NCBI RefSeq assembly: GCF_000497125.1
Contig: NC_090602.1
Location: 868,001-932,000 of the forward strand
From: Spironucleus salmonicida
Lineage: Eukaryota
Direction: 5' to 3'
Length of the DNA: 64,000 bases
The notes under the pieces are model-generated. The model made no database searches. It was given only the letters and a program-made list of their open reading frames with translations, and was not told the DNA's origin. The position numbers and the translations under genes were made by a program. Positions 1 to 64,000 of the stretch are shown in pieces (within the stretch, counting starts at the first letter, position 1; the number at the start of each line of letters is the position of its first letter).

Positions 1-398
1 CTACTAAATTGTCCCACAGCCCCCAGTGGACCTCGGCATCACACGCCTTATGGTCCACCCACACTGCGCAAACCAGCTACCCAGTGCAGCCGTGGCTCGC
101 TTTGCCGCCCACTCCGAAAATGCGGCCTGGGGCGATCGCACGTCCGCGCCAGCTCGCACTGAAGGCCATCTAGCTACCTTTGCGCGTAGGTGCTGTAGGC
201 GCAGCGGAACTGCATTCCTCCGCCAGTATACAATACCCGGAATGTGGATTGTTCTACCTCACCGTAAGTTGCTACCATATTTATTCTCCCTCCAGTTACA
301 CTCTGGCGAACTTATATACGCATATTCGCTAAATGGCCCTGCTCTTAAATTTAGTAACTGATTGTTATCGATATTCGCTGACTATTGCAATTGGTAAA

Positions 399-710
399 AT
401 GGGGGCAGACCTGGCTGCCGAGAAAACGCCCACCACCACCGAGCCGCAGACTCCCAAGTACAACGAATTCGCCCCAACGAGTATTTTTGCCCAAAAGGCC
501 ATCAAGCGCATCCGCTGGAAGCACTAGCTCAAGCAGTGGATCCTGGACGATCCCGCGGAGACAGCCACGCAGCTCACCCCGAGGAAAGCGCCGCCGTGCA
601 GACCTCCCGTTAAGCACACCGACCTTGCGATCCAAATTAATGTGAGCTAGGTGTTCAACCTCTCCAGCGAGGCGACATGCCAAGAGGGGGAGAAAGGTAC
701 GTGCGAGTGA
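399..710 (+). CDS. Small hypothetical protein (103 aa), 'MGAD' family, paralogue of 29628..29912
   Basis: Open in table 6 (MGADLAAEK...KGTCE), ends GAG-TGA; shares the motif F.PTS..AQ.A.KRIR...QL..W..DDP with 29628..29912. Confidence 0.65.
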
Positions 711-877
711 GTGAGCTGGAGTGCTGGTGGGTTGAGTAAATACTCTACAACACTCCTGTGCGAGCTATGTTGCATGCACACCTTTTGCCAGCCAATGAAA
801 TGTACGTCCTGGGAGTCGGAAACTGAGCCAGCCGTTGCACGTCAACGCCCATCGAAGTCACCATACGTGATAACCGT

Positions 878-925
878 CTGGTCCTGGCCATGCGCGTGCT
901 GCTGGGGCCGTCGGGCGCGGAGTGA
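878..925 (+). pseudogene. Orphan 3' fragment (LVLAMRVLLGPSGAE*) of gene 4765..5661
   Basis: Identical to 5614..5661 but upstream sequence is unrelated. Confidence 0.8.
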
Positions 926-1027
926 GGTTCAGCGGTTTCTGAGGGCAGTGCGATGCGCCCCCACTCCGGGCCGGACGCAATGGCGCCAGGGGATCTATCC
1001 CGAGCCTCCGCTCCACCCCCATCCGAA

Positions 1028-1261
1028 ATGTACCAGAACGAGATCCGGAAGAACTCGTCCTCGCTGCTCATGCTCGGCTCGGCGGGGCTCACGACCGAGG
1101 GGGGCATCGAGCAGAGGCGCGGGAAGCAGCAGGCCCAGGTCCGGCAGCGGGAGGACGGGCAGGCCGGGCGCGAGCAGCGGGAGAGGGCGCTGCTGGACTT
1201 CGCGGCGCTGCTGGACTCGGAGGAGTCGCTGGAGGTGTACGAGCGGCTGGCGCTGGAGTGA
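1028..1261 (+). CDS. Hypothetical 77-aa protein, copy 1
   Basis: GAAATG start (MYQNEIRKN...), very high GC3, ends GAG-TGA. Confidence 0.7.
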   Translation: MYQNEIRKNSSSLLMLGSAGLTTEGGIEQRRGKQQAQVRQREDGQAGREQRERALLDFAALLDSEESLEVYERLALE

Positions 1262-1341
1262 GCGGCGGCGCCCGGTGCCTGGTGGGGAGTAGGTGCCCCT
1301 CCGCCCAGTAAGTGCGCGCTGCCACTGGACATGCCAAAATG

Positions 1342-1413
1342 CGCGGTTACCGGGAATTGAACCCGGGTCTCGCACGTGACAAGCGCAAATACTTACCACT
1401 ATACTATAACCGC
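1342..1413 (-). tRNA. tRNA-Asp (GTC), copy 1
   Basis: Acceptor GCGGTTA/TAACCGC, D-loop AGTGGTAA, anticodon arm TGCGC-TTGTCAC-GTGCG, T arm CCGGG-TTCAATT-CCCGG, discriminator G, followed by TTTT. Confidence 0.95.
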
Positions 1414-1955
1414 ATGCCAAAATAATTATATGTATTAAAAATAGTACTAAATCATAAAAATAATGCGAACTGAAACAAAGTAAACTAACAGATTATTTAG
1501 CAATATTGATATTCATAGATTATGCTTTGAGTAATTAAATTTTCATTAAAGTAATTTCAAGGATATATATTTAGCCACTGATTTTAATGCTACAATTTTT
1601 ATACCAACCTGCTTCAGTAGATAATGTAATTATTTTTTAAGTTTAAGAAATTCAACTACTTCAATAATTATTAGTTTATGCAATAAAATATTTAAAATTA
1701 AGTAATAAAATTTAAAAGCACAATAATATGCATCTAATAAATTAATCAAATCGATTGTTGATATTGTTTTATTGTATCAACCTAAATCAAGCTTACAACC
1801 AGAAATAATATTAAAATAAGATAAGTGGCTAGTATGTATTTTCAAATAATATCTAGTATCTTTCCTAGTTTAGTTATATTTTTTATAGGTAAGGATAATT
1901 GAGACATACATATTTTATACATAACTATTCATAATATTAATAAAAGCACTTTAAA

Positions 1956-2360
1956 ATGTCTATTGATCATTCCAATAATAGCACTCCTTTAGAGCTGAAA
2001 AAAGATACAGTATTACTTGCTTTATGTGGAGATTCATTATAGTAAATATCTCTTCATGGTTTAAATAACCTTATTGAACTCAACCTAGCAGAAAATACTA
2101 AAATAAGGCTGGAGGACTCATTTATTCCACCATCAGTGTAAAGAATAGATGCGACAAACTGCAATTTGGAACTTGATCTCTAAAATTTGACATAACTTCG
2201 TAAGTTATATATTTCACTATAGAGTAACGTAACATTTAAAAATGGATGCATTCCGCTTTAAGTGTTCAAGTTTTGGACACCAAATCAAAAAACTTTTCAT
2301 TCATTTCTAAAACTGGTTGAAGTTCATAGCTAAATTTAATAATTAAAAGATTGTAAGTGA
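1956..2360 (+). CDS. Short leucine-rich-repeat-like protein (134 aa)
   Basis: Open in table 6; LHGLNNLIELNLAEN and LQNLTQLRKLYIS are LRR-like; ends AAG-TGA. Confidence 0.65.
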
Positions 2361-2755
2361 TATTTCTATATTCTATCCATTTTGCTTAGTGTTATGATAT
2401 CAATATGCTATTAGTTAAATTACTACGAGTTTTAACAGAATATTATTTATAAATTTAATAATCTTTATCTAACCGTATCAATAAGTGCTTAATTTTCAGC
2501 ATGAGCAATTTAAAATTATATATTTAAATTTATTAATACACTATTCATTATCTTTTATCAAAATCTTATCGTTAATCTTATTTGAGAATTTTTGTTTTTA
2601 TAAATAAATTCCGTTTATCATGTTACTACCTATTTAAATCTTTGTAGTGAAAATGTAGTTTTATAAAGTTTGGTCTTAGTCTCTAATTTAAATATTTATC
2701 TTGTTAAATAAATTTCCATACTTAACAAAAAATTCATCACTCATAATGTATCCGA

Positions 2756-4297
2756 TCAAAAATCAGAATCACTAAATCCTAAGCCTAAATCATCGCTACT
2801 TTCTATTGCACGTTTTGCAGCCTTATGATGGTCCTTTTTCATAATCTACTACAAGAAGCTATCATCCTCTGAGCTCTCAATTATTTATTTTTTCATAGGT
2901 TTTGCGACCTTGGCAACTTTTTTAGCAACTTTAACTGGCGATTTTTTAATTTATTTTTTAGGAAGTTTAGGTTTAGGCGCTTCTATTGAAATGTCTAACG
3001 TAGAATCTAGAGTTTCATCTCCATTTAATAAACCTTTTATAACATCTTATGAACTTTATTTTGGTATCCTTACAACACTATCAGGACGCTTTTGTGGTAC
3101 TTTTGCGACTATTTTGTCAATATTAAACTCACTTAGAGAATCGTCAATTTAGGACATAGTTGAATTTTTTGGCTTTTTCTAGACATTCTACTCGTCTATT
3201 CCACTTGATATCATAGAGAAATTATGTTCTAGAGCTAAATCAGCGTCTTTTGACCTGTTATTTTGACTGAAAGCATTAATTTTCTTAGCATCAGATACCA
3301 TATTATCGATTTCCTCGATCTATCGCGCGGCCTGCTTGTTGAACTCAATATGCTTATTAATTTTATCTTCATTCAAAGCAATTTCTGAGAAATCAACATC
3401 CAACTCTATAGAGGTATTCGCAACATTATTACTAATTGGAGGTGCCAAAGGAGCCTAATTTTGCTAAATTTACGGCTATTAGCTCTAATTTTGTCGCTAC
3501 TACAACTAGCTATATTGCACCGCATTGCTACCCTGCTAATTCTGCTAATTCTGCCCGTAATTAAACGCCGGAATCTGGTTTCCAGCACCATATTAATTTT
3601 GCTATCCAAATTGCTGCCAATTCCCATTTCCAGTCGGCTGCTAATTCCACCCATTAAAAGCCTATTATTATACGTTATTTTACTGATAACTCGCAAAATT
3701 TCCATTCTGCTGCATTTGCGCATCCAGCTGCTTCTGCAAAGTGCCCCTGTAGAGATTTTGCATTATTTCGTCCCGCATGACGTCCTGAATTTTGGGCTCG
3801 AAAAACGCAATTTCCTGCGTGCTGATTTTGTCGTTTCCGGCGACTGTCGCGACGCCGATTTGGCCGCTGACGTGCCCGAAACGCGGCTGGAACTGGTCCA
3901 TCTGCAGCTCCTCCACGATCTGCCGCGTGGAGGTCTGGTAGTCGAAGGGCGCGCAGGGCGCGCGCCCGACCTGCTGCTGCACGACCTCCGGGGCGCGCTG
4001 CTGGCTGCGCTCCATCGTCAGCAGAGCCTGCGCCTGCGCGACGTATTTTAGGTTGTTCTCGGCGTTCCGGCGCTGGAATTTCGCTATTTCGGCCTCGTCG
4101 TACGCGCGCACGCGGTAGGGCCGCACCTGGCGGTCGCCGACGAAAATCTGCGCCGGCGCGACGTACGTCAGAGGCCGCGGCTGGTGCGCTGCCAGCGTTG
4201 AAAAACCGGGGTGGGCGTGCGCTGCGGAGGTCGGGAAGTAGTCCGGGAGCTGCAGGGATGTAGCCGGGGGCGCGGTTTCGAGCGGGTGCAGCTGCAT
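2756..4297 (-). CDS. Hypothetical protein (513 aa), Gln/Asn-rich centre, Lys/Asp-rich tail
   Basis: MQLHPLETAPP... open in table 6 to SDSDF*; AGTGA lies just downstream. Confidence 0.75.
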
Positions 4298-4430
4298 TTT
4301 TGGAAATGTGGAGTGGTGAAAAATAGTCATATATAGGATATATAAGTGTTGGTATGTGTGTAATGGAATGGGGGAGGGGGAGGGAGGGTTCGAAATAATA
4401 TATATGTGTAGGTATATTAATATTAATAAG

Positions 4431-4603
4431 AATATCAATATCAATATCAATATCAATATCAATATCAATATCAATATCAATATCAATATCAATATCAATA
4501 TCAATATCAATATCAATATCAATATCAATATCAATATCAATATCAATATCAATATCAATATCAATATCAATATCAATATCAATATCAATATCAATATCAA
4601 TAT
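4431..4603. repeat. Microsatellite (AATATC)28
   Basis: Perfect hexamer array between two divergently oriented genes. Confidence 0.98.
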
Positions 4604-4764
4604 GTGCTCTGATGGGGCGCATGCTGTACAGACTGGTGGGTGTAGGGGCGACGGAGACTCGGACTGCTACAAAGAAGGTAGAATCATGGGAATCTGATCG
4701 CGGAAAGTGGAAGGCGGGGAAACTTGGTATTATATATGCAGAACGCCAGGCGCGCCCTGCCGAA

Positions 4765-5661
4765 ATGACCCAGATGCACGTAATTGCCGCGGAGGCCGAG
4801 TACGGCGCCATCAAGTTCGGCTGGAACACCGCCATCATCTGTGTCGACTACGTGGACGAGCAGCTGGTGCTGATGTCGAAGCAGGTCGGGTACGTCGTGA
4901 AGTCCCCCAAGCCCAGCCCCGCCCTTACGGCCGTCTTCAACAGCATGAAGACGGTGTTCTCCCTGGAGCACTTCGACGACCTGGCCTTCGTTTTCAACTT
5001 CGGCGCGGAGAGCACCTACCGCAAGGAGCTGTTCCCCAGCCGCGTCGAGGGCGGGGCCGCCCATCAGCACATCGAGGAGTTCATTACCGAGTTCCTGCGC
5101 AACAGGGCAGCACTCGGGCAGCCCAAGATGGCCATCCAGATTGCTAGTCCGGCGGCGCCACAGGCCAGCAGTGACGAGCGCGGCGAGCTGGTCATATTCG
5201 GCCAGCGCGTGGGCTTCTCGATCGTGGTGAGCCCCGAAGACTACGCGAAGGTCCGGGTGTCCGGGAAGGTCGTGTTCGACTGCCTCGTGACGGAGGACCA
5301 GGAGATCGAGCTGCTGCAGATCCTGGACGAGACGCTCCACCTGTACATCATCCTGGCACCGGAGGACCAGAACCTGCAGGCCATCCAGAAGTGCATGGCG
5401 GCCGCGCACTACCTTCCGATCCCCGACGACATGGCGACGGCCAACGCCTTCTTCTGCGTCGACGGCAGCCGCCAGCAGGCCGTGTACGACCTCATCGACG
5501 ACGCCTCGCTGTTCGACAGATTCGGCTGCAGCCCCACGGAGTATGTCGAGCCCGCGGACAACGAGAACGAGATCCAGGACGTGCAGAACAACCTGCGGTA
5601 CTACGCCGAGGAGCTGGTCCTGGCCATGCGCGTGCTGCTGGGGCCGTCGGGCGCGGAGTGA
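4765..5661 (+). CDS. Hypothetical protein (298 aa)
   Basis: GAAATG start (MTQMHVIAAE...), strong GC3 bias, ends GAG-TGA. Confidence 0.8.
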   Translation: MTQMHVIAAEAEYGAIKFGWNTAIICVDYVDEQLVLMSKQVGYVVKSPKPSPALTAVFNSMKTVFSLEHFDDLAFVFNFGAESTYRKELFPSRVEGGAAHQHIEEFITEFLRNRAALGQPKMAIQIASPAAPQASSDERGELVIFGQRVGFSIVVSPEDYAKVRVSGKVVFDCLVTEDQEIELLQILDETLHLYIILAPEDQNLQAIQKCMAAAHYLPIPDDMATANAFFCVDGSRQQAVYDLIDDASLFDRFGCSPTEYVEPADNENEIQDVQNNLRYYAEELVLAMRVLLGPSGAE

Positions 5662-5763
5662 GGTTCAGCGGTTTCTGAGGGCAGTGCGATGCGCCCCCAC
5701 TCCGGGCCGGACGCAATGGCGCCAGGGGATCTATCCCTAGCCTCCGCTCCACCCCCATCCGAA

Positions 5764-5997
5764 ATGTACCAGAACGAGATCCGGAAGAACTCGTCCTCGC
5801 TGCTCATGCTCGGCTCGGCGGGGCTCACGACCGAGGGGGGCATCGAGCAGAGGCGCGGGAAGCAGCAGGCCCAGGTCCGGCAGCGGGAGGACGGGCAGGC
5901 CGGGCGCGAGCAGCGGGAGAGGGCGCTGCTGGACTTCGCGGCGCTGCTGGACTCGGAGGAGTCGCTGGAGGTGTACGAGCGGCTGGCGCTGGAGTGA
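5764..5997 (+). CDS. Hypothetical 77-aa protein, copy 2
   Basis: Same protein as 1028..1261. Confidence 0.7.
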   Translation: MYQNEIRKNSSSLLMLGSAGLTTEGGIEQRRGKQQAQVRQREDGQAGREQRERALLDFAALLDSEESLEVYERLALE

Positions 5998-6077
5998 GCG
6001 GCGGCGCCCGGTGCCTGGTGGGGAGTAGGTGCCCCTCCGCCCAGTAAGTGCGCGCTGCCACTGGAAATGCCAAAATG

Positions 6078-6149
6078 CGCGGTTACCGGGAATTGAACCC
6101 GGGTCTCGCACGTGACAAGCGCAAATACTTACCACTATACTATAACCGC
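6078..6149 (-). tRNA. tRNA-Asp (GTC), copy 2
   Basis: Identical to 1342..1413. Confidence 0.95.
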
Positions 6150-6387
6150 ATGCCAAATGGCCCTTTGCCCAGGACCCGCCCGGTAATGTCCCACGCTCGC
6201 CCATGTAGGCCCGGCCGAACTTTGCCAGGTTTGGTGCGCGCATGCTTTCGTTGGGGGCTGATATGCGAGGAACCCTTGGCCTCATCGGTGCTACGAGACT
6301 AATCGCCAAGGAATGCTAGTCTAGGCCTCTTGCACCGGAACGACAGGCGGGCGACGCTTCCTGCTCAGCTGCATCCCACAACACGCA

Positions 6388-6732
6388 ATGAAAATTTTTG
6401 TGACAAGCAGCCACTGCGCGAGTGTAAGAGCGAGGCTTAGCGCGCTGAATGTGCTGGTGGCCCATGGCACAGTATGCCAGATGCACCATGGCCAGGAAGC
6501 GCTATCCCTAGAGTTTGGCGCCGGCATCGCGTAGCCCGTGCTGCAGCTGCTGGAAACCCTATACGTGATGGGCTTGGTTGACGAGGTGATCCCCAGGGGC
6601 CTAACGCTGGCCAAACAGCTGCAGGCGGTGCACCGCGGCATCCTGCCACTGCGGGACTGCAACTGCTTTTTTGCTGACGACACGGAGGGCGCACGCGGCT
6701 TGGAGCAGCAGCCTGAAAACCTGAGAAGCTGA
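6388..6732 (+). CDS. Hypothetical protein (114 aa)
   Basis: MKIFVTSSHC...ENLRS* with one TAG; converges on 6750..6896. Confidence 0.5.
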
Positions 6733-6749
6733 CTTAGTAAGTTATTTGG

Positions 6750-6896
6750 TCACTGCGAACGCTCCGCGAACACCTTGAGCGCCTTGGGCTCCGCTATGTC
6801 GTCGTTGGTGATTTCCTAGATGGCGTCCTTTCGGTACCAGTACGGGAATCGTCCGCAGCAGACTGTTTGGGCATCCACCTAAGCCATGAAATCCAT
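6750..6896 (-). CDS. Small hypothetical protein (48 aa)
   Basis: MDFMAQVDAQTVCCGRFPYWYRK...ERSQ*, AT-rich then C-rich upstream, ends CAG-TGA. Confidence 0.5.
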
Positions 6897-7041
6897 TGTA
6901 GCCGTTAGTAGAGAGTGGGTATAAATAAATAAAATAAAGTTAACGCCTGCTAGACACTATTCCAAGTCATGTCGCTGTGCACTGCCTCAGGGTCTCCCCT
7001 TTTGTGGAGGGCTTACTCTTGCATTCATTAGAAATTAGTGA

Positions 7042-7563
7042 TCACTTTTCAACAACGTTGACTTCGAACTCCTTAGTAACATAGTCAACGGCGTCTTATT
7101 AGGAGATTCTGTGAGGGGCACCAACACGAGTTTAGTTGTGCTTCCTCTTGGAAACACGGAGTCCGGGTCTAGCGAGGACAACGTAGAAATCCATACCATA
7201 GATACCAACGGAAGGATCATACTTGAGACCGAGATCGATATGCTCAGTGATACCAAAACCGAAGTTACCTTCAGGGGAGAAGCAAGCCTGGGGAAGTTCA
7301 TAAGCCTTAACACGGAGAGCACGCTCGAGGATATCAAGAGCCTTATCACCACGAACAGTAACGTAAGCGGAGATCTTCTGTCCACGACGGATACCAAACT
7401 GTCTGACAGTAAGACGAGACTTACCGAAAGAAGGAGCCTGACCGGTGAGCTGAGTAAGAACCTTAGTGGCCTTAGTAAGTTAGTCGGTTTCACCACCGAT
7501 ACAGGTATGTACGATGAGTTTTTCGATTCTGATCTTTCTCATTACGTTTTCAGAGGTAGTCAT
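7042..7563 (-). CDS. RPL11: 60S ribosomal protein L11 (uL5), 173 aa
   Basis: [52 protein letters not shown]; 4 in-frame TAA; ends AAG-TGA. Confidence 0.97.
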
Positions 7564-7645
7564 GACAAAGGAATGGAAAATTATTTCTAATTTAAATTTA
7601 TAATCATATTAATGCATAAAATAATATATAAAAGCGTAAGGGAAA

Positions 7646-7885
7646 ATGAACATTTTACCAATTTGCTTAAGCCATGAAGGTTAATTTGATATTAATAAAA
7701 TCTCGAATTAAGACGGTTCAGTGACTTTTAGAGGTCACAGAATGACTAAAATTGAGTCCAAATTACCTGAAAATTATTCTATTTTTTGCATGAAGAAACA
7801 GTCTAAAACTTTAAATGTTTACACTGAAGGTTAATAATTTCCTGATCTAATCGATTTAAAGAACTTATTCGATAAAATGATGTGA
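7646..7885 (+). CDS. Putative miniature RNase H2 subunit C (79 aa)
   Basis: ILPICLSHEG and SVTFRGHRM...KLPENYSIF resemble the LLPC...DG and (A/S).FRGR.L.G..V.LP.GY motifs of RNase H2C. Confidence 0.55.
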
Positions 7886-8233
7886 TGTATTATTAAGATT
7901 ATGATTATACTGCTGTATAATATAAGTTTTGCAAGTTATTTTTACTTACTATATGTATGATATACTAGTGTTAAGATAAATCAAATTAATCACATTGTTG
8001 AAATCAAATTTAATTTATACGATAATAATAATAATAATAAAAGTTACATTAGATAATAATAATATGTTTATCCCTCCCTAATACGTATATTTGAAGTCGT
8101 ATACGAATTATATAGATAAACCCAATATATTAAATACCATTCTATAATTTCTATTATTGTATAGTTAGGAAACCGATCTAATACGCATTATATTAACATA
8201 TTTTCCCAGATTATATATTTAAATTAATTTAAA

Positions 8234-9412
8234 ATGGCAGTCATCCCCTCTAGAGCCTGGTTCGTCATTATAGGCATGCTTTGCTTTGGAGCCACTTCCA
8301 CACTATCAGCAAAGGGCATGCAATAGTTTACTATTGCCCCATGTGAAGGTTGTCCTCCCATCCAGTTCAACCACCCTTACGTGTAAACTCTGTTTATGTT
8401 CGGTGGATAATTTTTTAATTTAATTGTCCACTATATCATAGAGTTTATTAGAGTCCAAAGAAACGTTGCCAAGGAACCCCTCAAAGAAGGAAAATCATAT
8501 TACAAGTTTTTTCCGCACGTATTTCTTTTCCTCATCCCAACCATGTGCGATACTGCAGGTTCTACTCTGTACAACGTTGGACTGTTTTATTCAGATCCAT
8601 CTGTTTACTAAATTCTGAGAAACGTGAGAATAATTTTTGTCGCGATGTTCTCAGCAATGATTTGGCGAGACTTCCGTTAGAAATTCGATCTTCCACAAAT
8701 ACTCGGCTTGATAATATTATTTACAGGGGCGATGATAAGTACACTTTCGTCGGTTCTGTTTGATTCTACTCAAAGTCAGGCACTGAACCCATTACTGGGC
8801 AGTGCACTAACGATTATCGGTTGTATTTTTTCTGCAATGTTCGTGATCTCACAGGAAATTTTCTTGCGTAAAATTCAGTTAACATGCTTCCTGGGCGTTG
8901 GAAATGAGGGTGCATGGGGTATCTTGCTTTACGCCATATTATTGCCTATTTTCAACTCACAAATTAACCCATTTTCTTCTTCAAACGAAGTCTTTGACGA
9001 CGTCAATGCCTGGGCGTTTTAGATACGGTAGTCTCCTTCCGAAATCGCAATCCTAATCGGCTACATGTTCGCCACGATGGGGCTGAACTATTGCGGCATG
9101 GAGGTCACAAGGAGGGTTTCTGCAGCAACACGATCGACGTTCGACGCGTGCAGGACTATTTTAGTCTGGGCGATGTCTCTCGCCGTGGGCTGGGAGACGT
9201 GGGAAATACGCTCCACACTGACACGAATTGGAGGCTTCGTTCTAGTCTGCGCAGGCGTGTTTTTATACAACAACCTGCTCAGGGCAGTTCCGTTTTTAAG
9301 GACGGAGAACAAACTGCTTTACGGCAAGAAAAAACCCACCAGCGTCAAATAAGTGGAAAATACCTCCGGATCGTAGGAACCGTCGAACGGCCTTATTGCC
9401 GTCACTGAATGA
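8234..9412 (+). CDS. SLC35F6-like drug/metabolite (nucleotide-sugar type) transporter, 392 aa
   Basis: About 10 hydrophobic helices; FNHPYVQTLFMFGG, SVYQILR (Q=TAA), VGNEGAWG, SAATRSTFDACRTILVW. Confidence 0.88.
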
Positions 9413-9438
9413 TATTTTGCGTGTGATTAAAATTCTGA

Positions 9439-9984
9439 TCACTTGAAAAATTGACGAATATACTAAATAGCCTAGTTCAATTTTGAATTCGATTTTTCGC
9501 TCCTCCATTCCATTCCAACCAGGACCTCTTTATCGACCTCAATTTCGAAATCGCAGCAGTTTTAAATGCCGTAAATGCTGCCGCTGACGTCCAGAATGCC
9601 ATTTTCGCGCAGTTCCCCGCCAGCGAACAGCTTGATTTTTGTCTTTCCGTGAAGAGGGAAAATCGTGACATTTTTGGGCGTTTTCGTCGTAAAACGCGTC
9701 TTCCCGCGCGGCGCGGGCGTGAACGCCGAGCTGTTTAGGACCAAAGTGACGTCGCTGCCGTGCAGCAGCGCCGTCTGGAACGACTTGAAAATTGAGACCA
9801 AATTAGGCGCTACGAAGAGGAGCTTCCGGTGGTCCGTTGGCGCGTTGTCGGGGTGCGCGGGAATCGCATTGTGGGTGAGATTCAGCGGCAGAGCGATTTT
9901 TTCATGATTGGAAAGGTAAAACTTTTCCACTGGCGGGATAGTGGCGAACTGCACTGAGTCGAGGAGGCGCAGATCTACGGTCAT
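9439..9984 (-). CDS. Divergent thiamine pyrophosphokinase-like protein (181 aa)
   Basis: LLDSV resembles GDFDS, DNAPTDHRKLL resembles DQD.TDF.K.L, beta-rich tail VTIFPLHG...GIQN; ends AAG-TGA. The ORF is solid, the family call is tentative. Confidence 0.45.
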
Positions 9985-10068
9985 TTTGGTGGAGTGAAAT
10001 TGTATATAGTTAGTATATAATAATGATGAAAATAATGATGAAAATATACGATAATTATACAAAATTAT

Positions 10069-11055
10069 TCACGTTTCTGACTGGATAACGTGATTCTAAA
10101 TCTTAACTACACACCCTTAAATTACGATTTTAACGTCATTTTAAACCAATTTCTGCACGCTTACAACATTTTTGAAGAAAACTACGAAGCCGTTGTATCT
10201 AGGAGTGATTTCGCGAATTTCACCAAAAATGCTAAAGGTTTCGAATATTTCGTTAATAGACGTGATTTTAGCTAAATTTGTTAAAACAACACTGTTTAAA
10301 CTAGCTTACTAGGGTATCTGTTTCTTCTCAACTTATTATTATTTTTACTGCACATTCTATATAACATTATTAAGCTAAACAGCCCCAGCAATATTTATTT
10401 TTTATTTCTAATAAGAATGTTATTATACATTATGATCAATATATGTGTCTTTTTTAGTCGGGACCTAAACCTGGTTTGACTCTACGATTTTCTAATCATA
10501 CCCTCTTGCAACGAGCTGGAAAACCTCATTATCAGATACTTTACCATTTCTTGCGTCAGCTTCAGCAGTTTCTATAATATTAAGATAATTTCTTCCAATT
10601 CTCGACATTAAGAAGTTAGAAAAATCTACTGGAAAAAGAAGAGAAAGCCCTAATTTAGCATCATTTTCACTTGGAAAAATACAATTAGCAGACTGTGTTC
10701 GAGACTTAGACATGAAAATATTAACAAACGACGGTTAATACTTATGGTGTATTAAATACTCATTAGTATATATTTAAAGTTCGTCCTGTGAAACAAAAGC
10801 TGGAATTCTATTCAGCACAACAGTTTTTGAGGAATCCTTAGGAAGCTCTAAACGAAGCTCTTAGCCAAGTACCACTAATTTGAGAGTAGGAAACGCTTAC
10901 ACCAAACTAACGAAATCTTTAGCTTAGAAACCAATTTCAGCGTTATAATCAGATAAGATTTTAACAGACGTCAGTTGCACTGGCGCCAGTGCCGCCTTTA
11001 TCTCCCCCACCGAGACGTTTTCAGGAACGCGCTTAATGAATGCGACCATGGACAT
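10069..11055 (-). CDS. RNA-binding protein with three RRM-like domains (328 aa)
   Basis: AFIKRVPENVSVGEI, VVLNRIPAFVSQDEL, VVLTNLAKITSINEIFETFSIFGEI...GFVVF. Confidence 0.75.
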
Positions 11056-11119
11056 TTGATAAAGGAACGGAAAATATATATACATTATTATATATTAATA
11101 ATCACATAATATTTTTAAA

Positions 11120-11323
11120 ATGAACGACTTTAAAGCCCTCAAAGACGTGTTTTTCGCGGCTAAAGCCAGCAAGTCCGAATTCCAGAATGAGGTAAAATCG
11201 CAGGTAATCCAGTTTTTAACCTCCCCTTCCCTGGACCAAATTCATGCTCAAATTCTCACCTAAGCAGCCTCTGCCCTCAACGACTTCGCGCTGGAGTCCG
11301 CAAAAGCGCTCGGGCTGCTCTGA
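11120..11323 (+). CDS. Small hypothetical helical protein (67 aa)
   Basis: AAAATG after an AT-rich bidirectional intergenic region; stop lies 2 nt from the convergent gene's stop. Confidence 0.6.
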
Positions 11324-11325
11324 GC

Positions 11326-11850
11326 TCATTGGTGTATGACTTACGTAGTTTTTGTCTCTAGAGAGGTCTCTATTTTCCCATAAAAGTCGCCCTCCTGAAT
11401 TCTCACGTTTGGCGGAATTTTTGCCACGAATATTCCCAAGTGCGTGCACGTGAAATGCGCCGAAAAGAGCACTTCATAGTAGTTAAATAGTGCAGCCGAT
11501 TTGAAAATGAAGAGATACTTAAAAATCTACGACTTGAGCTGATGAAGATTTACCGCGAAGAACGACTGGATTTCGATGATGCAAAAATGGGGTTTTTAGA
11601 GTGTTTAGAGTTTTTAGACGTTTTGGGACAGTTTTAGCCGCGCCGCCTTCAGCTGGACGTAGCGGATGTGCTGCCTGCGCGTTTGCGTCACTCTGGCGAT
11701 GTACTGCGTAAGCGCATTTTTCAGCGAATAATTTGTCAAAATAAGCGTCGGGTACGGTAGCGTGAGGTGGTTGCGTAGCGGCTTGAGGCTGGTAGTTTTC
11801 TGGAACTAGAACCGGCTGCTCTCCAGCTCCAGCTCGTTTTGGTTTTCCAT
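11326..11850 (-). CDS. Hypothetical protein (174 aa)
   Basis: MENQNELELESSRF... open in table 6. Confidence 0.6.
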
Positions 11851-11974
11851 TTTACTGAAAATAATTACTTATATTATAGTATAATATTAATAAAAATAAA
11901 TTTTTAAAGTGGAGTGGTGCAAATAATTTTACATTAACATATTATTATATACTAATATACACTTTACATGACAA

Positions 11975-12376
11975 ATGCTCGACAACCCCACTGTCTCCGC
12001 GGAGTGGTTTCAGCTCCTTTTTAGCGTCTACGGGAACAGTGTAACCGGAATTGGGTTTGTAACCCCGAAATTGAGCGCGTTCTCACCGCTGCAGACGCCC
12101 GATATTCAAATCGGCACGGCATTTTCGCTTGCGCAGCTCAGGGTCCAGGCATCAATAAAGCTGGGCGGTAACACGTACTTCAAGGCCGACAACGGGCCTG
12201 AACACGTCAAGTTTTCCAATTTGCAGGTAGCAGATTTCCCGAAGCTGCTCGTTGTCGCAGACGCGAAATACCAGTTCGCGGTACTCGTCGGCGTGGGAAA
12301 AACGGGTAACGAGGACCGCGCGCTCCGCATAGCGCTCCTCGTCCGGGACTTGATTCTGGAGGCCGCTGGCGCCTGA
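11975..12376 (+). CDS. Profilin-like protein (133 aa)
   Basis: N-terminal Trp helix, GNSVTGIGFV, IGTAF...IKLGGNTYF, LLVVADAKYQFAVLVGV and a C-terminal helix LLVRDLIL are colinear with profilins. Confidence 0.65.
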   Translation: MLDNPTVSAEWFQLLFSVYGNSVTGIGFVTPKLSAFSPLQTPDIQIGTAFSLAQLRVQASIKLGGNTYFKADNGPEHVKFSNLQVADFPKLLVVADAKYQFAVLVGVGKTGNEDRALRIALLVRDLILEAAGA

Positions 12377-12551
12377 CGATTAGGTCGAATGCGGCAGTTT
12401 CGCGGTTTCGCCCAATAATGCTCTCGGGCGTATAATAGTGATTTTAGTTTTTGAGCAAAATGGAGAAGATGAAGCGTTTTGGGCAGTTAGTCTGCACCAG
12501 AAAAATTCACTTACATGAGTATAGCAAGTATTAGCTGATTAATGCAGGCCT

Positions 12552-12707
12552 CGCTACCAGCTCTTGAAGTGGTTCACAGACGACCCTATGGCCGCGACGC
12601 AGCAGGACCCACCTCGTTGCACGCCCCGGGAGGCACCGGCGGACAAGCTGTCCCGGGGCGTGCGGCTGCAGGACATCGCGAACGCGTCGTACGCCTCGGA
12701 GTTTTGA
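12552..12707 (+). pseudogene. 3' fragment of the MGAD-family gene 29628..29912
   Basis: RYQLLKWFTDDP...SEF* present; upstream is unrelated with an in-frame TGA at 12516. Confidence 0.75.
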
Positions 12708-12729
12708 CGGCCCGGAGTGAAAAATAACG

Positions 12730-15700
12730 TCACTTGAGCCCGCTGATGTTGAGGAAGCCGGCGTAGTTCTCGCAGAAGTACACCTCCTCCTGGTTATCGG
12801 CCAGGAAGGCCACGAAGCTGCGGTCGAACTGGAAGGGGGCGACGCCGAGGCCGTTGCGCTCGCAGAACATCGCGAAGGTCGCGAAGAGCACGGACACGAG
12901 GTTGCCGGGCGTGGACTTGGAGGAGCGGAAGAGCGCGAGGTTGGCGGCGTCGAAGTGGTGGTTGAGCAGCTTCTGGCTCAGGCCCTCGACGCGCTTCGCG
13001 AGGGTGAGCAGGTGCTTCTTGAGGGACAGGAAGGGGTACGCGTAGATGCCCAGCACGGCGTAGACCTCGGTCGTGAGCTCGTCGTCCTTGGAGGCGAAGA
13101 TCTGGTGGAAGAGCGCGAAGAGCTCCTCGGACCCCGCCGCCTGCCGCTGGGGCTTCAGAATGATGTTGCGGACCTGGAACTCGTCGAAGTCGGGGATCTC
13201 GGCGTTGAGGTGGCAGAAGACCACGTCGTCGGGGGCCAGGACCTGGCTGAAGTGGTTGAGGTGCTGGTGCAGCGAGAAGTCCAGTCTCTGCTCGATCGGC
13301 CGCTGCACGGGCAGGCCCCCATAGTCCAGCTCGGCCATCTTCAGCTCCATCGGGGTCGTGCGGCGCGCGTTGTGGAAGAAGGGCAGCGGGGGCGGGAGGG
13401 TCACCACGTCGCACAGGCGGGCCCCGTAGTCGGCCGGGAAGTACTCCAGGTGGGCCTGCTTGGGCGGAGGCTCCAGCTTCTTAGCGATGAACTGCTCGTC
13501 GTCGCAGTCATTCTCGCTGCTGGTCTCGCTCTTGGAGCCCCGCCGCATCTTGCGCAGCTGCTTGAAGTCATCCTCCGAGCTGAAGATGGTCGTCACGAAC
13601 TTGTAGCACGGGATCACCGGGGCGAGGCGGTACAGCAGGGAGCACGCCGGCTCCACGTCGTTCAGCAGGAGCCCGCCGTCGGTGATCTGCTGGGCGTCGT
13701 AGAGCACGCGCGTCTTCGCCGGGAAGGCCCCGTTGGCCAGACTGCAGTTCAGATCGACGGGCGTGGTGTACTTGATGTTGATGGAGCCGCTGAGGCCGCC
13801 GTTGTAGCCCGCCCCGATGCCGCCGCAGAAGGCGCACTTGAGCTGGCCGCACTTGCAGCCCTGGGCGTTGTCGTTGACCGTGTTCTGGAGGTTGATGTAG
13901 GGCTGGTGGCCGTAGAAGATCCGCTGGGACACCTGGGCGGGCACCGTGTCGCATATGCGGCCGCGGGTCTGCTGCTCGAGGTGGGCCTTGACGTCGCTGC
14001 CGAACACGCTGCAGCCGGTGTTCAGCTGCACGTTGTACGAGTAGGGGATGTTGTGCTGGAACCGCGTGCCGCAGACCGCGGACTGGCGCGTGAGGTCCGA
14101 GGTCTTCTCCAGGATGAGGAGCGAGAACTCGAGGCGCGTGAGGATGATGTGCAGCAGCTTCAGCGAGAAGAACTGCTCGTTGTCCAGGAAGGCCGTCTTG
14201 AGGTGGGCCTGCTCGCAGAGGAGCGGGGCGAAGAAGTCGTCGAACACGGCCTTCTTGACACACTCCAGCTGGAAGGCCGCTATCTCGACCTGGAACACCG
14301 CCTTCTGGCTCGCGAGTTGCTCGAAGAGGAGGGCCTGCTGGGCGGCCTTCTGCCCAACGATGAAAGCGCGGTAGGCCGCGTACGAGACGCCGGGCGCCAT
14401 CATGCTGGCGATGCTGGCCGCGTCGAACTTCTCGTTGAACAGCACGGTGCGGAGCATGAAGAGGCTGCGGACGGTGACACTGGGGAGCGAGAGCGGGCGA
14501 TACCGCGTGTAGACGTTGTCCAGGTTCTTGATGTCGCTGCCGGCGAAGGCACTGCTGATGTACATGTTGCTCTCGAGCAGCTTCTCGAGCTGACCGCGGT
14601 AGAAGAGCCCCATCTCGCCGGAGTCGAAGCTGACCTATTTGAGGCAGTCGAAAAGGCTCTTCTCGTCGGCCTCCGAGTACAGCTGCTTCGCGGCGTCGTT
14701 AATCTGGAAGGACGGCGTCTTCTGGAGGTCGGACAGGAAGGCCTCGAGGTAGAAGTTATCCTCCTCCTCGGCCGCGTCCGGCACTGGAGGCTGGCCCAAG
14801 GGCTGGAAATCGAGGGCGTGCGCGATTAGGTCCGTAAGCACGCAGACGTTGGCCGCGGGAAACTGGCCGAATATGGTCTTCTAGGAGGCGCTGAGCTCTG
14901 CCTTCTGCAGCAGGGCCTGCTTGTAGTCGTTGCTGTAGGGGTCGAACTGCTGGGTGCACTGGGCACCGATGCGCCGGGTGAGCTGCATGAGCTGCTTGGC
15001 ACTCTCGGGCGAGTGGCGGTAGTGGCGGAGCAGCTCGTGCTGGAGGTCCTCGAAGGTCATCTTGAACTTCCAGTTGAAGGCGCTGGGCGGCACGAAGGCC
15101 TGCAGCTTGCGGAGGCGGTGCTCGTAGCAGATGTCGGGCTTGAGCTTGAAGCGCCGGGAGTACACGACCTCGAAGATCTTGGGCAGGCTGACGTCGTTGA
15201 AGCAGTCGAGCTGGTTCGGGTTCACACACCCCTGCATGTCATGCCGCCTGCGCTCGAAGTCGGCCTGGAAGACCTTGTTTTGCATGAACTTCTTATCGAA
15301 TCCCGCTAGGCAGATCGTGGCGTGGTCGATGGACTTGTAGTAGGACTCCGGGTAGAGCAGGCGCCACGCTATGGCAGCGCGCTGCTCGGCGCAGCTGTTG
15401 AGGAAGACCTGCTTCTGGAGGGTGCGCACGATGATGGGGATCGTGATGACGGGGCAGCGCGCCATCTCGGTGAGGATCTTGCCCGAGCCGTAGACCTGTG
15501 TCAGGTGCAGCTGGAGGACCTGCGGCATGCTGGGCAGCTGGAACTGGCTGCTCGCCAGCGACACCGGCGCGTAGGTGGGGTGCTCGACCCAGGGGGGCGC
15601 CGCCGCCTCGGTATCCGCGGCCGCGTACTGCCGGGCGACGGCCAGGACCTCGCGGTCGAACTCCTCGGAGAAGGCGTCGCTCGGGGCCCGCGGGTCGTCG

Positions 15701-18700
15701 TCCTCGTAGGTCTTGTACTCGCCCTGGTAGAAGTAGTTGTTCATGCGCTCCTGGCGCTGGTCGAAGTTCTGGCGGTAGCGCAGGTGCTGGGCGCCCATCA
15801 AGGAGGCCAGCGCCACGTTCTCGTGGAGCGCGAGCCGCAGGAACTTGATCAGCGAGGGCGTGTAGACGCACATCCAGGCGACCAGGAGCTTGAGGACCTG
15901 GTTGGTGCGCAGGTTGAAGAGGCCGAAGCACAGCTGCTCCTCCTCGATATGGCACACGCGGGCCTCGGCGCCGGTGGGCGTGGAGAACTTGAGGTACTGA
16001 GACTTGATGGTGCTGAGGGCCGTCTTGCGCGTGAAGTTGTCCTCCAGGTCGGTGTCGAGCACGACGTCGTTCGCCACGTGCTGCGCCTCCGAGCCGAAGG
16101 GAATCGTGAAGTAGCGCCCGCGGTTGAGCACGGAGTTCGCCAGCTGGCGGGTCTCGTTGAAGTTCTGCGGGGTGCGGTAGGGCTCGTGCTGGAAGACGCC
16201 GGTGTCGAAGAGCTCCGGGTGCTGCTTCTGGTGCATCTTGAACATGTCGTCGGGGAGGATCTTGTAGTTCTGCGTCACCGTCTTGAGCTTGATGATGTTC
16301 TGGTCCTTCTTCAGGACCGAGAAGTCGACCTCCGGCTCGTAGTCGTCGTCGGTCACGATGGGCGGGAACTGGAACGGCTCCTTGTCGACGATGTCGAGCT
16401 GCTGGATGTGCTTGATCTCCTCGGTGCTGGCGAGGTTGCTGAGCACGAGGCTCTCCGGCTCAGGGGCTAAGAGCGTGGACAGCGGGTAGTTGGGGCCGCC
16501 GTTGCAAGGGAGCACCAGGTAGTCCATCCCGAAGCTCGCGGTGACCAGCTCCGCCACTATGTCCTCCGCGCTCTGCTCGTCGAACTGGTGGCGCTCGATG
16601 ACGTTCGCGGTGGTGGCGGCGTTGCGGAGCACCTCGCAGCAGCCGCTGAACTTGGAGCCCTCCCGCTGGCGGAGGTGGGTGATGTTGACCCCGCGCGGCG
16701 AGAAGTAGCCCGCGAAGAGCAGCCCCATCTCGAAGCGCATGCGGCGGTGGTAGTTGTCGAAGCTGCCGCGGGTGATCAGCTCGGCCGCCTAGAGCACCTG
16801 CAGGTCATAGTTCAGCTGGGCCGCCGGGGCGAGCAGCGCGTTCCTATTCTGTACGAAGACGCCGGCCTTGAGGGTCGCGGTGCGGTAGTTGAAGATGTCC
16901 GGGCACAGCAGCAGCCCGCGGAACTCGTTCACGACGTCCAGGTCCAGCTCCCCGCCGCACCTCCCGGTGCAGTACACGCCCAGGTAGTCGCAGGTGCAGT
17001 GGTGGCAGGACTCCCCGCACTCGAGAAGGTGCCGCTGGTCGCCCCGCACGCCGAAGTTGGTGTCGATGCGCGCCTCGATGAAGTTCAGCACCTCGAGCCG
17101 CTGGGAGTCGAACGCCGGGACAGCGACGTCGATGAGCCGGTGCAGGGACTGGGCGGTGGCGGCGGACTCCATCTGGGCGCCAAAGAACATCCGGAAGGCG
17201 GCGAGGAAGTGGGAGCAGGGGCTGCGCTGGATGGCGAGCTGGAGGCCGAAGCCGCACTTCTGGTTGTACTCCTGGAAGCTGAAGCTGGGGTAGCCGAGGT
17301 GGAGGTTGGCGCTGAGGCAGATCATCAGCTGGAAGAAGCTGTCCAGGTCGAACACGGTGAGCTTGCTCAGCTTCCCCGCCTTGACGAGCTGGAGGATGTG
17401 GTACGAGGCGTCCACCCTGCTCGCCAGCTTGGGGGCGGTGAGGAGGTGGCGCCCCTGGGACGGCTCCTCACTCTGGGACGGCTGCGGCGCCGCGGCAGAC
17501 GGCTGGGTGCTGGCCTTCTTGGGGCGCTGCTTGAGCTGGATCTGGTCGCTGATGTGCTGGTAGAGCGTCTTGAAATGCGCGGTGTGGACCTGGGCGCTCG
17601 CCCCAGCCTCGTACATGCCGCGGGGGACCTTGACGAAGCTGAAGCCGTTCTGGTGCTGGACCTTGACCTCCACCTGGTCGCCGACGGCCTTGACGTCGCC
17701 CTTGATGATCTTGATGCCGCTGAACTTGTTGATCGAGGCCTCATAGGCCTTGCGCTGGACCGCGAACACCTCGGTGTAGAGCTCCTGGATGAGGCCGCCG
17801 CGCTTCTGCAGGCCCTGCTGGTAGTAGGCCTCCACGCGCTGGATGATGTGCACGATGGCGCCCACTTCGTCGTCCACGGGGTAGCACGCCGGCCAGCCGA
17901 AGTTGTCGCCGCGGGGGTCGAGGATGCCGTTCTTCTGCATAAGCTGGAAGTAGTAGATGGCCTCGAGCTGGCCGAAGAAGATCATCGTGAAGCAGAACTG
18001 CAGCAGCTCCTGGTTGATGCTGCCGTTCTCGTACTCCTGCATGATGTTCTTGAAGCGGTACAGGTTGGGGCCGTCCTTCACCAGCCCCAGGAACTTCTTG
18101 CTGACCTCCACCTTGAACTCGTCGGTGAAGCGGGACTGGTTCGACAGCCCGAATTGTGCGGCCACCTGCTCGTACTCCTCCTGGTCGAAGGCGGAGGACA
18201 CCTGGGAGATCTTGCAGGCCCGCGGGTGCTGGGGGCCCGCCGTGCGGAAGCCACGACAAGCGGCGCGGGCGTAGCTGGTGCAGAAGCGCACCGGGTGGGC
18301 CGTGGGCTGCGGGGGGAAGCCGCGGTAGAGGAGGCGCTGCACGTTGTCGTCCAGGAGGCGCGCGTCCGGGGGCGAGAGCTGCAGGCGCTTCGTCGCGCCG
18401 CTGCACTGCATGGCCGGCGCGTTGAGGAAGTCCTGGTAGGGCGCGAAGTGCAGCTCCGCCGGCAGCACCTCGTTGAGGGCGGGGAGCAGCTGGGGCGAGG
18501 CGTAGAACTGGGCGTAGAGCCCCAGCAGGCGGTCCTCCGCGGCCTCGGCCTCCAGGGCGCGGCTGGCAGCGTCTACCGCCTCGGGGGTCAGGTAGGCCGG
18601 GATCTGCATGCGGTCCGCCGAGGGCTCCACGCGCTGCAGGCCGAACGACTCGAGCAGGGCGCGCGAGGTGGGGGACAGCGGCGGGGACGGCACGCGGGGC

Positions 18701-18792
18701 GGCTTCTGCTTCCGCGGCATGACGATCTCGACCTGGTGGGCCTGGAAGATGTTGTTGAGGAACACAGCCGGTACGATAACGTCCTTGGGCAT
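12730..18792 (-). CDS. SIN3: Sin3-like histone-deacetylase co-repressor (2020 aa), copy A
   Basis: Track ORFs fuse in one frame through 3 TAG; PAH-like helices (FYASPQLLPALNEVLP; FKNIMQEYENGSINQELL) and HID-like motifs (NYKILP, NSVLN...FTIPFGSE, CPVITIPIIVRTL...WR....ESYYKSIDH). Confidence 0.85.
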
Positions 18793-19262
18793 TTTGGAGT
18801 GGGGGCGCGAAGCGGGAAGGCCGCCCGATATGTTCGCCAACGCCCGAAGGCGGCGAGTGGCGCGGTCGGGTTTACGTTCAGCATATGTGTATTATCGCCA
18901 CCCACTTCAGCCTATTATACTTGGTGCAAACGAAGAAAAACCCTATGGAATGATTATCTTGTTTTATAGCGTGAAAAATAGCTAATTTTTATCCTAATAT
19001 ACTAATTTGATTTTCAGCTCAATTCGCTTATTTATTTAAAAAAATTAAAATTTATATTGGTATATTTCCTATACAATAATTAAGTGAACGCATTACGTTT
19101 AATAATTTACCATTTGCAACGAATCAATTTTTTGTAATGCGAAAGCTAAAAATACATTTATAGTAACAAATTGATATCGTTTGGACTAGTTTATGTAGCA
19201 ATAAGGAGAAGTTTATAAGGATGACACGCTAGAAGCTCTAGTATCAGGTTTAATAAAGTATT

Positions 19263-19644
19263 AATATAAATATAAATATAAATATAAATATAAATATAAA
19301 TATAAATATAAATATAAATATAAATATAAATATAAATATAAATATAAATATAAATATAAATATAAATATAAATATAAATATAAATATAAATATAAATATA
19401 AATATAAATATAAATATAAATATAAATATAAATATAAATATAAATATAAATATAATATAAATATAAATATAAATATAAATATAAATATAAATATAAATAT
19501 AAATATAAATATAAATATAAATATAAATATAAATATAAATATAAATATAAATATAAATATAAATATAAATATAATATAAATATAAATATAAATATAAATA
19601 TAAATATAAATATAAATATAAATATAAATATAAATATAAATATA
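19263..19644. repeat. Microsatellite (AATATA)~64, followed by short (TATATTAA)n
   Basis: Hexamer array with two 1-nt deletions. Confidence 0.97.
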
Positions 19645-19837
19645 TTAATATATTAATATATTAATATATTAATATATTAATATATATAGATCAATATATT
19701 TATATTAATATCCTTATATATATTAATATTAATATTAATATTTTTATTTTATTTGCCAGAAAACAACACAATTAACCCACCAACCTCAAAAAATTAAGAA
19801 ACTACGCGACAGCGCATTTAGCAAATAAAAACATCAG

Positions 19838-20362
19838 TCAAACCTAGCTAACCGCCCACTAAAAACCCTCGTCAATTCCGGTGCCATTCAACGCAGAACA
19901 CTCCTAAATCTGCCATTTGTGCCCCCTAAGATTTGTCAACTGCAACTTTTACGCAATTTCTGCGGCAGTTAGCGCCGTTGGAATATCCGATTTATTGCTG
20001 AAAACCAAAATTGGAACGTTCACGAGTTCTTCAGATTCCGCGCAAATGTTGAGCTCTACGGAGACCTCCTCCAGCCTGTTCGCATCAGCGGCGTCTACAA
20101 CGAAAACTAGACAGTTCGTGTTCTTAAAATAGTGTTTCCAGTACTATCTGACAGATTGCTGCCCGCCGACGTCGTAGCACTAAAGCTTCGACTTCCCAAA
20201 AGCGACCGTTTTGGCATTTAGGCCCTGCGTTGGCTAAGTTATGGTAGGATCCTCGTTTGAGATAGCCTTCAAAATTGTCGTTTTACCAGCATTATCGAGG
20301 CCGAGGATGAGAAATCTGAGGTCTGTTTTCGCATTCTTCAAAACTGAAGAGGTATTGCCCAT
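19838..20362 (-). CDS. ARL3: ARF-like GTPase, ARL3-type (174 aa)
   Basis: MG start, LGLDNAGKTT, PTQGLN, DVGGQ, YWKHYF, NKSD, WQIQECSAL. Confidence 0.85.
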
Positions 20363-20740
20363 TTTTGATGCGGACTGGAACGAAAATGAAAAGGCAATTA
20401 TTATGATTTTTATATCATTTAATATCGTTTAGTTTTATTTTTTGGTTTTAGAGGTAATGTTGATTTAAATATATTTTAATAATTAGTGTAATATAATGTA
20501 TTAGCTGTAAATGTTTAAATTAAATAAGTTATATTATTATATTAAATATAATTTGTTTTTATAAGTACTCAACAAACTATTTTAAGATTTAACAGTTTAT
20601 AGCAGTTAATTACTTATTAGTGTATATAAGCAGCATCAAATAGCAATTGATCCACTTTTTTTATTATAAATAATAATATTAAGAATATAAAATTAATATT
20701 ATTATGTATTATAATTTAAAATAAAAATAAAAATTCTAAA

Positions 20741-21289
20741 ATGTAGAAAGCCTAACTAGCTGACGAAAATATTTAACTTGCAAAATAAATCTAGAAAATG
20801 ATCGAGAAAAAGAACTCAATATTAAAAACAATTTTAGCACTCAAAGAAGAGTCCTAGATAAGTTAACAGTAAATATTATAAACATAATAATCCATAAAAT
20901 CACTTTAAATAAAAAATGAACATGAAAACTTAATAATAACACTAGAAGCAGAATATCTGGCAAAATCTAAGAAATTAAAGGTAATAAATAAACAAACTTC
21001 CCTTATACGCCATCTTTTAGACCACTAAGACGTGATTTAAGACGTAAAAGCGTTACACGAAACCCTTTAAGAATTATAAAATTAAATAAAAATTCACTCT
21101 GAAATTACTACTCTTTAAAACAATACTATTTCTGAGAAAGACTAACTACGGGAGGATTAGATTTAATAGCAGAAGGATATTCAGGCGTTTATCTTTAAGT
21201 GCAAGTAGGAGAAATAAGCTAATCGCTACAAGATGTTGAAATAACTGAACAGAGTTTCATATAAGGAGGCTATAAGGTTTTGGCAGTGA
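20741..21289 (+). CDS. Coiled-coil hypothetical protein (182 aa)
   Basis: Open only in table 6, many TAA/TAG, ends CAG-TGA. Confidence 0.7.
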
Positions 21290-21420
21290 AATAAGTGTTT
21301 ATGGTTTCAAATATCATAATTTCAATAATTACCATTTAATTCCATCATATAAACTAAGAGAAATTTTTATATTACTTTATTAATATAATTCATTATTGAT
21401 ATTATAGAAATCTATTCAAA

Positions 21421-22014
21421 ATGGGTTGCGGCCTCATTGAGCACACTAGCGATCAGTTTCGTATTAACGATGAAACTGTGCGCGACACATAGCATTAACC
21501 TGCCATTAGCTATTAAGAACGCGCCAATAACGATATTACTCACAAAATATTACTTCCAGCACCTGAACCGTAATCAACATCGGTATCAGTTCCAGAGGAG
21601 CTTTTCGAAGCAATAAAGATGAATGAAATTGAGATAGTGTAGCGGTTAGGGGCAAAGTTTGCCAGGCGTTTCGTCGGCGGTAAGACACCTCTGATGGCAG
21701 CGCGTACAGATTGTCAGGCCGCGCTTCTGCTAGGAGGATTAGGCTTGTAGACACGTCAGGGGCGCACTGCGCTGATGATACACGCTAGCTGCGGCTGTCT
21801 AGGTATCTGCTAGCTTTGCCTGCCCGAAGCCCGCATGGTCGATGACGACGGACGTACGGCCCTGATGCACGCGAGTAAGCACGGGCACGCCGAAGTTGTG
21901 CATCTTCTGGCTAGCTACGAAGGGGAAATCAGGGACGACAAGGGGCGCGGCTTTCGGGACGTGTGGGCTGGCGATAGCGCGCAGATTGGAGAGTGCGGTA
22001 AGCAAATTCCGTGA
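21421..22014 (+). CDS. Ankyrin-repeat protein (Protein 21.1-like) with an MGC acylation-type N-terminus (197 aa)
   Basis: GKTPLMAA, GRTALMIHAS, EARMVDDDGRTALMHASKHGHAEVVHLL. Confidence 0.85.
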
Positions 22015-22221
22015 AGCGATTTGGAGGCTGCGTGTGGCGGCAGTTTCTGGTAAGAAAGCGCTCACAGGAGCTATGAAGGGCGTTAGGAACCTCTGAAAAG
22101 TGAGTGCAAGTTACTTCACTGCGCGGGACACTATGGGCTGCATAAATATTTTGCAGCGCCGAATGACTTTGGAGCGGCTCGCTGGACCTCCTGGCAGCGA
22201 CGCTCCAGACGGCGCGCCTCA

Positions 22222-22455
22222 TCACGGGCCGAAGCAGTCCGAGCCCGCGCTGTCGGGGCAGGGGTTGAGGAAGCTCGGCGCCCTGGCCAGGCTGATGCGG
22301 CTGCTGTTGGGAAGGAACATGTCGCGGAGCAGGTCGCTCTGGAGCTGGATGATGTCGATCGCGGGGAAGGGGTCGATGCGGGCCAGCCTGCCGGGGTCCT
22401 GGAAGCCCAGCCTCTGCGTGAGCTGTCTCTGCATCTTCTTGTGGTGCTTGTACAT
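22222..22455 (-). CDS. Hypothetical 77-aa protein (MYKHHKK), copy A
   Basis: AAAATG start, high GC3. Confidence 0.65.
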   Translation of the reverse strand: MYKHHKKMQRQLTQRLGFQDPGRLARIDPFPAIDIIQLQSDLLRDMFLPNSSRISLARAPSFLNPCPDSAGSDCFGP

Positions 22456-22599
22456 TTTGGCAGGTGGCGCAATAGGGCCGAAGGGGCGAATTGTGGCCGC
22501 CGGATTAAGCTGTCACTGGCTCTAACTGTATATGTGAGGCAGTTCGGGCCGTGGTCCCGTGTTTGTACTGTGAAAATGGAGTGGGAACCACGGCCTCGC

Positions 22600-23115
22600 T
22601 CACTCGCCCCCCTGCCACGCCGCCTTGCACTCCACGCCGGCCGGGGGCTGCTGGGGCGCCGCGCCGAGCTGGATCAGCCAGCGACCCTTGACGGTCCAGG
22701 CGGCCTCCTGCGGGCCCCTGCTCTCCAGGAAAAAGTCCCCCGGCACCTCGTAGCAGAAGACGCCGTCGAACTCGAAGTCCGCCATCTCCTCTGCGCGGAT
22801 CTGGTCCTGGAACACCGGGATCAGCGCGTTACGGCACGTGCGCGCGCTCGCCGAGTCCTTGGAGCTCACCACCGCGGCCGCGATGAAATCATCCGAGATG
22901 AGACGCTTCAGGAGCCGGACCTGTGTGAAGTCGGCGCACAGCACCCCGAAGACTGGCTCCTCGGCGCAGCTCTGGCGCACCTGGATCGCGATCCGCAGCA
23001 TCTCCTGGTAGGCGGTCTCGAGCCGGAGCTCCAGTGCAGACTCCAGGTGCTGGGAGGGCTTGTAGAACTCCAGGGCTGCATACTGCGCGATTATCTGGTC
23101 GATGAAGGTGTCCAT
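22600..23115 (-). CDS. Hypothetical 171-aa protein (MDTFIDQ), copy A
   Basis: TATAATA upstream, high GC3, ends GAG-TGA. Confidence 0.75.
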   Translation of the reverse strand: MDTFIDQIIAQYAALEFYKPSQHLESALELRLETAYQEMLRIAIQVRQSCAEEPVFGVLCADFTQVRLLKRLISDDFIAAAVVSSKDSASARTCRNALIPVFQDQIRAEEMADFEFDGVFCYEVPGDFFLESRGPQEAAWTVKGRWLIQLGAAPQQPPAGVECKAAWQGGE

Positions 23116-23459
23116 TCCGCTTTGCGGACAGGGTCGTCAGCGTATTATAATCGGATATTCTCGGGTAGAAGGAGTGTGACAGTATATACGTGGGGTCTAC
23201 GAATCGGTACTGAAAACTGGGTATGATGATCTAGGTGATATATTTTTGGTCACGCCGCTATCAAGCAATGCCAGGAATGAGCGATACCTCATTACCCTGA
23301 TCAATAGGATGGTAGTGTCGAACAGGTAACAGTGTTATACGCTTGTTCCATGGAGTTTGTTCTAAACAAATATCACTGGTCTCTTGATCGGTATTTGATC
23401 AGCGTATTTGTTACACTACTGCGTATCGTTAGAGAAGAATTGTCTGATAGATACTGGAT

Positions 23460-26400
23460 GTAAACCCGACCGCGCCACTCGCCGCCTTCGGGCGTTGGCG
23501 AACATATCGGGCGGCCTTCCCGCTTCGCGCCCCCACTCCAAAATGCCCAAGGACGTTATCGTACCGGCTGTGTTCCTCAACAACATCTTCCAGGCCCACC
23601 AGGTCGAGATCGTCATGCCGCGGAAGCAGAAGACGCCCCGCGTGCCGTCCCCGCCGCTGTCCCCCACCTCGCGCGCCCTGCTCGAGTCGTTCGGCCTGCA
23701 GCGCGTGGAGCCCTCGGCGGACCGCATGCAGATCCCGGCCTACCTGACCCCCGAGGCGGTAGACGCTGCCAGCCGCGCCCTGGAGGCCGAGGCCGCGGAG
23801 GACCGCCTGCTGGGGCTCTACGCCCAGTTCTACGCCTCGCCCCAGCTGCTCCCCGCCCTCAACGAGGTGCTGCCGGCGGAGCTGCACTTCGCGCCCTACC
23901 AGGACTTCCTCAACGCGCCGGCCATGCAGTGCAGCGGCGCGACGAAGCGCCTGCAGCTCTCGCCCCCGGACGCGCGCCTCCTGGACGACAACGTGCAGCG
24001 CCTCCTCTACCGCGGCTTCCCCCCGCAGCCCACGGCCCACCCGGTGCGCTTCTGCACCAGCTACGCCCGCGCCGCTTGTCGTGGCTTCCGCACGGCGGGC
24101 CCCCAGCACCCGCGGGCCTGCAAGATCTCCCAGGTGTCCTCCGCCTTCGACCAGGAGGAGTACGAGCAGGTGGCCGCACAATTCGGGCTGTCGAACCAGT
24201 CCCGCTTCACCGACGAGTTCAAGGTGGAGGTCAGCAAGAAGTTCCTGGGGCTGGTGAAGGACGGCCCCAACCTGTACCGCTTCAAGAACATCATGCAGGA
24301 GTACGAGAACGGCAGCATCAACCAGGAGCTGCTGCAGTTCTGCTTCACGATGATCTTCTTCGGCCAGCTCGAGGCCATCTACTACTTCCAGCTTATGCAG
24401 AAGAACGGCATCCTCGACCCCCGCGGCGACAACTTCGGCTGGCCGGCGTGCTACCCCGTGGACGACGAAGTGGGCGCCATCGTGCACATCATCCAGCGCG
24501 TGGAGGCCTACTACCAGCAGTGCCTGCAGAAGCGCGGCGGCCTCATCCAGGAGCTCTACACCGAGGTGTTCGCGGTCCAGCGCAAGGCCTATGAGGCCTC
24601 GATCAACAAGTTCAGCGGCATCAAGATCATCAAGGGCGACGTCAAGGCCGTCGGCGACCAGGTGGAGGTCAAGGTCCAGCACCAGAACGGCTTCAGCTTC
24701 GTCAAGGTCCCCCGCGACATGTACGAGGCTGGGGCGAGCGCCCAGGTCCACACCGCGCATTTCAAGACGCTCTACCAGCACATCAGCGACCAGATCCAGC
24801 TCAAGCAGCGCCCCAAGAAGGCCAGCACCCAGCCGTCTGCCGCGGCGCCGCAGCCGTCCCAGAGTGAGGAGCCGTCCCAGGGGCGCCACCTCCTCACCGC
24901 CCCCAAGCTGGCGAGCAGGGTGGACGCCTCGTACCACATCCTCCAGCTCGTCAAGGCGGGGAAGCTGAGCAAGCTCACCGTGTTCGACCTGGACAGCTTC
25001 TTCCAGCTGATGATCTGCCTCAGCGCCAACCTCCACCTCGGCTACCCCAGCTTCAGCTTCCAGGAGTACAACCAGAAGTGCGGCTTCGGCCTCCAGCTCG
25101 CCATCCAGCGCAGCCCCTGCTCCCACTTCCTCGCCGCCTTCCGGATGTTCTTTGGCGCCCAGATGGAGTCCGCCGCCACCGCCCAGTCCCTGCACCGGCT
25201 CATCGACGTCGCTGTCCCGGCGTTCGACTCCCAGCGGCTCGAGGTGCTGAACTTCATCGAGGCGCGCATCGACACCAACTTCGGCGTGCGGGGCGACCAG
25301 CGGCACCTTCTCGAGTGCGGGGAGTCCTGCCACCACTGCACCTGCGACTACCTGGGCGTGTACTGCACCGGGAGGTGCGGCGGGGAGCTGGACCTGGACG
25401 TCGTGAACGAGTTCCGCGGGCTGCTGCTGTGCCCGGACATCTTCAACTACCGCACCGCGACCCTCAAGGCCGGCGTCTTCGTCCAGAATAGGAACGCGCT
25501 GCTCGCCCCGGCGGCCCAGCTGAACTATGACCTGCAGGTGCTCTAGGCGGCCGAGCTGATCACCCGCGGCAGCTTCGACAACTACCACCGCCGCATGCGC
25601 TTCGAGATGGGGCTGCTCTTCGCGGGCTACTTCTCGCCGCGCGGGGTCAACATCACCCACCTCCGCCAGCGGGAGGGCTCCAAGTTCAGCGGCTGCTGCG
25701 AGGTGCTCCGCAACGCCGCCACCACCGCGAACGTCATCGAGCGCCACCAGTTCGACGAGCAGAGCGCGGAGGACATAGTGGCGGAGCTGGTCACCGCGAG
25801 CTTCGGGATGGACTACCTGGTGCTCCCTTGCAACGGCGGCCCCAACTACCCGCTGTCCACGCTCTTAGCCCCTGAGCCGGAGAGCCTCGTGCTCAGCAAC
25901 CTCGCCAGCACCGAGGAGATCAAGCACATCCAGCAGCTCGACATCGTCGACAAGGAGCCGTTCCAGTTCCCGCCCATCGTGACCGACGACGACTACGAGC
26001 CGGAGGTCGACTTCTCGGTCCTGAAGAAGGACCAGAACATCATCAAGCTCAAGACGGTGACGCAGAACTACAAGATCCTCCCCGACGACATGTTCAAGAT
26101 GCACCAGAAGCAGCACCCGGAGCTCTTCGACACCGGCGTCTTCCAGCACGAGCCCTACCGCACCCCGCAGAACTTCAACGAGACCCGCCAGCTGGCGAAC
26201 TCCGTGCTCAACCGCGGGCGCTACTTCACGATTCCCTTCGGCTCGGAGGCGCAGCACGTGGCGAACGACGTCGTGCTCGACACCGACCTGGAGGACAACT
26301 TCACGCGCAAGACGGCCCTCAGCACCATCAAGTCTCAGTACCTCAAGTTCTCCACGCCCACCGGCGCCGAGGCCCGCGTGTGCCATATCGAGGAGGAGCA

Positions 26401-29400
26401 GCTGTGCTTCGGCCTCTTCAACCTGCGCACCAACCAGGTCCTCAAGCTCCTGGTCGCCTGGATGTGCGTCTACACGCCCTCGCTGATCAAGTTCCTGCGG
26501 CTCGCGCTCCACGAGAACGTGGCGCTGGCCTCCTTGATGGGCGCCCAGCACCTGCGCTACCGCCAGAACTTCGACCAGCGCCAGGAGCGCATGAACAACT
26601 ACTTCTACCAGGGCGAGTACAAGACCTACGAGGACGACGACCCGCGGGCCCCGAGCGACGCCTTCTCCGAGGAGTTCGACCGCGAGGTCCTGGCCGTCGC
26701 CCGGCAGTACGCGGCCGCGGATACCGAGGCGGCGGCGCCCCCCTGGGTCGAGCACCCCACCTACGCGCCGGTGTCGCTGGCGAGCAGCCAGTTCCAGCTG
26801 CCCAGCATGCCGCAGGTCCTCCAGCTGCACCTGACACAGGTCTACGGCTCGGGCAAGATCCTCACCGAGATGGCGCGCTGCCCCGTCATCACGATCCCCA
26901 TCATCGTGCGCACCCTCCAGAAGCAGGTCTTCCTCAACAGCTGCGCCGAGCAGCGCGCTGCCATAGCGTGGCGCCTGCTCTACCCGGAGTCCTACTACAA
27001 GTCCATCGACCACGCCACGATCTGCCTAGCGGGATTCGATAAGAAGTTCATGCAAAACAAGGTCTTCCAGGCCGACTTCGAGCGCAGGCGGCATGACATG
27101 CAGGGGTGTGTGAACCCGAACCAGCTCGACTGCTTCAACGACGTCAGCCTGCCCAAGATCTTCGAGGCCGTGTACTCCCGGCGCTTCAAGCTCAAGCCCG
27201 ACATCTGCTACGAGCACCGCCTCCGCAAGCTGCAGGCCTTCGTGCCGCCCAGCGCCTTCAACTGGAAGTTCAAGATGACCTTCGAGGACCTCCAGCACGA
27301 GCTGCTCCGCCACTACCGCCACTCGCCCGAGAGTGCCAAGCAGCTCATGCAGCTCACCCGGCGCATCGGTGCCCAGTGCACCCAGCAGTTCGACCCCTAC
27401 AGCAACGACTACAAGCAGGCCCTGCTGCAGAAGGCAGAGCTCAGCGCCTCCTAGAAGACCATATTCGGCCAGTTTCCCGCGGCCAACGTCTGCGTGCTTA
27501 CGGACCTAATCGCGCACGCCCTCGATTTCCAGCCCTTGGGCCAGCCTCCAGTGCCGGACGCGGCCGAGGAGGAGGATAACTTCTACCTCGAGGCCTTCCT
27601 GTCCGACCTCCAGAAGACGCCGTCCTTCCAGATTAACGACGCCGCGAAGCAGCTGTACTCGGAGGCCGACGAGAAGAGCCTTTTCGACTGCCTCAAACAG
27701 GTCAGCTTCGACTCCGGCGAGATGGGGCTCTTCTACCGCGGTCAGCTCGAGAAGCTGCTCGAGAGCAACATGTACATCAGCAGTGCCTTCGCCGGCAGCG
27801 ACATCAAGAACCTGGACAACGTCTACACGCGGTATCGCCCGCTCTCGCTCCCCAGTGTCACCGTCCGCAGCCTCTTCATGCTCCGCACCGTGCTGTTCAA
27901 CGAGAAGTTCGACGCGGCCAGCATCGCCAGCATGATGGCGCCCGGCGTCTCGTACGCGGCCTACCGCGCTTTCATCGTTGGGCAGAAGGCCGCCCAGCAG
28001 GCCCTCCTCTTCGAGCAACTCGCGAGCCAGAAGGCGGTGTTCCAGGTCGAGATAGCGGCCTTCCAGCTGGAGTCTGTCAAGAAGGCCGTGTTCGACGACT
28101 TCTTCGCCCCGCTCCTCTGCGAGCAGGCCCACCTCAAGACGGCCTTCCTGGACAACGAGCAGTTCTTCTCGCTGAAGCTGCTGCACATCATCCTCACGCG
28201 CCTCGAGTTCTCGCTCCTCATCCTGGAGAAGACCTCGGACCTCACGCGCCAGTCCGCGGTCTGCGGCACGCGGTTCCAGCACAACATCCCCTACTCGTAC
28301 AACGTGCAGCTGAACACCGGCTGCAGCGTGTTCGGCAGCGACGTCAAGGCCCACCTCGAGCAGCAGACCCGCGGCCGCATATGCGACACGGTGCCCGCCC
28401 AGGTGTCCCAGCGGATCTTCTACGGCCACCAGCCCTACATCAACCTCCAGAACACGGTCAACGACAACGCCCAGGGCTGCAAGTGCGGCCAGCTCAAGTG
28501 CGCCTTCTGCGGCGGCATCGGGGCGGGCTACAACGGCGGCCTCAGCGGCTCCATCAACATCAAGTACACCACGCCCGTCGATCTGAACTGCAGTCTGGCC
28601 AACGGGGCCTTCCCGGCGAAGACGCGCGTGCTCTACGACGCCCAGCAGATCACCGACGGCGGGCTCCTGCTGAACGACGTGGAGCCGGCGTGCTCCCTGC
28701 TGTACCGCCTCGCCCCGGTGATCCCGTGCTACAAGTTCGTGACGACCATCTTCAGCTCGGAGGATGACTTCAAGCAGCTGCGCAAGATGCGGCGGGGCTC
28801 CAAGAGCGAGACCAGCAGCGAGAATGACTGCGACGACGAGCAGTTCATCGCTAAGAAGCTGGAGCCTCCGCCCAAGCAGGCCCACCTGGAGTACTTCCCG
28901 GCCGACTACGGGGCCCGCCTGTGCGACGTGGTGACCCTCCCGCCCCCGCTGCCCTTCTTCCACAACGCGCGCCGCACGACCCCGATGGAGCTGAAGATGG
29001 CCGAGCTGGACTATGGGGGCCTGCCCGTGCAGCGGCCGATCGAGCAGAGACTGGACTTCTCGCTGCACCAGCACCTCAACCACTTCAGCCAGGTCCTGGC
29101 CCCCGACGACGTGGTCTTCTGCCACCTCAACGCCGAGATCCCCGACTTCGACGAGTTCCAGGTCCGCAACATCATTCTGAAGCCCCAGCGGCAGGCGGCG
29201 GGGTCCGAGGAGCTCTTCGCGCTCTTCCACCAGATCTTCGCCTCCAAGGACGACGAGCTCACGACCGAGGTCTACGCCGTGCTGGGCATCTACGCGTACC
29301 CCTTCCTGTCCCTCAAGAAGCACCTGCTCACCCTCGCGAAGCGCGTCGAGGGCCTGAGCCAGAAGCTGCTCAACCACCACTTCGACGCCGCCAACCTCGC

Positions 29401-29783
29401 GCTCTTCCGCTCCTCCAAGTCCACGCCCGGCAACCTCGTGTCCGTGCTCTTCGCGACCTTCGCGATGTTCTGCGAGCGCAACGGCCTCGGCGTCGCCCCC
29501 TTCCAGTTCGACCGCAGCTTCGTGGCCTTCCTGGCCGATAACCAGGAGGAGGTGTACTTCTGCGAGAACTACGCCGGCTTCCTCAACATCAGCGGGCTCA
29601 AGTGACGTTATTTTTCACTCCGGGCCGTCAAAACTCCGAGGCGTACGACGCGTTCGCGATGTCCTGCAGCCGCACGCCCCGGGACAGCTTGTCCGCCGGT
29701 GCCTCCCGGGGCGTGCAACGAGGTGGGTCCTGCTGCGTCGCGGCCATAGGGTCGTCTGTGAACCACTTCAAGAGCTGGTAGCG
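23460..29783 (+). repeat. Inverted repeat IR1, right arm
   Basis: Reverse complement of 12552..18875. Confidence 0.97.
23543..29605 (+). CDS. SIN3: Sin3-like co-repressor (2020 aa), copy B
   Basis: Single frame through TAG at 25544 and 27452; ends AAG-TGA; same motifs as copy A. Confidence 0.85.
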
Positions 29784-29912
29784 GACCCGGATACGCTTCG
29801 TCGCTCTTTGCGCGGGGAGCGATGTCGGCGTGAATATATCCTCGCTGGCATTAAATTAACTAAGATACATCGGTTCAATCTAAGTGCTGGAGCTAAAAGT
29901 ATCGGCACCCAT
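29628..29912 (-). CDS. Small hypothetical protein (94 aa), 'MGAD' family
   Basis: MGADTFSS...IFTPTSLPAQRATKRIRVRYQLLKWFTDDP; homologous to 399..710. Confidence 0.7.
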
Positions 29913-30228
29913 TTTGGATGGTAGAGTTTCCGGATCATATAGAATATTAAGATAAAATATATACTACGAGTTTTTAAGTATATTTATTCGTAAAGTGTAT
30001 ACCTGAATATTATATAATTTGGTATAATTATTGTAGTATACAATTCATTTTAGAGGGAAAACTATAAGGTATTAGCCATAATAATAAATTGTATACAGTA
30101 GTATTTAATTTGAGAATTAGTCTAATCATTGAATAATGAGGGAATATTGATTTTCGAAACTTTAAGTATTCGAGATTTACGATATGCATTTACTCGTTTG
30201 GACCGGAATTAGTGGAAATAAAAGTAAC

Positions 30229-30651
30229 TCACCAGATGCTTCCTCTCGTAACGATACTGCTACTTCTTCGGGATCGTTGAAGCTTGACGTTTGGCAGCTG
30301 ATTTAATAGTAACTCTCTATAAAGATCAACTTTATCTTTATTATCTTTAATTACGCCATCCCCTCCAGGAGAAAATGCCGGAAGATGCCATTTTACACTA
30401 GAAAGATCATGCGATTTTAAACTAAGAAACTCTGATGGTAATTATATGTTATTATTTTTTGCCTCAATATCATGCACCTATTTTTTTAAAGTATCATTTG
30501 GAGACATTATAATTTTTTTCGAACTGAATGTGAAAAAATCCTCTCTTTTATGTATTTTAGCAGCTTATTTTTCCAGATTATTATAGTGCTCTTTCGTGCG
30601 ATTTATTTCGTCTAAAACTGACTATAAGGAAAAATCTCTTGACTTTTTCAT
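30229..30651 (-). CDS. Hypothetical protein (140 aa)
   Basis: MKKSRDFSLQSVLDEINRTK...RGSIW*; AT-rich then C-rich upstream. Confidence 0.6.
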
Positions 30652-30958
30652 TGCAATAAGGAATGGGATAATATATTTAATGAAATATATAGTAATTAGT
30701 AATTAATAATTTTAATTTGTTTTTATTTTTGAAATATGATTTATGATTTTTCGAAAAAATGTATATTCTTTACAATAATTGGTAATTATTTTTATTAATT
30801 TTTCTGAATAGTATTACTTATTAAACTAGCATCAACTGTCGATAAATTATTATTGAAAATCTTATTGAATTAAAATTTGTATTAAGATTGTCATTCAAAG
30901 TTATTGCTTGATGTTTAATTTAAAAATTATTACTCATAAATTATTATGATAATATGAA

Positions 30959-31222
30959 TCACTATAATAAAACTGGATTTTAGGTAAAGTATAATACGCT
31001 CTTTTACAGACAACGCTATTTCTGTCCTTTACAGATTATTTCTTCTACTTTGCCAAGCTTTTATAAGAGTTCCAACTAAAACTTAACCGTTTCATCTGTT
31101 GATGGTTTGAAAGTCATAATTTCTATAGAATCATCAGAAGTCTTCTTCCAGTGCACATTTGGTACTGGTTTTAACATAGTTATAACACACCGTTAATATT
31201 GGGTTATTACAGTAAATTTCAT
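30959..31222 (-). CDS. Hypothetical protein (~87 aa, start uncertain)
   Basis: Open in table 6, ends TAG-TGA (AGTGA). Confidence 0.4.
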
Positions 31223-31690
31223 CTGCGGAACGGGTAAATAATAAATGATTTATTGTGAGCTAAATGTCAATCTGAATAAAAAGATTCTTAAACTTTGGTT
31301 CTAATTTAAATTGGATGAGTATTGGAGAGATTAACTAGATAATTAGAAGCAAACCTCTGATAAAAAATTAGTTTTAAAATATAAATATATTATGGAAGGT
31401 TTCTTTTTCTATATTGGTTTAACGATATATCTTGATATTACATAAGTAAAAGTTATTTTTATAACATTCTTAAGTATAAAATTTAATTTAACAAAATTAT
31501 GAATTAGTAAATTATAATCTTAGAATTTAAAAAATTAACTTAAACATTATTATTCAATTTTATATAATATTATAATAAAAATAATATCAATGCTTATTTA
31601 TAATTTTATTGAAATTTTTATCTTGTAGTAATAAGGAAGCAGTTATTACAATAAAATTATTCTATCTTAAGGTATTTGGCAAATTATATC

Positions 31691-31993
31691 TCACTCCAAA
31701 TTCATATCTATACAATCATCTGAAATAAGGGATACGTAGGAATCAGACTACTACGAACATAATGCTTCGTTTGATTAATTAATCAAGAAATTCATATTAC
31801 TAAACGATGGCTTTATGGTTATATCTTTTTCTTTAAATGTAGAACGATTACTTACTGCAGTTAGCAAAAGATGATCATATGATGAGTTTCTCTAAGATAC
31901 AATAGATTTCTCACTATATTTAATATATTCAATAGAATGAGTCTTTTATTACATAAACCCTGGCCTTTTTGGATTTGGAGGTAATCCTTTCAT
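31691..31993 (-). CDS. Hypothetical protein (100 aa)
   Basis: MKGLPPNPKRPGF...MNLE*, ends GAG-TGA. Confidence 0.6.
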
Positions 31994-32335
31994 TTACTCT
32001 AATTCTAACTTTTACAATATATATTTTTATATAGATATATGGCAATATTACAATATTTTACTTAGACTAAATAATTTAATAATACATATATACATTTTTA
32101 TTCAAAATTTACATTTACAATTTTAGACTCTTTTAGGAATTACAAAACCTATTATATTTTGTTTAAACTAAATTATGCAACCAATAATTGTAAAATATTC
32201 AATTATTGATTTAATTTTGAGAATAAGTTATTTCATAGTCGTCTTATTTTCATATTGACTAAGTCTAAAATAAATCACAATTTTATAATGTTAGATATCC
32301 AATAAAGAGCTGACTAGCTCGCTAGCCTCCGTTGA

Positions 32336-32666
32336 GCAGGCGGTGGAGCTGCTGGGCCGGTTCCCCCGGGTCGTGCTCAACCTCAAGGGCGCCGCACGGC
32401 CCCCGCCCCGCGTCCAGCTGGAGGCGCGCCAGCTGCTGCTCACGATCCGGGCCCGGCCGCAGGCGGTGCTGTGCCTGGACCTGGAGCCGGGGCTGTGCGC
32501 GGGCTTCCAGTTCGTGTGCAAGCACTTCTTCGACACCGCGCACCACCGGAGCGAGCTGGGCTTCGACTTCGACGCCGCGGTCATGCGGGTGGCCGGTGTG
32601 GTCCCGCCCCTGCCGGCGCGCAACACGATCTCGCTCGCGCGGTACTACTGCGAGGACAACGAGTGA
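32336..32666 (+). pseudogene. 3' fragment (~110 codons) of LRR gene 38837..40720
   Basis: No in-frame ATG between an upstream TGA (32256) and the block. Confidence 0.75.
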
Positions 32667-32683
32667 GCTGAGTCCGCTCCAAA

Positions 32684-33145
32684 ATGGCGATGATCGGGCA
32701 GCTCCAGGACGCAGTGCGCGCGGTGCCCTCCTCCTACTTCACGGCCTCCCCCCGCTTCGGGGAGTACGTGGCCGACTACCTGCAGCTGCAGCTGGCGCTC
32801 TACCGCGCCCCCGCGGACCCCGCCGCCCTGGCCGCGCTCCTCCGCCGCCTCCTGCCCTACCAGGCCCCGGGGGCGTACACCGCCGCGCTCTCGGACGCCG
32901 CCGCGCAGCTGGAGAGCCTCCACGAGTTCAGGGCGCTCGCCGAGTCCGCCTGCTTCGAGCGCGGGCCCCTTCTCGCCCGCAAGGCACAGCTCGAGGAGTG
33001 CGCGTTCCTGGCCGACCGCGAGCTGGACCGACTGCAGCAGCGCACGCAGGTGGCCCCCGCCCCCGAGCTGCTGCTGCTCTGGCGCTGCTTCCTCGGCGGC
33101 CTCTTCGTGGCCTCGCTGGCGTCCTTCCGGCGCATGGCGCAGTGA
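32684..33145 (+). CDS. Hypothetical 153-aa protein, copy A
   Basis: AAAATG start, high GC3, ends CAG-TGA. Confidence 0.75.
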   Translation: MAMIGQLQDAVRAVPSSYFTASPRFGEYVADYLQLQLALYRAPADPAALAALLRRLLPYQAPGAYTAALSDAAAQLESLHEFRALAESACFERGPLLARKAQLEECAFLADRELDRLQQRTQVAPAPELLLLWRCFLGGLFVASLASFRRMAQ

Positions 33146-33154
33146 TCTCGTTGT

Positions 33155-33361
33155 TCACTCCAGTAGGCGGAATCCGGCCACGCAGCCCGCCTGCTGCATC
33201 ACCTCCAGCTCGAAGAGCGCCCACGCCTGGGCCCTGGGGTTCGCCGGGTGCAGCACCACGCCGCCGCAGCGCTGGGTGGCCACGATGCCCGGGATGCGCG
33301 CGCAGAGGTGGTCGATGAGGTCCGAGGCCCCCAGGTCCACTGCGATGTCCGAGCAGTCCAT
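33155..33361 (-). CDS. Hypothetical 68-aa protein (MDCSDIAV), copy A
   Basis: GAAATG start, ends GAG-TGA. Confidence 0.7.
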   Translation of the reverse strand: MDCSDIAVDLGASDLIDHLCARIPGIVATQRCGGVVLHPANPRAQAWALFELEVMQQAGCVAGFRLLE

Positions 33362-33630
33362 TTCGGGTTGCGAACCTTGGTGGAAAGGAATGTATTATCG
33401 GACTATAACAATGTTAGAAGAAAAGTATACGAGTGAAATTAGTAGAAATATGAAATCGGTGATATTATAAACCTGTTAGTTTATTAATGTGGTACATACT
33501 TATTTAGGGGTTTATGATGGGGAAGCTTGCTACATTGATACTTTAAGATTATTGCCGGCCAAACTACTGTTCTTGTTCCACCCAGGAATATCCGATTATA
33601 ATACGCTGACGACCCTGTCCGCAAAGCGGA

Positions 33631-34146
33631 ATGGACACCTTCATCGACCAGATAATCGCGCAGTATGCAGCCCTGGAGTTCTACAAGCCCTCCCAGCACC
33701 TGGAGTCTGCACTGGAGCTCCGGCTCGAGACCGCCTACCAGGAGATGCTGCGGATCGCGATCCAGGTGCGCCAGAGCTGCGCCGAGGAGCCAGTCTTCGG
33801 GGTGCTGTGCGCCGACTTCACACAGGTCCGGCTCCTGAAGCGTCTCATCTCGGATGATTTCATCGCGGCCGCGGTGGTGAGCTCCAAGGACTCGGCGAGC
33901 GCGCGCACGTGCCGTAACGCGCTGATCCCGGTGTTCCAGGACCAGATCCGCGCAGAGGAGATGGCGGACTTCGAGTTCGACGGCGTCTTCTGCTACGAGG
34001 TGCCGGGGGACTTTTTCCTGGAGAGCAGGGGCCCGCAGGAGGCCGCCTGGACCGTCAAGGGTCGCTGGCTGATCCAGCTCGGCGCGGCGCCCCAGCAGCC
34101 CCCGGCCGGCGTGGAGTGCAAGGCGGCGTGGCAGGGGGGCGAGTGA
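33631..34146 (+). CDS. Hypothetical 171-aa protein, copy B
   Basis: Same protein as 22600..23115. Confidence 0.75.
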   Translation: MDTFIDQIIAQYAALEFYKPSQHLESALELRLETAYQEMLRIAIQVRQSCAEEPVFGVLCADFTQVRLLKRLISDDFIAAAVVSSKDSASARTCRNALIPVFQDQIRAEEMADFEFDGVFCYEVPGDFFLESRGPQEAAWTVKGRWLIQLGAAPQQPPAGVECKAAWQGGE

Positions 34147-34290
34147 GCGAGGCCGTGGTTCCCACTCCATTTTCACAGTACAAACACGGGACCACGGCCC
34201 GAACTGCCTCACATATACAGTTAGAGCCAGTGACAGCTTAATCCGGCGGCCACAATTCGCCCCTTCGGCCCTATTGCGCCACCTGCCAAA

Positions 34291-34524
34291 ATGTACAAGC
34301 ACCACAAGAAGATGCAGAGACAGCTCACGCAGAGGCTGGGCTTCCAGGACCCCGGCAGGCTGGCCCGCATCGACCCCTTCCCCGCGATCGACATCATCCA
34401 GCTCCAGAGCGACCTGCTCCGCGACATGTTCCTTCCCAACAGCAGCCGCATCAGCCTGGCCAGGGCGCCGAGCTTCCTCAACCCCTGCCCCGACAGCGCG
34501 GGCTCGGACTGCTTCGGCCCGTGA
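34291..34524 (+). CDS. Hypothetical 77-aa protein, copy B
   Basis: Same protein as 22222..22455. Confidence 0.65.
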   Translation: MYKHHKKMQRQLTQRLGFQDPGRLARIDPFPAIDIIQLQSDLLRDMFLPNSSRISLARAPSFLNPCPDSAGSDCFGP

Positions 34525-34731
34525 TGAGGCGCGCCGTCTGGAGCGTCGCTGCCAGGAGGTCCAGCGAGCCGCTCCAAAGTCATTCGGCGCTGCAAAATAT
34601 TTATGCAGCCCATAGTGTCCCGCGCAGTGAAGTAACTTGCACTCACTTTTCAGAGGTTCCTAACGCCCTTCATAGCTCCTGTGAGCGCTTTCTTACCAGA
34701 AACTGCCGCCACACGCAGCCTCCAAATCGCT

Positions 34732-34824
34732 TCACGGAATTTGCTTACCGCACTCTCCAATCTGCGCGCTATCGCCAGCCCACACGTCCCGAAAGCCGCG
34801 CCCCTTGTCGTCCCTGATTTCCCC
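34732..34824 (-). pseudogene. 3' fragment of ankyrin gene 21421..22014
   Basis: GEIRDDKGRG...KQIP* without the ankyrin repeats. Confidence 0.7.
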
Positions 34825-34856
34825 CTCAAAGTCGACTATTCCGGCTCCTAACACCC

Positions 34857-35645
34857 TCATTTTCCCGCGTCCGCCATCGTGAGCTCGATAATGCGCCGCT
34901 GGACGCGGTCCACCATGTGGAGCGGGACCTCGATCTGGTGGAATCGCGTTTTGCCGGCCATCCCGAACTGCCCCCCGAGCAGCTTCTCGCACATTTTGCT
35001 CTGGAACAGGTGCACCAGCCCGCCCATGCCGACGTCGCCGCCGCAGACCAGATGCGCTGCGCGCTCCGCCGCGGTGACGCTCATGTTCGTGAGGCCCGAA
35101 AGCTCGCGGAAAGCGGACTCGGCCGAGTTGTAGAAGCTCTAGCAGGCCGAAACGAGCCCCGCAGCTTGCCGTTTGGCCTGATTCTGCTGCGTCTCGTCCA
35201 GCTGATCGTCCAGCTGATCGTCCAGCTGCTGGCTCGGCATGCGGTTGTACTTGCGCTTGTAGCGCAGGACGAGGTCAAGTAGGAACAGCTCCTCGGTGGT
35301 AACCTTGATTTTTAGCTGCTGCGCCTGCGCCTTCGTGTAGCGCACAAGCACGAGCTGCAAGATATCTGACGTCTCCTCGACTCGCGGAATTTGGAGGTGC
35401 AGCTTTTCGGTGGAGTCGATGAAGTCTGCGAACTGGAAGTTTCGTGAGAGGCAGAGTCTGAAGAACTGTGAGCGCAGGAAGCCCGTCTGCGTTCGCTCGA
35501 TAATTTGGTCGTGGAGAGAGGATAATGTTGCAAATGCGTGCGATTCCAGCGTTATTTGCTGGTTGGAATTAAACTTGTAGTCTGGCGAATCGATCGTTGA
35601 AAGCGGTGAAAGGGAGTAGATGGTGATGTCTATTGGAATTGACAT
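34857..35645 (-). CDS. Hypothetical protein (262 aa)
   Basis: Two track ORFs joined by TAG at 35139; contains a short QLDD tandem repeat. Confidence 0.75.
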
Positions 35646-36095
35646 TTTTAGAAAGAAAAAGGAAGGGATAATTATAATTTAATATTATATAATATTATTT
35701 ATATAAATCAAATGAAAATAATAAAATAGTGTAAAAAAGTAAAGATATATGAATTATTAAGTACCAAAAGAAGTTTGAGAGTTAAATAGTTAGATAAATG
35801 TAGAATAATTTTTAGAGGCATAATCACGGACACAATATTTTGATCATAATCATTTTATGCCTAATTCTATGTTTGTAAATATATAGGTAATATATACTCT
35901 CTTTGAGTTATAGTACGGTTGCTATTTATAAATACTATAATGTATAATAACTCTAGTATTATTATGTTATTCTATAATTTTTATGTAAACTCAATGTAAA
36001 TAATCATAAATTTGATATAATATTAATAATTGAAATTACCAACTTTACAAAAAATATAATTTATATATCATGCTCTTCAGTAAATAGAATTAGTA

Positions 36096-37589
36096 TCATT
36101 TGACCAGTAAATAAATAAGGCCTGCAGTTGTTCCAAGCGCCCAAAGTACTAAAAATACTAACGAAATTATCTTAACATTATGCATGAAGCTCAACCCAGG
36201 TAAGTTAAGCCCTATTTTCATGAAAAATTCGGGATTTTTCCTCATAGGTGGAAGTGTTGAATTTGCCACAAATGAATTAATTGCGTAGCCAAGGCCAAAC
36301 ATTTTGTGCTTTTATACCCACAAAAGTGGTTGGTAGTGAGAAAATACTTTAAAAGTCTCAATACCATGGTAGTTACCGATACCTGACTATCCTACTCCAC
36401 CAAATGGGAGCTGGGAAATCTGATAAAGTAGGACTTGGTTAATCGATAATGCTCCTGCAGAGATATTTCTCATAAAATACTCTTTTTCTTGCTTCATATC
36501 AGTGAACAAATAAGCTGCTAAAGGTCTACATTGTAAGTTTGGAACATAAAATGTTTCTCTATACCACTATATTTAGTCATTTAATGATTTAAACTTGACA
36601 ATAGGAAGAACATTACCGAACAGTTCTTATGTGAGTAATTCGTCAGTCTTATCTACTTCTATTAGAGTTATTGGATAGATCAAATTTTCTTTATCTAAGA
36701 AACTATGCTGATATATTATTTTTCTTGTTTTCACGACATCTTCTAAATATGCATATTTTTCTTTGCTAATAATCTTGCAAATATGTTCGTTGGTTTTAAA
36801 TTTCTATTCGACTATTTTAATAATATCATTTACTACTGATTCGGTATCTGGCGTAACACAAATAAAGTTCGGTGCAATGCAAGTTTATCCTGCATTAAAA
36901 AATTTTCCTAATGATATCTAATATGACGCTTATTTTTTATTACATTTTCCTAAAAACACTGGATTAACACCTCCAAGTTCTAGAACACAACGATTTAAAT
37001 ATTAAGCACATTAAGCTTAAATGATCTTCGCAACCGGGATTGATCCTGTAAAAAACACACAACTAAATGGGCGGGGAAGTAACTAGGTATGGTCCATGAA
37101 AAAACAAAACAATTTATCTGGGAATTCTCTAGCTATTAATTCAAAAACTTTTAAAATATTTGGTGTTTATGGGGATCCTTTTAAAGTTACTGGACATCCT
37201 GCTGCAAATGCACCTATCAAAGGGACAAACGCTAAGTTTACTGGATAATTAAAGGGTGAAATAATTAAAGATGGACCAATCGGTCTGGGTATAAGTTGCG
37301 AAGTAGTATTTTTGAAAATCAAAGATTATTTTACTTTTTATGGTTTCATTAAAAACTTAAGATTTTTCTTGAAGTAATTTAATTCATGTATAACTGGCTC
37401 AATTTCTGATAATTCTGATTATCTTTAAGATTTATGCAGATCTAATACTAAAGCAGAGCATAAATCCTATGAATACTTTTTAAAAACCTTCTCAAATTTA
37501 AGTAAAATATCCATACGACACTAATAAGGTTCAAGAGCTCCATCTAAATAAGCAGCCTATTGAATTTAAAAAATTGAATCAAACTCCAT
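36096..37589 (-). CDS. Aldehyde dehydrogenase, ALDH3/fatty-aldehyde type, with C-terminal membrane anchor (497 aa)
   Basis: SPFNYP, FTGS, LELGG, NAGQTCIAP (Q=TAA), ELFG, LPFGGVGQSGIGNYHG; hydrophobic tail. Confidence 0.93.
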
Positions 37590-38141
37590 TTATAAACGTA
37601 ACTAAAAATTAAAAGTGTATTATAATCAATTTAACCAATAAAATATTTATTCATATATTAATATAAAAAGATACTATATAATAATATATAAATATTTATT
37701 AGTATACGATGCTAGTTTTCACTAAAAGTGGCATTATAATATTATTTAAATATTAAAGTACTTTATATTTATTATAATACGTTTTATTATTTGTAACTAT
37801 ATAATATAAAGATAATTCTTGCTTGAAATTTAAAATTTACTTGTATTATTTAAATTAAATCGTATTGTAGTTAACATAAAGCAGTATGGGGTGCTATTTA
37901 ACTTGGTATCTCTAACCACTATAAACACTATGAAAAAATGAAATCATTTATCAAATCACAAACTATTCAATATTTTCATTTCAATTCTTTTAAAAATAAT
38001 CTAGTATCTTCTATACTTATGTTTATTATTTTGTTATCTTCTTTTACAGATGCAACATAACTATAGTTTCTATGAGTTTCATTCGTATAATACTCTTATC
38101 ATTGCATCAAAATTAAGTCCCACCAAGGTTCGCAACCAGAA

Positions 38142-38348
38142 ATGGACTGCTCGGACATCGCAGTGGACCTGGGGGCCTCGGACCTCATCGACCACCTCTG
38201 CGCGCGCATCCCGGGCATCGTGGCCACCCAGCGCTGCGGCGGCGTGGTGCTGCACCCGGCGAACCCCAGGGCCCAGGCGTGGGCGCTCTTCGAGCTGGAG
38301 GTGATGCAGCAGGCGGGCTGCGTGGCCGGATTCCGCCTACTGGAGTGA
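38142..38348 (+). CDS. Hypothetical 68-aa protein, copy B
   Basis: Same protein as 33155..33361. Confidence 0.7.
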   Translation: MDCSDIAVDLGASDLIDHLCARIPGIVATQRCGGVVLHPANPRAQAWALFELEVMQQAGCVAGFRLLE

Positions 38349-38357
38349 ACAACGAGA

Positions 38358-38819
38358 TCACTGCGCCATGCGCCGGAAGGACGCCAGCGAGGCCACGAAG
38401 AGGCCGCCGAGGAAGCAGCGCCAGAGCAGCAGCAGCTCGGGGGCGGGGGCCACCTGCGTGCGCTGCTGCAGTCGGTCCAGCTCGCGGTCGGCCAGGAACG
38501 CGCACTCCTCGAGCTGTGCCTTGCGGGCGAGAAGGGGCCCGCGCTCGAAGCAGGCGGACTCGGCGAGCGCCCTGAACTCGTGGAGGCTCTCCAGCTGCGC
38601 GGCGGCGTCCGAGAGCGCGGCGGTGTACGCCCCCGGGGCCTGGTAGGGCAGGAGGCGGCGGAGGAGCGCGGCCAGGGCGGCGGGGTCCGCGGGGGCGCGG
38701 TAGAGCGCCAGCTGCAGCTGCAGGTAGTCGGCCACGTACTCCCCGAAGCGGGGGGAGGCCGTGAAGTAGGAGGAGGGCACCGCGCGCACTGCGTCCTGGA
38801 GCTGCCCGATCATCGCCAT
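38358..38819 (-). CDS. Hypothetical 153-aa protein, copy B
   Basis: Same protein as 32684..33145. Confidence 0.75.
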   Translation of the reverse strand: MAMIGQLQDAVRAVPSSYFTASPRFGEYVADYLQLQLALYRAPADPAALAALLRRLLPYQAPGAYTAALSDAAAQLESLHEFRALAESACFERGPLLARKAQLEECAFLADRELDRLQQRTQVAPAPELLLLWRCFLGGLFVASLASFRRMAQ

Positions 38820-38836
38820 TTTGGAGCGGACTCAGC

Positions 38837-40720
38837 TCACTCGTTGTCCTCGCAGTAGTACCGCGCGAGCGAGATCGTGTTGCGCGCCGGCAGGGGCGGG
38901 ACCACACCGGCCACCCGCATGACCGCGGCGTCGAAGTCGAAGCCCAGCTCGCTCCGGTGGCGCGCGGTGTCGAAGAAGTGCTTGCACACGAACTGGAAGC
39001 CCGCGCACAGCCCCGGCTCCAGGTCCAGGCACAGCACCGCCTGCGGCCGGGCCCGGATCGTGAGCAGCAGCTGGCGCGCCTCCAGCTGGACGCGGGGCGG
39101 GGGCCGTGCGGCGCCCTTGAGGTTGAGCACGACCCGGGGGAACCGGCCCAGCAGCTCCACCGCCTGCGCGACGGCGGCAAGTCCCGCTTTATTCCTGCCC
39201 ATGTCAACAAGTCTTAGATCAGTGCTGCTGGCGAGCACAGCCATAAGCTAGGCGATGCAAAGATCGTTTAGCCCTACGTCACGGGCTACAAAGCATGTTA
39301 GATCCAGCATGCGCAGCAACATCAGGACTCCAGGTAACTTCCGGCGCAATTCACGGGTGCTAGACAAGTTTAGGTACCGCAGACGTGTTGCAGTCACATT
39401 ACTGGAGAATACAGACAAACGCAGAGCCTCGCAGGCGATTTTCGAGTACGCTCGCTCCAGGACGCTGAAACACTGACACGGGCCACCACCTAGCTCAGGA
39501 AACTGCGCCCTACCACCCGTGAGATCCAGCCCACGTAAGGCAGGTAGTCGCGGCTGGGCCTGCCATGTTGCATCTGCACAACCAGCTACAAGCTGTCGCC
39601 CGTCTTGGAAGAAGGCCTGGACCCCAACTGCCGTGCTCTGCAGGCGGAGAGCCACAAACTCGAGTCCGACCGGAAGCCCATCGAGGACTTCCGCAAGTTT
39701 GTAAATCGGGTGGTCCACCACGAGCACCCGCAATTACTGCATATCCCGGATCTGGCCGAATAGCCTGCAGCCGCTCCCACCCAGAAATTATGCGCCTATT
39801 TCAAAATGCTTTATGTGCCCAACGTGCTCCAGGGCCTGGAACTTGCAGTTGGCGAGCATCACAGAATCCAGACCCCGCAAATCTACGGGACCGCGGAACT
39901 AGATGTTGTCCATTTCCAGGTGCCGAAAGTGCGCAGCTGCGTCACGAAACTGCCCCGGCTCGCGCTACAGCGCAGGGTCTCTGCGGCTCTGGTTGGCAGC
40001 AAGCAGCGAGCCCGCGCTGGCGAGCAGGGACAAAACATCTGAAAAATCACCCGGCCGCAGGCCAGAATTGCTGACGTCCGCCACGGAGCCCCCGCCCATC
40101 AGCCCGCGAACTTTTCCAATTTCGCGCGCGTCGAATCCCGCGAAAATCCGCGTGTCGGCGACATCCAGCAGCGCCAGCGCGCGCTGCGTGCGCGCGATGT
40201 CCACGAGGACGCCGAATCGGAGCTTGTTGCCTGCGAGGCTGATTTTGCGGAATTCGTTAGCCGCAAAAAGGGCGCCGCCGAGCTCCCGGAGGCCGCATGA
40301 CTGCAGCGAGAGCTCCCGGAGGCCGCAGAGCGCCGGAAGTGGGAAATCGACGCGGCTTCCGGAGAGGTCCAGAATTCGTGCAGACGCGTGGCGCGTGATA
40401 TTAAGCGGGCCCAGGGCGAGCTGCTTGCGGTAGATCGCGTTCAGGGGCTACGAGGTGAGCAGAGGCGGCCGCGCTGCGAAAATGCTGTCGATTACCGTGA
40501 AATCGTGAAACTCAGCGTAGGCCTCCTGGCTTCCCAGAGTTAGCTGCTTGCTGGCCGCGAATACGCGGTAAAAGTGGTCCTCGAGGGGCGCCTGCAGGCT
40601 CAAATCGTGGAATTACTGAAAGCTCAGGTGCGGGGTAGCGAAAAGCAGCAGAAACCGGGGTAGCGCCGCTAGCTGTGCGGTACCGAGCCGTTCTGCTGCG
40701 AGCTGGAGCAGTGTTTTCAT
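38837..40720 (-). CDS. Leucine-rich-repeat protein (627 aa)
   Basis: One frame in table 6; ARILDLSGS, LRELSLQSCGL, FRKISLAGNKL, LRGLDLTG, LRYLNLSS, LRLVDMGRN; ends GAG-TGA. Confidence 0.85.
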
Positions 40721-40797
40721 CTTAAATTCAGTTTAATAAAAATGATATTATTATATAATATATAATACAATTTGCTTTCAAATTTCATTCCCCTTCA

Positions 40798-42999
40798 ATG
40801 GACATCCAGGCACTCATAACGGACCACCTGGCAGCAGTTTCAGACCCGCTGATACACCCAGCCATTACGTCACTGATGGCACTAATTTTCAGGAGCCCCG
40901 CACCCACCCCCACCGCCCTGTCAAAAATTCTAGAACAGCGCCCAACTGATATGACGTTCTACAGCCAGAAAGCTCCCTCGAGCGATTTCCGGTCCGATCT
41001 GGATACAACCCTGCACATAGACTAGGAAATCAGCGATACGGCAGCGGTAGCAGTCCACTGGCGCGACAGGGACACCGACGAGCGCGGCGGCGACCCGCTC
41101 TGCGCATTCCACGCCATCGAGATGATGAGCGGAAATCTCTTAGAAGGGCCGTTTATAAACCTTATGTACCAGGAAAATGACCAGGAGGAGCCTGAGGAGG
41201 AGTTCAGCAAAACCGACTTCTACATCGAAAAAATCGCCCCAGACACGGAGCCGCTACCGATGCAGGCTGATCTGGACGATATCGACTTCGAAAGCGGCAA
41301 TATACGCGAAACTGAGCTCCTGCACTTCGAAAATGGCCCAGATGTGCAGCTTCTTGACAGGAAGCCGAGCGAAACCGACCCAGCTACTCTAAACAGCGAA
41401 AATTCATCTCCCACGTTCCACCCCACCAAACCCTGCAACATACTCTCCCCGCAGAGCAAATCCCAGGTCCTAAAGTCCCTAAACGACCACTGCAACCGCC
41501 CGAATTCAGCAGATTTCGTGCAGACCGCAGAAGACTCAACCCCACTCACAACGCAGCAGAAGATCACGTTTGAGCTCCAAAATCACATCGCAGAAGTCAC
41601 GCGCGAAATCATCAATAAGACGCTTCACATTCGCATGAATTCCGGGCTAATTTCGCCTCTAAAGCAGCCACAAGTCCTGAAACTTTTAGCCCAAAAAGAC
41701 GTCGATTCACACTACTTTTTTGCGACCTCACAAATCGATATTCCAACGTATTATAATGTGTATTAGGAGGCCACCGGATTTTTTGTCTACAGCGAAATCA
41801 AGGATCAAGTACTCGTTCTAGCGAATCGTTACGTGATAGTAGAGCCGAATTTCAACGACGACGGCCAATTCGGGCTCCTAATGGTCGCTTATGACGTCAA
41901 AAATGCTGAATTCGTGGCCGTCAAAATGTGCAAAAACGTCGAATATTTCTAGCAGCTCCTGAACGAAATCCGCACTTTAATCTACATAAACAGCTACGAC
42001 AGCGTAAATAATTACGAGAATTTCGCGCTCCTAAAAGACTATTTCATGCAATTTTCGACACTTTTTATCGTCTTTGAGTTCCTGGGAGACAATTTGTACC
42101 AAATCGCCCAAAAGTCAAAATCCGAAAAGGAGCGGAAAGTCGTTTTCAATTTGAATTCTTTGAAAAAAATTACTCAGAAAATCGTGCAAAGTGTGAACTT
42201 TTTGGGCTCTCTGGGGATCCTGCATTTCGACCTGAAGCCCGAGAACATCGTAATCAAGAACATCCAGCAGCCCGGGGACGTCAGAATGGTCGAAAAAGAA
42301 GCGGAATTCGACGATTACGCGAAGGTCGCAAACGTCATTTCGCGCGAATTTGACGTCCAGAAAGTGCAAAATTTTCCCGATTTTTCCGATTTCGACGTCG
42401 ATTTTGACGTCAAATTGATCGATATCGGCTCGCACCAATTCTTCGAAAACGGCCAGACGCCGTACGTCCAGAGCCGCTTCTACCGCGCCCCGGAGGTCTT
42501 TTTGAAGATTCCGTTTGACGGCCGAACGGAGACGTTCAGTTTGGGCTGCGTTCTGTACGAATTGCTGACCTCAAAACCGCTCTTCGTGACGCACGTGGAC
42601 TGCGCGAATTACGCGCACCAGCTGGCGAGCTTTATCGGCCTTTTGGGGCCCATTCCGGAATGGATGATTTTGTAGGGTCAGGATTCGCATTTGTACTTTA
42701 CGGAGCAATACGAGCTTTTCGCGAACAAGGACGCGCTGGTTGAGGGCTATTACGACGAATTCGGCGATTAGACGGTCGAGGAAATCGAGTCTATTGACGG
42801 GCTGTACGTCATTTTGAAGCCTCTGAAAAAGGACATCAGGGAGCTGATTTAGGAGCAGTGCAAGGAGCTGTATGATGTGGATGAGCTGAGTAGCGATATG
42901 CGTGATTTGGTCGATTTTATAGCCAGCTGCCTCGAGCTGGACATGAATAAGAGGATGTTCCCCGAGGAACTCGTGAAAATGAACTGGATTGCAAAGTGA
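40798..42999 (+). CDS. CMGC kinase, DYRK family (DYRKP-like), 733 aa
   Basis: VAVK, HFDLKPEN, LIDIGS, YVQSRFYRAPEV, SLGCVLYEL; ends AAG-TGA. Confidence 0.9.
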
Positions 43000-43049
43000 T
43001 ATTTGGCATATAATAATTATAGTATGTTTAGTTCCCTTCCAATTTTGAG

Positions 43050-44153
43050 ATGAAACAGCTGCACCAGCTGCTTTCCAGCATGGACAAGCAGGATAAAACT
43101 CGGCCCAGCATGGATGTCTCCAACATGGTAATGGACAAAAGTGCTCCGGTCGTAAAAGTGTGCTCGAAGGAGCGGCTACCTTTTAAGTCGAAAAATACGC
43201 ACTATTTTAAGAAGCTAGACGAGGAGATCAAGTAGTACGTCACGTGGGCTTTATTGACCGAAAATGAGCTACTGAAGCGTAACCAGTTCGTGGAAAAGGT
43301 CCAGCAGCTCGTAGACGCAATCGCGCCTGGATACAAAGTGTTGGTCTTCGGATCGCAGTCCTGCGGGATGGCCTCATATTTTTCTGACATCGATCTAAAT
43401 GTTGCGAACCTATCAGATGCACATATTTAGATGCTCGTGCAGCGCCTGCAGGCGATCGCGCCGGGGACCAAATACATCAAGGCTAAGGTCCCGATTATCT
43501 CTGGAATAGCTCAAGAGCTGCAGATCGATTTCGACATTTCGTTCACGCAGAAGGAGGTGATTCAGCAGGATATCCTGCGCCTTTCGGGCCTGGCCCAGGA
43601 AGTAAAGAACCTGCTGGTCGTTATGAAGGCGTACTTGAAGCAGCGGAACCTGCACACGCCACACGTTGGTGGGCTGTCAGGACACCTGCTCTTGCAGCTC
43701 GTGCTGGTGCTAGTGCAGAACCGAGATTCGTACTTCCCGTACAAGAGGCAGAGTTACGGCTCGGCGCAGCTCCTGCTCGAATTCTTGCAGTTCTACGGCC
43801 AGATGTTTAACTACACATATATGTACATATACTTGAATGACAAAGGAGCGTACTCGCTGCGTGTGCGCGGGGACACCATCTACCAGAGGTGTATGTAGGG
43901 CAGGAAGCCGGTTTTGTGCATCATCAATCAAACTGCAGAAGTTGGTGGTGGCGTCTACAAGTTCGAAACGCTTTCCGAGGTCTTCGACAAGACATATCTG
44001 GACATGATGCACGTTAATTTTTAGAGCGTTCTGGGTCGCATCATTGGTGTAGACAGAGTGGGTATCAGGAGCAGGGAGCTGATCGGAGAGGGGGACGAAG
44101 AAGATGAAGATAAAAATGAAGAAGAGGATATTCAGGAGGTGTAGGAGGTATGA
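43050..44153 (+). CDS. TRF4: Non-canonical poly(A) polymerase, TRF4/TENT4-like (367 aa)
   Basis: VFGS...SDIDL, KAKVPII, DFDISF, KAYLKQRNL...GGLSG, LLLEFLQFYG..FNY. Confidence 0.88.
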
Positions 44154-44310
44154 GTGACGTGGAATTTGGGAGTTTGCGATAAATGGGAGGTTGGGGTAAT
44201 AGGTAAGTAGGTGTGTGCGATATGCATTAGTGACGTGTTATTGCCCAGTATACCAATCTGCGGCATTAGCGATATAAACATAAAATTATGTAAAATCTTA
44301 TCTCATCATT

Positions 44311-45594
44311 TCACTGTTGAAGCACCGAGTTAATCGACGAATCGAAAGGGTCTGGTCTGGCGACTTTCGGCTGGGCGCTGGTTGAGGCTGTGGGCTTGCT
44401 GGACTGGGTCGGCGACGCCGTCGAGTTCCCATTTGCAGGCCTTTATCCCACAGGATTCTGCAGAGCTTCCACCGCCGTCTGCTTCTGCGCGCCCTGGTTA
44501 ACATCAAAAACGTCATTATCCTCAAACGCGTCATTCTCATCGTATTTTTCCTAAAAACTGTCGTGTTACGCCAAGTTTCCAGTCTCGTCAAAGCCCTCCA
44601 GATCCTCGTTCTGGAACTCATCGTCCTCATCCACACCACTCGGCTGCGCGGCCAAACTAAAGTACACATCACCTGGCCTAACGATCAAATCGCCCTAGAT
44701 GTATGCCCTGATGAAGCTCTGCGCCTCAGGGACGATTTTCTTGTCCTTCTGCAGCTTGTTGAGTTCGGAAACGCCGTTTGGCATGATAAGCATGTCGTTG
44801 CCGTCCTCGTCGATGACGAACGGAAGGCCCATTGGGGCCCGCCTGATGCGTGTCATTTCGGCGTTTTGTTGGATCGTCAGATCGCGCTTTATGTTCTCCT
44901 GCTTCTTCTGCAGGCGGTCGAAATCGGCAGTCTAGGCCTCCTTCAGCTGCCGCCTGCCCTGTTTGATTCTGGAAGCCAAATTTTGATATTCCACCTCAAT
45001 TCGCTTGTCGAACGTCTCCAGCGCCTTCGCCACCTTGTGCGCGGCCTCCTCGTTCCGCTTCTGCTCTTCAAGTACGTCGAGCGCATCCCCCTTTACGCGG
45101 TATTGCTCAGCGTCAACATAGCGTCCCTGACGTACGAGCTGCTGTTATGCCCTCCTGAGTTCCAGGAGTGTTTTAGAGGCCTTGGGGATCATGCTGTTGA
45201 TTTTTTCCAGGATTTTGCCCTCCTCACTGATGCGCTGTTATAAGTGCTTTTCACGCGCTTTTTGGAGCTGCTCCTGAGCCTTGAACTCGTACTGTTGTAG
45301 CTTCGAGCGCCAGGCTTCCTCGAGCTCGACGGTCTCCTCGTCTATGACGCGCAGCAGCTCGTCGGACTCCTACCGGTGACGGTCTCGGAGTCTTAGTACG
45401 CGCGCACGCCGATCCTCAAGGTAGAGCTCGTCGAGGCGTTTCTTGCACTTGTCTGCCTCGATGTAGTTGGCCTTAGCCTCGCAGTCTGAGATATGCTGCT
45501 ATAGTGCGGCGACAAAGTCACACCTGGCGCGAATCTGGTCGTCTGATTCCTGCGGGATTGAGCTGGAAAGCACCGATTCTGGCCTAGAATCCAT
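44311..45594 (-). CDS. Coiled-coil protein with acidic low-complexity tail (427 aa)
   Basis: MDSRPESV... open in table 6, ends CAG-TGA. Confidence 0.8.
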
Positions 45595-46130
45595 TTTGCG
45601 GAATTGGAGTGGGTAAAAATTGATAAAAATTATATAAGAATGAGATATTTGGCTTGTTAGAGGAAATATTATTATATTATATAATAACGTAATAAGTGTA
45701 GAAGGGGTTTTGAGTATAATATTAATATTATATGATAATATAGTTTTTAATATTAGCCTCATAATCCATTTTTTCACTCCTTCAATTGATTACAAACAGA
45801 CCTGTACTGAGATTAATAACATGTTGATCAAGATCACTTATGACGTATTTTTCAATTATATTTTTAGCTGGCACGCGTATGCGTTTTTCAGTATTAATAA
45901 TGATATTTTTAAGATCTTAAGATTTTCTTTACATATTTACTCATTCCATTCATACATATCATATGCTTTTACATAACTACCTATTATCACTATCTATCCC
46001 CTCTAGCATCTAATATTACCTCTAATTCGTTCTTAGATATCAATATTTCATCCCCTCACTCTTCATCATTTTTAATTTATATTATTATTATATATTAAAT
46101 ATATTATTATTATGTCACTCCAATAATTAA

Positions 46131-46526
46131 ATGACAGTTTATAACTTATAAGAGGTATCCAATTCTTTCCTAGAACTACAGTCTAAAGCAGGCTTTCTTA
46201 AAATCACAAACGTCGAACTACTCCCAAATGGCCCATAGAAGAATGTTGGCAGGGCGCTGGCGTTTTATGGCTTTGTCGGAGTCGTGAAAGACCAAAAAAT
46301 CCTGCTGTTCATCAATTAACTGCCCCAGAATAAGATAAACCTATTTAATTTCTCTATCAACATCAATGAAATTGATCTAGTGTGCCAAACGTCTGACACT
46401 TAGCTCGTAGTCTACATCTAGAAAAACCTGGTCCCACTAACCTTCTGCTGCCCGCCATCCCAGAATTCCCTTTTGATTAAGATTTTTCGCTCCTTTAACA
46501 TAAAATTTTGTCAAGATTTAAAGTGA
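46131..46526 (+). CDS. Hypothetical protein (131 aa)
   Basis: Open in table 6, ends AAG-TGA 9 nt from the convergent stop. Confidence 0.55.
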
Positions 46527-46535
46527 AGATTTTGC

Positions 46536-47066
46536 TCACTGACCATAGAACTTGGCGAATGTCTCCGCGAAGCATGTATCGAAGAAGCTCTGCACGCCCT
46601 CTCCTGTCTGTGCACTGAGCTTGAAGAGCCGGCAGCCGAGGCGGTTGAGTACAACCCGCTCCTCGGCCTCGCCAACCTTCTGGCCTAGGTCCGTTTTCGT
46701 GCCGACGAGGAAGCAACATGCTTTTGCGGGGTCCGAAACCTCTGCGATGAGATCACTCAGCTGCGCGAATGCGGTCTTGTCAGAGACGTCGTAAACGAAA
46801 ACAAGTGCCTGGACGTCACCGTAGAACTCGCTGCGGATTTCAGCGAATTCAGGCAGACCCGATGCGTCGAAAAAATTGATTTTAACAGCCGTATCCTAGA
46901 TCTTGACCTCCCTCACGCCGTAGTCGATTCCGATAGTTGGGAGGTAGCGCTTCACGAAGCGACCCTCGCAGAAGTTCTTGATTAGACAAGACTTTCCTGC
47001 TTTGTGCGGGCCCGCTACGAGCACTTTGAGCCGCACTGAGCGTGGAGGTGGCTATTTTGGAGGCAT
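46536..47066 (-). CDS. RJL-family (DNAJC27-like, no J domain) small GTPase, 176 aa
   Basis: GPHKAGKSCLIKNFCEGRFV.RYLPTIGIDYGV, FFDASGLPEFAEIRSEFY (no catalytic Gln, no prenylation motif); ends CAG-TGA. Confidence 0.85.
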
Positions 47067-47449
47067 TGGGAAGGAATTCGATTTTGGGTATTAATTAATA
47101 TATACTATATAATAATAATGTTTTTGGGAGATGTATATGGACGATAAATTGATTGAGGATCATATTTTTTGTTGTTCCAGGAGTTAGAACGTATGTAAAC
47201 AAAAACTACAGAGAATAATGTGAGATATTATTTGAAAATTAGAATAAATTGTTTAAATTGAAGATATATAATATTAATTCAGATAACAAGCCGTTTGCTG
47301 ACTTAAGCTAGTCAACTAGACTCAGGAAACTATTTCTCAAGAATATTAGTGTTGAATGTCTAAATTTATAGAAAGTTAAAATTAGAAAAATGCATATTAG
47401 GTATTCTGCTATTGACACTTTAACACTGCACTAACCGTTTATTTATAAC

Positions 47450-48532
47450 ATGGCGAGCTACCCAATAGTTTACTTTTTCGAAAGTGACCTAAAATTTTAC
47501 CTAGAATTCTTGAAAGTGCGAGCAAAGCTTAACGACGTCTATGGGTTTTCAGAATAGGAAAATAAACGCTATGTACTCATTAATAACTAAATCGACACGC
47601 TGGTCATACCAGATATGGCGACTGCCGAAGAATGCCTCACTTTCACTCGCAACGCTGTCAAAAACTTCTCAATTACGACCTCCAGCTTAGCATCCATTTG
47701 CTTTAGCTCATAAATCAAAGCGAACCTCGCGCTCGCTACCATGGCGGCAAACCTCCAGGAGCTAATCCTCACTAACTGTGTTCTCACGTAGGGACATCTG
47801 AAGAATGCACCATTTTTGAAGAAATTGGATCTAAATAACTGCACGTTAGACCGCTTCGAGACACGTGACGACGTCAGATAGCTGGAGCGTATTTTTGCCA
47901 AACGTAGCCACTTCGAATACTTCACAGACGGTATGACAGCTGGAATTCTGCTAGAAAGCTGCATAATAAGCTGCCTATGCTGCGTGGAAAAGGGTTTCGA
48001 GCGGGCGATCCTGAGGGATAACAACGTGGCCTCGGTCGACACTGATACAATCAATACTCAGTAAAAAATCCTCACTGCAGCCGCTGCGTGGTCAGGGCAA
48101 CCTGGGTCGGGCATTAATACGCGTACACTGGCGCCTTGCGGCCCGGCTGCGCGATGTCGTACTCTCTTGGAATGGGCGCGAACTCTGCCGCATGCTTCTA
48201 GCGCCGCGCCTCTAGTGGTTGCGTGCCCGCCAACAGCGCCTCCTTCGCGCCGTTAACTGGGGTCATCCCGTGCTTCCTGCGATCGAACTTTGCCGTGGCG
48301 CCGCCATAGATGTTCGAGGTAAAAGTATTTGAGGAGCGCTGGTTTTGCTGGATCTCGGGTGCATCGAATGAAATGGCGCTCTGGTTCATGGCACGGATCC
48401 TCTCTTAGCGCAGTGCAGCGTCCAGCTGGTGCTGTCCGTACTTTACGGACTCCCAGTTTGCTTTTTCTGTGGTCAGAAACTCGCGCCACTACTTGGGCTG
48501 CAGATCCAATGGCTTCGCAGTTGTCTTCATGA
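47450..48532 (+). CDS. LRR-like protein; 360 aa to the first TGA, but the protein-like part ends near 48064 (204 aa)
   Basis: NLQELILTNC and FLKKLDLNNC motifs; 3' end ambiguous (see findings). Confidence 0.6.
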
Positions 48533-48761
48533 ATGGGTTTTCAGGCAGCTTAAACTCTGCCTTTTACAGGTCCAGCAAGCGTGATGCCTTGCTAAATTCG
48601 GTGTCTCGCGTTATTTCTAGCGTGTCTTTGGGCTTGAAGGTGGAGGCGTGCGAATTCAGTTGCTCGAGCTGAGATGGCGTGTAGTTTACGTAGGAGAGAT
48701 CTACGTCAAGGTTGTGCTTGTCTTTCAATTTCGAAAGTGTGGAGAGCACTTTCATTGTCAT
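48072..48761 (-). CDS. Hypothetical protein (229 aa)
   Basis: Track ORFs 48564..48761 and 48198..48389 share a frame; ends CAG-TGA. Confidence 0.75.
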
Positions 48762-48829
48762 TTGGCGGAACTCATAATTATATTATTTCATATATAATAA
48801 TTAAATATATACATTTAGCCCACTCAAAA

Positions 48830-49810
48830 ATGTCGAGGTCAATATTTTTGGCTGCAAAGAAGCCCCTGGACACTGATTTCTAGCAGTTGCTGTAGTGCTA
48901 CCTCCAAAATCCTCACATTGACACCTACCTTGATGTCCTCCTAGAATACGATCTGGCGTCAGAAACCACACAATTTATGCTCCCAAAACACCAGGTCCCG
49001 CCAGCAATTCAAGCAACGCTACACGAGCGGAATTTTGACGAAAAAGCGTCTCTCTTCGCTTACAATGTCGCACTGTGTCTCCAAAGCTAACAAATATCCG
49101 AATTTTACGTGTCGAATGCTCCGCTTTCACCATTTTCGTTCCTTTTCTGGACCATAAATCCCAGCTGCGACCCAAATTTCCTGGCTAAAAACTACTTACC
49201 GGATGCGGCATTTTTTATAGCTCTCCAGCACGCGGCCATCGCGGAGTTCCCCTTCTCGATGCGGTTCATGAAGGGGCTCAACCTGGCATCCTTGCCCGAG
49301 GATGCGCTGGGCGAACTTCTGCGGGCACTGCAGATAATCCGATTCCCAGATGCGCTGGCGGTGGCGCTGAAGGTTTTACGAGTTTCAACCTCTAATTAGG
49401 TGGTGCGCGAGGCGTTACGGCTGACCGAAAACAGCGAAATAGAGGTATTGGAATTCGAAGAAAACTGCTTCATTCTGACCCAAAATCTGACCTCTGTCAA
49501 CGCGAACGTTGTACTGGCACAGCTAAAGCTACTGGTGGAACGGTTTGCGGAATTTCGCTAGGAGGATGTGAATAGGATATCTTAGCGGATCGACCTTGGA
49601 CCTAAAATAGTTAAGCTAGTACAAAATCGTACGATTCTTAAAGCGCGCGAAATTGGGGATCTGGTGTGTGATTTGCTGTTTATAATAAGGGAAAATGATG
49701 ATTTTTTGAATTTTCGCGATGAGGTCATTGACGAGTTAAAAATGCGGTTTAAAGGAAGGGAAAGCATGACTCTACAGCAGACAGTGATGACGTTTGAGTA
49801 CGAAATATGA
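48830..49810 (+). CDS. Hypothetical helical protein (326 aa)
   Basis: AAAAATG start, open in table 6. Confidence 0.75.
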
Positions 49811-49812
49811 TG

Positions 49813-50895
49813 TCATCTCACTCGAAGCCACTTCACTTCACCTGATTTAATTTTTAATTTTTACATTAGCTTCGATCCAAGATTTTTAACATCATTGTGG
49901 ATTAGCGTTCCTGAGATCATGAATAAGAAGCCTGCAAACTATAAGATACTGTAGTAAGTCAGTTTTTCACCATAGTCGTGTGATGAAATCGAATAGTATA
50001 AAATTACCATAACAACCCAGACAAAGCATGTGCGTAGTGAATCTATTAAAGCTCTATGAGTTGAACTAAGAACTTTAGACATTGTAATTGCAGTATAGTT
50101 GAAAAAAGCTATACTAATGAAATAACCGAATTGAAGGCCGAATAGTTTACCGTTCATAAACATCATAAACGATGAATTAACAACATTTTCGTAGCTGCCA
50201 TGGTCAGATCCTGAGATAAAATAGCATGCAGGCAAAAAGACCCCCAAACATAAAAAGCTGCCCATAATACCTTCCCAACCGACTAAAAATAAACTTGAGA
50301 TGTCATTATTCTTCATAAATTTTTCCTCAAATACAAATTATACCGAACTAAAAATTTATGCAACCAAAGTCAGGCATATGCCAAGTATAATTCCAGAGAT
50401 GCCACCTGTACTACCTTCATTCATCACAGCGGATATTCCTACAAAAATAAGACCAACGCATGCCATACAGACGCCAAACAATTAATGAGTTGAAGGTACT
50501 CTTTTCAAAAATATTCGAGCCGACACCATAACAAGCACGATTAAAAAGCCTCTTAATATCTATGTAATAGAAGCTGGACAATACAAAAGACCAATACCAG
50601 TTAATGTTGTTTAAAGTAAATCACAGGTAGCTAACAATGTTATCATAATAATAAACTTTGGATATGATAGTTTCCCTGTAGGGTTGATCTTACTTTCCTT
50701 TTTGCTGATATAAAAAGCGATTAAGCACAGAGATTCGCCAAAAAACATTATCAGCGTGCACCACCATGGCGTAGTATACAGCTGAGTTTCGAGCTAAATA
50801 TTGTATCCCTCAGTCTGGTACATTATTTTCTTAACCACTGTATTCACAGTGCCTGATGCCAACATTGAGATTATTATGACTATGGGATTCACCAT
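49813..50895 (-). CDS. Second SLC35F6-like transporter (360 aa)
   Basis: TLIMFFGESLCL, ASITQILRG (Q=TAG), FVFEEKF, VGWEGIMG, SSTHRALIDSLRTCFVW. Confidence 0.88.
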
Positions 50896-51106
50896 TTTAA
50901 AATTGATTTATTTCGCCAGATGATTCGATATTATATAATTTTAATATATAGCACCCAAACCTCACAGAATTATTTTTATTACCCTTAAAATTTCCATTTT
51001 ACCAAATTCTCATTATTATACATTATAATTAATAATTATACCATTCCATTTTACCCCCACTACTATCTGATATTAATGATTTCTCTTTCCTTCTACCCTT
51101 CCACAA

Positions 51107-54100
51107 ATGGAGTTCGACCTTCTGACGACACCAGCCGCGATGAGCACAGCAGAAAGCAGACCACTACCGACCATAATCGAAGTCCCATAGCCGATCCCCG
51201 CCAACCCGCTGAAGGCGATCCGCCACTCGGTCGTCTTCCCGCCAGAAACGACGCCACCGGCCTCGCTAAGTGCCGATATTTTCACGCTACCACCGGTAGC
51301 AAATCCTGCCAAAACCTTCCCGTTCACTCTAGATCCGTTCCAGGAGAAGGCCATCGCGGCGCTCAACCGCGGCGAGTCCGTGATGGTTTCCGCACATACA
51401 TCCGCCGGGAAAACGGCCATCGCGGAGTATGCCATCTCGATCTGCGTGCAGCGCGGCCAGAAAGTCGCATACACTTCCCCAATTAAGGCGCTTTCGAACC
51501 AGAAGTTCAGAGACCTCTCCCTGACCTACGACAGCGTGGGCCTGCTCACGGGCGACTCCACCGTGAACAAGCAGGCCCAGATCCTTGTTATGACGACAGA
51601 AATCCTACGCAACATGCTGCAGCAGGGCGGTGAGCTACTGCGCGAGCTTGGCTGCGTCGTTTTCGACGAAGTGCACTACATGCGAAACGCAGAGCGTGGT
51701 GTGGTCTGGGAGGACTGCATCAGCCAGCTGAACAGCAAAATGACGTTCGTTTTCCTCTCTGCAACGATCCCCAACGCCGCAGAATTCGCAGGCTGGGTCT
51801 GCAGCATCCACGGTAAGCCCATGCACGTCATTTACACCGAATTTAGACCCGTTCCGCTCCAATTTTGCATCTGCCCAATCGGCGGAACGGAGGTCTTCCA
51901 CGCCTTCAGCTCCGACGACCGGCAGCTGAACACCGCGAACATCGCAAAGGCGCGCCAGATGCTGCCGTTTCAGGGCGGAAAGCAGGGCGGAATGACCGGC
52001 AAATTGAAGCAGAAAATGATGAATGAGACGATTCTGACGTGCCTGAAAATGCTCAAAAGCAAGCAAATCCTGCCCGTAATCGTCTTCAGCTTCGGCAAGG
52101 CGCGCTGCGAGGAGCTCGCTCAGATGCTGCTAAAAGAGGGCCAAATCGGCTCCCTGCTGTCGCAGTCGCAACAGGATGCCGTGGAGCTCATTTTCAGCGC
52201 CGCGCTGCGCGAAATCGACCCAGCGGACCAGCAGCTGAAGCAGATCGTCCAGGCGCGCCAGCTGCTGCTCCGTGGCGTCGCTGTGCACCATTCTGGCCTG
52301 CTGCCGTTCGTGAAGGAGGTGACCGAAATCCTCTTTCAGGAGGACCTCGTAAAGGTCATTTTCGTCACGGAAACGTTCGCGATGGGCCTGAATTTGCCTG
52401 CGCGCTGCGTGGTCTTCACGGACCTGCAGAAGTACGACGGACAGCAAAATCGCTACGTGCAATCGGGCGAATTCATCCAAATGGCGGGCCGCGCGGGGCG
52501 CCGCGGGCTGGACACGCAGGGGGTCGTGATTTCGTTCTTCGCGAGCCAGGACGACTGCAGCGCGTCGCTGGACGTCATGCGCGGCGGCGCTGAGGCGCTG
52601 AATTCGAGCTACAAAATCGGCTACTCGCAGCTCGTGAACTATTTGCGAATTGAGGGTTTCTCGGCCGAATAGGCGATTTCTAGGAGCTTCCTGCAGTTCC
52701 AGCGCGATTTCCGGCTTCCGCGCTGCGCGAATTCGTTATATCAGATCGAAATCGCACTTTTGCAGTTCGAAAAGCAGTTTTCTGACGCCGCCACGGGCCT
52801 TGCGCTGCCGGAGACGCTCCAATTCCTCGATTTGGAGGAATTAAAATTTCGCGAAATGCTGAAATTGATGGAAATGGGAAGGGAGCCGCAGCTCGAAAAG
52901 TAGCTGGTTTCGCGTCTCGTGAGGGGTCGAATTTTGCAAATTTCTGGCGACGGGCAGAATTTCGGGCCCTGCGTTTTGCTGGGAAGCAGTGTCTAGGGCG
53001 GTGCGCTGTTCCTGGACGTTCTGGCGCCGCTGGTGGCGCCTAAGCAGTACAACGCAGCGAAGCGGTCGAGCGAGCCCGCGGCGGTGCTGAATTCGTGCAA
53101 ATCGCGCGATTTCGCGCCCTCTGACCGCTTCGTTGAGGATTTGCTGCAAAATAGCGAATTTTCGTCGTTTTTGAGCCCCAAAACGGCCGATTTGGACGAC
53201 ATTTTGGCCGAAAATGCTTCGAATTTGGTCGGTCTGAGCGACTCAGAGCTGTGCCGCCCGGAGTTCAAATGCTGCGAAACGGTGAGCCACGAAATCAATT
53301 AAAAAATGAACAATTTGACTTCAAATTGCGTTTTTCGCTTTATTATGGAGCGGAAAAATGTGCATTATTAAACGATATTATTCGATAAAGCAAATTTCGT
53401 TCCAATTGTCTTTAGAGTTCCGATTTCGTGTGTGTCGGAAATCAGCACCGTTTACGTGAAGAATCTGCCGGTTTCGGCTGCGGATTACGACGATAGGAAG
53501 CTCATTTTGACGAAGTTTATGGCCGTTTTGGTGCAGCTTTTCGAGCGCCAGAAAGGCGATTTGGAGGAGGTTTTCGTGTTCAGAGACGATATAATACCGA
53601 AATTGCAGTTCGATCAACTCGAAAATATAAATGTGAAATATGTCGAATAATAATAGCGAGTATAGAAAATTTAGGAACTTTTAAAAACAAATTTCTACAG
53701 TTATTACAAATATTTTAATGATTATTATATAAAATCAGGCAATATTCATGAAATTCTACTGTAAATTTTGAAGCTCAAAAGGCGGCAAAATCTGCTCTCC
53801 AACGAGCTTAAGTCAGGCTCCAAGGTCCTGGTTGAGGACCTGAAGAACAAGAAGCTGCTCCTGCAGCACCTGAAATACTTCGATTTCGAGTCGCAGACCG
53901 CGCTCGAAAAGGGCAAAATCGCTAGCAAAATCAACGCCGTGAACGAGCTGATCGTCGTGGAGGCGATCTTCGGGAACTTGTTTTCTGACGCGTCTGTCCC
54001 AGTCTTCTGCGGTGTCGTCTGCGCGCTGCTGGGCGAGCGCGTGCGCGGCCAGGAGGCGGCTCTGAGCGCCGAGCTGGAGGCCCCGCTGCAGCGACTTACG

Positions 54101-54454
54101 GATGTCGTTTCTGGCCTCCTGGACGCCTGCGCCGTCTACGGCGTCGAGCTCGAAACGGGAATCACGCGGAGCGACGAGCTCGTGGACCGCAACGCCGCGT
54201 AGGCTGCATTTCTGTGGGCCGATTAGCGTAGTTTGCAAGAGATTCTGGACGAAATTCCGTCGCTTTTCGAGGGCAGTGTCGTCCGGATGTTCCGGCGGCT
54301 CGTGACGGGCCTGGAGCAGGTCCAGGAGGCGGTGGCCGGCTGGGGTGACGGTGCGCTGAGTACTAAGTGCGCTGATGCAATAAAAGTCGTAAATAGGGGG
54401 CTGGTGCGCGCCGATTCGCTTTACATCATCGATGAACAGCCGTAGGAAGATTGA
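51107..54454 (+). CDS. MTR4: Ski2-like RNA helicase MTR4 (1115 aa)
   Basis: FPFTLDPFQ, SAHTSAGKT, SPIKALSNQK, DEVHY, LSAT, TETFAMGLN, QMAGRAGRRG, C-terminal RGLVRADSLY; all fragments in one frame. Confidence 0.93.
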
Positions 54455-54525
54455 ACAAATTTGGTTTTTGTTATTAATTATTATATAGTAATAAATAATA
54501 AATAATTCCGCCACTTCATATCAAA

Positions 54526-55848
54526 ATGTAGTTCGATATTTTATAGTCTTTGAACGTTACGATACCAAATGCGCAACCGGTGGCTGCTCCCAGTGCATAT
54601 AAGGTGTTTTCTCCAGTTATTTAGCCTCCTAATGCTGATTTCAAGCCGCAGCATTAACCCAGGAAAACTCCAGAGAACTTGACGCAAAAGTAAATGGAGT
54701 AGCTAACGATAGAACAGAAGCAGCTTCTTATTAATCAGCTAAAATATCGTGCTGAGACGAAGCTGCCTCTCACAGCTCAGACTCCAAAAATTGTCCAACA
54801 TGAAGAAAACGGATGGTGCGATTGTTGCTATAATGATTATCTAGACGCAAAGAATAGAGCAGTTAAGCAGCATGCGGTAGAAAAAGAACGTCTCGCGGCC
54901 AAGTAAATATAAGATCGTGTTTTGGTTGATAGACTACGTGACCAAGAGCTTTAGAAATTGGAGAAGAGCAAGCGATGGGATGAAATGCAAAAAGTTATAG
55001 GTCAAAAAGAAGAAAACAAGCACCAACTTAAAGAAACTCAGCGGTTAGAGCGATAGCAACTCCGTAGTGCTTAGGAAGAAGGTTTGAAAAAACTAGAAGA
55101 TACTTTTAAGCAGAAAAAACAACAGTAGGAACACCAGCGTCATGCAATGGAAGATGATATTTAAAAGCACCAGACTTTGAAGATGGAGAGAAAGGCAGCT
55201 GATAACGCAATAAAAGAGGAATATGTGTTGCCTTCAGGATTGTAGATTGACTAAGATGTGATTAACAAAAGGAAACAGGAAATATTAGAACAAATAGAGC
55301 TACAAAAGGCGCAGAAGAGAGCGCAAAAGATGATGCTGAACACATCCAACCAGGAATAGCGCCACAGCCTCCAGTAACAGCTCGACCAGATGGCGCTGAA
55401 GCACGAGGCAGCGCGCAAGGAAAAGCTGCATCAGCAGATGGAGGAGGCCAAGCGGTACGATGAGGATATTCTGCGCAAGGCTAACGCGGTGAAGCAGAGG
55501 CGCGATAACGAGGCCAGACTGGTGAAGGAGAGCGAGAAGGCAGCCAGGGACGCTGAGAAAGCCAACTCCGCAGCATAACTTCTCCGCGCCGAGCAGCAGC
55601 GGGCCCAACTCACAGCGCAGCTGCAAGAGGGACAGCGCCAGAAATAACTAAACGCAGAACTGGAGCGGCTCCTGGAACGCGTCCACAGGATCGAAGGCGC
55701 CGTGAAGCCGCCGAGGGTCACGCAGGAGTGTGATCGGTGTGACGAGATCGGAAGCGTAGAACGCATCGTGCATTTGGGCGCGGAGGAGGTCGCCGACGCC
55801 GAGAAGTATATCGCGCTCAAGATCGGAAGGCGGGGCACGCAGGAGTGA
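54526..55848 (+). CDS. E/K/Q/R-rich coiled-coil protein (440 aa)
   Basis: Open in table 6, ends GAG-TGA. Confidence 0.8.
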
Positions 55849-56042
55849 ACCATTTTGCTAGCAAATATGATTTCAGCGCTCCCAAACAATCAGCTATATA
55901 GTTCGAGCTGAGGTAGCAACTCGGGCAGCCAGAAGACTCCAGCTATACTGCGTTGAACAAAACTGAGTTTTTGGATTAAGTTTTTGTTATATTTATATAT
56001 AATATTGATATTTGTGAAAAATTCATTCCAATTTCTCGCACA

Positions 56043-56210
56043 ATGCTAGCACCGTAAAACCTGGCGTCTGGAGTGCGAATACACGTGTTTTTCACTGTAA
56101 ACCTTCTGTATAGGACAGTTTAGGGTGCGTAAATGCAATTTTTAATACCTTAGCTTGAGAATTTGAGGCAAAGCAGGGTTCCTTTCGGGTGGTGGGGCTA
56201 GTTAGAATGA
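56043..56210 (+). CDS. Possible small protein (55 aa)
   Basis: Promoter-like AT-rich then C-rich upstream; short ORF only. Confidence 0.3.
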
Positions 56211-56678
56211 GCAAATAGTGGGAGATATTATTATATCAAAATTGTGAATTAAAATTGATTTTCAACTGCAAATTCATTACTGTGTAATAATAAAATTAAA
56301 AAAGTGAAAACAGACTAGTTACGGAAATACGCTTATTTAAAATCTGATATAAGCGTTTTGCTTAACTTGAAGATAGGGATTTTTACTAATAGATTTCACT
56401 AAGCGCTCAGGTGAGTTTTAATGATAGATTAATTGATTTCAAGCATAGAAATACATAATTATTGGGATCGTTACGAATATGGGGAAACTGGATATACAAA
56501 AATGGCAAAACATTAATATACGCAGAATGGACACTAAGTTGTTAAATTAATTGGAGATGGTATTTAGTTTTCATTTTTAACACATCTGTATCTGAAATAT
56601 CATTTTTTAGTATAATGTGCATTTATATATGTATTCATGCAATTATACATTTACTGATTTATTTTCACTTCCTTGATA

Positions 56679-59600
56679 ATGAAAGCAACTTATACTATTC
56701 TAAATTTTAAAGGTGAATAGATTTTTCAGCTTGACATTGTTTTAAAGGATAGTTTTTTATACTTCCTTAATCTAAATCAGTTAGCTTAATATGCTTCTGC
56801 TCTCAATGAGAGTTACATTTCAATTAATATTAATACAGTAGAGAATTTAAAAATATTTCATGTCTTTTTAATTATGTATCATTAAAAATTAATATTAAAT
56901 GAATTTCCTATAAAGAATTATGTTATTAATTATAATATTTCTCATGATGATATTTAAGAATCGTTTATTTCAGAACTGTGGTCTAATTTAGGTATTCTAT
57001 TAGTGCATTTAGGTTACAATGTACATTAGAGTTTTAAAAGTCCATTTAGAAAAAATATATTAGATTATAATTTTCATGTTGTCACCAGTTTATACTAGGA
57101 ATTTTAGTTTTCTAAATAATAAATTTAGTCTATATCACTTGACTTATCTTCATTAAACATCATTGTATAATTATAATCACTAATTTTATAAGAAACAAGT
57201 TAAAGAAAACCTAATTTTTTGGCTTTTATTTATGGATTATCAGCTAATTTCTTAACTTTATAGAATTAAAATGAGTTGACTAATAATAGTGATATAATAG
57301 AATATTTGCTTTAATCTGAAATTATTTTTTAAGATTCTAAATCAACTAGTTCTATCTAAACATTAAAATTTCATAATATTTTACATCTTCCATTACATTT
57401 ATCTAGAGATATTAACTCTGACCTATTTAAATTTTTATGCACTCCTTCATTTATTTTTAAAACAGAACATTTTATTTTGCAATCTCTTTACACTAAAGAC
57501 CATATATTAACGAAAAATGGTATTTTAAGCAATAGTTCTAGATCAGGGAAGTCAGTTTCTTTACTTTCAACTTATTACTATTATTAATATTCTTTAAGAA
57601 ATGTTACACTTTACATCTAGTGCGCTGCTTAAGGTTCATAGCCAATCTATATCAATTCTAGCCTTAATTATTAAGATGCTTTATAATTATTATTTAAGTC
57701 GTAGAATTATTAGTTTGAGAAGACTAAATATACTTAAATTATGAGTCTGGTACGATAAGACATATTTGAATTATATCAACAGAATAAAAGATTTTAAAAA
57801 TAAAAAAATGTATTGATTAATTTTAAGTAAATCTTTATCCAGTCTACTAGCATTGATTTTTAAAAATTCCTTGAAAAATTTTAATAAAATAACGATAATT
57901 TCTTTAATTATAAAAGTTAAAAAGTATTAAATGATATAAACGATACTGAAGACGTATCGTTATATAAAGCTAATCAAATTTTTAAATTACATTAAATTTT
58001 GTTAGATAAATCTATTTAGGCATTTATTTTTAATGAAGAGGTTCTCTATCCTTTGTAACTTTCTTAATAATAGTTATACTAATAATTATTTGGTAATAAT
58101 AAAAGTTTAGTGTATGAAGTTTAATTTATTTTATTAACATATATTAATACAACATTTGTTGATTATTTTGAGTTAAATGAATATTAACAGTTAAAAGACT
58201 ATATTGAGAATCACTTCGAATAGTTATGTTAGTAAATTAACTGGTAAGATGAATTTTATTTAGCAATGACCAATAGCAATTTTATCACGTATTTATATTA
58301 GAATCAGAATGAAAATTAAATCTCTATAATTATTCATAATTGTAATTCTTTTATCAGTTAACTAACATTGGATTAGTAGTTATTATTGAATACTCATAAT
58401 CAATATTAAAATTTTTAAACAGTTTTATAAAATAAGGAGGAATAAAATTTATAATAATCCTAACTGATACTCTTGCTAGAGCTACTGTAATTCTTATATA
58501 CTAGCTTTTCTTTATTTAAGACCTGTAAGTCATATAGTATTATGAATTCTAATTTAATTGCCTTCTAGAACTAATAGTTTCGACTAGATGTTGCCATTAC
58601 TCTAGAAACTATTTTCATTAATTTAAAAAATGATTTGCTAAAGTTTTAAAAACATTAGGTCATCGTCAGCGTCGTCAATATTGTCAGAGATATCAAAAGT
58701 GTTACTGAAAATGCCATCGGCCTGTCATAGGACATTTAGGATGCCATTGCGCAATAAGATGTGAAAGCTATTCTGAACAAAGTTACAGATGAACCCTGGG
58801 AGGACCAGCGGCTATCCACTCTGCTAGAGCTGCTGAAAGCTCTATTAGTGCACTACCCATCTATTTTAACAGATTCATTTTGTACCTGTATAACGAATAT
58901 TTTAACTTAGATTTCTTAGCAGAATGACTTACTTTTAGATTTATCAAAAGTTTTGTCCAACGATGAGGGAATCCAGAACTAGTTTATACGTTAGTAAACT
59001 AGTGAAGTCATCGCCAGCGTCGTCAATATTGTCAGAGATATCAAAAGCGTTACTAAAAATACCATCGGCCTGCCATAGGACATTTAGGATGCCATTGCAC
59101 AATAAGATGTGAAAGCTATTCTGAACAAAGTTCCAGATGAACCCTGGAAGGACCAGCGGGTATCCACTCTGCTAGAGCTGCTGAAAGCTCTATTAGTGCA
59201 CTACCCATCTATTTTAACAGATTCATTTTGTACCTGTATAACGAATATTTTAACTTAGATTTCTTAGCAGAATGACTTACTTTTAGATTTATCAAAAGTT
59301 TTGTCCAACGATGAGGGAATCCAGAACTAGTTTATACGTTAGTAAACTAGTGAAGTCATCGCCAGCGTCGTCAATATTGTCAGAGATATCAAAAGCGTTA
59401 CTAAAAATACCATCGGCCTGCCATAGGACATTTAGGATGCCATTGCGCAATAAGATGTGAAAGCTATTCTGAACAAAGTTCCAGATGAACCCTGGAAGGA
59501 CCAGCGGCTATCCACTCTGCTAGAGCTGCTGAAAGCTCTATTAGTGCACTACCCATCTATTTTAACAGATTCATTTTGTACCTGTATAACGAATATTTTA

Positions 59601-62600
59601 ACTTAGATTTCTTAGCAGAATGACTTACTTTTAGATTTATCAAAAGTTTTGTCCAACGATGAGGGAATCCAGAACTAGTTTATACGTTAGTAAACTAGTA
59701 AAGTCATCGTCAGCGTCGTCAATATTGTCAGAGATATCAAAAGCGTTACTAAAAATACCATCGGCCTGCCATAGGACATTTAGGATGCCATTGCGCAATA
59801 AGATGTGAAAGCTATTCTGAACAAAGTTCCAGATGAACCCTGGAAGGACCAGCGGCTATCCACTCTGCTAGAGCTGCTGAAAGCTCTATTAGTGCACTGT
59901 CCATTGTTTATCAATACGAAAGTATAGTAAAACATGTAGGTTATTTTATTTGGCCTCAAGAGCTAATAGATTAGACTAGATGTTGCAGATTGCCTAGAAA
60001 TTATCAAGAAGAATCATGTAAATGATTTGCTAAAGTTTTAAAAACATTAGGTCATCGCCAGCGTCGTCAATATTGTCAGAGATATCAAAAGTGTTACTAA
60101 AAATACCATCGGCCTGTCATAGGACATTTAGGATGCCATTGCGCAATAAGATGTGAAAGCTATTCTGAACAAAGTTACAGATGAACCCTGGGAGGACCAG
60201 CGGTTATCCACTCTGCTAGAGCTGCTGAAAGCTCTATTAGTGCACTACCCATCTATTTTAACAGATTCATTTTGTACCTGTATAACGAATATTTTAACTT
60301 AGATTTCTTAGCAGAATGACTTACTTTTAGATTTATCAAAAGTTTTGTCCAACGATGAGGGAATCCAGAACTAGTTTATACGTTAGTAAACTAGTGAAGT
60401 CATCGCCAGCGTCGTCAATATTGTCAGAGATATCAAAAGCGTTACTAAAAATACCATCGGCCTGCCATAGGACATTTAGGATGCCATTGCGCAATAAGAT
60501 GTGAAAGCTATTCTGAACAAAGTTCCAGATGAACCCTGGAAGGACCAGCGGCTATCCACTCTGCTAGAGCTGCTGAAAGCTCTATTAGTGCACTGTCCAT
60601 TGTTTATCAATACGAAAGTATAGTAAAACATGTAGGTTATTTTATTTGGCCTCAAGAGCTAATATATTCGACTAGATGTTGCCATTACTATAGAAACTAT
60701 TTTCATTAATTTTAAAAATGATTTGCTACAGTTTTAAAAACATTAGGTCATCGCCAGCGTCGTCAATATTGTCAGAGATATCAAAAGTGTTACTGAAAAT
60801 ACCATCGGCCTGCCATAGGACATTTAGGATGCCATTGCGCAATAAGATGTGAAAGCTATTCTGAACAAAGTTCCAGATGAACCCTGGAAGGACCAGCGGC
60901 TATCCACTCTGCTAGAGCTGCTGAAAGCTCTATTAGTGCACTGTCCATTGTTTATCAATACGAAAGTATAGTAAAACATGTAGGTTATTTTATTTGGCCT
61001 CAAGAACTAATAGATTAGACTAGATGTTGCAGATTGCCTAGAAATTATCAAGAAGAATCCTGTAAATGATTTGCTAAAGTTTTAAAAACATTAGGTCATC
61101 GTCAGCGTCGTCAATATTGTCAGAGATATCAAAAGTGTTACTAAAAATACCATCGGCCTGTCATAGGACATTTAGGATGCCATTGCGCAATAAGATGTGA
61201 AAGCTATTCTGAACAAAGTTCCAGATGAACCCTGGAGGACCAGCGGCTATCCACTCTGCTAGAGCTGCTGAAAGCTCTATTAGTGCACTACCCATCTATT
61301 TTAACAGATTCATTTTGTACCTGTATAACGAATATTTTAACTTAGATTTCTTAGCAGAATGACTTACTTTTAGATTTATCAAAAGTTTTGTCCAACGATG
61401 AGGGAATCCAGAACTAGTTTATACGTTAGTAAACTAGTGAAGTCATCGCCAGCGTCGTCAATATTGTCAGAGATATCAAAAGCGTTACTAAAAATACCAT
61501 CGGCCTGCCATAGGACATTTAGGATGCCATTGCGCAATAAGATGTGAAAGCTATTCTGAACAAAGTTCCAGATGAACCCTGGGAGGACCAGCGGCTATCC
61601 ACTCTGCTAGAGCTGCTGAAAGCTCTATTAGTGCACTGTCCATTGTTTATCAATACGAAAGTATAGTAAAACATGTAGGTTATTTTATTTGGCCTCAAGA
61701 ACTAATAGATTAGACTAGATGTTGCAGATTGCCTAGAAATTATCAAGAAGAATCCTGTAAATGATTTGCTAAAGTTTTAAAAACATTAGGTCATCGTCAG
61801 CGTCGTCAATATTGTCAGAGATATCAAAAGTGTTACTAAAAATACCATCGGCCTGTCATAGGACATTTAGGATGCCATTGCGCAATAAGATGTGAAAGCT
61901 ATTCTGAACAAAGTTCCAGATGAACCCTGGGAGGACCAGCGGCTATCCACTCTGCTAGAGCTGCTGAAAGCTCTATTAGTGCACTGTCCATTGTTTATCA
62001 ATACGAAAGTATAGTAAAACATGTAGGTTATTTTATTTGGCCTCAAGAGCTAATAGATTAGACTAGATGTTGCAGATTGCCTAGAAATTATCAAGAAGAA
62101 TCATGTAAATGATTTGCTAAAGTTTTAAAAACATTAGGTCATCGCCAGCGTCGTCAATATTGTCAGAGATATCAAAAGCGTTACTAAAAATACCATCGGC
62201 CTGTCATAGGACATTTAGGATGCCATTGCGCAATAAGATGTGAAAGCTATTCTGAACAAAGTTACAGATGAACCCTGGGAGGACCAGCGGCTATCCACTC
62301 TGCTAGAGCTGCTGAAAGCTCTATTAGTGCACTACCCATCTATTTTAACAGATTCATTTTGTACCTGTATAACGAATATTTTAACTTAGATTTCTTAGCA
62401 GAATGACTTACTTTTAGATTTATCAAAAGTTTTGTCCAACGATGAGGGAATCCAGAACTAGTTTATACGTTAGTAAACTAGTAAAGTCATCGTCAGCGTC
62501 GTCAATATTGTCAGAGATATCAAAAGCGTTACTAAAAATACCATCGGCCTGCCATAGGACATTTAGGATGCCATTGCGCAATAAGATGTGAAAGCTATTC

Positions 62601-64000
62601 TGAACAAAGTTCCAGATGAACCCTGGGAGGACCAGCGGCTATCCACTCTGCTAGAGCTGCTGAAAGCTCTATTAGTGCACTGTCCATTGTTTATCAATAC
62701 GAAAGTATAGTAAAACATGTAGGTTATTTTATTTGGCCTCAAGAACTAATAGATTAGACTAGATGTTGCAGATTGCCTAGAAATTATCAAGAAGAATCCT
62801 GTAAATGATTTGCTAAAGTTTTAAAAACATTAGGTCATCGTCAGCGTCGTCAATATTGTCAGAGATATCAAAAGTGTTACTAAAAATACCATCGGCCTGT
62901 CATAGGACATTTAGGATGCCATTGCGCAATAAGATGTGAAAGCTATTCTGAACAAAGTTACAGATGAACCCTGGGAGGACCAGCGGCTATCCACTCTGCT
63001 AGAGCTGCTGAAAGCTCTATTAGTGCACTGTCCATTGTTTATCAATACGAAAGTATAGTAAAACATGTAGGTTATTTTATTTGGCCTCAAGAGCTAATAG
63101 ATTAGACTAGATGTTGCAGATTGCCTAGAAATTATCAAGAAGAATCATGTAAATGATTTGCTAAAGTTTTAAAAACATTAGGTCATCGCCAGCGTCGTCA
63201 ATATTGTCAGAGATATCAAAAGCGTTACTAAAAATACCATCGGCCTGTCATAGGACATTTAGGATGCCATTGCGCAATAAGATGTGAAAGCTATTCTGAA
63301 CAAAGTTACAGATGAACCCTGGGAGGACCAGCGGCTATCCACTCTGCTAGAGCTGCTGAAAGCTCTATTAGTGCACTACCCATCTATTTTAACAGATTCA
63401 TTTTGTACCTGTATAACGAATATTTTAACTTAGATTTCTTAGCAGAATGACTTACTTTTAGATTTATCAAAAGTTTTGTCCAACGATGAGGGAATCCAGA
63501 ACTAGTTTATACGTTAGTAAACTAGTGAAGTCATCGCCAGCGTCGTCAATATTGTCAGAGATATCAAAAGCGTTACTAAAAATACCATCGGCCTGCCATA
63601 GGACATTTAGGATGCCATTGCGCAATAAGATGTGAAAGCTATTCTGAACAAAGTTCCAGATGAACCCTGGAAGGACCAGCGGCTATCCACTCTGCTAGAG
63701 CTGCTGAAAGCTCTATTAGTGCACTACCCATCTATTTTAACAGATTCATTTTGTACCTGTATAACGAATATTTTAACTTAGATTTCTTAGCAGAATGACT
63801 TACTTTTAGATTTATCAAAAGTTTTGTCCAACGATGAGGGAATCCAGAACTAGTTTATACGTTAGTAAACTAGTGAAGTCATCGCCAGCGTCGTCAATAT
63901 TGTCAGAGATATCAAAAGCGTTACTAAAAATACCATCGGCCTGCCATAGGACATTTAGGATGCCATTGCGCAATAAGATGTGAAAGCTATTCTGAACAAA
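56679..64000 (+). CDS. Giant tandem-repeat protein (>2400 codons, runs off the window); 1-nt frameshift at 61235/61236 in this sequence
   Basis: No in-frame TGA from 56679 to the frameshift; about 660-aa unique N-terminus, then 116-aa amphipathic helical repeats; invisible to the ORF track because of TAA/TAG density. Confidence 0.8.
58659..64000 (+). repeat. Tandem array of at least 16 x 348-bp units (195-bp constant + 153-bp variable)
   Basis: Unit starts 58659, 59007, 59355, 59703, 60051, 60399, 60747, 61095, 61442, 61790, 62138, 62486, 62834, 63182, 63530, 63878. Confidence 0.97.

Follow-up and report, generated by a model that had tools for sequence, protein, structure and literature searches.

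What process keeps the arms of three interlocked inverted repeats nearly identical and strongly GC-rich in the AT-rich genome of Spironucleus salmonicida, and how did such a layout arise? For this genome, papers from 2007 and 2010 had reported sharp islands rich in GC and genes whose GC3s is near 1, and had called them hard to explain; 0 of 14 such genes were GC-rich in their S. barkhanus orthologues (PMC2874811, PMC1805757). On composition, the 2022 genome paper states only that duplicated regions are GC-richer (PMC9509377). We analyzed a window of 64,000 nucleotides (the whole stretch of contig NC_090602.1 from 868,001 to 932,000), in which an earlier note had pointed out the repeats.

Layout and gene content of the repeats

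Three inverted pairs, IR1, IR2 and IR3, were recovered identically by a repeat search, base-by-base comparison and self-blastn. All three comparisons confirmed the coordinates in the earlier note and its description of interlocked pairs, the intervening gaps measuring 299 and 202 bp. The arms (A/A′, B/B′ and C/C′) and the unique segments are listed in order.

12552-18875: IR1 left arm (A), 6324 nt, 65% GC, found in all three comparisons
18876-21921: x, unique AT-rich part of the IR1 spacer
19253-19751: microsatellites in x
19838-20362, minus strand: Arf GTPase gene in x
21922-23160: IR2 left arm (B), 1239 nt, 63% GC
23161-23459: g1, unique 299-bp gap from IR2-left to IR1-right, between the diverging starts of the 171-aa and 2020-aa genes
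23460-29783: IR1 right arm (A′), 7/6324 mismatches with A
29784-32335: y, unique AT-rich segment from IR1-right to IR3-left, 26% GC
32336-33383: IR3 left arm (C), 1048 nt, 72% GC
33384-33585: g2, unique AT-rich 202-bp gap between IR3-left and IR2-right
33586-34824: IR2 right arm (B′), 0/1239 mismatches with B
34825-38119: z, unique segment carrying the next two genes
34857-35645, minus strand: 262-aa gene in z
36096-37589, minus strand: aldehyde dehydrogenase gene in z
38120-39167: IR3 right arm (C′), 2/1048 mismatches with C

The segment order is L0 A x B g1 A′ y C g2 B′ z C′ R0, where L0 and R0 are the outer flanks. Arm identity is at least 99% in all pairs, around unique spacers of 4584 nt (IR1), 10425 nt (IR2) and 4736 nt (IR3), and chance cannot produce repeats of 1-6 kb at 99.8-100% identity. 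Segment x additionally holds a coiled-coil ORF and the 5′ part of an ankyrin gene. Elsewhere in bases 1-56000, the only long repeat in the self-blastn was a 544-bp direct repeat (878-1421 and 5614-6157); the self-blastn listing leaves out matches lying wholly beyond 56000 (a tandem array).

Genes were read in code 6, where TAA and TAG encode Gln, which gives a single 2020-aa gene in each IR1 arm.

12730-18792, minus strand: 2020-aa orphan gene, left copy, GC3 0.96, with 5 amino acid differences from the right copy
23543-29605, plus strand: 2020-aa orphan gene, right copy
29628-29912, minus strand: 'MGAD' gene, complete, 94 aa, 3′ 156 nt within IR1-right
12552-12707, plus strand: dead 3′ stub of MGAD at IR1-left, its last 156 nt, without an in-frame ATG
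21421-22014, plus strand: ankyrin-repeat gene, complete (Pfam Ank_2, E=3e-15), last 93 nt within IR2-left
34732-34824, minus strand: 3′ stub of the ankyrin gene at IR2-right, 93 nt
38837-40720, minus strand: 627-aa orphan gene ('LRR' by eye), complete, last 331 nt within IR3-right
32336-32666, plus strand: dead 3′ stub of the 627-aa gene at IR3-left, 331 nt, without an in-frame ATG
22600-23115, minus strand: 171-aa orphan gene in IR2-left
33631-34146, plus strand: second copy of the 171-aa gene
32684-33145, plus strand: 153-aa orphan ORF in IR3-left
38358-38819, minus strand: second copy of the 153-aa ORF

Each arm is a gene unit that comprises one or two whole genes, a short upstream region and the 3′ end of a neighbor gene. 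The code-6 reading bore out the earlier statement that the outer edges cut genes (MGAD, ankyrin and the 627-aa gene) that are whole at one arm and 3′ stubs at the other. The inner edges were said to fall just upstream of a start codon; this is correct for IR1 (83 nt before the 2020-aa ATG) and IR2 (45 nt before the 171-aa ATG) and incorrect for IR3, where the stop codon of the 153-aa ORF is followed by 238 nt before the inner edge is reached. The LRR label is unsupported by Pfam, in which the 627-aa protein matched 0 families. In the protein database this protein matched only itself and showed no paralogue, and the sole database match of the 2020-aa protein was likewise the S. salmonicida protein itself.

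Near-identical stretches of the same kind, mostly holding one gene and raised in GC, were reported by Xu et al. (2022), in whose PacBio assembly (161x, read N50 14.6 kb) duplications that are at least 2 kb long and at least 95% identical make up 19.2% of the genome; their GC content is 44.7%, compared with 30.7% elsewhere (PMC9509377). IR1 passes that threshold, whereas IR2 and IR3 are shorter than 2 kb. That paper gives totals, without orientation, interlocking, cut neighbor genes or base-sharp GC steps.

Contig support for the duplications

Public runs from two studies were compared as contigs built from 31-letter words, in which the two arms of a pair are collapsed. Contigs from both studies either terminated exactly at the repeat edges or crossed them. 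With at least 31 nt on each side, the B/g1 and g1/A′ junctions were bridged in runs X5 and X6, A′/y and C′/R0 in run X6, and z/C′ in runs X1 and X2. Contigs of unique segments extended 30 nt into the arms at x/B, y/C, B′/z and A′/y, and L0/A was seen as a loose end at 29783 whose sequence, reverse-complemented, is that of the 30 nt directly preceding 12552. Among the contig rows listed, 9 of the 12 junctions were supported (8 of the 10 compared directly, plus L0/A as the loose end), and C/g2, g2/B′ and A/x were not seen there. Contigs that break at the edges and carry the junctions indicate that the duplication was not invented. In addition, both letters of the arm-difference site 24717 were present in run X1 (99.8 of 187.3). 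These results confirm three genuine inverted segmental duplications in S. salmonicida.

An assembly artefact, uncollapsed haplotypes or mixed arrangements wrongly joined into one path could account for the fact that arm contigs had a word depth of 1.0-1.55x that of their unique neighbors in X1 and an irregular depth in X2, rather than the 2x of two copies, although contig word depth is not copy number and its GC bias is uncalibrated. Nor do short-read contigs fix spacer orientation, because isomers share all junctions and six of them have an identical junction set. However, such an artefact is hardly credible given the nine supported junctions and a window lying on a 1.61-Mb contig assembled from reads whose N50 exceeds the largest arm (PMC9509377). 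Moreover, the contigs of x and y each run on into one arm only. A second neighbor of x or y at appreciable frequency would stop the contig, which suggests that an arrangement lacking the copies is not common.

Base composition and proposed gene conversion between arms

GC content was 63-72% in the arms and 26-34% in the spacers, and 8 of the 12 junctions showed a drop of 0.17 or more within 100 nt. GC3 was 0.96 in the 2020-aa gene, 0.91 in the 171-aa gene and 0.97 in the 153-aa ORF, compared with 0.25-0.55 in five AT-rich unique genes and with 33% GC in the genome. Gln was encoded by CAG at 174 of 179 positions in the arms and by TAA or TAG at 80 of 111 in the AT-rich unique genes.

The 627-aa coding sequence supplied a within-gene control: GC3 was 0.68 outside the arm and 0.97 inside it (Fisher p=4e-13; G or C at 107 of the 110 in-arm third positions), and the step fell exactly at the base where IR3 starts. 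MGAD GC3 was also higher inside the arm than outside (0.85 versus 0.56, p=0.003). The difference in the ankyrin gene was not significant (0.68 versus 0.51, p=0.12), and IR2 showed no edge step, GC differing by only -0.02 to 0.10 across its four junctions. Non-coding arm DNA had a GC content of 0.69 in both 83 nt and 238 nt, indicating that codon selection is not the cause. The arms are therefore GC-enriched at silent and non-coding sites as well, with a within-gene step that is significant for IR3 and IR1 and not for IR2. Unique genes adjoining the arms were fairly GC-rich too (GC3 0.68 in the 627-aa gene outside its arm, 0.78 in the 262-aa gene and 0.65 in a kinase gene). Because these neighbors are unique and the 627-aa protein lacks a paralogue, duplication is not the sole source of GC richness here. 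The within-gene jump links GC islands with duplication and opens GC-biased gene conversion to direct testing in a diplomonad; a literature search for 'Spironucleus' with 'biased gene conversion' found no paper.

The earlier note implied that the repeats are recent. This is difficult to reconcile with arms that differ strongly in composition from their surroundings, with steps at repeat edges inside single genes, and near-identity is probably better explained by ongoing gene conversion than by recent origin. As the best explanation of the whole, to which we assign a probability of about 0.6, we propose that the duplications are old and that both near-identity and GC richness come from GC-biased conversion between arms; we infer old age and homogenization from composition. 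The arms of each pair would repair one another repeatedly by non-crossover gene conversion, which would hold them at 99.8-100% identity, and mismatch correction favoring G and C would have driven them to their present GC content and their genes to GC3 0.91-0.97. The dead stubs would survive only through their position inside the converted tract, so that the 3′ ends of three working genes would be dragged along. The locus would display the rewriting of working-gene 3′ ends together with dead stubs.

Eight of the nine arm differences are A/T versus G/C, and five of the seven in IR1 change an amino acid, as would be expected of fresh, unfiltered mutations. In the 15 nt beyond the six edges, 42 of 90 positions match, compared with 66 of 270 further out. 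This patchy similarity fits eroded repeat ends, a second sign of age besides composition; alternatively, it could be imperfect microhomology from the original joining.

Primate X and Y palindromes share inverted repeats around a unique spacer, arm identity above 99.8% and arms GC-richer than their surroundings; their identity is kept by GC-biased arm-to-arm gene conversion, and spacer inversions are reported as rare (PMC8981503, PMC3723533). In contrast to those arms, which measure tens of kb to Mb and stand apart, the S. salmonicida arms are 1-6 kb in three interlocked pairs. Their compositional effect is far stronger (GC3 0.96 versus 0.25-0.55 nearby), the host is a binucleate protist, and conversion is proposed from base composition.

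Origin and stability of the interlocked layout

The interlocked layout constrains its own history by limiting the possible orders of events. We enumerated 256 three-step histories, of which 32 retain the three intact-gene junctions. The chain of successive inversions proposed earlier was upheld insofar as staggered, one-sided duplication can yield the structure, but other ancestors fit equally well. A pure inversion chain accounts for 2 of the 32 admissible histories; its ancestor is L0 g1′ z y′ A x B g2′ C′ R0, with IR2 necessarily first and IR1 and IR3 following in either order. Five further duplication-free ancestors, reached by inverted-copy insertion alone or mixed with inversions, involve the same six new junctions, giving six candidate ancestors in all.

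If three staggered-break inversions had occurred recently, the arms would be near-identical simply because they are young, and the segments might still flip. A topologically possible history of this kind exists: inverted copies of unique sequence flank the candidate inverted segments, and every pair has one arm with an ancestral outer junction, where MGAD, the ankyrin gene or the 627-aa gene is intact, and one arm with a new outer junction. This agrees with what the staggered-break model, which would also place an ancestral inner junction at the opposite arm, predicts for outer junctions. Ranz et al. (2007) describe the Drosophila precedent, also with inverted copies of once-unique, partly genic sequence in which gene copies are cut short; of 18 inversions with duplications, 12 carried the duplication at a single breakpoint, and breakpoint regions were reused (PMC1885836). 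However, the Drosophila copies are decaying, about 88% identical and 46 bp to about 1.9 kb long (median 321 bp), whereas the S. salmonicida copies reach 6.3 kb in IR1 and are 99.9% identical. Few admissible histories are of this type, and IR2, which would have to be the oldest pair, is free of mismatches, has the arms lowest in GC and lacks a GC step at its edges; as a weak proxy, this does not suggest the greatest age. Recency also leaves unexplained a GC3 of 0.96 over 2020 codons and a GC3 step at a repeat edge within a gene, and we regard this history as unlikely. A comparably small chance is given to segments that were GC-rich beforehand, through local recombination hotspots or regional mutation bias, and were recently duplicated, with breaks at GC/AT transitions making GC edges coincide with repeat edges. 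GC-rich unique genes adjoining the arms (one without a paralogue), the GC-rich DNA on both sides of the IR2 edges and the GC-rich regions reported in this species before its duplications were known (PMC1805757) are in its favor, but breakpoints would have had to fall on exact compositional steps in 8 of the 12 junctions, two coding sequences included, and the GC excess of duplicated regions is genome-wide (44.7% versus 30.7%; PMC9509377).

The interlocked layout also bears on stability. Crossovers between arms could flip spacers, and because the pairs interlock, any single flip leaves a neighboring pair in direct orientation, with single-copy genes (the Arf GTPase gene is an example) between its copies and open to deletion. 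Since flips endanger the genes between direct repeats, non-crossover conversion would be expected to dominate. The earlier proposal that flipping swaps promoters does not follow: the 45-83 nt that precede the arm genes are themselves part of the identical arms, and a crossover would do no more than trade the surroundings of two identical copies. It is conceivable, though very unlikely, that the repeats act as a recombination device in which flips create direct repeats and a gene block is excised or amplified as circles, giving stochastic copy-number variation, while the same hyperactive, strongly GC-biased repair creates genes with GC3 near 1. In Leishmania, direct and inverted repeats throughout the genome serve stochastic amplification (PMC4028189); the likeness is that in both parasites many repeats flank blocks of genes and could, in principle, give rise to amplicons, circular or linear. 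Neither amplicons nor deletions nor alternative joints appeared in the run contigs.

With low certainty, the copies may be products of break repair, with junctions placed in AT-rich intergenic DNA or in the 3′ ends of genes. Serial template switching (FoSTeS/MMBIR, as in DUP-TRP/INV-DUP rearrangements) leaves inverted copies near their source, unique pieces of a few hundred bp between junctions, and microhomology. The present locus resembles this in its nearby inverted copies, short unique pieces and microhomology-like junction similarity. It differs in that each segment is present twice, with no triplication, and its junctions may be too old to read. We slightly prefer, over a staggered-break inversion chain with IR2 first, a route in which replicative template switching would have placed inverted copies at intergenic sites close by, leaving 202 bp between C and B′; the proxies that favor insertion are weak. 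The clustering of breakpoints needs no special mechanism, as the same short intergenic regions were hit; the mean intergenic length in S. salmonicida is 460 bp (PMC9509377).

Arrangement of the repeat pairs and the genes they cut

The presence of three interlocked inverted gene duplications was confirmed, and the same three repeat pairs (IR1, IR2 and IR3) were obtained with three tools.

Arms of the inverted repeat pairs (left arms A, B, C; inverted right arms A′, B′, C′)
IR1: A 12552-18875, A′ 23460-29783; 6324 nt, 7 mismatches
IR2: B 21922-23160, B′ 33586-34824; 1239 nt, 0 mismatches
IR3: C 32336-33383, C′ 38120-39167; 1048 nt, 2 mismatches

The segments run in the order L0 A x B g1 A′ y C g2 B′ z C′ R0, where x, y and z are unique segments, L0 and R0 are the flanks, and g1 (299 bp) and g2 (202 bp) are gaps of the sizes reported in the earlier note. 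For long genes to appear in the window, TAA and TAG must be translated as glutamine (code 6); an IR1 arm contains three ORFs under table 11 versus one 2020-aa ORF under table 6.

Gene content of the arms (code 6)
A: 2020-aa orphan gene, its ATG 83 nt in from the inner edge; 3′-terminal 156 nt of the converging 94-aa "MGAD" gene
B: 171-aa orphan gene, its ATG 45 nt in from the inner edge; possible 134-aa ORF; last 93 nt of the ankyrin gene
C: 153-aa ORF, preceded by the 3′-terminal 331 nt of a 627-aa gene

Outer edges cut genes, as the first reading of the sequence had proposed: only the A′/y junction has the complete MGAD gene, only x/B the complete ankyrin gene and only C′/R0 the complete 627-aa gene. 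Neither the MGAD stub nor the 627-aa stub contains an in-frame ATG, and the ankyrin stub forms an ORF of 42 aa at most. The same reading had placed the inner edges just upstream of a start codon, which holds for IR1 (83 nt) and IR2 (45 nt) but not for IR3, where the nearest gene boundary is a stop codon and the inner edge lies 238 nt beyond it. The name "LRR" for the 627-aa gene was not supported by Pfam, which gave no family for the 2020-aa, 171-aa, 153-aa, 627-aa, MGAD or 134-aa products. Because word-based, length-limited protein-database searches with the 2020-aa and 627-aa proteins matched only themselves, no orthologue could be used for dating; the entry identical to the 2020-aa product is an uncharacterised protein of Spironucleus salmonicida. 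Scans for tRNAs, Rfam families and tandem repeats found nothing at the repeat junctions.

Logan contigs over 20000-39999 were taken from DNA runs X1 and X2 (possibly the source sample) and from X5 and X6 of a second study. Contigs stopped precisely at the repeat edges, and those of unique segments extended into the arms by 30 letters, one less than the word length, at x/B, A′/y, y/C and B′/z. Contigs with at least 31 letters on each side bridged B/g1 and g1/A′ (X5 record 17, X6 record 25), A′/y (X6 record 27), C′/R0 (X6 record 31) and z/C′ (X1 record 6, X2 record 14), and a loose end at 29783 was the reverse complement of the 30 nt preceding 12552, that is, the L0/A junction. Among the contig rows listed, C/g2, g2/B′ and A/x were absent, and no listed piece covered g2 or A/x. 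The x and y contigs each continued into one arm only, which we interpret as the absence of any common chromosome type without the copies. At 24717, a site where the arms differ, both letters were present in X1 (99.8 of 187.3). Word depth in the arms was 1.0-1.55 times that of their neighbours in X1, a figure with uncalibrated GC bias that does not measure copy number. The PacBio reads behind the published assembly (161x) had an N50 of 14.6 kb, larger than the largest arm (PMC9509377). We consider it highly improbable that the duplications are an assembly artefact.

At 28074, contigs of all four runs carried G, the left-arm letter, and none carried the right-arm C seen in the window; a minor variant or a consensus error may account for the difference between the arms here. 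At 23633 (an IR1 difference, P31T), the left-arm letter occurred in X5 contigs and the right-arm letter in X6 contigs, in the same B-g1-A′ context. If X5 and X6 are RNA, both IR1 gene copies are transcribed; this run type was only guessed for X5-X8, and no RNA run was listed. Within a 262-aa gene, a 12-nt tandem unit at 35194-35228 had one copy fewer in X1, X5 and X6 contigs, though not in X2, reflecting either a length polymorphism or an assembly difference.

Base composition at the repeat edges

GC content was 63-72% in the arms versus 26-34% in the spacers. Of the 12 junctions, 8 had a drop of at least 0.17 within 100 nt, and the four belonging to IR2 showed little or no step. Arm genes had a GC3 of 0.91-0.97 versus 0.25-0.55 in five nearby AT-rich unique genes, and glutamine was encoded by CAG at 174 of 179 codons in the arms versus TAA or TAG at 80 of 111 in the AT-rich unique genes. 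Because non-coding arm DNA also had a GC content of 0.69, codon selection is not the cause of the GC richness. The strongest evidence is a step within the 627-aa gene, which serves as a within-gene control: third positions inside IR3 were G or C in 107 of 110 codons, GC3 outside was 0.68 over 518 codons (Fisher p=4e-13), and the change falls right at the repeat edge. MGAD behaved similarly (0.85 in the arm versus 0.56 outside, p=0.003), and the difference in the ankyrin gene was not significant (0.68 versus 0.51, p=0.12). A diverged 103-aa paralogue of the MGAD gene at 399-710 (+), unrepeated within the window, failed as a low-GC control, being itself GC-rich (GC3 0.76-0.80).

A recent duplication cannot be the source of a GC3 step at the edge, whereas a process acting for long on the duplicated state can. 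The standard process of this kind is gene conversion from copy to copy in which mismatch repair is GC-biased, described for primate sex-chromosome palindromes in PMC8981503 and PMC3723533. The set of interlocked inverted gene duplications is real, and its copies are best interpreted as long-lived and subject to strong GC-biased concerted evolution. In agreement with this, duplicated regions of S. salmonicida average 44.7% GC versus 30.7% elsewhere (PMC9509377). GC-rich regions and genes with GC3s near 1 are termed difficult to explain in passages of PMC1805757 and PMC2874811, and according to the latter S. barkhanus has no GC-rich orthologue for any of the 14 S. salmonicida genes whose GC3s exceeds 75%. 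No paper turned up in a full-text literature search combining "Spironucleus" and "biased gene conversion".

Several observations weigh against conversion. The edge step is missing from IR2, and neither a conversion event nor an outgroup was seen. Unique genes beside the arms are moderately GC-rich (34857-35645, 39168-40720 and 40798-41600; GC3 0.65-0.78); they have no copy in the window, and duplication does not explain their composition. As the 627-aa gene also has no detectable paralogue in the protein database, duplication, within the reach of our tools, is not the source of all GC richness. A diverged 103-aa paralogue of the MGAD gene at 399-710 (+), unrepeated within the window, failed as a low-GC control, being itself GC-rich (GC3 0.76-0.80).

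Two smaller observations favour the conversion reading. Eight of the nine differences between arms were A/T versus G/C, and five of the seven in IR1 alter an amino acid; such differences fit very young mutations. In the first 15 nt past the six edges, 42 of 90 positions matched versus 66 of 270 further out, which fits eroded repeat ends. Local alignment of 300-nt flanks detected no diverged homology at five edges (z -0.7 to 0.5) and gave z 2.0 for the inner edge of IR3 (11 of 200 shuffles); semi-global alignment of 90-nt flanks was not significant (best 53/1000 and 73/1000; IR3 inner edge 139/2000). The idea that the duplications were formerly much longer was accordingly dropped; excess similarity was confined to the first ~15 nt.

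Origin of the layout and consequences of crossover

We enumerated all three-step undoings of the duplications, allowing at each step either an inversion with one-sided staggered duplication or a copy insertion. Of the 256 resulting histories, 32 have an ancestor that retains the three intact-gene junctions, and these 32 lead to six candidate ancestors. The enumeration refuted the idea that interlocked pairs cannot come from successive inversions: a pure chain of staggered-break inversions, as proposed in the earlier note, is among the admissible histories, but only with IR2 first, and that note's interpretation is thus supported in part. Its ancestor would be L0 g1′ z y′ A x B g2′ C′ R0, and that of an all-insertion history L0 x B g1 A′ y g2 z C′ R0; either route needs six new junctions. 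On the insertion route, the C and B′ copies would land 202 bp apart, as from serial template switching. Three indications, all weak, point away from the inversion chain: there is no sign that IR2 is the oldest pair; IR1 (6.3 kb) is more than three times the size of the largest inversion-linked duplication in the Drosophila data of PMC1885836 (largest about 1.9 kb, median 321 bp, about 88% identity); and the patchy edge similarity could be imperfect microhomology. On balance, we lean slightly toward insertion. No special fragility is required for the breakpoints to lie so close together; intergenic DNA, with a mean length of 460 bp in S. salmonicida (PMC9509377), is where junctions are chiefly tolerated.

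By enumeration, arm-arm crossovers could yield six isomers. All junctions are common to the six, so short reads cannot separate them. Three single flips are possible, and every one of them leaves a neighbouring pair as direct repeats; all pairs are inverted in only two of the six isomers. Direct repeats would permit loss of the genes between them, including an Arf GTPase gene; non-crossover conversion should therefore dominate. Promoter swapping by a flip, also suggested earlier, would not result: the upstream 45-83 nt lie within identical arms, so that a flip would merely exchange the contexts of two identical copies.

Other repeats in the window

878-1421 and 5614-6157: 544-bp direct repeat, 99.6% identity, GC-rich
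1341-1413 and 6077-6149: tRNA-Asp(GTC) genes, one at the end of each 544-bp copy
4414-4603: AT-only microsatellite, (ATATCA) ~32 copies
19253-19751: AT-only microsatellite, (ATAAAT) ~65 copies
19555-19754: quasi-palindromic stretch, beginning about 380 nt from the A/x junction
58655-64000: tandem array of a 348-bp unit, at least 15 copies

The two tRNA-Asp genes were the only tRNAs found by the scan. GC content falls sharply past 1421, and the 544-bp repeat may be another converted duplicate, in direct orientation. The value 4736 is both the spacing of the 544-bp direct repeat and the spacer length of IR3, which we regard as coincidence since these are different quantities. The 348-bp array runs past the window end and consists of two alternating subfamilies, with ~99% identity within and 65-76% between them.

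Follow-up and report, generated by a model that had tools for sequence, protein, structure and literature searches.

A coding array of two diverged cassette types within a very large code-6 gene of Spironucleus salmonicida

Anatomy of the array and its gene

The window analysed here (the whole 64,000-nt stretch of Spironucleus salmonicida contig NC_090602.1) ends in a tandem array that is real and protein-coding, and that lies within a very large uncharacterised gene of this fish-parasitic protist. Tandem Repeats Finder returned a single array at 58655..64000 (period 348, 15.4 copies, score 6568), and a 23-nt anchor occurred 16 times within it; of the 15 spacings, 14 measured 348 nt and one 347 nt. 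Each unit comprises a 195-nt constant block (65 aa) followed by a 153-nt cassette (51 aa). The features of the locus are as follows.

56673..58436, + strand: N-terminal non-repeat domain, GC 0.21
58437..58658, + strand: degenerate 'unit 0', comprising a diverged constant-block tail (58437-58505) and the 'pre' cassette (58506-58658)
58659..64000, + strand: tandem array of 15 complete 348-nt units and the initial 123 nt of unit 16
58659, 59007, 59355, 59703, 60051, 60399, 60747, 61095, + strand: starts of units 1-8
61442, 61790, 62138, 62486, 62834, 63182, 63530, 63878, + strand: starts of units 9-16
58854..59006, + strand: cassette A, first copy
59202-59354, 59550-59702, 60246-60398, 61289-61441, 62333-62485, 63377-63529, 63725-63877, + strand: cassette A, other copies
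59898..60050, + strand: cassette B, first copy
60942-61094, 61637-61789, 61985-62137, 62681-62833, 63029-63181, + strand: cassette B, other copies
60594..60746, + strand: cassette C, a hybrid of a B head and a pre-like tail
61234..61236, + strand: frame break, one G missing from a GGG run (1-nt deletion) in constant block 8
61442..63529, + strand: 1044-nt higher-order repeat (constant-B, constant-B, constant-A) in two copies (61442-62485 and 62486-63529)

An initial annotation of this DNA had described 348-bp units from 58659 with the same division into constant block and cassette, and our translated constant, A and B strings matched its own; its cassette order, A A A B A C B A B B A B B A A, agreed exactly with our calls, and the lack of obvious DNA similarity between A and B that it reported was borne out by an ungapped identity of 34%. 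It did not mention that the array is neither the whole gene nor stops at the window edge, that it requires a variant genetic code, or that its frame is broken in unit 8. The constant block had a GC content of 0.456, cassettes A and B one of 0.288 each, and identity between units dropped sharply at both cassette edges. Residue 23 of the constant block (P or S) followed the preceding cassette in 17 of 17 A/B cases (P after A in 9/9, S after B in 8/8), and the type-specific module is therefore longer than 51 aa.

A continuous code-6 ORF spans 56673..61271, opening at TTG 56673, with candidate starts at ATG 56679 or ATG 56874, the latter aligned with the start of paralogue P0003. N-terminal residues 68-562 share 42% identity with P0003, with conserved motifs in the alignment, and the constant-block tail of unit 0 aligns with the first constant block of the same paralogue. 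Gene model P0001 stops at the TGA made by the frame break (the ORF end at 61271), and the next model, P0013, runs from 61673 and equals the window translation over 776/776 aa to the window end, after which three more cassettes lead to a C-terminal domain. These pieces appear to form one gene with a reading of ~3400 aa, composed of an N-domain of ~590 aa, a degenerate unit, the repeats, a degenerate terminal unit and a C-domain of ~555 aa that lies past the window. In the full reading, 18 cassettes in the order AAABACBABBABBAAABB alternate with 19 constant blocks of 65 aa that are nearly identical. The two database 'hypothetical proteins' (909 and 1736 aa), together with an unannotated upstream ORF, would thus be a single reading split by one homopolymer indel. 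A further database fragment of the window gene, P0002, gives the 3' end of the array as ...B B A C, compared with ...A A A B B in P0013.

Genetic code and reading frame

The array is open only under code 6, and no ORF of at least 80 aa was found in it under table 11. TGA was absent from all 2442 codons of the reading frame, against 56 and 72 occurrences in the other frames, and TAA and TAG together numbered 204 in the same frame, compared with 58 for CAA and CAG. Upstream, across 56673-58658, the frame likewise held no TGA in 662 codons, and the other two frames had 9 and 26. The same code is required by four further genes of the window. A Mtr4/Ski2-type helicase (1115 aa, 15 in-frame TAR codons), an aldehyde dehydrogenase (497 aa, 22 in-frame TAR codons, covering profile positions 45-457 of 461) and a kinase (8 in-frame TAR codons) are full-length only under code 6, with full-domain Pfam matches running across their TAR codons; the fourth is a GC-rich ORF of 2036 aa with three in-frame TAG codons and without a family match. 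All four end in TGA and contain none in frame. The nuclear code is code 6, with TAA and TAG read as Gln and TGA as the sole stop. RIP in a fungus, considered from the GC mosaic and the excess of TAA and TAG, was rejected: RIP indices were ordinary, the stops were identical in every copy, and code 6 accounts for the other genes.

The only interruption of the frame is in unit 8 (61095-61441), which is 347 nt long and in which the deletion shifts the frame. In our own reading, differences among copies comprised 10 non-synonymous and 3 synonymous changes, and purifying selection within the array is not apparent from them.

Cassette descent, relatives and predicted fold

The copies of each cassette are nearly uniform, with differences at 1 of 153 nt sites among the eight copies of A and at 2 of 153 among the six copies of B. 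Cassette C had been described as a B hybrid whose tail matches the DNA just ahead of unit 1, and its composition agrees: nt 1-72 match B at 71/72 positions, and nt 73-153 match pre at 77/81 compared with 61/81 for B. It is a B/pre recombinant. The pre cassette is itself B-like (z 16.5, with 0/500 shuffles reaching the score), and by BLASTP the B unit matched the N-terminal part at 52% identity over 50 aa (E 1e-9).

Direct similarity between A and B was found neither by BLASTP nor by Smith-Waterman (z -0.1, 264/500 shuffles at or above the observed score). Each does, however, match one of the two cassette types of paralogue P0004 (A with type 2, z 9.8; B with type 1, z 11.7), and the P0004 types match one another (z 10.4), with 0/500 shuffles reaching the score in any of the three comparisons. 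Since A and B each match a P0004 type, and those types are mutually homologous, A and B are old subtypes, strongly diverged homologues of one 51-aa segment whose relationship is visible through a paralogue intermediate; both types apparently predate the split of the paralogues. All seven cassettes compared, from the window gene and its paralogues, are 51 aa long. The earlier view of A and B as unrelated interchangeable cassettes gives way to one of diverged homologues, each type being common to paralogues.

The relatives found were S. salmonicida hypothetical proteins, paralogues with a unit of 116 or 117 aa. A phmmer search against 1.84 billion representatives gave nine matches with E at or below 0.001, of which the four carrying a name were all from S. 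salmonicida, and three word-indexed profile searches, whose candidate lists filled up at 8000, added only P0012 and P0013 among the candidates listed, so that the lack of relatives outside S. salmonicida is weak evidence of absence. Units of the array align with P0003, P0004 and P0011. The unit is 116 aa in P0002 and 117 aa in the paralogues, which keep it at equal length and at 25-38% protein identity. P0013 and P0010 share 51% identity in the C-domain, with many invariant columns across the paralogue C-domains, and homologous N-domain, repeat unit and C-domain occur in matching order. Together these point to a family confined to this lineage, with at least five loci that share one plan and carry from 2 to >15 units of 116/117 aa. 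Paralogous loci bear the tags SS50377_21281/2, SS50377_27782, SS50377_27793 and SS50377_28427. Searches by the family's locus tags or for Spironucleus repeat proteins found no literature on it.

Two paralogues, both entered as 'unique hypothetical' proteins, appear in a published stress experiment (PMC6397501), with the caveat that repeat-derived reads can map to several paralogues: SS50377_17142 (P0007) had log2FC values of 2.36 (padj 5e-11) in oxygen and 2.08 (padj 6e-9) when antioxidants were left out, and SS50377_ja063 (P0009) values of 3.48 and 6.18, respectively. Family members are transcribed and induced by oxygen or by lack of antioxidants, on the evidence of paralogues and not of the array locus itself. 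As ~1000-1400 genes rise in that experiment (PMC6397501), the induction is unspecific. An orphan, stress-induced family of large, predicted helical repeat proteins is now defined in this salmon parasite. In runs X5 and X6, taken by guess to be RNA, contigs were patchy on the N-domain (depth ~4-15) and heavy on the repeat, and no inference about expression is drawn from them.

The array matched no curated Pfam family, in keeping with its initial description as an unrecognised family; Pfam CKI, Ned1_M, DPRP, RecG_N and others were rejected as summed-score artefacts in which no stretch passes alone. The proposal of an alpha-solenoid is borne out as far as helical character goes. Secondary structure prediction gave an all-helical repeat protein of helix-turn-helix hairpins, and the solenoid itself is unproven: AlphaFold2 reached a pLDDT of 40.9 from a single sequence and of 56.5 (pTM 0.30) with a 12-row alignment, models too poor for fold assignment. 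Foldseek against PDB gave no match with E at or below 0.001 (best E 0.077, TM 0.14-0.19), VIA-wide gave Z up to 8.9 on 57-61-residue hairpins, within the noise range for helical models, and PDB sequence and profile searches gave only E values of 0.17-0.57. Weak structural and profile matches were mostly to HEAT/ARM/TOG or HEAT-like proteins (HEAT-like AlkF at E 0.57 in the PDB profile search), and the predicted all-helical hairpins recall HEAT/ARM alpha-solenoids; the array differs in its unit of 116 aa compared with ~40 aa, its structural matches lie within the noise range, and no Pfam HEAT/ARM match exceeded the per-stretch threshold in the window reading or the paralogues. Vinculin and alpha-catenin were compared for their ~110-aa helical-bundle repeats, and vinculin head-domain matches at E 0.17-0.36 arose in one profile search only, being absent with a repeat-only profile and in fold searches. 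No strong transmembrane segment was found (maximum Kyte-Doolittle 19-aa mean 1.71, inside the repeat). The protein might be soluble and cytoplasmic, an all-helical rod or scaffold whose length or valency, between the two conserved end domains, could depend on repeat number.

Probable unequal recombination and rival readings

The two copies of the 1044-nt higher-order repeat (units 9-11 and 12-14) differ at only 3 of 1044 nt, so that distant blocks are more alike than adjacent units, and constant blocks are 95-97% identical within the window gene compared with 29-38% between paralogues. We consider it probable that the array is the central repeat region of a very large code-6 gene, whose A/B order arose by ordinary unequal recombination of two old subtypes. 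Under such a scheme, unequal crossing-over and gene conversion between units would amount to concerted evolution. Exchanges could begin and finish only where units are still alike, and would thereby homogenise the constant block and raise its GC, while the two cassette types would be too different for mutual conversion and would both persist. Cassettes would be copied as whole units or multi-unit blocks, giving a binary-looking order without dedicated machinery. We infer both the recombination mechanism and GC-biased conversion; according to the genome paper, duplicated regions of the S. salmonicida genome average 44.7% GC compared with 30.7% elsewhere (PMC9509377). The suggestion that the constant block is a site of exchange seems to hold, as its 5' variants go with the preceding cassette, and those at its 3' end are mixed without regard to the cassette on either side. 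Partial concerted evolution is probably seen here in a clean natural form, in that a block homogenised across all units adjoins two subtype-specific blocks diverged beyond recognition, and GC-biased conversion and the homology dependence of exchange become testable in a diplomonad.

The initial annotation went further, proposing that the constant block is a handle by which cassettes are shuffled to give a programmable surface pattern. The corresponding selected system, with a dedicated recombination handle and cells or strains that reshuffle A and B to programme a binding surface, would be consistent with homology boundaries that are sharp and in frame, with cassettes of equal length, and with the retention of both module types in several paralogues. 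The disagreement of P0002 and P0013 on cassette order at the 3' end of the array might also be taken in its favour; however, P0002-type models derive from an older, fragmented assembly (452 contigs and 267 partial genes; PMC9509377), and collapse is therefore the simpler cause. The order also holds a plain three-unit duplication, recombination has also struck within a cassette (C), and the near-identity of the A copies leaves no hypervariable positions. Nothing shows a dedicated or programmed mechanism or variation between cells or strains. We regard such a system as very unlikely; a programmable code is unsupported, and the array is not a new kind of programmable protein. In its fullest form, a two-letter module alphabet would be under selection in the paralogues, and mitotic unequal exchange in the GC-rich constant block would generate cell or strain variants in order and number, adjusting the valency, or the pattern of partners, of a helical scaffold induced by stress. 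That form, which we consider highly improbable, would if true give this binucleate parasite an intracellular equivalent, in a eukaryote, of contingency loci.

Three further readings bear on whether the locus is a working gene as assembled. That the gene was recently inactivated, the deletion being real and the array a decaying or freely expanding remnant, is somewhat unlikely. The deletion does sit in constant block 8, annotators split the locus into P0001 and P0013 with the N-domain in neither, variation within the array is mostly non-synonymous, and the genome paper counts 194 pseudogenes (PMC9509377). However, this is a single disruption in ~2440 codons free of in-frame TGA, and a homopolymer site among near-identical repeats, in a PacBio RS II assembly with short-read polish (PMC9509377), makes an indel error plausible; the copies are also too alike to reveal decay either way. 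An artefact of assembly in copy number or order is distinctly unlikely, despite ~6.6 kb of units 95-100% identical and short-read contigs that collapse the array and end at 58657. Depth ratios to the flank, which are not copy numbers, disagreed between runs X2 and X1 for both the constant-block piece (17.7x vs 7.1x) and the A piece (12.5x vs 3.4x), although the X2 value of 17.7x is near the 19 constant blocks of the gene models. Ordered variant haplotypes in the units form a consistent higher-order pattern, and the genome paper reports that long-read pile-ups backed those resolved duplications that it checked, at other loci (PMC9509377). A non-coding 348-bp satellite, open under code 6 by chance, would match the tandem arrangement and its satellite-like higher-order structure; it is hardly credible against the TGA-free frame of 2442 codons flanked by TGA-rich alternatives, the reading frame that the array shares with the conserved N- and C-domains, and the conservation of the unit in length and protein sequence among the paralogues.

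Comparison with known systems sets the ordinary reading, of unequal recombination between two old subtypes, in context. TAL effector repeats are 33-35 aa long and differ mainly at two adjacent specificity residues, and fungal NLR repeats are WD40, ANK or TPR units with hypervariable sites behind a NACHT or NB-ARC domain. The array shares with both near-identical tandem protein repeats prone to unequal recombination, yet the proposed analogy to them fails. Its unit is 116 aa, it varies by a whole 51-aa block in two fixed forms, its host uses code 6 and is not a fungus, and it has no hypervariable specificity residues. Pfam found no NACHT/NB-ARC or TAL domain in the 1532-aa reading, and no NACHT/NB-ARC domain in the paralogues.

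Other parallels exist. Alpha satellite higher-order repeats, with two monomer types, and nebulin super-repeats are built of multi-unit blocks duplicated whole; the array resembles them in its block duplication, in distant units closer than neighbours and in two interspersed monomer types, and differs in that it codes for protein and that homogenisation across types reaches only part of its unit. The spidroin genes of spider silk, AcSp1 among them, are very large; long repeats of ~100-200 aa lie between conserved N- and C-terminal domains that are not repetitive, concerted evolution keeps the repeats near-identical within a gene, and repeat number varies among paralogues. The likeness lies in the large gene, the end domains, the homogenised repeats and paralogues of differing repeat number. 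There is no sequence relation, the array repeats being predicted all-helical and Q/L/I-rich and those of spidroins consisting of silk motifs, and the S. salmonicida array differs further in carrying two sharply distinct subtypes that share a homogenised block.

The array and its reading frame

Tandem Repeats Finder placed the repeats in a single array at 58655..64000 (period 348, 15.4 copies, 85% matches, score 6568), in which a 23-nt anchor was found 16 times, at intervals of 348 nt in 14 of 15 cases and 347 nt in the other. Dividing each unit into a constant block of 195 nt and a cassette of 153 nt returned both exactly, letter for letter, as the initial annotation had written them, and reproduced the cassette order it had noted, A A A B A C B A B B A B B A A; its observation of the array is confirmed. 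Sequence variation was confined to 1 of 153 sites in A cassettes (n = 8), 2 of 153 in B cassettes (n = 6) and 9 of 195 in the constant block. The description of C as a B hybrid with a tail like the sequence ahead of unit 1 also held: nucleotides 1–72 match B at 71 of 72 positions, and the last 81 nt match ‘pre’ (the B-like cassette of the degenerate unit preceding unit 1) at 77 of 81 positions vs 61 of 81 for B.

Under table 11, no ORF of >=80 aa was found within the array, and in-frame TAA/TAG codons occur ~12 times per unit, at positions identical in every unit. Fungal RIP was considered first because of the GC mosaic of the window (0.25–0.65), and was ruled out by unremarkable RIP indices and by stops fixed in every copy. 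Table 6 (TAA/TAG, or TAR, read as Gln; TGA as stop) opens ORFs at 56673..61271 and 61283..64000. The repeat gene has no in-frame TGA in 2442 codons, with 56 and 72 in the other two frames, and the same is true of its non-repeated first 662 codons (0 in frame; 9 and 26 in the other frames); its Gln codons comprise 204 TAA/TAG and 58 CAA/CAG. Three intron-less genes of the window also use TAR codons:

51107-54454, + strand: Mtr4/Ski2-type helicase, 1115 aa, full-length under code 6, 15 TAR codons
36096-37589, - strand: aldehyde dehydrogenase, 497 aa, full-length under code 6, 22 TAR codons, profile positions 45-457 of 461
40675-42999, + strand: protein kinase, full-length under code 6, 8 TAR codons

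The helicase carries DEAD, Helicase_C and DSHCT domains plus an Mtr4 beta-barrel match below threshold. TGA terminates all three genes and a GC-rich ORF of 2036 aa (4/4). The array is coding sequence of a code-6 organism.

The sole disruption of the whole reading is a 1-nt deletion in unit 8 (61095-61441, 347 nt), where a GGG run at ~61234-61236 is short by one G. Two database gene models cover this region:

58542 to the TGA met after the frame shift: P0001, 909 aa
61673 to beyond the window end: P0013, 1736 aa

P0013 agrees with the window translation at every position they have in common (776 of 776 aa, as far as the window end), and joining the two gives a reading of ~3403 aa from a TTG at 56673, with an X at the frame break. 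The full gene alternates 19 constant blocks with 18 cassettes (AAABACBABBABBAAABB) and ends in a degenerate terminal unit and the non-repeat C-domain, which begins at ~residue 2850. A homopolymer indel among near-identical repeats could be either an assembly error or real: the assembly was built from PacBio RS II reads polished with Quiver, plus short reads via Pilon, and the genome paper counts 194 pseudogenes (PMC9509377); short-read contigs stop at 58657, at the beginning of the array. The locus is noteworthy in that public annotation divides one gene at a single indel.

Gene family and predicted fold

A phmmer search in 1.84 billion representatives, with the first 1200 aa as query, returned nine proteins at E<=0.001: four named ones, all ‘hypothetical/uncharacterized protein, Spironucleus salmonicida’, three unnamed MetaClust entries resembling these, and two products of the array's own locus. 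Profile searches with the C-domain, the N-domain and the C-domain again added only P0012 and P0013 among up to 8000 word-sharing candidates. The paralogues follow the layout of the window gene, with a repeat unit of 117 aa:

P0003: N-domain, two units and the beginning of the C-domain
P0010: separate model with a near-complete C-domain
P0004 and P0012: 6–10 units and the C-domain
P0011: 2605 aa, with N-domain, units and C-domain all present

The repeat family had not been recognised initially, and no curated family matched it here; the Pfam entries CKI, Ned1_M, DPRP, RecG_N and others appeared without any stretch passing alone. In paralogues P0012/P0005 and P0011/P0007, some of a constant block gives way to a hydrophobic segment of ~55 aa, which occupies an equivalent unit position in two different lineages and occurs twice within P0012. 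The supplement of PMC6397501 predicts one such segment to be a transmembrane helix; an insertion or a read-through element could account for it.

Two AlphaFold2 runs, one on a single sequence (pLDDT 40.9) and one on a 12-row alignment (pLDDT 56.5, pTM 0.30), both of poor confidence, gave helices only, ~6 per unit, with a long helix across the unit boundary. With this poor-confidence model Foldseek found no match at E<=0.001, its weak list consisting of HEAT/ARM-type solenoids; VIA-wide reached Z <=8.9 on ~60-residue hairpins, inside the stated noise for helical models, and PDB profile searches gave weak matches to vinculin (E 0.17) and HEAT-like AlkF (E 0.57). Of the alpha-solenoid proposed earlier, the models support an alpha-helical repeat protein, and the solenoid itself is no more than a lead. 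The repeat-gene protein showed no clear transmembrane segment and no N-terminus resembling a signal. In oxygen-stress RNA-seq, paralogue SS50377_17142 (P0007) rose 2.36 and 2.08 log2-fold and the N-domain relative SS50377_ja063 (P0009) 3.48 and 6.18 log2-fold, both among the ‘unique hypothetical proteins’ listed (PMC6397501). As >1000 genes rise in that experiment (PMC6397501), the family is shown to be transcribed, and no role is shown. Tentatively, the protein might serve as a soluble helical rod or scaffold, with unit number setting length or valency between two conserved end domains.

Origin and arrangement of the cassettes

A and B lack obvious DNA similarity, as first described: their ungapped identity is 34%, by our own rough estimate about the level for unrelated AT-rich DNA. 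BLASTP found no match between them, and their local alignment gave z -0.1, with 264 of 500 shuffles scoring as high or higher. Both have counterparts in paralogue P0004: A in its second cassette type (z 9.8), B in the first (z 11.7) and also in the second (z 6.4). These two types are similar to one another as well (z 10.4), and 0 of 500 shuffles reached the score in any of the four comparisons. Because both match P0004 types that match each other, A and B are homologous: they are old, diverged copies of one segment of an ancestral repeat, and their split predates the separation of the paralogues. The unit adjoining the N-domain is B-like in every paralogue seen, as is ‘pre’ in the window gene. 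Cassettes are 51 aa in 7 of 7 compared; the equal length of A and B reflects common descent, not design, and probably also a packing constraint.

Within the gene, constant blocks of A-units and B-units are 95–97% identical, vs 29–38% to those of paralogues; P0004 follows the same trend more weakly (constant blocks 79–85%, cassettes 37–41%). The shared block has been homogenised within each gene. The drop in identity lies no more than 2 nt from either edge of a cassette. Constant-block residue 23 tracks the preceding cassette (P after A, 9/9; S after B, 8/8), as do the 5' variants generally, while 3' variants are shuffled relative to both neighbours, which places exchange points inside the constant block; hybrid C shows that exchange occurs within cassettes too where local identity permits. 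The proposed recombination handle is supported in so far as exchange points seem to lie inside the block. The pattern is best explained by ordinary concerted evolution, through unequal crossing-over and conversion, in an array that contains two subtypes. The ‘binary-coded, programmable’ reading is not supported: units 9–11 and 12–14 are two copies of a 1044-nt block that differ at 3 positions, and this duplication alone explains the ‘ABBABB’ stretch; A and B are diverged homologues.

GC is 0.456 in the constant block, 0.288 in both cassettes and 0.21 in the N-domain; duplicated regions of S. salmonicida average 44.7% vs 30.7% for the rest (PMC9509377). Long-running GC-biased conversion has probably acted on the constant block, with the cassettes amplified only recently. 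Two database versions of the array's 3' end differ in unit number and order: ahead of a shared terminal unit, P0002 reads ...B B A C, and ...A A A B B stands in P0013. This disagreement, the only hint of another cassette order, likely comes from collapse in the older assembly, the simpler explanation because that assembly was fragmented (PMC9509377). The locus is a homogenised higher-order tandem-repeat gene, a known kind, noteworthy for the sharp contrast of a converted GC-rich block with two subtype blocks diverged past recognition.

Other repeats and ORFs in the window

The window also contains a large palindrome, with three GC-rich pairs around it:

12552-18884 / 23451-29783: perfect inverted repeat, arms 6333 nt, 100% complementary, spacer 4566 nt
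21919-23170 / 33576-34827: inverted pair, 1252 nt, 100%
32322-33383 / 38120-39181: inverted pair, 1062 nt, 99%
878-1177 / 5614-5913: direct pair, 300 nt, 100%

Each 6333-nt arm holds the 2036-aa code-6 ORF, with 3 TAG in frame and no Pfam match. The GC mosaic is extreme from one gene to the next within a single genome: that for aldehyde dehydrogenase (GC 0.31) encodes Gln mostly by TAA/TAG, and the 2036-aa ORF (GC 0.65) nearly always by CAG (139 CAG vs 3 TAG). Candidate code-6 ORFs at 2756-4687 (-) and 19137-20801 (+) cross long microsatellites reading (LI)n, (IN)n, (IQ)n and (YK)n.
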